A stretch of DNA of 32,000 bases from positions 2,280,001 through 2,312,000 of the forward strand of contig NZ_CP034549.1 in assembly GCF_003966335.1 (NCBI RefSeq), in the 5' to 3' direction. Below, piece by piece: positions 1 through 32,000 of this stretch (position 1 is its first letter; each line of letters opens with the position of its first letter). The position numbers were made by a program, and so were the translations under genes. A model generated the notes under the pieces. That model was given only the letters and a program-made list of their open reading frames with translations. It ran no database searches and was not told the origin of the DNA. Origin of the DNA: Nonlabens ponticola (GTDB lineage: Bacteria > Bacteroidota > Bacteroidia > Flavobacteriales > Flavobacteriaceae).

Positions 1-20
1 TGATCTAGAGTTCTAAAGCG

Positions 21-53
21 AAAAAGCCTGAAACTTAAAGTCTCAGGCTTTTT
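21..53 (-). terminator. Intrinsic terminator, bidirectional in appearance, downstream of the outer-membrane protein gene
   Basis: Stem AAGCCTGA (24-31) pairs with TCAGGCTT (43-50). An A-run lies on one side and a T-run on the other. It sits about 20 nt past the stop of the minus-strand ORF that ends at 74. Confidence 0.6.
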
Positions 54-73
54 GATTTGAATTGTTTTAGTAA

Positions 74-646
74 TTACAATCTATAGGATATTCCTATTTG
101 GTAAAATCTATTTTCTGCGTTGAAACCTTGATTTTCTAGGCTACCTTCAAAAACATTAGTAAGTCCGTAACCGTATCTAGCGTCAATACTAAATCCATCA
201 AGAAACCTGAATCCTATACCACCAGTCGCCCATATATCGCTGTCATAGTAATCACCATCATCATTTTCTGAAACGTTGAGCGCATATTTTGCTCCAGCAT
301 TTACATAAAAGAAATCAGTAATATTAATCTGACCCAATAATCCACCACTAGCCCAATTTACTTTGAGATCCACTGGGTTGCCATTTTCTAGTATGAGGCG
401 ATCCTCTTTTACACCTAGGGCATCAAAACCTATCTCTGGTATTAGAGAAAAGGTTTTACCTAGCGGTATTTCTGCAAAGAAATAGACCGATGCGCCTATC
501 CTATTATCTGGATCGTCAAGAAGATCTGTATCAAGATCAGAATAATTGGCTCCTAGACGAAAACCATAAGCGGTCTCATTACGCACCTGCGCCGTTGTAA
601 AAAACGTCATCAATAATCCAGTGGTGAGAAGTAGATATTTGAACAT
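74..646 (-). CDS. Outer-membrane beta-barrel (porin-family) protein, 190 aa
   Basis: N-terminal signal peptide MFKYLLLTTGLLMTFFTTAQ. Alternating aromatic and polar beta-strand pattern, with Gly/Tyr/Phe-rich segments (GFRLGANY, IDARYGYGL) typical of small OM beta-barrels. Confidence 0.7.
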   Translation of the reverse strand: MFKYLLLTTGLLMTFFTTAQVRNETAYGFRLGANYSDLDTDLLDDPDNRIGASVYFFAEIPLGKTFSLIPEIGFDALGVKEDRLILENGNPVDLKVNWASGGLLGQINITDFFYVNAGAKYALNVSENDDGDYYDSDIWATGGIGFRFLDGFSIDARYGYGLTNVFEGSLENQGFNAENRFYQIGISYRL

Positions 647-692
647 ATCGTTGTTTTATAAATTGTTAGAGTAAAAATAGTCAATAATAAAA

Positions 693-1598
693 TTACTGCG
701 ACTTATCATATTTCTGATTGTATATAGACTTAATAATACCATCTGCTAGACCTATTTTAGGAACATGAATGTTTTTGGCCTCACTCCACTTCATAGCTCG
801 CAGATAAATACGACACGCTGGAATAATTACATCTGCCCTATCTTGATTAAGCGCTAGATGATAAATACGTTCTTCATAAGTATAACTCTGTAATTTCTCA
901 TAATAGGAACTCAAATAGAAATAAGATAATGGACTACCTACTGACTTACCGCTATTCTTGAAGATGTTATTGATATTTCCGCCAGAACCTATTAGTTCAA
1001 TTTTATTGTACGGCTTACAGACCTCTTTGATCCATTGCTCAGCTTCTTGCCATAAATGGCTCTTTACCATGTCATTGAGCAATCTCACGGTACCTATCTT
1101 AAAGGATCTGGAAACGATCGATTTACCGTCTGCGTATAAGGTAAATTCTGTACTACCACCACCTACGTCAACATATAGGTATACTTTGTTGACATCAATC
1201 ATATTGTGCAAGTCAGTCATTGCAATAATTGCAGCCTCGTGAGAACCATCGATGATCTCAATATCGATACCGCAGTTCTTCTTTATGACTTTGCTTATGT
1301 CAGGCCCATTACTCGCATCCCGCATGGCACTAGTAGCATAAGCCTTATATTCAAGGACGTTGTGTACAGACATCAATCTACTGTACGCCTGCATGGTGTC
1401 TAACATGCGTGACTTATTACGATCTGAAATCTTACCATCGGTAAAAACATCTTGACCTAATCTAATTGGCACACGTACCAGACTGGTCTTTTTAAATACA
1501 GGTGGTTGATCATCAAATTGATTAACCGTCGCAACTAGTAGTCTGATCGCATTAGATCCTATATCAATCGCTGCGTATTTTTCAGTCAAAAATCCCAT
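693..1598 (-). CDS. ppx: Ppx/GppA-family exopolyphosphatase (short form, 301 aa)
   Basis: ASKHA-fold phosphate-binding motifs AAIDIGSNAIRLLV and DVGGGSTEF. Its ATG overlaps the ppk1 stop codon (TAATG at 1596-1600). Confidence 0.85.
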   Translation of the reverse strand: MGFLTEKYAAIDIGSNAIRLLVATVNQFDDQPPVFKKTSLVRVPIRLGQDVFTDGKISDRNKSRMLDTMQAYSRLMSVHNVLEYKAYATSAMRDASNGPDISKVIKKNCGIDIEIIDGSHEAAIIAMTDLHNMIDVNKVYLYVDVGGGSTEFTLYADGKSIVSRSFKIGTVRLLNDMVKSHLWQEAEQWIKEVCKPYNKIELIGSGGNINNIFKNSGKSVGSPLSYFYLSSYYEKLQSYTYEERIYHLALNQDRADVIIPACRIYLRAMKWSEAKNIHVPKIGLADGIIKSIYNQKYDKSQ

Positions 1599-3643
1599 TA
1601 ATCTAATTGATTTTTATAATACTCATAAGTGGCATATTGAGATCGAACTGCCTCTTTTTTATTTTGGACATATGCATTGCTTTGGTCCTGATCAATGACT
1701 CGCGCTTTAACGTTGTCGTTCCAGCATATATCCATCGTCTCAAGTATTTCATTCTTGATGTCCTTATCATATATAGGACATGCTATTTCTACACGACTGT
1801 CTAGGTTTCTAGGCATGAAATCGGCACTTGAAATATAGAGTTTGGTATCTCCATCATTGTGGAAATAATAAACTCTAGGATGTTCTAGGTAACGATCAAC
1901 TACACTTATTGCTGTGATGTTTTCGCTCATACCTTTGACACCAGGAACTAGACAACATATTCCTCTAACAATAAGCTCGATTTTTACACCTGCATTAGAG
2001 GCTTTGTAGAACAGATCGATCATTTGAAAGTCTGAAAACGAATTGAGTTTTAAACGTATATGTGCTTTTTTTCCTGCTTTCGCGAAAGCTATCTCACGAT
2101 TGACAGCTTGCGTTATTCCAGCCCTTAAATTATGTGGGCTTACCATCAAGTGCTTATAATTGTGCTGCTTATAATTCACTTCAAAAAATTGAAATACCTT
2201 CTCAACTTCCTTAAGAATCTTTTTATTGCAGGTGAATAAGGTGTAATCTGTGTAAATTCCTGCTGTTGACTCGTTGAAATTTCCTGTCGAAATAAAACCA
2301 TAGCGAGCAAGCTTCTTACCTTCTCTTCTCGTGACGACACATGCCTTACAATGTACTTTCAATCCAGGCACACCAAATATCATGGCAATACCTTCTTCCT
2401 GCATTAGCTCTGCATAATTGATATTTGCCTGCTCATCAAATCGAGCTTGCAGCTCTATGGATACCGTAACTCGTTTGTTATTACGGGCAGCATTTATCAA
2501 TGACCCAGCAATCTGAGAAACCTCAGCCAATCTATAGATGGTGATCTTTATTTCTTCCACCTGAGGATCTAGAGCAGCTTCTCGCAAGAATTTTGTGGTA
2601 TTGGCAAAGGTGTGATATGGTGCGTACTGCAAGATGTCCTTGTGAGCGATCTTCTTGAGCAATGACCCTTTAATATCTACATTCTTTATAGGTAATGGCG
2701 TTTGCTTTTCATAAAGCAAGTCGGTGCGTCCCAAACTAGGAAATTTCAAGTAATCACGCCTATTGTGATAACGACCGCTAGGAATTATGGAATCGGTATC
2801 ATCAATATCTAATTTTGACATGATCAGGTTGATGGTATCCTCATGAATAGTCCTGTCATAAACAAATCTTACTGGATCTCCATCTTTTCTATCATAAACG
2901 CTGTCTCGAATTTTTTCCAGCAAGCTCTTTTTTAAATCAAGATCAATATCAAGTTCAGCATCTAGGGTAACCTTAATCATGTGCGCCTCAATACTCGTGT
3001 AATCAAAAATGCTGAATAGGTAATGCATTCTATGACGTATCAAATCGTCAATGAGCATCACGTACTGCTTACCATCATTGATGTCTGGTAATGTTACAAA
3101 CCTATTAAGGTGTCTAGGCTTTTCAATCAATGCTAGTTTTGGTTCAGAATTTTCAAATTCCATACGCACTGCCAGATATCCCATTCCATCACGCAAGGGT
3201 GGCAAGTCAGCATCCTTATTTATCATAATCACTCCTAATGCTGGACTGATTTTCTCGTTAAAGTAATTTCTAATGTATGGCTCGTGTTCTTTGAGAACTT
3301 CAGTCTCATCGAGGATAATAATATTTTCTTTGCGCAGCTCTTCTTCTAGCTCATTAAGAATTTGGAAACTTAAGGTTTGATCCTCAATAACCATCTTATT
3401 GATTTCATTTAATAGATCGCCAGCGCTTATACCGCCTAGGGATTTGGTTGCATTTTTTCCCGCACGATAGATACGCTGTATGGTCGCATATCGCACCTTG
3501 AAAAACTCATCTAGATTATTAGAGAAAATCCCTAGAAATCGCAATCGTTCAATCAATGGAACACTAGGATCGTTTGCTTCCTGTAAAACACGCGCATTGA
3601 AACGCAACCAGCTCAACTCTCTATTATAATATTGTGGTGTCAT
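1598..3643 (-). CDS. ppk: Polyphosphate kinase 1
   Basis: 681 aa. N-terminus YYNRELSWLRFNARVLQEA and the overall length and architecture are classic PPK1. Confidence 0.95.
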   Translation of the reverse strand: MTPQYYNRELSWLRFNARVLQEANDPSVPLIERLRFLGIFSNNLDEFFKVRYATIQRIYRAGKNATKSLGGISAGDLLNEINKMVIEDQTLSFQILNELEEELRKENIIILDETEVLKEHEPYIRNYFNEKISPALGVIMINKDADLPPLRDGMGYLAVRMEFENSEPKLALIEKPRHLNRFVTLPDINDGKQYVMLIDDLIRHRMHYLFSIFDYTSIEAHMIKVTLDAELDIDLDLKKSLLEKIRDSVYDRKDGDPVRFVYDRTIHEDTINLIMSKLDIDDTDSIIPSGRYHNRRDYLKFPSLGRTDLLYEKQTPLPIKNVDIKGSLLKKIAHKDILQYAPYHTFANTTKFLREAALDPQVEEIKITIYRLAEVSQIAGSLINAARNNKRVTVSIELQARFDEQANINYAELMQEEGIAMIFGVPGLKVHCKACVVTRREGKKLARYGFISTGNFNESTAGIYTDYTLFTCNKKILKEVEKVFQFFEVNYKQHNYKHLMVSPHNLRAGITQAVNREIAFAKAGKKAHIRLKLNSFSDFQMIDLFYKASNAGVKIELIVRGICCLVPGVKGMSENITAISVVDRYLEHPRVYYFHNDGDTKLYISSADFMPRNLDSRVEIACPIYDKDIKNEILETMDICWNDNVKARVIDQDQSNAYVQNKKEAVRSQYATYEYYKNQLD
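2076..2089. repeat. Copy of the 14-bp palindrome GCTTTCGCGAAAGC, inside ppk
   Basis: Exact match. Read on the coding strand as GCT TTC GCG AAA GC, giving AFAK(A) in REIAFAKAGKK. Confidence 0.95.
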
Positions 3644-4125
3644 CGTATTTGTTTGGGGAATAAATGAAAAGCCGTTGTGCCTGATGTCAGGTCACTCCAT
3701 TTTGGGATATCAAAATCAATGACTACCACTCCTGTGGTAGGTACATTATCAAATCTGGTAGAACCATACTGATTGGCAAACTCAGTCAAGCCATGATTAT
3801 GAGAAAAAACGAGAAGCGTGTCAACCTCATTAGTCACTTCTTTAATAGCAACTGCTAGTTCATTGCTATCAAATGTGTAAAGGCTCCTGTTTAATTTTAA
3901 AGAACTTAGATTATAATCTAGATACTCAGTAACGATGGTTGCTGTTTGCAGTGCTCGTGCAGCTGGACTACTCATGATCAAGTCTGGCTTGAGGCTTGTT
4001 TTCAATAAAGCCTTACCTATTAAATGACCATCTTCAACGCCGCGCTGTTGTAGGACACGATCGTAATCACGCACATTAAGATCCCAAGAAGACTTGCCAT
4101 GACGTATGAGGATCAACTTCTTCAT
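3640..4125 (-). CDS. sixA: SixA-like histidine phosphatase superfamily protein
   Basis: LILIRHGKS (RHG catalytic motif) and a later SHNHG motif. I prefer the ATG at 4125 (MKKLILIRHG) because it forms an ATGA overlap with the pdxH stop. The ORF track's longer start at 4149 would overlap pdxH by 28 nt. The stop forms a second ATGA overlap with the ppk start at 3640-3643. Confidence 0.8.
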   Translation of the reverse strand: MKKLILIRHGKSSWDLNVRDYDRVLQQRGVEDGHLIGKALLKTSLKPDLIMSSPAARALQTATIVTEYLDYNLSSLKLNRSLYTFDSNELAVAIKEVTNEVDTLLVFSHNHGLTEFANQYGSTRFDNVPTTGVVVIDFDIPKWSDLTSGTTAFHLFPKQIR

Positions 4126-4772
4126 GGTGCCAATCTTTTTGCTTGCCATTGATTATCAACTTTTTCAAACAAGAATCTATCATGCAAACGATTGGGCCTA
4201 CCCTGCCAGAATTCATAACTCACAGCTTTACATTCATATCCACCCCAAAAATCTGGTCGTGGAACATCAGTTCCCTCAAACTTTTTAGTATAAAATTGTT
4301 CAAGCGTTTCTAATTCTTCCCGAGAGCTAATGACAGAGCTTTGATGACTTGTCCATGCTCCTAGCTGACTTCCTCGTGGCCTCGAGTTAAAGTAATTAAT
4401 GGACTGTTCATCTGGAACCTTGGCTGCCATGGCTTTTATAATAATCTGTCTCTCTAATGCGGGCCAGAAAAAATGGATAGCCACATGAGAGTTTGCATCA
4501 ATCGCTTGTGCCTTTTCAGAGGTGTAATTTGTGTAAAAAACAAAACTGTCTTCTTGTTTTTCTTTAAGCAGGACAATTCGTGATTTAGGAAAACCATCGT
4601 CGCCTATCGTTACTATACCCATGGCATTTGCTTCTTCTATCTGATCATTAGAACGAGTTTCTTCAAACCATCGCTCGAACAATTCATATGGCTTACCGGG
4701 TAAACTACTTTCTAGAAGCGCGCTTTTTTCATAGGATTTGCGCAATTCATTCAATTGTTTCTCCATGATCAA
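4122..4772 (-). CDS. pdxH: Pyridoxamine 5'-phosphate oxidase
   Basis: 216 aa. The motifs RIVLLKE, FVFYTNYTSEKA and EFWQGRPNRLHDR are characteristic of PdxH. The first codon is TTG and an ATG lies two codons in, so the exact start is uncertain. Confidence 0.9.
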   Translation of the reverse strand: MIMEKQLNELRKSYEKSALLESSLPGKPYELFERWFEETRSNDQIEEANAMGIVTIGDDGFPKSRIVLLKEKQEDSFVFYTNYTSEKAQAIDANSHVAIHFFWPALERQIIIKAMAAKVPDEQSINYFNSRPRGSQLGAWTSHQSSVISSREELETLEQFYTKKFEGTDVPRPDFWGGYECKAVSYEFWQGRPNRLHDRFLFEKVDNQWQAKRLAP

Positions 4773-4876
4773 TCTTTACTGCAATTTAAGGATTTGGCTT
4801 TACAATTATACCGCTTGCAGTAATAGCCTTTACTAGAAAAAGAAAGATGTTCTAGGGCAGTATTAGTCGGTATCTC

Positions 4877-4890
4877 GCTTTCGCGAAAGC
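4877..4890. repeat. Copy of the 14-bp palindrome GCTTTCGCGAAAGC, intergenic, upstream of pdxH
   Basis: Exact match, extended to the 16-bp palindrome CGCTTTCGCGAAAGCG. About 105 bp upstream of the pdxH start. Coordinates between 4741 and 5322 may be off by 1 (see noticed_but_rejected). Confidence 0.9.
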
Positions 4891-4940
4891 GGAATCAAGA
4901 AAAACAACTCTGCTATCGATTATCAGAAAACTCGAAAACT

Positions 4941-4972
4941 AAAAAAGCCTATCAAACAAGGTTTGATAGGCT
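4941..4972 (-). terminator. Intrinsic terminator of the tRNA-Ser/tRNA-Pro transcription unit
   Basis: 12-bp stem AGCCTATCAAAC / GTTTGATAGGCT with a 3-nt loop. On the minus strand it is followed by a T5 run. Lies about 28 nt downstream of the tRNA-Pro 3' end. Confidence 0.65.
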
Positions 4973-4999
4973 TTATGACTCAATCCATACAGATTTTTG

Positions 5000-5074
5000 T
5001 CGGGGTGGCAGGATTCGAACCTGCGACCTCCTCGTCCCAAACGAGGCGCGATGACCGGGCTACGCTACACCCCG
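5000..5074 (-). tRNA. tRNA-Pro (anticodon TGG)
   Basis: The reverse complement reads CGGGGTGTAGCGTAGCCCGGTCATCGCGCCTCGTTTGGGACGAGGAGGTCGCAGGTTCGAATCCTGCCACCCCGA. It folds as a cloverleaf with anticodon stem CCTCG/CGAGG, loop TTTGGGA and a GGTTCGAATCC T-arm. CCA is not encoded. Confidence 0.9.
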
Positions 5075-5149
5075 AATTTTATTATAATCAGTTCGGGTAC
5101 TGAGTGAGTCTTTTCTGGTTAAAAACTTCTTCCTGAAAAGGTCTCTTTG

Positions 5150-5233
5150 CGGAGAGACAGGGATTCGAACCCTGGCGACGGTTGCCCGTCGACAGATTAG
5201 CAATCTGCTCCATTACCACTCTGGCACCTCTCC
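5150..5233 (-). tRNA. tRNA-Ser (anticodon GCT), long variable arm
   Basis: The reverse complement reads GGAGAGGTGCCAGAGTGGTAATGGAGCAGATTGCTAATCTGTCGACGGGCAACCGTCGCCAGGGTTCGAATCCCTGTCTCTCCG. Anticodon loop TTGCTAA, long variable stem-loop CGACGG/CCGTCG, T-arm CAGGGTTCGAATCCCTG. Confidence 0.9.
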
Positions 5234-5273
5234 TAAATATTTAAAGAACTATGCTTATTTCTCAAAGCGGTTG

Positions 5274-5304
5274 CAAATGTAATCTATGTTTATGACCTGC
5301 CAAA
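5274..5304 (-). promoter_or_regulatory. Bacteroidota sigma-A type promoter for the tRNA operon (TTTG-N19-TAcaTTTG)
   Basis: On the minus strand, TTTG (5304-5301) is followed after 19 nt by TACATTTG (5281-5274). The box lies about 40 nt upstream of the tRNA-Ser 5' end. It matches the established -33 TTTG / -7 TAnnTTTG consensus of Bacteroides and Flavobacterium promoters. Confidence 0.5.
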
Positions 5305-5322
5305 CATAAATTTATCTTTTTT

Positions 5323-7368
5323 CTATTCTGGATATTCAATGCGTAAATGATACATCCCAGCGAGCTTTTTCTTTATCACCGCCTTGAGCAACTCAATTTG
5401 TTTAAAAGTAATATCTGCATTTAAAAATTGTCCGGCTGCAATCTGGCTATCAATAATACTATCGACTAGTTTATCAATAGCAGCACTGGTAGGCGTTTTC
5501 AAACTTTTGGAAGCGGCCTCGACACTATCTGAAATCATTAGAATTGCCGTCTCAGGACTGAATGGTCGTGGGCCTGGATACTGATAGTCTGCGGTATCAA
5601 TATCTGGGTTGATATTTTGAGCCTTTTTAAGAAAATAATATACCGTGTTGTCGCCGTGGTGTGTTCTTATAAAATCAATGATACGATCAGGTAACTTATA
5701 CTTTTTGGCGATTTCTATACCATTAATGACATGATCAATGATGATCTCTGCACTTTCCTCAGGATCGAGATCATCGTGCGGATTGATTCCACTGCCTTGA
5801 TTTTCGGTAAAGTAGGTTGGATTTCTCATCTTACCTATATCGTGATATAAGGCTCCTACCCTAACTAACATCGCATTTGCTCCTATTTCATTAGCAGCCG
5901 TCTCTGCAATATTTGCCACATTTAATGAGTGATGAAATGTTCCAGGTGCATTATTTGAGAGTTCTTTCAACAATTTAGAATTAGTATCAGACAGCTCTAG
6001 CAAACTTACATCGCTAACCATATTGAACATTTTTTCAAACACATAAATCAATGGCCATACAAATAGCATTGCCAGACCACACAGGACAAAATAAAGCACT
6101 CTATCCCATTCCCAGCCGCTTACACCACCTTGATAAATAGCGTAAAACGCAAAGTAAGACACAAAGTAAACGCCCACAATCTGGCTTACCGTTACAAACA
6201 GATTTGCTCGTTTATAAATCTCTTTACCCGATAAAATAGTAACGATACCTGCCATCATTTGTAAAAACAAATATTCACCACTAGAGGGCACCACAAAACT
6301 CAAGATAAAAATGATAATCACATGGCTGAACAATCCTAATCGCGCATCAAAAAAGGCTTTAAGAATCAAAGGCAACATACAAACCGGTACGATATATATA
6401 TAATCAATGTTAAGCTTGAGAACCACTGATGTCAACACAGCAAATAAGCACAAGTTAAAATAAATGAATGCCAGCTTCTTATTGGTAGCGTACACAGCTG
6501 GTCTGTATTTATAAACAAATAGTAATAACATGGTGTACGCCATACCTACAAGAACCAGATAACCGGTAAGCTTCCAATTATACTGAGACTCTGTCCATGT
6601 TTGAGACTCATAACTACTGTTCAATGTTTCTAGGATACGCAATTTGCGTCCTTCCACAATTTCGCCTTGAGCGATAATCCTAGCATTTTGAGCAACCAGT
6701 CCTTGAGTGGGCAAGATCTTATCAAGCTCGCTTTGAATGTTTAAGTCCGTAAGCTGTTGATCAAAAAACACATTGGGTTTAAGTACCAGCAGTAACCGTT
6801 TTCTCAATCTATCTTGTAGTGCAATGTTTGAGATAGACAGTAAATCTTGACGTATGATTTCTTGTAATTCCTCAGGAATTATGAGATCATCATAGGCCAG
6901 CTGCGTGGAATTATCCTCATTCTTGAGTACAATCGGACTAATCCCTTCAAGATCCTGAGTATCCTCAAGATAACCACGCTCGTATACCTGCTTTAAGGAT
7001 CTCTCAAGATTCTTGATGACTGGTCTCACTTCCTTTTTATATGTACTATCAGGAAGACTTGTTCTTATCGCTTCCTGCCATCCTTCAAAAGCTGTATTAT
7101 ATTTAAAAGGTTCCTTGTAAAAATGTCGTGGCGTTTGTGCAATTATCTCGGCCCTATCTTCTTTTAATTGTTGCTCACTCTTGAGTATAGGGAATTTGTA
7201 GGGTGCATAAAGTGTCTCATATTCCCATGGCTCACCTTCTACATAATCATATTTGAAACGATCACTTTTTGGAAAAAAGTAAACTGTTACCGCAGTAGAA
7301 AACATGACCAGCAAAATCTTGATGATTAAATCCTGCTGGGCGTACCATTTGATATTATTCAACTTCAT
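5323..7368 (-). CDS. 7TM-receptor HD/HDIG-domain phosphohydrolase (PgpH-like architecture)
   Basis: 681 aa. One N-terminal TM segment, a large extracytoplasmic domain, a block of about 7 hydrophobic helices, then an HD domain with HHSLNVA and LYHDIGK motifs. Confidence 0.85.
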   Translation of the reverse strand: MKLNNIKWYAQQDLIIKILLVMFSTAVTVYFFPKSDRFKYDYVEGEPWEYETLYAPYKFPILKSEQQLKEDRAEIIAQTPRHFYKEPFKYNTAFEGWQEAIRTSLPDSTYKKEVRPVIKNLERSLKQVYERGYLEDTQDLEGISPIVLKNEDNSTQLAYDDLIIPEELQEIIRQDLLSISNIALQDRLRKRLLLVLKPNVFFDQQLTDLNIQSELDKILPTQGLVAQNARIIAQGEIVEGRKLRILETLNSSYESQTWTESQYNWKLTGYLVLVGMAYTMLLLFVYKYRPAVYATNKKLAFIYFNLCLFAVLTSVVLKLNIDYIYIVPVCMLPLILKAFFDARLGLFSHVIIIFILSFVVPSSGEYLFLQMMAGIVTILSGKEIYKRANLFVTVSQIVGVYFVSYFAFYAIYQGGVSGWEWDRVLYFVLCGLAMLFVWPLIYVFEKMFNMVSDVSLLELSDTNSKLLKELSNNAPGTFHHSLNVANIAETAANEIGANAMLVRVGALYHDIGKMRNPTYFTENQGSGINPHDDLDPEESAEIIIDHVINGIEIAKKYKLPDRIIDFIRTHHGDNTVYYFLKKAQNINPDIDTADYQYPGPRPFSPETAILMISDSVEAASKSLKTPTSAAIDKLVDSIIDSQIAAGQFLNADITFKQIELLKAVIKKKLAGMYHLRIEYPE

Positions 7369-7488
7369 TATTGCAAAGTAACTACATACTATTCATAATC
7401 AGGATGTTTTATTATTGGAAGTTTGACATTGTCCCATCCTTAGTAATAAAGAGGTATAATCCTTATTTTCGCAGTAAAAATAAGATTG

Positions 7489-8664
7489 ATGAAAAAAGTA
7501 GTAATTGTTTCATATGCTAGAACACCAATAGGCTCATTTATGGGCGCTCTATCAGGCGTTCCTGCGACTCAATTAGGTTCTCATGCGATTAAAGGAGCTC
7601 TAGATAAAATTGATCTTGATCCTAGTGAGGTTCAAGAGGTTCTCATGGGCCACGTGGTACAGGCTGATACAGGGCAAGCACCTGCAAGGCAAGCTGCACT
7701 AGGTGCAGGTATTCATAAGAATGTACCATGTACTACGGTTAATAAGGTGTGCGCAAGTGGGATGAAAACCATCACCATGGCAGCTCAAGCAATTGCAGCA
7801 GGCGATTGCGAGGTAGTCGTCGCAGGTGGTATGGAAAATATGAGCCTGATACCTCATTATTCTTATATGAGAAAAGGGATCAAATTTGGTCCAGCTACTT
7901 TGACTGATGGTATGCAACGCGATGGACTAGTCGATGCCTATGATAAACAAGCCATGGGAACTTGTGCCGACCTCTGCGCTACAGAAAATGGTTTTTCTCG
8001 AGAAGATCAAGATGCATTTGCCATCCAATCTTATGAGCGTTCTAGAAAAGCTTGGGAATCGGGCAAATTTAATAATGAAGTTATCGCTGTTAACGTTCCA
8101 CAAAGACGTGGTGATGATCTCGTTGTTGATACTGATGAAGAATTTAGCAATGTAAGGATGGAGAAAATCCCAGCACTGCGACCAGCATTTACTAAAGACG
8201 GTACTGTTACCGCTGCCAATGCCAGTACCATTAATGATGGTGCGGCAGCCGTCGTTCTTATGAGTGAAGAAAAGGCTCAGGAATTAGGTCTTAAACCACT
8301 TGCAAGAGTGATAGCTTATGCAGATGCTGCTCTGGAACCAGAGCGTTTTACCATGGCTCCATCACTCGCAATACCCAAAGCTCTCAAAAAAGCAAATTTA
8401 TCTCTGGAAGACATTGATTATTTTGAGCTCAATGAGGCTTTTGCCGTTGTAGGTCTTGCTAATATGAAAGCACTAGGTATTAATGATTCTAATGTCAACG
8501 TTTATGGTGGCGCCGTTTCACTAGGCCATCCACTAGGTTGTAGTGGTACCCGCATCGTCAATACGCTACTTAGCACTCTTAAAAATGAGAACGGCAAGTA
8601 CGGTGTCGCGGGAATTTGTAATGGTGGCGGTGGCGCGACTGCAATAGTTCTTGAAGCCTTATAA
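7489..8664 (+). CDS. Acetyl-CoA C-acetyltransferase (thiolase II)
   Basis: Active-site context VNKVCASGMK, and C-terminal GHPLGCSGTR and CNGGGGA thiolase signatures. The ORF track starts at TTG 7486. The adjacent ATG at 7489 is the more likely start. Confidence 0.9.
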   Translation: MKKVVIVSYARTPIGSFMGALSGVPATQLGSHAIKGALDKIDLDPSEVQEVLMGHVVQADTGQAPARQAALGAGIHKNVPCTTVNKVCASGMKTITMAAQAIAAGDCEVVVAGGMENMSLIPHYSYMRKGIKFGPATLTDGMQRDGLVDAYDKQAMGTCADLCATENGFSREDQDAFAIQSYERSRKAWESGKFNNEVIAVNVPQRRGDDLVVDTDEEFSNVRMEKIPALRPAFTKDGTVTAANASTINDGAAAVVLMSEEKAQELGLKPLARVIAYADAALEPERFTMAPSLAIPKALKKANLSLEDIDYFELNEAFAVVGLANMKALGINDSNVNVYGGAVSLGHPLGCSGTRIVNTLLSTLKNENGKYGVAGICNGGGGATAIVLEAL

Positions 8665-8673
8665 ATAGCGCTC

Positions 8674-9429
8674 ATGAAATACGGCATTTGTCCCATTTCC
8701 CTTGCACCATTGCGTTTACAAGCTGCTGACGCTAGTGAGATGGTGTCGCAAGTACTTTACGGTGAGTTATTTAAAGTAATCGAACATCGCAAGAAGTGGT
8801 CTAGAATTAGACTACACCTAGATGGTTATGAAGGCTGGATCGACAACAAGCAATATCAAGAAATTGACTCTATAGATTACCATAAATTGATAGATGATAA
8901 TTTTGCTTTCGCGAAAGATCCCATCTCAATAGTCACTCATAGCGATGAAACATTAAGCACCTTAACCATAGGTGCACAAGTAAGCAGTGCTGCTTATTTC
9001 CAAGATTCTGTGGCTAATCAGCAATCTATTGATGAAGAAGATATTGCCAAATCAAATTTGATCAACACCGCACTCTTATTTTTAAATGCTCCTTATTTAT
9101 GGGGCGGCAAATCTCCATTGGGTGTAGATTGTAGTGGATTTACACAACTCGTCTATCGACTCAATGACTTTCATTTAAAGAGAGATGCAAGCGAGCAAGC
9201 AACTCAAGGAGAAGTTCTCAGTTTTATAGAAGAGTCAGAGCCTGGTGATCTTGCCTTTTTTGACAATGCCGATGGTGATATCACTCACGTAGGCATTATT
9301 ATGCAAGACAATCATATCATACATGCCCATGGCAAGGTGCGCATTGATAGACTAGATCAATCTGGTATATATAATGCTCAACTTAACACACATACCCATA
9401 AACTAAGAGTCATTAAAAAGATGATATAA
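8674..9429 (+). CDS. NlpC/P60 (C40) cell-wall peptidase with an N-terminal SH3-like domain
   Basis: Catalytic Cys context GVDCSGFTQLVY, His context ITHVGIIM and a later HAHG. The N-terminal half resembles bacterial SH3 domains. Confidence 0.85.
   Translation: MKYGICPISLAPLRLQAADASEMVSQVLYGELFKVIEHRKKWSRIRLHLDGYEGWIDNKQYQEIDSIDYHKLIDDNFAFAKDPISIVTHSDETLSTLTIGAQVSSAAYFQDSVANQQSIDEEDIAKSNLINTALLFLNAPYLWGGKSPLGVDCSGFTQLVYRLNDFHLKRDASEQATQGEVLSFIEESEPGDLAFFDNADGDITHVGIIMQDNHIIHAHGKVRIDRLDQSGIYNAQLNTHTHKLRVIKKMI
8905..8917. repeat. Near-perfect (13/14) copy of the palindrome, inside the NlpC/P60 gene
   Basis: GCTTTCGCGAAAG followed by A instead of C. Read in frame as GCT TTC GCG AAA GAT, giving AFAKD. 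Confidence 0.85.
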
Positions 9430-9430
9430 A

Positions 9431-9457
9431 AAAACCGCAGAAATGATTTCTGCGGTT
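9431..9457. terminator. Bidirectional intrinsic terminator between convergent genes
   Basis: CCGCAGAA (9435-9442) pairs with TTCTGCGG (9448-9455). It is preceded by an A-run and followed by T-rich sequence. It lies between the plus-strand stop at 9429 and the minus-strand stop at 9491. Confidence 0.65.
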
Positions 9458-9490
9458 AGTATTATTTGCGAATTTATTTCAGATATAAGC

Positions 9491-10666
9491 CTACTTTAAT
9501 TTCTCTGCTTTTTCAGTCATTCCCAAAGCGTTATACAAACTGATTAAAGTTCCTTTTGCCGAATCTAAATCTGGCTTTAATTCTAGTACCTTTTCTAGGT
9601 GAACAGTTGCATTTGTGTAAAGCTCAGTCTGTTCATCAACTGTGGTAGTTTCAAGATTACCTTTGTTGATATAAGCCGTTGCTAGATTGTTTTGGGTGAA
9701 AAAATCATTTGGCTCAATTGCTATACTTTTCTTATAGTAATCAATCGCTTGATCCCAGTTCTCCTTACTAGCGGCTGCTACAGCAAGATTCTTAAATACC
9801 GTTGGGTCTGTTATCTCTTTACTCAAGTTTTTTACAGCAGCCTCGTACTCATCTTGCATGTCTAGTGTTAGATAGATGTCTGCTTTGGCGATCTTGAAAG
9901 AATCATCGTTGCCGTATTTAGATTCTGCTTGAGTAAATAACGCTTTGGCAGCATCCAGGTCTTCCGTATTTCTAGTCAACCATATCAGGTTAGTAACGAT
10001 AGACCCAGCGTCAGATGGAGTTTTTTCCATTCTCACATCCTTATAAGAACCAGAAAGTACAGCAAGATCAGCCGACTTTTTACTTGGGAATCTGGTCGTC
10101 TGCCCAGATGCAACATCTGTTGCTACAATTGATTCTGTGACGCCGGTATAACTCTTATCAAAAAGCACTAAGTAATTAGCCTTTGCGCCATCAAAATCTT
10201 GAACCTGATATGCAAGATTTGCTGCGTTAAAGCGCATTCTATCATTATCTGGACTTTGTGTCAAAAGATAGTTCACGATTTCCAGCGCTCCTGCTTTATC
10301 GTCTGCCGCTAGTTTATCTTGTGCCTTTTTGAATACAGCATTGACCGCTGCTTGCTTATAAACACCTAATTGATCATCATCATAGCCTTTTGACTCAACC
10401 TCGTTAAGTGTTTCAATAGCAGCCATTAAATCCTTTTCATCGGCTTTGATACTAGCTGTGTTACCTATCTTGAGAACAGCATCATAGTAATCATACTTGA
10501 GCCTGTAATCTTCTTCAACACTGCTTTCATCTATCTCATTAAATAAAGACCTAGCATCTGCTATTTTACCTTTACCAACTGCCTTTTCAACTTTTTTCAA
10601 TTCCTTTTTCTGGGCAAAACCTATGGCGGCTACTGCTAGAAATAGTACTGTTAATTTTATTTTCAT
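9491..10666 (-). CDS. Secreted tetratricopeptide-repeat protein
   Basis: Signal peptide MKIKLTVLFLAVAAIGFAQ. Repeated 34-aa TPR-like units (for example WDQAIDYYKKSIAIEPNDFFTQNNLATAYINKGN). Starts only 12 bp downstream of gyrA, so it is probably co-transcribed. Confidence 0.75.
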   Translation of the reverse strand: MKIKLTVLFLAVAAIGFAQKKELKKVEKAVGKGKIADARSLFNEIDESSVEEDYRLKYDYYDAVLKIGNTASIKADEKDLMAAIETLNEVESKGYDDDQLGVYKQAAVNAVFKKAQDKLAADDKAGALEIVNYLLTQSPDNDRMRFNAANLAYQVQDFDGAKANYLVLFDKSYTGVTESIVATDVASGQTTRFPSKKSADLAVLSGSYKDVRMEKTPSDAGSIVTNLIWLTRNTEDLDAAKALFTQAESKYGNDDSFKIAKADIYLTLDMQDEYEAAVKNLSKEITDPTVFKNLAVAAASKENWDQAIDYYKKSIAIEPNDFFTQNNLATAYINKGNLETTTVDEQTELYTNATVHLEKVLELKPDLDSAKGTLISLYNALGMTEKAEKLK

Positions 10667-10678
10667 GATTATTTAGTT

Positions 10679-13198
10679 TTATTCTTCGCTGTCATCCTTT
10701 GCAAGGTCCGTACCACGATCTGTTAATTCGTCTGTTACTATGTCTGCTGCCTCGTCATCATCATCGTTTGCAACTTTCGCGACAGCGGCAATACTATCAT
10801 TTCCTTTGAGATTGATCAATCGTACACCTTGTGTCGCACGACCCATGACTCTCATGTCACTCACATCGATACGTATGGCAACTCCAGATTTGTTGATAAT
10901 CATAAGACCATCGCCGTCTTGGACGTTTTTAAGAGCAACCAGACCACCAGTTTTCTCAGTCACTGATATGGTTTTAACTCCTTTACCACCACGATTTGTT
11001 TCGCGATAATCTTCAAGACTGGATCGCTTACCATAACCTTTTTCAGAAACGACCAGGATATTTGATTCTGGATCATTCACGGCAACCATTCCTATCACCT
11101 CGTCATTATCATCTGCCAGTCTGATACCACGCACACCGCTGGCATTACGACCCATTGATCTAGTTTTCTTCTCATCAAAACGTATCGCTTTACCACTGCG
11201 TAATCCTAACATGATCTGGCTATCACCGGTTGTCAATTTTGCTTCTAGCAATGTATCGCCATCCTTGATGGTGATGGCATTGATACCATTGGTTCGTGGT
11301 CGAGAGTATTGCTCTAGTGACGTTTTCTTAACGGTACCTTTCTTAGTACACATAATCACATAATGAGAATTGATGTATTCCTCGTCCTTAATATCCTGCG
11401 TACAGATCACAGCTTTCACGCTATCGTCCGGCTCAATGTTGATCAAGTTTTGAATAGCTCGTCCTTTAGAAGTTCGGCTACCTTCTGGTATTTCATAAAC
11501 CCGCATCCAGAAACACTTTCCTTTCTCTGTAAAGAAGAGCATGTACTGGTGATTAGTTCCCACAAAAATATCTTCAAGGAAATCTTCATCACGTGTGGTA
11601 CTCGCCTTTTGACCTACACCACCGCGATTTTGGGTCTTATATTCGGTAAGACTTGTTCTTTTAATATAACCAGCATGCGAGATAGTAATGACAACTTGCT
11701 CATCTGGAATCATATCTTCAATGCTCAAATCACCACCAGCGTACTCAATCTGCGAGCGACGCTCATCGCCATACTTCTCACGTACCTCTTCTAGTTCTTC
11801 CTTGATGATCGCCATACGACGCTCCTTTTTGTCGAGGATATCTTTGAGATCAGCAATGGTTTTGATAAGCTCGTCATACTCGCTGCGCAGTTTATCCTGC
11901 TCAAGACCTGTCAATTGTCTTAAACGCATCTCAACGATCGCTCGTGCTTGAATTTCAGATAGATCAAATCGCTCGATTAATTTCTCACGAGCTTCTTCAC
12001 CATTTGAACTAGCACGTATGAGCTTAATTACCTCATCGATATTATCACTGGCAATGATCAATCCTTCTAGGATATGGGCGCGCTCTTCTGCCTTGCGCAA
12101 CTCATAAGTCGTACGTCTTACAACGACTTCATGTCTATGTTCCACAAAATGGTGGATCATATCTTTAACATTGAGCATCTCAGGACGACCGTTTACTAGC
12201 GCAATATTATTAACGCTAAACGACGATTGCAGCGCAGTATGCTTGTACAGTTTATTGATGACGATGTTAGGAATCGCATCACGTTTCAAAACGTAAACGA
12301 TGCGCATTCCCTTTCTATCAGACTCATCACGTATGGATGAGATACCTTCTAGCTTCTTATCATTAATAAGGTCTGCCGTTTTCTTAATCATATCTGCCTT
12401 ATTGACTTGATATGGCAGTTCATCTACAAGAATACACTCGCGACCTTTAACCTCTTCAATTCTTACACGACCGCGTATCTTGACACGACCGCGACCTGTA
12501 TGCATGGCATCCTTTACACCATCATAACCATAGATAATACCACCAGTAGGAAAATCTGGAGCCTTGATATGCTGGATCAATTCATCGATCTCAATATCAT
12601 TATTATCGATGTAAGCGATAGTTCCATCCACGACCTCAGTCAAATTGTGTGGTGGCATATTAGTCGCCATACCTACCGCTATACCGCTGGCGCCGTTGAC
12701 TAGTAGATTAGGAATTTTAGTTGGAAGAACAGTTGGTTCAGATAACGTGTCGTCAAAATTGAGTTGCGTATCAACTGTTTCCTTATCAATATCCGCAAGC
12801 ATCTCTTCAGATATTTTGCGCATTCTAGCCTCTGTATAACGCATGGCAGCTGGTGGATCACCATCTACACTACCAAAGTTTCCCTGACCATCAACGAGCA
12901 TGTAGCGCAACGACCATTCCTGGGCCATACGCACCATGGTGTCATAGACTGATGTATCACCATGCGGGTGATATTTACCCAGTACCTCACCTACAATTCT
13001 CGCACTCTTTTTATATCCACGATTAGACAGTACGCCCAGCTCATACATTCCATAAAGGACACGTCTGTGCACAGGCTTGAGACCATCTCGCACATCTGGC
13101 AGTGCTCGTGACACTATGACCGACATCGAGTAATCGATGTAGGCTGATTTCATCTCATCCTCAATATTGATTGGGATTAACTTTTCTCCATCTGCCAT
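10679..13198 (-). CDS. gyrA: DNA gyrase subunit A
   Basis: 839 aa. Contains [27 protein letters not shown] and the active-site region AAMRYTE. C-terminal beta-pinwheel repeats are followed by an acidic tail. Confidence 0.97.
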
Positions 13199-13371
13199 TT
13201 AAAATCTTCTTTAGTTACCTTAAAAATTAACAACTAGCAATTTAATGAAATCACTATATATAATAAGGACTTTGGGCGATTTACACGTTGTTTTTATTAA
13301 CACTTTGCACCTGTTCTTGTGGATAAGTTGTGATGCTCTCAAATCGTTGTTATAATGTGTGTTTTGATTAC

Positions 13372-13385
13372 GCTTTCGCGAAAGC
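13372..13385. repeat. Copy of the 14-bp palindrome, in the gyrA/clpC divergent intergenic region
   Basis: Exact match, extended to the 18-bp palindrome ACGCTTTCGCGAAAGCGT (13370-13387). Ends 80 bp before the clpC-like ATG at 13465 (motif start 93 bp upstream). Confidence 0.95.
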
Positions 13386-13464
13386 GTGCTCACATTAACG
13401 CGACTTTACTATACGGAACGCTTTTTGAATAATACTATTCATTACATTTAGACAAAGAAGTGAT

Positions 13465-16014
13465 ATGGACGATAATTTTTCACCACGAGTAAAAGACGTG
13501 ATTGCCTACAGCAAGGAAGAAGCGCTGCGATTGGGTCACGATTTTATAGGAACTGAACATCTAATGCTAGGACTGTTGCGCGATGGTAGCGGTAAAGCAA
13601 TTGATATATTAAACAATTTATCTGTTGATCTGGATCATTTGAGGCGCAAGGTTGAAATCTTGAGCCCAGCAAATCCAAGCAACAGTGGTACGGTAAACGA
13701 GAAGAAAAATCTGCATTTGACGCGCCAGGCAGAACGTGCTTTAAAGACTACATTTCTAGAAGCCAAACTTTTTCAAAGTACGTCAATCAACACGGCGCAC
13801 CTACTATTATGCATCCTGCGCAATGAGAATGATCCTACTACAAAGCTGCTTAATAAGCTTAAGGTAGATTATGACAATGTTAAGGAAGAATTCAAACTTA
13901 TGCTATCGCAGGATGATGGATATGTTGAAGACCCTATGGCGCAATCCTTTAGCGATGAGCCAGAAGACATGAAAGAAGGTGACAACGAGAATCTGTTTTC
14001 TCAAAGCGGCGATAAGAAAACCAATAAGAAGTCAAAGACACCGGTGCTGGACAACTTTGGTCGTGATCTAACCCGTATGGCCGAAGATGATAAACTTGAT
14101 CCAGTAGTAGGTCGTACTGAGGAAATACAGCGCGTGTCGCAGATATTGAGCCGCCGCAAAAAGAATAACCCATTACTTATAGGAGAGCCTGGTGTTGGTA
14201 AAAGTGCCATTGCCGAAGGTCTTGCCTTGCGTATCGTACAACGTAAAGTATCGCGCATACTTTATGACAAGCGAGTCATAACACTTGATCTTGCTAGTCT
14301 TGTTGCTGGAACTAAATATCGAGGCCAGTTTGAAGAGCGCATGAAAGCTGTGATGAATGAGCTTGAGAAGAACGACGATATCATCCTATTTATAGATGAG
14401 ATTCACACCATCGTTGGCGCTGGTGGCGCTGCTGGGTCACTAGATGCCAGCAATATGTTCAAACCAGCTCTAGCACGTGGAGAAATTCAATGCGTAGGTG
14501 CTACCACACTGGATGAATACCGTAACAGCATTGAGAAAGATGGCGCGCTTGAAAGACGTTTTCAAAAAGTAATGGTAGAACCTACTACGGTAGATGAGAC
14601 CATTGAAATATTGAATAACATCAAGGAAAAATATGAGGATCACCACAATGTAGCATATACTGATGCTGCTATTGAGGCCTGTGTTAAACTAACTAGTCGC
14701 TATATGACTGATCGTTTTTTACCAGATAAGGCCATTGATGCATTAGATGAAGCTGGATCACGTATTCATATTGCCAATATTGAAGTACCTCAACAAATTC
14801 TTGATCTAGAAAAGCAACTTGAAGAAGTTAAGAAAGAGAAAAATACGGTGGTCAAAAAGCAGAAGTATGAACAAGCTGCTAAGTTGCGTGACGACGAGAA
14901 AAAACTAGAAAAAGCTCTGGCCGAGGCTCAAGAAGCTTGGCAGGAAGCGAGCAAACTGCAACGCGACACAGTGACTGAAGAAAATGTTGCCGAAGTAGTG
15001 AGCATGATGACAGGAATTCCTGTCAATCGTATTGCTACCAAGGAAATGAAAAAGCTTAAAGATCTTGATGGTACTATCACCGACCTAGTTATAGGCCAAG
15101 ATAAAGCGGTAAATCAAGTCGTTAAGGCAATCCAGAGAAACCGTGCTGGTTTGAAAGATCCTAACAAGCCGATTGGTTCATTTATATTCTTGGGTCAAAC
15201 TGGTGTTGGTAAAACCCAACTCGCCAAAGTGCTTGCCAAAGAACTCTTTGACTCTGATAGCTCATTGATACGTGTTGATATGAGTGAATACATGGAGAAA
15301 TTTGCCATCTCACGATTGATAGGTGCGCCTCCAGGATATGTAGGTTATGAAGAAGGTGGCCAACTTACTGAGAAAGTGAGACGTAAGCCGTATGCTGTCA
15401 TCCTACTTGATGAGATTGAAAAGGCGCATCCAGATGTGTTTAACATGTTGCTGCAGGTTCTTGATGATGGTTATTTGACGGATAGTTTGGGTCGCAAGAT
15501 TGACTTCCGCAATACTATTATTATCATGACGTCAAATGTTGGTGCTAGAAAGCTTAAGGACTTTGGTTCTGGAGTAGGTTTTGGAACCAGTGCTCGTAAG
15601 ATGGCCGAAGGCGACAATGCCCGTGGCGTTATTGAGGCTGCTTTGAAAAAAACCTTTGCACCAGAATTCTTGAATAGAATAGATGATGTAATCGTGTTTA
15701 ATGCGCTAGAACGTGAGGATATACATAAAATCATTGACATTGAATTGAGTAAACTATTTGCTCGTATTGACGATCTAGGATACAAATTGACCTTAAGTAC
15801 CGAAGCCAAAGATTATATAGCCGACAAAGGATTTGATAAGCAATATGGCGCCAGACCACTCAAGAGAGCTATTCAAAAATATATTGAGGACGCACTAGCA
15901 GAGGAAATCGTGAACAGTCAATTAACTGAAGGCGATAAAATCTTCATGGATCTCGATAAGGAGTCTAATGAGTTGATTGTCAAGATTGAAAAATCAGTCG
16001 AGTCCACGGAATAA
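13465..16014 (+). CDS. clpC: ATP-dependent Clp protease ATP-binding subunit (ClpC-type Hsp100)
   Basis: 849 aa. Clp N-domain repeats, two AAA+ modules ([17 protein letters not shown]) and a UVR-like linker [17 protein letters not shown] between them. Confidence 0.92.
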
Positions 16015-16035
16015 TACTTTTAAATAATTAATTTG

Positions 16036-16078
16036 AAACCATCCAGCTGCTTTTTAACGAGCAACTGGATGGTTTTTT
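16036..16078 (+). terminator. Intrinsic terminator of the clpC-like gene
   Basis: 11-bp stem AAACCATCCAG / CTGGATGGTTT followed by a T6 run. Starts 22 nt after the stop codon. Confidence 0.7.
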
Positions 16079-16173
16079 CATTTACGAAAACGTTGGATTA
16101 AAACAGAAACAGGCAATTCATCGATTTATATTCTCAGTTCAAAACATTTCATGACCCAACACTTGTATAGGTC

Positions 16174-16181
16174 TAATTTTG
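16174..16181 (+). promoter_or_regulatory. Candidate -7 box TAatTTTG for the tandem paralogue pair
   Basis: Exact TAnnTTTG match ending 24 nt before the ATG at 16206. No clear -33 TTTG was found. Confidence 0.35.
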
Positions 16182-16205
16182 TGTCAGTTATGTAAAAATA
16201 CTGTC

Positions 16206-16598
16206 ATGAAACTATTAGAATTAGAATTTGGTACATTCCTATTAGATGATAACTATGTTATTGGCGAGATCAATGAGGGCGTGCATGTGGACCTTCAGAT
16301 CAATGCAATTATAGACAACTTGATACGTGAACATTATGGCAATCAACCTATAGGTTATATAAGTAGACGTATCAATGATTACAGTGTTGATCCTCTAGTT
16401 CATCAATCAAATCTTGAGAATAGTATTATTCAAACCTTTGCCGTAGTAGATGGAAAAAAAGAGGATCCTGCTGTTTATGAAAGTGAGACCCGATTCCTAG
16501 ATTCTGATCAAGTGCGATTCTTTTCTAAGACCAGACAAGCTATCGCCTGGACACGCACTACAAGTCGTTTTCCTATTGACGTCGCTCAACTTAATTAG
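16206..16598 (+). CDS. Hypothetical protein, paralogue A (130 aa from MKLLELEFG)
   Basis: Open frame. It aligns by eye along its N-terminal ~85 aa with the next gene (MKLxxLEFGxFxLxDxYVxGEIxEGVHxD...GYISxRxxxYSVDPLVH). The start was moved to the ATG at 16206 so that it matches the paralogue's N-terminus. Confidence 0.7.
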   Translation: MKLLELEFGTFLLDDNYVIGEINEGVHVDLQINAIIDNLIREHYGNQPIGYISRRINDYSVDPLVHQSNLENSIIQTFAVVDGKKEDPAVYESETRFLDSDQVRFFSKTRQAIAWTRTTSRFPIDVAQLN

Positions 16599-16631
16599 TG
16601 AATATTTCAATAGTAACTTCAAACTAATCTT

Positions 16632-17024
16632 ATGAAATTAATACACTTAGAATTCGGAAGATTCGAGCTTCACGATCATTATGTAGTAGGTGAAATTTTT
16701 GAGGGTGTACATTTTGACCATGACCTCAATCAAATAGTAAAAGATCTTGCTATGGAAAATTATGGCCCCATTAAAAAAGTAGGCTACATAAGTGTGAGGC
16801 GTCATAATTATAGTGTTGATCCATTGGTGCATTTTGAGAATAAACGCTTCCAAATACTCAATAGTGTGGCCGTGGTAAATGTTAGAGAAAACTCTAGACC
16901 TACTCACGATATCGAGGCATGTTTTTACTGGAAGAATAGATTAAAAGGCTTTGATGATCAACAAGTAGCACTTAACTGGACGCAAAGAATGCTAGATCAA
17001 TCACAAAAAACATTGCTTAATTAG
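16632..17024 (+). CDS. Hypothetical protein, paralogue B (130 aa)
   Basis: Tandem paralogue of the preceding gene, 33 bp downstream. Same length, and both end in LN. Confidence 0.7.
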   Translation: MKLIHLEFGRFELHDHYVVGEIFEGVHFDHDLNQIVKDLAMENYGPIKKVGYISVRRHNYSVDPLVHFENKRFQILNSVAVVNVRENSRPTHDIEACFYWKNRLKGFDDQQVALNWTQRMLDQSQKTLLN

Positions 17025-17072
17025 ATTTTAATTCAACCTTTTCCTCATCCAACTATTTTCAGGACCTACCTA

Positions 17073-18602
17073 CTAGGAGTTACTAGCCTCAGGATTTCTA
17101 AATAGTTGTAGGATCGCTGCGCCTATGAAGTTAGAAATCAAGCTTGCCTTCAAGCCTTCATGAGCATAACTCTGCGCCACTAGGTCACCTGCCGCACCAT
17201 GAATGTACACGCCAAAAACTGCTGCCATTAACGGCTCATAACCTTGAGCGATAAGGCTGGAAATCATACCTGCCAGCACGTCACCACTACCAGCCGTCGC
17301 CATTCCTGGATTACCAGAATCATTTATGTACACGTGATCACCAGATACTGTCATCGTGTGAGCGCCTTTTAACACCAGTATTACATCATATTTTTTAGAA
17401 AGTTCTTTGGCTTTTTCAAGTCGCTCCGTACTGTTATTCCACTTACCGACCAATCTTTCTAATTCACCATCATGCGGTGTTAAAATGGATTGTGCTGGGA
17501 CTTCCTTTAAGAATGCTCGCTTGTTGGCCAATATATTGAGTCCATCGGCGTCTATGACTATGGGTGATGATTGATATTTTATAGCTTTCGCGAAAGCTGA
17601 AACAGTAACGTCATCCTGCCCTATACCTGGTCCAATACACATCACATAATCTTTAACAGGAATCCTGATGTCACTTAAAGCATGGTCATCATCGTCCAAC
17701 AATGTCATTACCTCTGGCAAGCTAGTCTGCATAATGATATCGCCATCATTTGGGATATAAGCCGTGACCTTACCAGCACCAGCATTAATGGCAGCACCAG
17801 CACACAGTACCGCAGCACCCATGGTGCTTTCATGACCAGCGACACAAACAACATGACCGTAATCTCCTTTATGGGTGAATTTCTTTCTAGGCTTATAAAT
17901 GTTTTGTGCAGCTTCTCTAGTTATCAACGTAGCAATAGGTTGCGCCTGATTGATATATGCCGGATCCAATCCTATATCGATGACTTCAAAAGTCCCAACA
18001 AAATCACCTGTATCTACCTGAAAAAAGCTCAGTTTGGGAGTTTGAAAAGTGAACGTGTGATCTGCCTTGATAATCGCAGAGTTTTCTGGTTGTGCTGTAT
18101 CTGCCAATAGACCGCTGGGCATATCGACCGCTACGGTAAATGCTTGGGTGGCGTTGATGGCTTCAAATAAATCTGCCATCCATCCATCAACTGGCCTGTT
18201 GAGTCCAGTGCCAAAAATCGCGTCAACAACAATATCGCCATTATCAATAGCAGGAATGTCATCCTTACAATCTAGAAGTATCGGCCAATCTTTAGTAATA
18301 TCTTTAATACGTTCATAATTCTTAAGAAAATCATCTGATCTATGCTTGCTACAATTTGTAATGTAGGTGGTTACATGATATCCATGTTGTATCATATGCC
18401 TTGCTATAGCAAGACCATCACCACCATTATTCCCAATACCACAAAATATTTTAATAGGTACGGGTGCGCCATTAAGTCGCTGATGCATGCGCTCAAAAAC
18501 TAATTGCGCAACGCGCTCCATGAGTTCATCGCTGGTAATGTTTTGCGATTTGAGTGTGGCTTGATCTGCTTGAGCTAATTGCTGTGCACTTAATATTTTC
18601 AA
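17073..18602 (-). CDS. nnr: Bifunctional NAD(P)H-hydrate repair enzyme (epimerase plus ADP-dependent dehydratase)
   Basis: YjeF N-terminal motif GIGNNGGDGLA. C-terminal carbohydrate-kinase-like domain with TAGSGDVLAG. 509 aa. Confidence 0.9.
   Translation of the reverse strand: MKILSAQQLAQADQATLKSQNITSDELMERVAQLVFERMHQRLNGAPVPIKIFCGIGNNGGDGLAIARHMIQHGYHVTTYITNCSKHRSDDFLKNYERIKDITKDWPILLDCKDDIPAIDNGDIVVDAIFGTGLNRPVDGWMADLFEAINATQAFTVAVDMPSGLLADTAQPENSAIIKADHTFTFQTPKLSFFQVDTGDFVGTFEVIDIGLDPAYINQAQPIATLITREAAQNIYKPRKKFTHKGDYGHVVCVAGHESTMGAAVLCAGAAINAGAGKVTAYIPNDGDIIMQTSLPEVMTLLDDDDHALSDIRIPVKDYVMCIGPGIGQDDVTVSAFAKAIKYQSSPIVIDADGLNILANKRAFLKEVPAQSILTPHDGELERLVGKWNNSTERLEKAKELSKKYDVILVLKGAHTMTVSGDHVYINDSGNPGMATAGSGDVLAGMISSLIAQGYEPLMAAVFGVYIHGAAGDLVAQSYAHEGLKASLISNFIGAAILQLFRNPEASNS
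17584..17597. repeat. Copy of the 14-bp palindrome, inside nnr
   Basis: Exact match (AGCTTTCGCGAAAGCT with one extra palindromic base each side). Read as AFAKA in VSAFAKAIKY. Confidence 0.95.
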
Positions 18603-18710
18603 GATTCAGTATTTTGAGATGCAAGTTAACACATAAGTTTCATGCTCATTTAGCGTACTAGTTCTTAGAATTAAAGGGTTGGTGGCTGTGATAACCTGTT
18701 TCTTAATTTA

Positions 18711-18718
18711 TACATTTG
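18711..18718 (+). promoter_or_regulatory. Candidate -7 box TAcaTTTG for gcvT
   Basis: Exact TAnnTTTG match ending 18 nt before the ATG at 18737. It overlaps the ORF track's TTG at 18716, which argues for the downstream ATG as the true start. Confidence 0.4.
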
Positions 18719-18736
18719 CCGCTCAAAATTGACCTT

Positions 18737-19822
18737 ATGAAAAATACGGCTCTAACAGCAATACATAAATCTTTAGGTGCTAAAATGGTTCCCTTTGCAG
18801 GCTTCTACATGCCAGTTCAATATGAAGGCGTGACGATTGAACATCATACCGTACGCAATGATGTAGGAGTTTTTGATGTATCACATATGGGTGAGTTTTT
18901 AATCAGCGGCCCTAATGCACTAGAGCTTATACAGAAAGTATCGTCAAATGATGCCGCCGTACTTTTTCCTGGTCGTGCCCAATACGCTTATTTACCTAAT
19001 GATAGCGATGGTATTGTTGATGACATGCTGGTTTATCAAATTAAAGATGAGCAATACCTACTAGTAGTCAACGCATCTAATATTGACAAAGACTGGAGTC
19101 ACATTGAAAAGGCTAATACTATGGGCGCCGACATGCGCAACTTGAGCGATGATTACTCCTTACTTGCCATTCAAGGCCCTAAAGCAGTTGAGGCGATGCA
19201 GTCATTAACATCGGTCGATCTAGCTTCTATCAAATATTATCATTTTAAAGTTGCAGATTTTGCTGGTATCGACAATGTGATTATAAGCGCCACTGGATAT
19301 ACTGGTAGTGGTGGATTTGAAATTTATTGCAAAAATGACGAAGTAGAACAAATATGGAATAAAGTATTTGAGGCTGGAGCATCTTTTAATATCAAACCTA
19401 TTGGACTTGCCGCAAGAGACACTTTAAGATTAGAAATGGGCTTCAACCTATACGGCAATGATATAGACGAGACCACGAATCCTATTGAAGCTGGTCTAGG
19501 TTGGGTTACTAAATTCAATAAAGATTTCATCAATAAAGAGTCCATCGAACAGAGTAAACTCAAAGGTGTACCGCGCAAACTGGTAGGTTTTACCATGGAT
19601 GAAAAAGCAATACCTAGAGGTGGTTATATAATCAATAATGAAGAAGGTGAAGAAATGGGTATTGTCACCAGCGGCACCATGTCACCTTCTATGACTATTG
19701 GGATTGGCTTAGGATATGTTCCTGTAGCAGCAGCAGTTCCTGGTTCAAAAATCCATATTCAAATACGTAAGAAATCTGTTCCTGCAACTGTTGTTAAATT
19801 ACCTTTCTACAAGAAATCCTAA
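18737..19822 (+). CDS. gcvT: Glycine cleavage system aminomethyltransferase T
   Basis: MKNTALTAIHKSLGAKMVPFAGFYMPVQYEG, VFDVSHMGEF and the overall ~360 aa length are typical of GcvT. Confidence 0.93.
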   Translation: MKNTALTAIHKSLGAKMVPFAGFYMPVQYEGVTIEHHTVRNDVGVFDVSHMGEFLISGPNALELIQKVSSNDAAVLFPGRAQYAYLPNDSDGIVDDMLVYQIKDEQYLLVVNASNIDKDWSHIEKANTMGADMRNLSDDYSLLAIQGPKAVEAMQSLTSVDLASIKYYHFKVADFAGIDNVIISATGYTGSGGFEIYCKNDEVEQIWNKVFEAGASFNIKPIGLAARDTLRLEMGFNLYGNDIDETTNPIEAGLGWVTKFNKDFINKESIEQSKLKGVPRKLVGFTMDEKAIPRGGYIINNEEGEEMGIVTSGTMSPSMTIGIGLGYVPVAAAVPGSKIHIQIRKKSVPATVVKLPFYKKS

Positions 19823-19825
19823 TAT

Positions 19826-20641
19826 TTGAATAGAGTACTCATCATAGGTGGTAGTGGATTTATAGGCAATGCGATCTATAAAGAACTAGCACCATTTTAT
19901 AACGTACACGCTACCTATCTTACTGATAATAGTGTCTTTGAGAAGAACAAGCATTATCATCAATTTGATATGGAGCTTGAGATGGTTCATGGGTTACTCA
20001 ACGATCTTAAACCTAATTTTATCATTAGCGCATTGCGAGGCAATGTAAATGGTCAAGTGCATCTGCATGATCAACTTATTTCATGGGTTAAAAAGCATAA
20101 TGATTCTAGGGTCATATTTCTTTCAAGTGCCAATGTTTTTGATCGTTTCTCCAATTTTCCAAGTTATGAATACGACAAGACGTTCTCTGAAAGTATTTAT
20201 GGTAGATTCAAGATCAAAATAGAGAACAACCTATTGCGCATGGCCGCCAACAAGTTTGTGATATGTCGCATACCTATGATCTTTGGTGCAGCTAGTCCGC
20301 GAGTTCAAGAACTACACAAGCAAATCAAATCTCAAGAAGCGATTGAAGTATTTCCTAACGTGGTCTTGAATGCGACCTACATTGATAAGCTAGTTCAACA
20401 AATACATTACATCATCAATAGAAGACGTCGTGGTATTTTTCATTTGGGAAGTAAGGATCTAGTTCATCATAGCGAACTCATTGAGGATATTTGTACTCTT
20501 ATCTCGCCTGAAGAGGCGAAATTCAAACAGGTTTTTGACTCTAATGAGGATCGACAGTTGAGCGTATTGCCTAAGGATAATATGCTACCCAAACATCTAC
20601 AATTAACGATCGACGAGGTGGTGCAAAGTTGTTTTGTTTAA
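19826..20641 (+). CDS. NAD(P)-dependent sugar-nucleotide reductase/epimerase family protein (RmlD-like)
   Basis: Rossmann motif VLIIGGSGFIGNAIY at the extreme N-terminus. Apparent TTG start 3 nt after the gcvT stop, with no in-frame ATG upstream of the Rossmann motif. Specificity unknown. Confidence 0.7.
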   Translation: MNRVLIIGGSGFIGNAIYKELAPFYNVHATYLTDNSVFEKNKHYHQFDMELEMVHGLLNDLKPNFIISALRGNVNGQVHLHDQLISWVKKHNDSRVIFLSSANVFDRFSNFPSYEYDKTFSESIYGRFKIKIENNLLRMAANKFVICRIPMIFGAASPRVQELHKQIKSQEAIEVFPNVVLNATYIDKLVQQIHYIINRRRRGIFHLGSKDLVHHSELIEDICTLISPEEAKFKQVFDSNEDRQLSVLPKDNMLPKHLQLTIDEVVQSCFV

Positions 20642-22845
20642 TCAACAAGATTATACACAAGAGGTATACTTAAACTCACGGTGGTTCCTTGACCTACCTC
20701 ACTACTTATATCGATATTACCGTCAATAAGCGGTAGATATTTCGCCACAAAACTCAACCCCAAACCTAGACCTTCAAATTCTCTAGTCAAGCCTTCGCTA
20801 GCCTGTTCAAATGGTCTTAATATTTTTTGGATCTTAAATTCTGGGATACCGATACCAGTATCTCTAATAACCAACTTTAAATTGTTTCCTACTGTCAAGG
20901 CATTCACGTGTATGTATCCTTGATGGGTAAACTTAACGGCATTACGCAATAGATTGTTGACAGTTTGCTGTAAACACAGAAGATCTGCCTTTACATAAAC
21001 ATCCTCATTAAAATTATCAAACCTCAAGTCTAATCCTTTATTATCAGCGGTAGTTTTGATCGTGATAATAGAGTCCTCGATGAGCTTATTAAAATGAATT
21101 GTTGTACTCACATGCTTAAACTTCTCAAGGTTTGAAGTGCTGTTAATTATATTATCTACGGTATTTGTCAATCGATCTGCACTTTCCTTTTGAGCCTTTA
21201 CCAACAGGTCTTTTTCTTGATCAGTGACCTTTCCTTCTAACAACAATTTTGAGGATTGCAATAATCCATGTAATGGTGTCTTTATCTCATGCCCTATCTT
21301 GTTGATAAGCTCGCTTTTATACTGATTGACATGGGTAAGTTGATCTCGATAATCTTCCAATTGCTCTTGTACATTTTTCTGTTCAGTCAAATCAAATAGA
21401 TAGAAAACGTACCCATCTACTAGTCTCTCGTAGTTCAAGACTGGTTTACACATGGCATCATATGAAGTTTCCTGCGATGTAAAAGAATCCAGTTTAATCT
21501 CCTTTCGGTAATCGTTACCGCTGTCAAGAGTACGCTTTATAATATTGACCTTCAAGCCATCATGATCAGAAAGTAACTCAGTAAATGAGGTTTTCTTAAG
21601 AATAGGATTATAGCCTAATTTCTCCATGAAATGTTCCAAAGATCTAGCATCCATGCCCATAACACGCCAATCTTTATCCAACATAAAACTGCGGACAAAG
21701 GTGTTATCAAGCAGCGTGCGCATGTAATAATTATGCTTATCCTGTAGTTGCGTGATACGGTATTTATCTTCTACATCAATAAGATTACCTACAAGTTTGA
21801 TAGGATTACAATCGTTATCCAGCACTTTAAAGCCATGAACCTCAAAGTGTTTATATTGACCAGCGCCGTTACGCAGTCTGTAAGCATTGACATAATATTG
21901 ACTATCGTTGTTAAGCTCCTTTAAATGTTGGGCTACTGCCTCTACTCGATCCTCAGGATGTATGAATTGTCTAAAAACTTCTTCTGGAAGATCGTCCGGT
22001 AACAGCATATGATCACGGAAGGCATCACTATAAAAAACCTTGTCAGTCACTAGATCATGTGTAAAGTAACCAGAATTAATAGCTCTCAAGGCTAGATCCA
22101 TATTTGCTTTAGTCTCTTCTAGCTCTAGCGCCTGCTCATGACGCACTGTGATATCCTGCATGGTTCCATAAACAAATACTACTTGATCGTGGCGTATTTC
22201 TGGTTGAGCAGTAACTCTTACCCATTTTTTAGCACCTTTAAAAGTGCGCACCTCAACCACTACATCATAGGATTGTTGTTGTAGATAAAAGTTGTCCAAA
22301 GTCTGATTGAAAAAATCAACGCTACCAGGCGCGATGAAATCCCATATCGTATCACGACTTACCGGTATTTTTTCTGGAATATCCAGTATATCAAAAATCA
22401 CATCAGTCCAGTGAGCGACATCTAGTTCTGGATTATATGTCCATCCACCTAGACTTACCGTATCGTTTACCTTTTTCAAGGTTTTGAACTGCTCATGATC
22501 GCTGGTAACATCAAGTGCAATTACATAAATAAGACCATTGCGCAATCCAGCATTGCAATTAAGATAGACAGGTGATCCATTGGGCTTAAAAAGCTTCACA
22601 GTATGGTTACAAACATCACCATCATCCTTGAGACTGCCCACAAGTTTATGCCAGTCCTCTTGATCAGCGAGAAGTGAAGTCAAGAAACCTTTTTCAAATT
22701 TTTCCTCGCTTACCTGCGCGACGTTATAAAATTCTCCATTTGCCTGCTCAACGCGAGAATCACGGCTCAACACTAGCGATAAAACGCAGGTATTTACAAT
22801 AAGATCTTTATAAGGGAAAGCGCTCTCGTCTATTTTGGCATTCAT
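20638..22845 (-). CDS. Cytoplasmic multi-PAS sensor histidine kinase
   Basis: 735 aa with no obvious TM segment. Several PAS-like repeats, an H-box GHEIKTPLHG, and HATPase N/G boxes (LRNAVKFT, DTGIGI, GLGLGLS). No response-regulator gene is adjacent. Confidence 0.9.
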   Translation of the reverse strand: MNAKIDESAFPYKDLIVNTCVLSLVLSRDSRVEQANGEFYNVAQVSEEKFEKGFLTSLLADQEDWHKLVGSLKDDGDVCNHTVKLFKPNGSPVYLNCNAGLRNGLIYVIALDVTSDHEQFKTLKKVNDTVSLGGWTYNPELDVAHWTDVIFDILDIPEKIPVSRDTIWDFIAPGSVDFFNQTLDNFYLQQQSYDVVVEVRTFKGAKKWVRVTAQPEIRHDQVVFVYGTMQDITVRHEQALELEETKANMDLALRAINSGYFTHDLVTDKVFYSDAFRDHMLLPDDLPEEVFRQFIHPEDRVEAVAQHLKELNNDSQYYVNAYRLRNGAGQYKHFEVHGFKVLDNDCNPIKLVGNLIDVEDKYRITQLQDKHNYYMRTLLDNTFVRSFMLDKDWRVMGMDARSLEHFMEKLGYNPILKKTSFTELLSDHDGLKVNIIKRTLDSGNDYRKEIKLDSFTSQETSYDAMCKPVLNYERLVDGYVFYLFDLTEQKNVQEQLEDYRDQLTHVNQYKSELINKIGHEIKTPLHGLLQSSKLLLEGKVTDQEKDLLVKAQKESADRLTNTVDNIINSTSNLEKFKHVSTTIHFNKLIEDSIITIKTTADNKGLDLRFDNFNEDVYVKADLLCLQQTVNNLLRNAVKFTHQGYIHVNALTVGNNLKLVIRDTGIGIPEFKIQKILRPFEQASEGLTREFEGLGLGLSFVAKYLPLIDGNIDISSEVGQGTTVSLSIPLVYNLVD

Positions 22846-22916
22846 AATTACTGCGTAAAAGTGCCTTAATATACAAAAACCGCTAATCTCTTGAAGAAAA
22901 ACGAGTTACAATACCG

Positions 22917-23759
22917 TTATGGCAACCATTTATCACTGCCAAAGTCAGGTTTGCGCTTCTGTAAAAATGCATCTCGACCTTCCTTTGCCTCGTCAGTCAT
23001 GTAGATAAGCCTGGTCATCTCGCCAGCAAACACTTGCTGTCCTACCATTCCATCATCCACGGCATTCATGGCAAACTTTGCCATCTTGATCGCGGTAGGT
23101 GATTTTTCCATGATTTCCTGTGCCCAGTCATAAGCTGTTTGATCTAACTCATCGTGTGGAACCACGGCGTTGACCATACCCATTTCCATGGCTTCTTGTG
23201 CATTGTAATTGCAGCCTAAAAAGAAAATCTCTCTCGCTTTCTTCTGTCCTACCATTTTTGCTAGGTAGGCACTACCATAACCAGCATCGACGCTCGCGAC
23301 ATCAAGGTCAGTTTGCTTAAATATGGCGTGTTCTTTACTAGCAATTGTCATATCACATACTACGTGCAGACTGTGTCCACCACCTACTGCCCAACCAGGC
23401 ACAGCACAAATCACAACTTTGGGCATGAACCGTATCATGCGTTGCACCTCAAGGATATTCAATCTACCAGTACCAGCGCTATCCTTGTAACCATCCTTAC
23501 CACGAGCATTCTGGTCACCACCACTGCAAAATGCCCAGCCACCATCCTTAGGACTGGGACCTTCACCAGTCAAAATGACCACACCTATGGATAGGTCCTC
23601 TTGCGCATCATAAAAAGCGTCAATAAGCTCGCTTACCGTTTGCGGGCGGAAGGCGTTGCGCACCTCTGGTCTATTGAACGCGATGCGCGCGACGCCATTG
23701 GCTTTTTTGTAGGTAAGGTCTTTGTATTCCTTGGCTGTTTTCCAGTCGATAACACTCAT
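22917..23759 (-). CDS. menB: 1,4-dihydroxy-2-naphthoyl-CoA synthase
   Basis: 280 aa crotonase fold. VARIAFNRPEVRNAF, AFCSGGDQ and the C-terminal KRKPDF are typical of MenB. Confidence 0.95.
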   Translation of the reverse strand: MSVIDWKTAKEYKDLTYKKANGVARIAFNRPEVRNAFRPQTVSELIDAFYDAQEDLSIGVVILTGEGPSPKDGGWAFCSGGDQNARGKDGYKDSAGTGRLNILEVQRMIRFMPKVVICAVPGWAVGGGHSLHVVCDMTIASKEHAIFKQTDLDVASVDAGYGSAYLAKMVGQKKAREIFFLGCNYNAQEAMEMGMVNAVVPHDELDQTAYDWAQEIMEKSPTAIKMAKFAMNAVDDGMVGQQVFAGEMTRLIYMTDEAKEGRDAFLQKRKPDFGSDKWLP

Positions 23760-23790
23760 AAAATCTGTTTATGCTCAAAGATAGAACGCT

Positions 23791-24066
23791 CTACCCTTTA
23801 TACCATATCCTGATGATCTGGAAATTACTCACCGTATGGCCGCCTGTATAATATTGAATTGTACCATCCGTAAACGCTTGTTTATTCTTATAGATATTAG
23901 GAAGAACCACCGTTTCTACGTTCACAATCTCCTTATTATAATTCTTTCTCACCCATTCATTGGCACGGCTCAGAACAGCTTCTAGATTCTCATAAGTAGT
24001 TGAACCCCAAAAACTCTTTTCTAATGCTTTTGGCTCAAAGTCGATGTAGTTGATTTCGTTTATCAT
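23791..24066 (-). CDS. Hypothetical protein (91 aa), immediately upstream of menB
   Basis: Open frame with an ATG start, 31 bp upstream of menB on the same strand. I recognise no motif. Confidence 0.55.
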   Translation of the reverse strand: MINEINYIDFEPKALEKSFWGSTTYENLEAVLSRANEWVRKNYNKEIVNVETVVLPNIYKNKQAFTDGTIQYYTGGHTVSNFQIIRIWYKG

Positions 24067-24099
24067 GTCTATAAGTTGCAGTATGATTGTGGTTGTTAC

Positions 24100-24113
24100 G
24101 CTTTCGCGAAAGC
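24100..24113. repeat. Copy of the 14-bp palindrome, in a divergent intergenic region
   Basis: Exact match (TTACGCTTTCGCGAAAGC, sharing the TTAC left flank with the 13372 copy). 34 bp upstream of the 91-aa gene start and 84 bp from the ATG at 24197. Confidence 0.95.
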
Positions 24114-24184
24114 AAAATTCTCATAAATCAATTTACCAAAAACAAAAATCTCGTTAACTACCGTAGTTACTGCAAGCTAGCCAC

Positions 24185-24192
24185 TAAATTTG
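24185..24192 (+). promoter_or_regulatory. Candidate -7 box TAaaTTTG only 4 nt before the ATG at 24197 (possible leaderless transcript)
   Basis: Exact TAnnTTTG match at 24185-24192, with the start codon at 24197. Confidence 0.3.
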
Positions 24193-24196
24193 CCAT

Positions 24197-24598
24197 ATGG
24201 CACAGGAAAAGAAACCAGACGCAATTGTATTTGACGAAGAAAGTGGCACCTATAATGCCGCATTGTTACCGTATGCCAGCGGTGTAGGCGCACCCAAAAT
24301 CACAACGCCAGACATCACTTCCTGGAAGCAAAACAATATAAATAAAGTCAATCACGAGATCAAATCGCAGTTTGACCAACTAAAGGCGCAATATGACGCC
24401 ATGGTGAAAAAATATGAGGACAATCAAGTGGTCTATGGTGCCAAATTCTCTTTTGAACCCATAGTTGGCGAGACCTATCATCTATATCGAGGCCGCAAGA
24501 ATGATTTCCTATCTGTGATTTCACCATCCGAGTGTACCTGGGAACACATAGGTAGTTACCGCTTGTCCAGCGAGAAATTGTGGGTAGAAATAGACTAG
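24197..24598 (+). CDS. Hypothetical protein (133 aa)
   Basis: Open frame with an ATG start and coding-like composition. No motif I can name with confidence. Confidence 0.6.
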   Translation: MAQEKKPDAIVFDEESGTYNAALLPYASGVGAPKITTPDITSWKQNNINKVNHEIKSQFDQLKAQYDAMVKKYEDNQVVYGAKFSFEPIVGETYHLYRGRKNDFLSVISPSECTWEHIGSYRLSSEKLWVEID

Positions 24599-24638
24599 TA
24601 TTCAGTATTCAGTATTCAGTATTCAGTATTCAGTATTC
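24597..24638. repeat. Perfect heptanucleotide tandem repeat (AGTATTC) x6
   Basis: Six exact contiguous units counted directly. The first unit begins inside the TAG stop codon (24596-24598) of the 133-aa gene. Confidence 0.97.
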
Positions 24639-24835
24639 AAGAAAAATCTTTTTAAGTGAATATGCATCTTATGTTAAGCTTCAATTTGAATACATCAAGT
24701 TTACTTGACTTGCTTCAAAGTTTGAACCACTTGTTTCCCTTGAGGGAAATGTCGAAGACAATGGGTGTTTTTTCAGTATTCATGTTTTGGTTCAAGACAT
24801 CAAATTCAGCTTACGTTTCTTTCTAGCACGTTTAT

Positions 24836-24892
24836 AACTAAAATATTAGTTTAACTAAATAATTAGTTTATATTTGAACTAAAGATTTAGTT
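24836..24892 (+). promoter_or_regulatory. Three AACTAA-N4-TTAGTT inverted-repeat operators bracketing a TAtaTTTG -7 box, upstream of blaI
   Basis: Operators at 24836-24851, 24853-24868 and 24877-24892. The last is the 7-2-7 palindrome AACTAAAGATTTAGTT. The -7 box TATATTTG at 24869-24876 fills exactly the gap between operators 2 and 3. The ATG is at 24895. Confidence 0.55.
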
Positions 24893-24894
24893 TC

Positions 24895-25254
24895 ATGAAG
24901 ACACTTACCCAAGCTGAAGAAGAGATCATGCAGATTCTATGGCAACTCAACGAGGCAAATGTTGCCAGCATTATCGAGCAGATGCCAGAGCCCAAACCTG
25001 CCTATAATACGGTGTCGACCATCACACGAATACTAGAAAGTAAGAAGTTTGTGAATTATCGCAAACAAGGCCGTGGTCACATCTACTACCCTATCGTGAG
25101 TAAAAAGGACTATACGCGAGCGACGGCAGGTAAACTGGCGAGCAATTATTTTAAGGGTTCTTATAAGAGTATGGTGTCTTTTTTCATGCAGCAAGAACAA
25201 TTAAGTGTGCAGGATCTCGAGGACATCTTGAAGGAAATGAATAAAAAATCATAG
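24895..25254 (+). CDS. blaI: BlaI/MecI/CopY-family winged-helix transcriptional repressor
   Basis: 119 aa. N-terminal LTQAEEEIMQILW...ANVASIIEQM...YNTVSTITRILESKKFV matches the penicillinase-repressor wHTH pattern. Followed 2 nt later by an M56 peptidase gene. Confidence 0.88.
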   Translation: MKTLTQAEEEIMQILWQLNEANVASIIEQMPEPKPAYNTVSTITRILESKKFVNYRKQGRGHIYYPIVSKKDYTRATAGKLASNYFKGSYKSMVSFFMQQEQLSVQDLEDILKEMNKKS

Positions 25255-25256
25255 AC

Positions 25257-27032
25257 ATGACACATCTATTACACAGCTGCGTGCTTGCACTCCTTTTATA
25301 TGGTCTTTATAAGCTATTGCTTAAAAATAGCGGTGGTTTTCAAATACATCGCGCTTATCTGCTATTGATACCAGTGCTAGCGGCTGTTCTACCGTTTGTG
25401 GTATTACCGTTTGCTTTTGGCATCGATTATCAAGAAACAACAGCAACCTTATCTCAGCCTGCAATCGTTGTACAGGAGTCTGTAATTCAAACCAGTTCTA
25501 CATTGCTAATTGAACAAGAGCCAAGGATCACGTGGCCGCAATTATTATTAGCGATTTATGCAGCTGGATTTCTGGTGGCTGCCATACTTTTTATCATCAA
25601 GCTAGCGCGACTTAATGAATGGATCGATAATGGTAAAACGACTTATCGCGACGATATTTGCATTACTCAGGTGGATAATTTACCTGCAGCATTTTCATTT
25701 TTAAATCGTGTTTACATAGGTAGTGACCTCGATGATAAAGATTACCAGCACATTCTCACGCATGAGTTAACTCATATTAAACAACGTCACAGCTGGGATC
25801 TACTGTTTTATGAAATCCTGAGAATTGCTTTTTGGTTTCATCCTGTTGTTTATCTAGCTCAAAGAGATTTGAAAATGGTCCACGAGTACATCGCAGATGA
25901 GCAAACAATACAAATACATGGCAAGCAATCCTATTATGAGAATTTATTGAGGCAAGTAATGGATTGTCCCGATTACTCTTTTGCAAACTCCTTCTATAAA
26001 CTTAACACTATTAAAAACCGAATTAAAATGATACACCACACACAAAAACACAGATTCCCATACCGTAAACTCTTATGGGTATTACCTATTCTATTTACCA
26101 GTTTGATCTATACGGCTTGTACATCGGATAATGAAGAAGCCGAAAATGCCAACAACGATGTTCTGGAAAAAATTGAGCAAACTAATTTTCTAGAAGGTTT
26201 AGATTTCAATCAAGTAGATTACTATTCTGGTGTAAGTGAAGAAGGTAAAAAGCTGGTTGAACGCCTTATCAAGGAGAACAACGGAAAACTGCAAATGGAT
26301 GGTAAAGATTTATCGGACACTGAATATGAACTTTTTGTCAAATCCACTCGAAGAGTGTTGCAAAACGGAGCTTCAGTATATAAAAATGACGATAAATCAA
26401 CAACAGTTGAAGTCTATCAGGTACCAGGAAAGGATCCAGAGTTTATCATTAACCATGACGGTAAAACTTTATCACCAAAGGAATTTTTAGGTTTTAGTCG
26501 AGGTTTTATGGATGCGTCTGGTAATTCCTTGAATATTGCTGATGGAAAGGTTTCGAAATCCTACAGTACTTTTAATGATGAAAAGGAATTGATTGAAATT
26601 ATAGAAGTCGTTGAAGTCGTTGAAATAGATGAAGATGTGTCGGTAAGACAACCAACTGATGATGATATCATAGAAGTACCTATCGCCACAGTTCCTTTTG
26701 CTATTATTGAAGAATTTCCTACTTACCCTGGCTGCGCTGGTTCCAATCAGGAACGTAAAGACTGTATGCAAGAGAACATTTCTCAGTTTATTAATAATAA
26801 CTACAACACCTCAGTAGCTAGCGACATGAAAGGTTCGCAAAAAATAAGGGTGCAATTTACGGTTGGTATTGATGGTCAGGTAAGTGACATTAAGACTAGA
26901 GCAGCAAATTCAAAACTGGAGCAAGAAGCCGCTCGTGTAATAAAAATGCTACCAGTAATGAAACCAGGACTGCAACGCGGCAAAGAAGTCAATGTGCTTT
27001 ATAGCCTACCTATCATCATTGAAGGAGCATAA
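25257..27032 (+). CDS. BlaR1-type M56 metallopeptidase sensor fused to a TonB C-terminal domain
   Basis: N-terminal TM helices, zinc motif HELTHIKQRH, a further TM segment, an acidic linker (IEIIEVVEVVEIDEDV), and a C-terminal ~90 aa segment with EFPTYPGC...VQFTVGIDGQVSDI...KPGLQRGKEV, typical of TonB_C. Confidence 0.85.
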   Translation: MTHLLHSCVLALLLYGLYKLLLKNSGGFQIHRAYLLLIPVLAAVLPFVVLPFAFGIDYQETTATLSQPAIVVQESVIQTSSTLLIEQEPRITWPQLLLAIYAAGFLVAAILFIIKLARLNEWIDNGKTTYRDDICITQVDNLPAAFSFLNRVYIGSDLDDKDYQHILTHELTHIKQRHSWDLLFYEILRIAFWFHPVVYLAQRDLKMVHEYIADEQTIQIHGKQSYYENLLRQVMDCPDYSFANSFYKLNTIKNRIKMIHHTQKHRFPYRKLLWVLPILFTSLIYTACTSDNEEAENANNDVLEKIEQTNFLEGLDFNQVDYYSGVSEEGKKLVERLIKENNGKLQMDGKDLSDTEYELFVKSTRRVLQNGASVYKNDDKSTTVEVYQVPGKDPEFIINHDGKTLSPKEFLGFSRGFMDASGNSLNIADGKVSKSYSTFNDEKELIEIIEVVEVVEIDEDVSVRQPTDDDIIEVPIATVPFAIIEEFPTYPGCAGSNQERKDCMQENISQFINNNYNTSVASDMKGSQKIRVQFTVGIDGQVSDIKTRAANSKLEQEAARVIKMLPVMKPGLQRGKEVNVLYSLPIIIEGA

Positions 27033-27058
27033 TAGATCAGTCCTAAGTATTGTATTAG

Positions 27059-27089
27059 AAAAATCCAGATCCATCCGATCTGGATTTTT
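27059..27089 (+). terminator. Intrinsic terminator after the blaI/blaR1-like operon
   Basis: 11-bp stem AAATCCAGATC / GATCTGGATTT, 5-nt loop and a T-run. Starts 27 nt after the stop. Confidence 0.7.
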
Positions 27090-27202
27090 ACTTTTAAACC
27101 GATTAAACGTTCAGTTTATCGATTTAATTACTTTGTATAACATAGTACTGTAACAAATTAATAAATCGGTCGTCTTTTAGATATAACCTTAAACTTTATA
27201 TT

Positions 27203-27316
27203 ATGAAAGCTTCAACAACATTACACGAGACAAGAGAATTGATCAACAAGAGATTCCGTCCAGAGCGTACGTTCTCAGAGAATTGGAATACTCGTAGAAG
27301 ATATAGATTGGCTTAA
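27203..27316 (+). CDS. Candidate small basic protein (37 aa), MKASTTLHETRELINKRFRPERTFSENWNTRRRYRLA
   Basis: ATG-initiated ORF found by hand, below the ORF-track size cutoff. It is the only ORF in a 340-bp gap and is followed by a strong terminator. There is no homology evidence, so it could equally be part of a non-coding RNA. Confidence 0.3.
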   Translation: MKASTTLHETRELINKRFRPERTFSENWNTRRRYRLA

Positions 27317-27361
27317 ACCATGTTTATCTTCAAGATCATTCAAATGATCAACTTTCGTTAG

Positions 27362-27396
27362 AATCCTTTGTTACACTGACAAAGGATTTTTTTATT
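27362..27396 (+). terminator. Strong intrinsic terminator
   Basis: Perfect 10-bp stem AATCCTTTGT / ACAAAGGATT, 7-nt loop, then TTTTTATT. Confidence 0.75.
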
Positions 27397-27426
27397 GCTT
27401 TTAACTTGACTATTAGAGGATACGAG

Positions 27427-27434
27427 TACTTTTG
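27427..27434 (+). promoter_or_regulatory. Candidate -7 box TActTTTG for the PQQ-dehydrogenase/cytochrome c operon
   Basis: Exact TAnnTTTG match ending 15 nt before the ATG at 27450. A TTG lies 18 nt upstream of the box. Confidence 0.4.
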
Positions 27435-27449
27435 TTAAAACACTTTATC

Positions 27450-28646
27450 ATGAAGCATTTACCTCTAGTTGCCGCACTCGCTGCGCTACTTATTACTTCC
27501 TGTAAATCGGAACTAGAAAGTCGCGAGATCATAGCTTTAGAAGACTCACAGGACAGCACTTTCACGGCGACTGACGTCAATCAACGCGTACCAGATGTTT
27601 CTGATGTTGTACTTATCGATGATCAGGAAGATTATACCATCACACCTATCGTCGAGGATTTAAGCGTTCCTTGGGGTATGGATTGGCTACCTAACGGTGA
27701 TTTGCTTTACACAGAAAAACAAGGTGATCTCTACAGGTTTGACGGCACCACTTCTCATAAAATTGCAAACGTTCCTGAAGTTTATGTACGTGGTCAAGGC
27801 GGTTTGCTAGATGTCATTGTTCATCCGGACTTTTTTGCTAATAACACGATCTATATTTCTTATGCGAGCCAAGAAGGCGCTGGTTCTGGTGGTCATACCG
27901 CAATAGCGTCTGCTGTTCTTGACAGCGATCGATTGACTAATCTTAAAGTGCTCTACAAAGGAACTCCTAATACTACCAGAGGTCAGCACTTTGGAAGCAG
28001 ATTTGCCTTTGGCGATGATGGCAAGCTTTATTTTTCAATTGGTGAGCGTGGTGATCGCGATACAAACCCACAGGATATAACTCGTGATGGCGGTAAGATC
28101 TATCGTATAAATGATGATGGCAGTATTCCTGATGATAATCCGTTTGTCGACGCAACCGGTGCTAAAACAGCAATTTATACCTACGGTAATCGCAATCCAC
28201 AAGGTTTGTTGAGGCATCCAGTTACGGGCGAGATTATTGCTAACGAACATGGCCCTAAAGGCGGTGACGAGATTAATTACATCAAGAAAGGTGTGAACTA
28301 CGGCTGGCCTGTGATAAGTTATGGTATCAACTATGACGGCTCAGAATTTACCGACATTACTCAAAAGGAAGGAATGGCTCAACCTTTTTTCTATTGGGAT
28401 CCTAGTATTGCTCCATCAGGATTTGCAGTGATTGATAATGACTCCTATCGCGACTGGAATGGTAATTTTCTGGTAGGCAGTCTCAAGTTTCAATATCTAG
28501 AAATGCTTTATTTTGATGAAGATGGTGTAACAAAAAGAGAGAAGCTAGTGGATGGTATCGGTCGTTTACGCAATGTCAAGATGAGTCCCGATGGTGAGAT
28601 CTACATAGGTGTTGAAGGAAAAGGAATTTATAAAATTACTAGATGA
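27450..28646 (+). CDS. PQQ-dependent sugar (glucose/sorbosone) dehydrogenase family lipoprotein
   Basis: Lipoprotein signal MKHLPLVAALAALLITSC. Beta-propeller GSDH-family motifs PWGMDWLPNGDLLYTEKQG, GGLLDV, NRNPQGL, EHGPKGGDEIN and NYGWP. The start was moved to the ATG at 27450. Confidence 0.85.
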   Translation: MKHLPLVAALAALLITSCKSELESREIIALEDSQDSTFTATDVNQRVPDVSDVVLIDDQEDYTITPIVEDLSVPWGMDWLPNGDLLYTEKQGDLYRFDGTTSHKIANVPEVYVRGQGGLLDVIVHPDFFANNTIYISYASQEGAGSGGHTAIASAVLDSDRLTNLKVLYKGTPNTTRGQHFGSRFAFGDDGKLYFSIGERGDRDTNPQDITRDGGKIYRINDDGSIPDDNPFVDATGAKTAIYTYGNRNPQGLLRHPVTGEIIANEHGPKGGDEINYIKKGVNYGWPVISYGINYDGSEFTDITQKEGMAQPFFYWDPSIAPSGFAVIDNDSYRDWNGNFLVGSLKFQYLEMLYFDEDGVTKREKLVDGIGRLRNVKMSPDGEIYIGVEGKGIYKITR

Positions 28647-29089
28647 GAAACTTTTTTACCGTGAGCGCAATATGCGTGATTCTATTAATTAGCTGTAATA
28701 CAGCAAAAGATGAATCTGATAAGATAACTTCTCAAAAAGAAATAAAACAAACACCTCAAGACCCATTGAAGCAGAGTGTTGCACGCGGTCGCGAAATCTA
28801 CATGGAATTGTGTGCGACTTGCCATTTACCTAGCGGCAAAGGAGTCTCAGGAGCGTTTCCACCGCTTCATCCATCAGACTGGTTGACAGATAAACGTACG
28901 GAAAGTATTCACGCAGTCAAGTATGGATTGAAAGGTGAGATCATAGTCAACGGTCAACCTTACAATAATATCATGTTACCATTAGGATTGAGTGATGATG
29001 AAGTGCGCGATGTCATGAATTTCACCATCCAAACCTGGAATGAAGGAGAAATGGTAACGCTGGAAGAAGTTCAAGCGGTCACCAAGTAG
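28643..29089 (+). CDS. Class I c-type cytochrome (membrane-anchored or lipoprotein)
   Basis: Heme-binding CATCH with the distal ligand context NIMLPLG. N-terminal signal or anchor. The ATG overlaps the upstream stop (ATGA at 28643-28646). Confidence 0.85.
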   Translation: MRNFFTVSAICVILLISCNTAKDESDKITSQKEIKQTPQDPLKQSVARGREIYMELCATCHLPSGKGVSGAFPPLHPSDWLTDKRTESIHAVKYGLKGEIIVNGQPYNNIMLPLGLSDDEVRDVMNFTIQTWNEGEMVTLEEVQAVTK

Positions 29090-29304
29090 TATGCATGTGC
29101 GGTATGCGGTAAATTATAATAGCTGGCATAAAAGCAAAAACTTCTTTCTCTCACTAACTAGTCCTTTGACTAGCGTTGCCCTCATCACATAGAAATCACT
29201 GTTTCTGGAATATGTTTAGAAATAGGCATTTCAGCTCTGCCGTCACTTTAGAATTATCTTGATGTAGAAACATACTGTGATGTGTGTTTCGCTATAAAAC
29301 AACG

Positions 29305-29335
29305 CAAAAAAGCCCGAATAAATCGGGCTTCTTTG
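29305..29335 (-). terminator. Intrinsic terminator of the 112-aa gene
   Basis: Stem AAGCCCGA (29310-29317) / TCGGGCTT (29323-29330). On the minus strand it is followed by a T6 run. Confidence 0.65.
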
Positions 29336-29352
29336 ATATCTGTTACATACGA

Positions 29353-29691
29353 CTACTCGTACACTTTCTCCTTACCGTGGTGCTTACATAACATGTAGTA
29401 AATTACCGCTCGGTACTTTTTATTATTGCTCTTACCGTATTTCTCTACAACGGCCTCTACAGAATCCATTAGATTGTCTCCAGACAAACCTAGCTTTTTC
29501 TTCAAATAATTGTCTACTACACGTTGCATCTCAGATTTCTCCGCGCTAATTGTTTCGGCATCTTGCTTGTAAATTGATGGACCTAGACCTTGCGTTACTT
29601 TTCTCAATAATCCTACATCTAGATCATCTCCTACATTAGTTTTATAAGCATCTATGTACTTACCAACTTTTTCGTCTAATTTGCTACTCAT
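29353..29691 (-). CDS. Conserved-looking hypothetical protein (112 aa)
   Basis: Open frame with an ATG start and its own terminator. Helical, Lys-rich sequence. No function can be assigned from sequence alone. Confidence 0.65.
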   Translation of the reverse strand: MSSKLDEKVGKYIDAYKTNVGDDLDVGLLRKVTQGLGPSIYKQDAETISAEKSEMQRVVDNYLKKKLGLSGDNLMDSVEAVVEKYGKSNNKKYRAVIYYMLCKHHGKEKVYE

Positions 29692-29755
29692 AATAAATCG
29701 GGTTTTTGCTTGATTAATTACCTAAAAATAAAGAAAATACCATAGAATCAAAACT

Positions 29756-31426
29756 TTATTTGAGGTATTGGAAATACTTTAAGAGTATCTCATCATTGAC
29801 GGTACGTGGTGTGAATATTTCAAGCAACTGTGGTCGATTGTTGCAGGATGATAGTGATTTGTAAGCTTTCGCGAAAGCTAACTCATTATCAACACTATGG
29901 TAGTCAAGTCCATGCATGTCACACAATTGCCTCGCAGTAAGCTGGTGCACCGTTTCAAAATAAGTATTGAAGTAATCCTCGTTTTTCTCACCTGGCAAAA
30001 TTCTAAAAATGCCGCCACCACTATTATTAATGACGATAATTTTCATGTCTCGCGGTATGTAGTTATTCCATAGAGCGTTTGAATCGTAAAAAAAGCTCAA
30101 ATCTCCTGTGATTAAAAAGGTCCTATTCTTAACAGCTGTTGCCGCACCTATGGCTGTACTGGTACTACCATCGATACCACTCGTACCGCGATTTGAAAAT
30201 ACCGTATGACTTGCATTCATTGGAAAAAGCTGTGCATACCTGATGGTGCTGCTATTACCCAATTGCAAAGTGATATCGTCAGGTAGCGCATTGAATAAAA
30301 GTTCAAAAACCTTAAGATCACTCCACGGTATCTGTGCCAGATAATCAGGGCGCTTACTCAAATATGTGCGGAATTTGCCTAACCACTGCTGCTGGTAGTC
30401 ACTAGAAATAGTATTCTCTGGTAATTTATGAATCCACTCACTAGGAGCTATCTTGATGTGTGCGGCTAGTTTGAAGAAGGTATCGTAAGCACGACGACGA
30501 CCTATATGATAATGTATCCTCGTCTCAAACCTGCGCAAATACTGTTTAACCTTTTTGCTCACGATCATGCCTCCTATGGTAATCACAAGGTCTGGTTGTA
30601 GCGCAGCAATCTCACCATCGTCAAATTCTATAGGCGCGATAAGTGTATCAATTCCCCAAACCAGCTTATCATGTACCACGTTGCTACTTACCTCACTCAT
30701 AACGAGAACGCTAGGATCTGCCGTAAGTTTATCTAAATCTTCTTTTGTAAACACTGGTGGATTTAAGGTAGAAAGTATTACTAGTTTGCGGCTGGCACTA
30801 CTCCACTGTTCATAAAATTCATCTGGAATAACCGTACGTTCCTGCTTGAGAACGTCCATTACTTTTACATCAAGATTATAATCCTTTATCGTATTATAAA
30901 GCGGTTCCTCAAATGGCACATTGATATGCACTGGACCGTATTTTGACAAGCAATTATTGAGAGCTCTATTGATTTTTCGCTCGTTTGTCACAAGATGTTC
31001 TTGATTGCTGGGATCGTTGATGATCTCTAGTTGCGTGTCATAAATGATGTGTTTGCCGTAAACGTTCTTTTGCTGGATAGTCTGCCCATCACCTATATCA
31101 ATTTTATGCGGTGGCCTATCGGCGCTTAAAATAATGAGTTGAATCTCACTGTAATAAGCCTCTGCAACTGCTGGGTAATAATTGAGTAATGCGCTACCGC
31201 TGGTGCATAAACAAGCCACTAGCTCTTGCAGCTGTTGAGCAATACCTAAAGCAAAATGTGCAGCGCAGCGCTCGTCAACAATACTGTAACAGGTGAAAAA
31301 ATCATCTGATGTAAAACCTATCGTTAGCGGCGCGTTGCGAGATCCAGGTGATATCACGATGTGCTTGACGCCACGTTTCTTGAATAATAAGAGAATTTGT
31401 TGGGCGTGCGGTATGCTAGTAGTCAT
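29756..31426 (-). CDS. menD: 2-succinyl-5-enolpyruvyl-6-hydroxy-3-cyclohexene-1-carboxylate (SEPHCHC) synthase
   Basis: 556 aa ThDP enzyme. N-terminal ISPGSRNAPL, and a ThDP-binding region GTSGIDGSTSTAIGAA...GDLSFFYDSNAL...NNSGGGIF. Confidence 0.93.
   Translation of the reverse strand: MTTSIPHAQQILLLFKKRGVKHIVISPGSRNAPLTIGFTSDDFFTCYSIVDERCAAHFALGIAQQLQELVACLCTSGSALLNYYPAVAEAYYSEIQLIILSADRPPHKIDIGDGQTIQQKNVYGKHIIYDTQLEIINDPSNQEHLVTNERKINRALNNCLSKYGPVHINVPFEEPLYNTIKDYNLDVKVMDVLKQERTVIPDEFYEQWSSASRKLVILSTLNPPVFTKEDLDKLTADPSVLVMSEVSSNVVHDKLVWGIDTLIAPIEFDDGEIAALQPDLVITIGGMIVSKKVKQYLRRFETRIHYHIGRRRAYDTFFKLAAHIKIAPSEWIHKLPENTISSDYQQQWLGKFRTYLSKRPDYLAQIPWSDLKVFELLFNALPDDITLQLGNSSTIRYAQLFPMNASHTVFSNRGTSGIDGSTSTAIGAATAVKNRTFLITGDLSFFYDSNALWNNYIPRDMKIIVINNSGGGIFRILPGEKNEDYFNTYFETVHQLTARQLCDMHGLDYHSVDNELAFAKAYKSLSSCNNRPQLLEIFTPRTVNDEILLKYFQYLK
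29865..29878. repeat. Copy of the 14-bp palindrome, inside menD
   Basis: Exact match (AGCTTTCGCGAAAGCT). Read as AFAKA in NELAFAKAYKSL. Confidence 0.95.
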
Positions 31427-31740
31427 TGTGTAAAAATAGTCGAGCCACCTAGAGCAAACGAGCTTTTTATGAAATGACTAACGATTTGAATATTGCAGCT
31501 TTAAGATAATCTTTAGAAGTTTATACATGCTTTTTAGAAAACAATAAGGTTTGTAAGAGATTAAATACATTAGCTTAGTAAGAAAAATCACATGCTTCTT
31601 CCATTCAAATTTATTGCGTTCTATACCGTGATAGGTTTATTGAGATTAGGCTATGGTATTGCTAAGGTTAAAGGATATTTGGGGCACTTATTAATGATTA
31701 TCAAAATATGATCTGAACATTACTTGGTCATCAGTTCCCT

Positions 31741-32000
31741 TCACAATAATCTGGACATAATACGTAGTTTATTTTCAGTTTCCTGGTATTCCGCTATCGG
31801 ATCACTCATCGCGGTGATGCCGCCACCTGCATATAGCGATATTTGATTCGCTTCAATTTTCATACAGCGCAAATTGACAAAGTATTTTGCTTCTTGCCCT
31901 TTGGGCTGTACTATACCTAAATAGCCTGTATAGAAGGAACGATCATAATTTTCATGATCTCTTATAAAATCCAGAGCAAGATCTCGAGGAACTCCACAAA
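31741..32000 (-). CDS. menF: Isochorismate synthase, C-terminal fragment (runs off the window)
   Basis: Hand translation of the minus strand gives ...CGVPRDLALDFIRDHENYDRSFYTGYLGIVQPKGQEAKYFVNLRCMKIEANQISLYAGGGITAMSDPIAEYQETENKLRIMSRLL*. This matches the chorismate-binding-enzyme C-terminal pattern (R..Y.G..G, LRC, Y.GGGI...S.P..E..ET..K). Adjacent to menD. Confidence 0.8.
   Translation of the reverse strand, partial: CGVPRDLALDFIRDHENYDRSFYTGYLGIVQPKGQEAKYFVNLRCMKIEANQISLYAGGGITAMSDPIAEYQETENKLRIMSRLL

Follow-up and report, generated by a model that had tools for sequence, protein, structure and literature searches.

Why does a 14-base perfect palindrome, GCTTTCGCGAAAGC, recur so often in one stretch of the Nonlabens ponticola chromosome, and what could keep it there? 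The stretch analysed (the window) comprises 32,000 nucleotides, and an initial annotation had reported six exact copies and one 13/14 copy in it. Indeed, all seven were found again at their reported positions, the genes named as carrying copies (ppk1, an NlpC/P60-type gene, nnr and menD) had been correctly assigned, and the word is present both in core genes and in intergenic DNA. We also found a 12/14 copy that was absent from the earlier list. The sites are:

2076..2089, exact copy, inside ppk1 (1598-3643, minus strand), read Ala-Phe-Ala-Lys-Ala
4877..4890, exact copy, intergenic; it lies downstream of a tRNA gene (5000-5074, minus strand), at 110 bp, and upstream of the pdxH start (4772), at 105 bp
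8905..8918, 13/14 copy GCTTTCGCGAAAGA, inside an NlpC/P60-type hydrolase gene (8674-9429, plus strand), read AFAKD
10773..10786, 12/14 copy ACTTTCGCGACAGC, in the C-terminal tail of gyrA (10679-13198, minus strand), coding strand GCTGTCGCGAAAGT, read AVAKV
13372..13385, exact copy within the 18-bp palindrome ACGCTTTCGCGAAAGCGT, in the divergent spacer between gyrA and a clpB-clpC-type ATPase gene, upstream of both genes, at 80 bp from the ATPase start and 174 bp from the gyrA start
17584..17597, exact copy, inside nnr (17073-18602, minus strand), read AFAKA
24100..24113, exact copy, in the spacer that separates menB (22917-23759, minus strand) from a DUF2452 gene (24197-24598, plus strand), whose start it precedes by 84 bp
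29865..29878, exact copy, inside menD (29756-31426, minus strand), close to the C-terminus in a part with little conservation, read AFAKA

The massive over-representation claimed for the word was borne out. Markov models of order 0-4 put the expected number of exact copies per 32 kb at 3e-5 to 2e-4, that is, at most 2e-4 compared with the six observed, an excess of more than 1e4-fold. When the sequence was shuffled with preservation of dinucleotides (n = 100), matches with up to two mismatches averaged 0.10, and eight were never reached. The 10-mer TTTCGCGAAA occurs seven times in the window, each time within a palindrome site. Nor is the window a statistical fluke: nine Nonlabens and Dokdonia loci fetched blind to the word contained 32 exact copies in 203 kb, or 1 per 6.3 kb. 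Since the density thus holds outside the window, the hundreds of copies per genome that had been predicted are a fair extrapolation. For these two genera, with about 1 copy per 5-6 kb, we estimate 400-600 sites per genome, a total extrapolated from locus density and not a whole-genome count.

In 77 other gyrA-linked Flavobacteriaceae contigs (1.07 Mb), neither exact nor one-mismatch copies were found. A genome scan gave 120 blocks among the matches listed, of which 85 came from Nonlabens, Dokdonia or low-GC Flavobacteriaceae/bacterial MAGs and often held 2-3 copies per 8 kb, 6 were single or ambiguous matches in other flavobacterial genera, and 29 were scattered singletons from unrelated phyla. 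The matches listed included blocks of Dokdonia sp. R86516 at 0.88, 1.38, 2.15 and 2.82 Mb, a chromosome-wide spread, and blocks from across the BBFL7 chromosome. Nonlabens and Dokdonia are common marine flavobacteria. An HK97-like prophage family carries the word at host-like density, and two cultured Nonlabens phages have no copy of it.

The flanks had been described as unconserved and the palindrome as a bare DNA word, not a MITE or REP element. This description was right in that no conserved sequence body surrounds the sites, but they share a symmetric consensus of ~24 bp, approximately ATTMC-GCTTTCGCGAAAGC-GKAAT, and a compositional skew reaching to ~25-30 nt. The 5' flank on each strand is C-poor and G/T-rich (keto-rich) over ~25 nt, and the 3' flank is G-poor and C/A-rich; this asymmetry is found on both sides of most sites, whatever the gene direction. 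Half-sites of 7-8 nt outside full sites occur at the level expected from composition, indicating that the unit is the whole palindrome.

High copy number, palindromy and in-frame occurrence in genes would also be expected of remnants or miniatures of a mobile repeat family (a MITE, REP/BIME or Rickettsia-type in-frame palindromic element). However, orthologues lacking the word show no change in length, so that the sites arise by substitution and not by insertion; at the hydrolase-gene site (8905), for instance, L242 and L243 encode YYAKD/YYSKD without an indel. The sites have no arm complementarity beyond 2 nt and no target duplication, and their positions are conserved between genera. A mobile origin is thus extremely improbable, and the word is bare to this extent, with no indel and with most copies in genes, but not with respect to its extended consensus and keto-rich flanks.

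Sites are common to orthologous positions within and between genera despite saturated synonymous positions nearby, although the counts of conservation and of spacing are not fully independent because the orthologous loci overlap one another. The copy upstream of gyrA (13372) has exact counterparts in five Nonlabens and Dokdonia loci (L242, L243, L277, L322 and L323), the ppk1 copy (2076) at the same ppk position in the related contig L243, the nnr copy (17584) in the same codons of L242, and the copy at 24100 in L122, with none in L123. For the menD copy (29865), exact copies occupy the same codons in N. dokdonensis L121 and in L122, and a 13/14 copy does so in L123; the four taxa agree at all four third-codon positions of the word, and third-position identity in the flanking sequence is 0.30-0.49. 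The 13/14 copy at 8905 is matched by an exact copy at or near the same place in the Dokdonia loci L277 and L322, and in L242 a copy lies ~540 bp from this position, in the adjoining spacer. The copy at 4877 is missing from L242 and L243; in L123, a copy is similarly placed after the orthologous tRNA-Pro, with flanks that cannot be aligned with those of the 4877 copy. The 12/14 variant recurs in identical form at this place in the gyrA of Dokdonia L277; it could be a weak site or have been kept coincidentally through protein conservation.

Could the word be a functionless by-product, regenerated by a sequence-specific methyltransferase with very-short-patch-type repair or by some other biased conversion, as has been raised for the cyanobacterial palindrome HIP1 (PMC4390886)? 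Exact, one-mismatch and two-mismatch copies stand at 169 : 17 : 18 (exact to one-mismatch about 10:1), and the commonest decay variant, C-to-T at position 2 (equivalent to G-to-A at position 13), would suit such a process. Words containing CGAA/TTCG, as well as TTCGAA, are unusually depleted outside the palindrome in these genomes, which may point to some sequence-specific chemistry of the DNA in this lineage; TCGCGA, the core on which a modification system had initially been suggested to act, is neither avoided nor enriched outside the word. Yet regeneration would give no reason for sites to be evenly spaced or to avoid one another, the cultured phages lack the word although they replicate in Nonlabens, and we know of no repair system with a specificity of 14-24 bp. 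Since individual sites keep their positions from one genus to another amid saturated synonymous positions, they appear to be selected and not merely regenerated, the same argument that Xu et al. made for selection on HIP1 (PMC5861425). We regard the by-product explanation as improbable.

About 65% of the copies lie in ORFs, where they use all three frames (68:28:29, AFAKA being favoured) and occupy poorly conserved protein stretches. The other 35% lie in spacers, a 3.2-fold enrichment which, together with the location of several window sites 80-105 bp upstream of start codons and the faint likeness of the G-poor, C/A-rich 3' flanks to a Rho-utilisation region, would be compatible with the operator of some global transcription factor or with an RNA hairpin that works in transcripts of either strand as a terminator, stabiliser or Rho-entry element. 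Against such a role, most sites are inside ORFs, and those in spacers occur in all gene orientations (convergent 10, tandem 23, divergent 14), at anything from 10 to 289 bp from a start codon and in front of unrelated housekeeping genes. Moreover, the hairpin of the 14-mer is weak (-2.1 kcal/mol as DNA, flank pairing stopping at 2 nt), no T-run is present at the sites, and Rfam returned nothing at them, making regulation at the DNA or RNA level very improbable.

The sites are evenly spaced, which, like their conservation between genera and the AFAKA frame that they share, the initial annotation had not noted. In a hazard analysis of the listed 8-kb blocks and the long loci, the next site followed within 1.5 kb in 5 cases compared with ~42 expected, and 22 gaps in seven unbiased loci had a CV of 0.40, the smallest being 2358 bp, an evenness matched by random placement in at most 1e-4 of simulations. 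This evenness would also be expected of the main rival explanation, a chromosome-wide array that would load or anchor a dimeric nucleoid, segregation or occlusion protein every 4-6 kb, modelled on Noc NBS, RacA ram, SlmA SBS, ParB parS or the proposed nucleoid-structure role of HIP1. The perfect 14-16-bp palindrome acting as one unit, the spread of copies over whole chromosomes, their conservation in place, the absence of a regulon, a footprint-like flank preference of ~60 bp in all, and the presence of the word in resident prophages but not in cultured lytic-type phages are all consistent with it, and Xu et al. read HIP1 in this way (PMC5861425). The estimated 400-600 sites, with exact copies ~10-fold commoner than one-mismatch copies, count against it. 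The half-site geometry of parS and Noc sites is TTTC-N4-GAAA; the word has the half-site TTTC in common with both, but as TTTC-N2-GAAA, so this is not that binding mode. Hence, of the classes of function initially proposed, an uptake-signal-like sequence and a site array for a dimeric protein survived our tests, while a ParB/Noc-type array is unlike the word in geometry and in site number. We consider the architectural array possible but doubtful.

Our tentatively preferred explanation is that the word is a selected, lineage-specific tag read by a symmetric protein, with DNA exchange or recombination as its likeliest use, and apparently an undescribed counterpart of cyanobacterial HIP1 and bacterial DNA-uptake sequences. 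The 14-mer would be the core of a ~24-bp twofold-symmetric recognition site, retained in the Nonlabens/Dokdonia lineage by selection, or a selection-like drive, on the DNA itself. Spread evenly along the chromosome and resident prophages, within and between genes, it would act as a genome mark, not as an operator, RNA element or mobile repeat; a putative homodimeric protein would read it as duplex DNA, and it would mark DNA of the own lineage for uptake and/or recombinational processing, a role put forward for uptake signal sequences and, more recently, for HIP1. We know of no competence, uptake bias or reader protein in Nonlabens or Dokdonia. Precedents exist elsewhere: uptake signal sequences (USS) have characteristic habits of placement in proteomes (PMC2817400), the spacing of DNA uptake sequences (DUS) equals the size of conversion tracts (PMC2397512), HIP1 is selected and periodic (PMC5861425) and boosts natural transformation (10.1101/2024.09.10.611283; 10.64898/2026.06.24.733823), and natural competence is known in the Flavobacteriaceae, though only for Riemerella (PMC7965970).

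As to how such a tag might work, we infer recognition by a dimer, and that the G/T-rich, C-poor 5' flanks matter because it is these strands that would form single-stranded tails with their 3' ends at the site. It is conceivable, if rather unlikely in this particular form, that these bacteria have a hitherto undescribed DNA self-recognition system, in which a homodimeric reader on a 24-bp tag every 5-6 kb channels tagged DNA into uptake and/or recombination, the tag lying at the end of single-stranded 3' tails; such tails would explain the flanks on both strands, whose composition could reflect a RecA-friendly sequence or deamination of exposed strands. The flank skew could also be simply the result of direct protein contacts, a chromosome-architecture protein would account equally well for even spacing and palindromy, and the contrast between prophages and phages also fits any function tied to long chromosomal residence. 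If tagged DNA is indeed channelled in this way, no uptake- or Chi-like system would have been described earlier in Bacteroidota, nor one built on a long perfect palindrome anywhere, and the system would be an independent parallel to cyanobacterial HIP1.

How does the word compare with known systems? Noc NBS, RacA ram, SlmA SBS, MatP matS and ParB parS are palindromes of 12-16 bp scattered over the chromosome and read by a dimer. To our knowledge, such arrays comprise tens of regionally restricted, mismatch-tolerant sites (10-100), whereas an estimated 400-600 sites, almost all exact and in blocks from across chromosomes, are implied here, an order of magnitude above any ParB/Noc-type array that we know of. 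The few hundred copies per genome resemble REP/BIME elements and Chi, which in E. coli has a similar density of about 1 per 4.5 kb; a G/T-rich strand ending 3' at the site would recall Chi and RecA-loading geometry. Chi, however, is short and asymmetric, is recognised on single-stranded DNA and is biased in orientation, and here the word is palindromic and its isolated 7-8-nt halves stay at composition level; an orientation bias is not definable for a palindrome. REP elements are imperfect extragenic palindromes that are inserted or duplicated, as opposed to sites that are 65% genic, without indel and without a body. A transcription-factor operator set would be promoter-linked and functionally coherent, and no such gene set was found at the sites.

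Like the USS of Pasteurellaceae and the DUS of Neisseriaceae, the word has hundreds of near-exact copies (genome total extrapolated) common to related genera and missing from their neighbours, ~65% of them in ORFs with a frame bias and in poorly conserved protein stretches and the rest in non-coding DNA, a flank preference extending beyond the core, distances between copies comparable in size to recombination tracts, and absence from foreign DNA (PMC2817400, PMC2397512). USS and DUS differ in being shorter, asymmetric 9-12-mers at ~1 per kb, compared with a 14-16-bp perfect palindrome at ~1 per 6 kb, and are thus about 5 times denser. Competence and biased uptake have been demonstrated for those bacteria, a further difference from Nonlabens and Dokdonia.

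HIP1 is the word GCGATCGC of cyanobacteria, with the orphan methyltransferases DmtA/DmtC. We know of no cognate methyltransferase for the Nonlabens/Dokdonia word and of no report of keto-rich 5' flanks for HIP1. The word described here is almost twice as long (14-16-bp core, ~24-bp consensus) and ~5-fold less dense, and its regularity consists in local mutual avoidance with gaps of 4-6 kb, compared with a period of 10-90 kb for HIP1. The function of HIP1 is debated between nucleoid structure and uptake/recombination (PMC5861425; 10.1101/2024.09.10.611283; 10.64898/2026.06.24.733823). Since word and phylum differ, we conclude that the palindrome is an analogue and not a member of HIP1, with which it has in common that a perfect palindrome is hyper-abundant (more than 15-fold over-represented) within and between ORFs, conserved at orthologous positions beyond neutral expectation, free of any peptide, RNA or regulon role, and regularly, not randomly, distributed along the chromosome.

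The 14-bp perfect palindrome GCTTTCGCGAAAGC (the word) occurs in the window at 2076, 4877, 13372, 17584, 24100 and 29865, and the pattern search also returned a 13/14 copy at 8905 and a 12/14 copy at 10773. Markov models (order 0-4) built from the window, whose G+C content is 37-43%, predict 3e-5 to 2e-4 exact copies, and dinucleotide-preserving shuffles of the window gave a mean of 0.10 matches at two or fewer mismatches. The over-representation reported in the initial annotation (six exact copies and one 13/14 copy) was thus reproduced. All seven occurrences of the 10-mer TTTCGCGAAA in the window fall within sites of the word. The copies lie both in core genes (ppk1, nnr, menD and the NlpC/P60 gene among them) and in intergenic DNA, as had been noted before.

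Location of the copies in the window
Genic copies: in ppk1, an NlpC/P60-type hydrolase gene, nnr, menD and gyrA
Intergenic copy: after a tRNA pair, before pdxH
Intergenic copy: between gyrA and a ClpB/ClpC-type ATPase gene
Intergenic copy: between menB and a DUF2452 gene

The 12/14 copy (10773-10786) corresponds to 12413-12426 of L277, a gyrA-region contig assigned to Dokdonia by its GyrA. Both carry the identical variant GCTGTCGCGAAAGT on the coding strand, read AVAKV, at matching positions of GyrA's acidic C-terminal tail.

The earlier note had asked what density holds beyond the window and in related genera. The window and eight menD or gyrA loci of Nonlabens and Dokdonia contain 32 exact copies in 203 kb, or one per 6.3 kb; since these loci were fetched via their proteins, blind to the word, the estimate is a fair one, and a local fluke is ruled out. 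Extrapolated from this density, the N. ponticola genome would hold roughly 450 copies. As a negative control we used 77 gyrA-linked contigs of other Flavobacteriaceae (1.07 Mb), which contained no exact or one-mismatch copies, two- and three-mismatch copies at chance level, and no alternative repeated ("dialect") palindrome. In a collection of 596 Gb, with each species represented by one genome, a scan found at least 120 8-kb blocks with the word. By our own arithmetic about 2,200 chance matches are expected over the whole collection. Blocks with two or three copies were common in Nonlabens, Dokdonia and the low-GC MAGs among the matches listed. Blocks of one and the same chromosome lie far apart, as in Dokdonia sp. 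R86516 (0.88, 1.38, 2.15 and 2.82 Mb).

Blocks with the word among the matches listed (for many MAG blocks the taxonomy is as deposited)
Nonlabens, including strain BBFL7: 24
Dokdonia: 33
Unnamed low-GC Flavobacteriaceae or "bacterium" MAGs: 28
Other flavobacterial genera, single or ambiguous matches: 6
Unrelated phyla, scattered singletons: 29

HK97-type head genes (portal, capsid, connector, prohead protease) are present on several IMG/VR contigs in which the word occurs 2-3 times per 12-14 kb, in flanks of the lineage type; at least one of these contigs comes from an isolate genome and is therefore a prophage. No copy at two or fewer mismatches occurs in the two cultured Nonlabens phages, P12024S and P12024L, each of about 35.7 kb, where a host-like density would give about 5-6. 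Taken together, the copies in prophages and their absence from these cultured phages indicate that the word belongs to chromosome-resident DNA, and not to just any DNA replicating in the host cells. The HK97-like (pro)phage family comprises L212 (copies at 191, 6705 and 11185), L237, L240, L209 and L176, which encode a 405-aa portal, a 435-aa capsid and proteins of roughly 780 aa; among its conserved places for the word are the inside of an HNH endonuclease gene and a gene flanked by those for portal and capsid.

The evidence on conservation and spacing comes from a handful of partly overlapping loci and from 91 blocks selected for containing the word. MenD of the window is 100% identical to the Nonlabens ponticola protein, encoded on a 2,872,100-bp contig. 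In N. dokdonensis, at 69% protein identity, the menD copy falls on exactly the same codons, as it does in a 75% relative; a 57% relative has a 13/14 copy. All four third-codon positions within it are identical in the four taxa, at a third-codon identity of 0.30-0.49 in the flanks. Its translation AFAKA (Ala-Phe-Ala-Lys-Ala) or AFAEA is kept in all Nonlabens MenD proteins and missing from the outgroups, in an otherwise variable stretch with no indel. Several other copies recur at related loci. Of the other gyrA-region loci, L242 has the nnr copy and L243 the ppk copy; the copy upstream of gyrA is present in five further loci from both genera, and the menB/DUF2452 copy in the menD locus L122. 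The NlpC/P60 copy is common to the window locus and Dokdonia, and four further orthologous pairs with the same position were found among 150 sampled copies. Sites also turn over: AFAKD of the window is replaced by YYAKD or YYSKD in L242 and L243, and in L242 a new copy lies in the adjoining spacer at a distance of about 540 bp. These alignments show conservation of the sites at the DNA level and their origin by substitution. The data rule out a mobile repeat, and the copies do not have the make-up of the REP or MITE type; this, with the origin by substitution and the absence of an indel in menD, agrees with the initial annotation, which had set such elements aside.

The immediate flanks had been described as not conserved past one or two extra palindromic bases. 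For 149 of the 150 sampled copies full flanks were available, and C at -1 and G at +14 were each present in 118 of the 149. The symmetric extension continues with T at positions -3/-4 and A at +16/+17, and A stands at -5 in about half of the copies, so that the extended consensus is approximately ATTMC-GCTTTCGCGAAAGC-GKAAT. Beyond it, each 5' flank read on its own strand is skewed in composition over about 25 nt, with background values regained by roughly 30 nt.

Base frequencies in the 5' flank, read on its own strand
C: 0.08 (background 0.19)
G: 0.24-0.28 (background 0.19)
T: 0.41-0.43 (background 0.31)

The earlier description therefore has to be revised for the consensus and the skew, and stands for the absence of a conserved body. 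The skew is present in spacers and in genic copies of all frames, on both the gene-upstream and the gene-downstream side; 103 sites are skewed on both sides, 59 on one and 6 on none, and left and right are uncorrelated. A one-sided skew caused by replication or transcription is rejected, because at most sites both flanks are skewed, left and right do not correlate, and inside genes the skew is equal on the upstream and the downstream side of the word. A DnaA-trio-like flank motif of period 3 is rejected too, since the periodicity is a codon effect and weak in spacers. A long hairpin or cruciform was rejected as well, because beyond 2 nt the arms within one copy are no more complementary than the arms of different copies, and the 14-mer folds only weakly; we conclude that the extension is a consensus and not a stem. 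Full sites account for 338 of the 392 occurrences of the half-site GCTTTCG on both strands, and about 60 are expected; isolated halves are at composition level, which rejects a Chi-like half-site unit.

Exact, one-mismatch and two-mismatch copies stand at 169 : 17 : 18 in 810 kb, with most mismatches falling on the two outer positions. Among the one- and two-mismatch copies of the clade loci, the commonest decay is C-to-T at position 2, equivalent to G-to-A at position 13 (8 of 35 variants), and the variant ATTTTCGCGAAAGC occurs four times. A methylated cytosine, or a looser constraint on the outer bases, may underlie this decay.

The spacing of the sites is regular. The 22 gaps of seven unbiased loci average 5.0 kb with a CV of 0.40, the shortest being 2358 bp; under random placement, a CV this low was reached in 1e-4 of simulations and a minimum this large never. 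In the window alone, even spacing has P ~0.003-0.005. Since the seven loci share some orthologous sites, the analysis of 8-kb blocks is the more independent test. In the hazard analysis there were no next-site events within 500 bp (77 kb exposure), the next-site rate was about 0.03-0.05 per kb up to 1.5 kb and then rose steadily with distance, and 5 events occurred at or below 1.5 kb, where about 42 would be expected at the mean rate. The rare close pairs often bracket exactly one gene.

Close pairs of sites
L322: 18125 and 18712
L002: 2261 and 3562
L029: 1086 and 2181
L111: 3067 and 4859

The bracketed gene is pgk in L002, and in the Dokdonia locus L322 an unannotated 174-aa ORF where Nonlabens has tRNA genes. 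An integron-like cassette was considered for these pairs; the bracketed genes include housekeeping ones such as pgk.

With ORFs called mechanically, 65% of the copies lie wholly within ORFs, and spacers carry a 3.2-fold excess (P = 2e-17). Genic copies occur in all three frames, the AFAKA frame being favoured (68:28:29), and a peptide motif is rejected by the use of the other two frames and by the 35% of copies that are non-genic. Of the spacer copies, 23 lie between tandem, 14 between divergent and 10 between convergent genes; their distances from start codons range over 10-289 bp, and the neighbouring genes are unrelated housekeeping genes. A regulon operator was discarded because the genes downstream of the sites are unrelated, and the data also rule out a structured RNA or terminator; Rfam returned two tRNAs and nothing else in the window.

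Outside the word, the TCGCGA or CGCG core shows no restriction avoidance (observed/expected ~0.8-0.9, similar to controls). The depletion of other words was compared between a subset of L002-L123 plus the window, representing Nonlabens and Dokdonia, and L244-L321 from other Flavobacteriaceae. The observed/expected ratio outside the palindrome was 0.21 versus 0.75 for TTCGAA and 0.32 versus 1.05 for TCCGGA. All NCGAA/TTCGN words are 2-5-fold rarer in the Nonlabens and Dokdonia loci, and CGAA/TTCG, itself contained in the palindrome, is the 4-mer depleted most strongly. This could be due to restriction systems, to codon usage or to an avoidance of near-cognate sites.

Other features of the window were recorded. 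A perfect DnaA box TTATCCACA lies at 13318-13326 (minus strand) in the gyrA/Clp-ATPase spacer, about 45 bp from the palindrome; L242 and L243 keep its context CTGTGGATAAGTT, and Dokdonia L277 does so in part; a single box in the window is not above chance (32 of 100 shuffles). A perfect 7-bp tandem repeat (AGTATTC, 6.1 units) at 24597-24639 directly follows the DUF2452 gene. Two adjacent small ORFs, 16179-16598 (139 aa) and 16632-17024 (130 aa), are evident paralogues sharing the motifs ...LEFG.F.L.D.YV.GEI.EGVH.D... and ...GYIS.R...YSVDPLVH..., and similar small ORFs follow the Clp-ATPase gene in Dokdonia loci.

We rate the word as a member of the hyper-abundant, selected genomic words, a kind already known. 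Its unusual traits are the 14-16-bp perfect palindrome, the regular 5-6 kb spacing and the strand-asymmetric flanks. The hyper-abundant words USS/DUS, Chi, KOPS and HIP1 each led to a machine that reads the whole chromosome, and we know of no such word in the phylum of Nonlabens and Dokdonia. A search of 8 million full texts returned nothing relevant on the 14-mer, the 10-bp core or iterated palindromes in flavobacteria, Nonlabens or Dokdonia. The 24-mer ATTACGCTTTCGCGAAAGCGTAAT as bait, together with two word-bearing genera and close relatives without the word, offers an experimental handle that could identify the reader protein by pulldown or phylogenetic profiling, and test DNA exchange by transformation in abundant marine flavobacteria. 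As an independent example the word could help to settle the 30-year-old question of HIP1. It is a strong taxonomic marker for binning Nonlabens and Dokdonia contigs, can be used to tell resident prophages from foreign phage DNA, and may improve genetic tools for these proteorhodopsin model organisms.

The data point to a duplex bound by a putative twofold-symmetric protein with near-digital specificity, and selection, or an equivalent drive, would hold the sites at regular intervals. In its geometry the flank asymmetry resembles single-stranded tails whose 3' ends lie at the site on either side. G/T-rich DNA is the composition that RecA prefers, and G/T-richness is also a product of deamination on exposed strands; the G/T-rich flanks may thus be tied to either. 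Both kinds of function proposed initially, an uptake-like signal and a site for a dimeric DNA-binding protein, were retained, and the ParB/Noc geometry was dropped. That the word is a tag for DNA uptake or recombination is our tentative choice, a real possibility that falls somewhat short of an even chance. An array of sites for a dimeric nucleoid protein, with the word serving nucleoid structure, seems somewhat less likely to us: the copy number is that of the uptake, Chi and HIP1 class and not of Noc, RacA or SlmA arrays, and exact copies dominate. These two points and the flank asymmetry lead us to a weak preference for the tag. Competence within the Flavobacteriaceae is known only for Riemerella (PMC7965970).

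Among known systems, the word resembles uptake sequences: it is specific to a lineage, lies within genes in 65% of its copies, favours one reading frame, encodes weakly conserved residues, prefers certain flanks, is spaced at distances comparable to recombination tracts and is absent from foreign DNA (PMC2817400, PMC2397512). As this likeness lies in genomic habits, whereas uptake bias is the defining trait of the class, we do not file it as an uptake sequence. It fails the geometry of ParB/Noc sites and does not behave as Chi does. HIP1 has been interpreted as an element of nucleoid structure (PMC5861425) and, in newer work, as enhancing natural transformation, with a component that resembles Chi (10.1101/2024.09.10.611283; 10.64898/2026.06.24.733823). 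The palindrome described here has palindromy, conservation and non-random spacing in common with HIP1, but it differs in word, phylum and length and is therefore not a member of HIP1.
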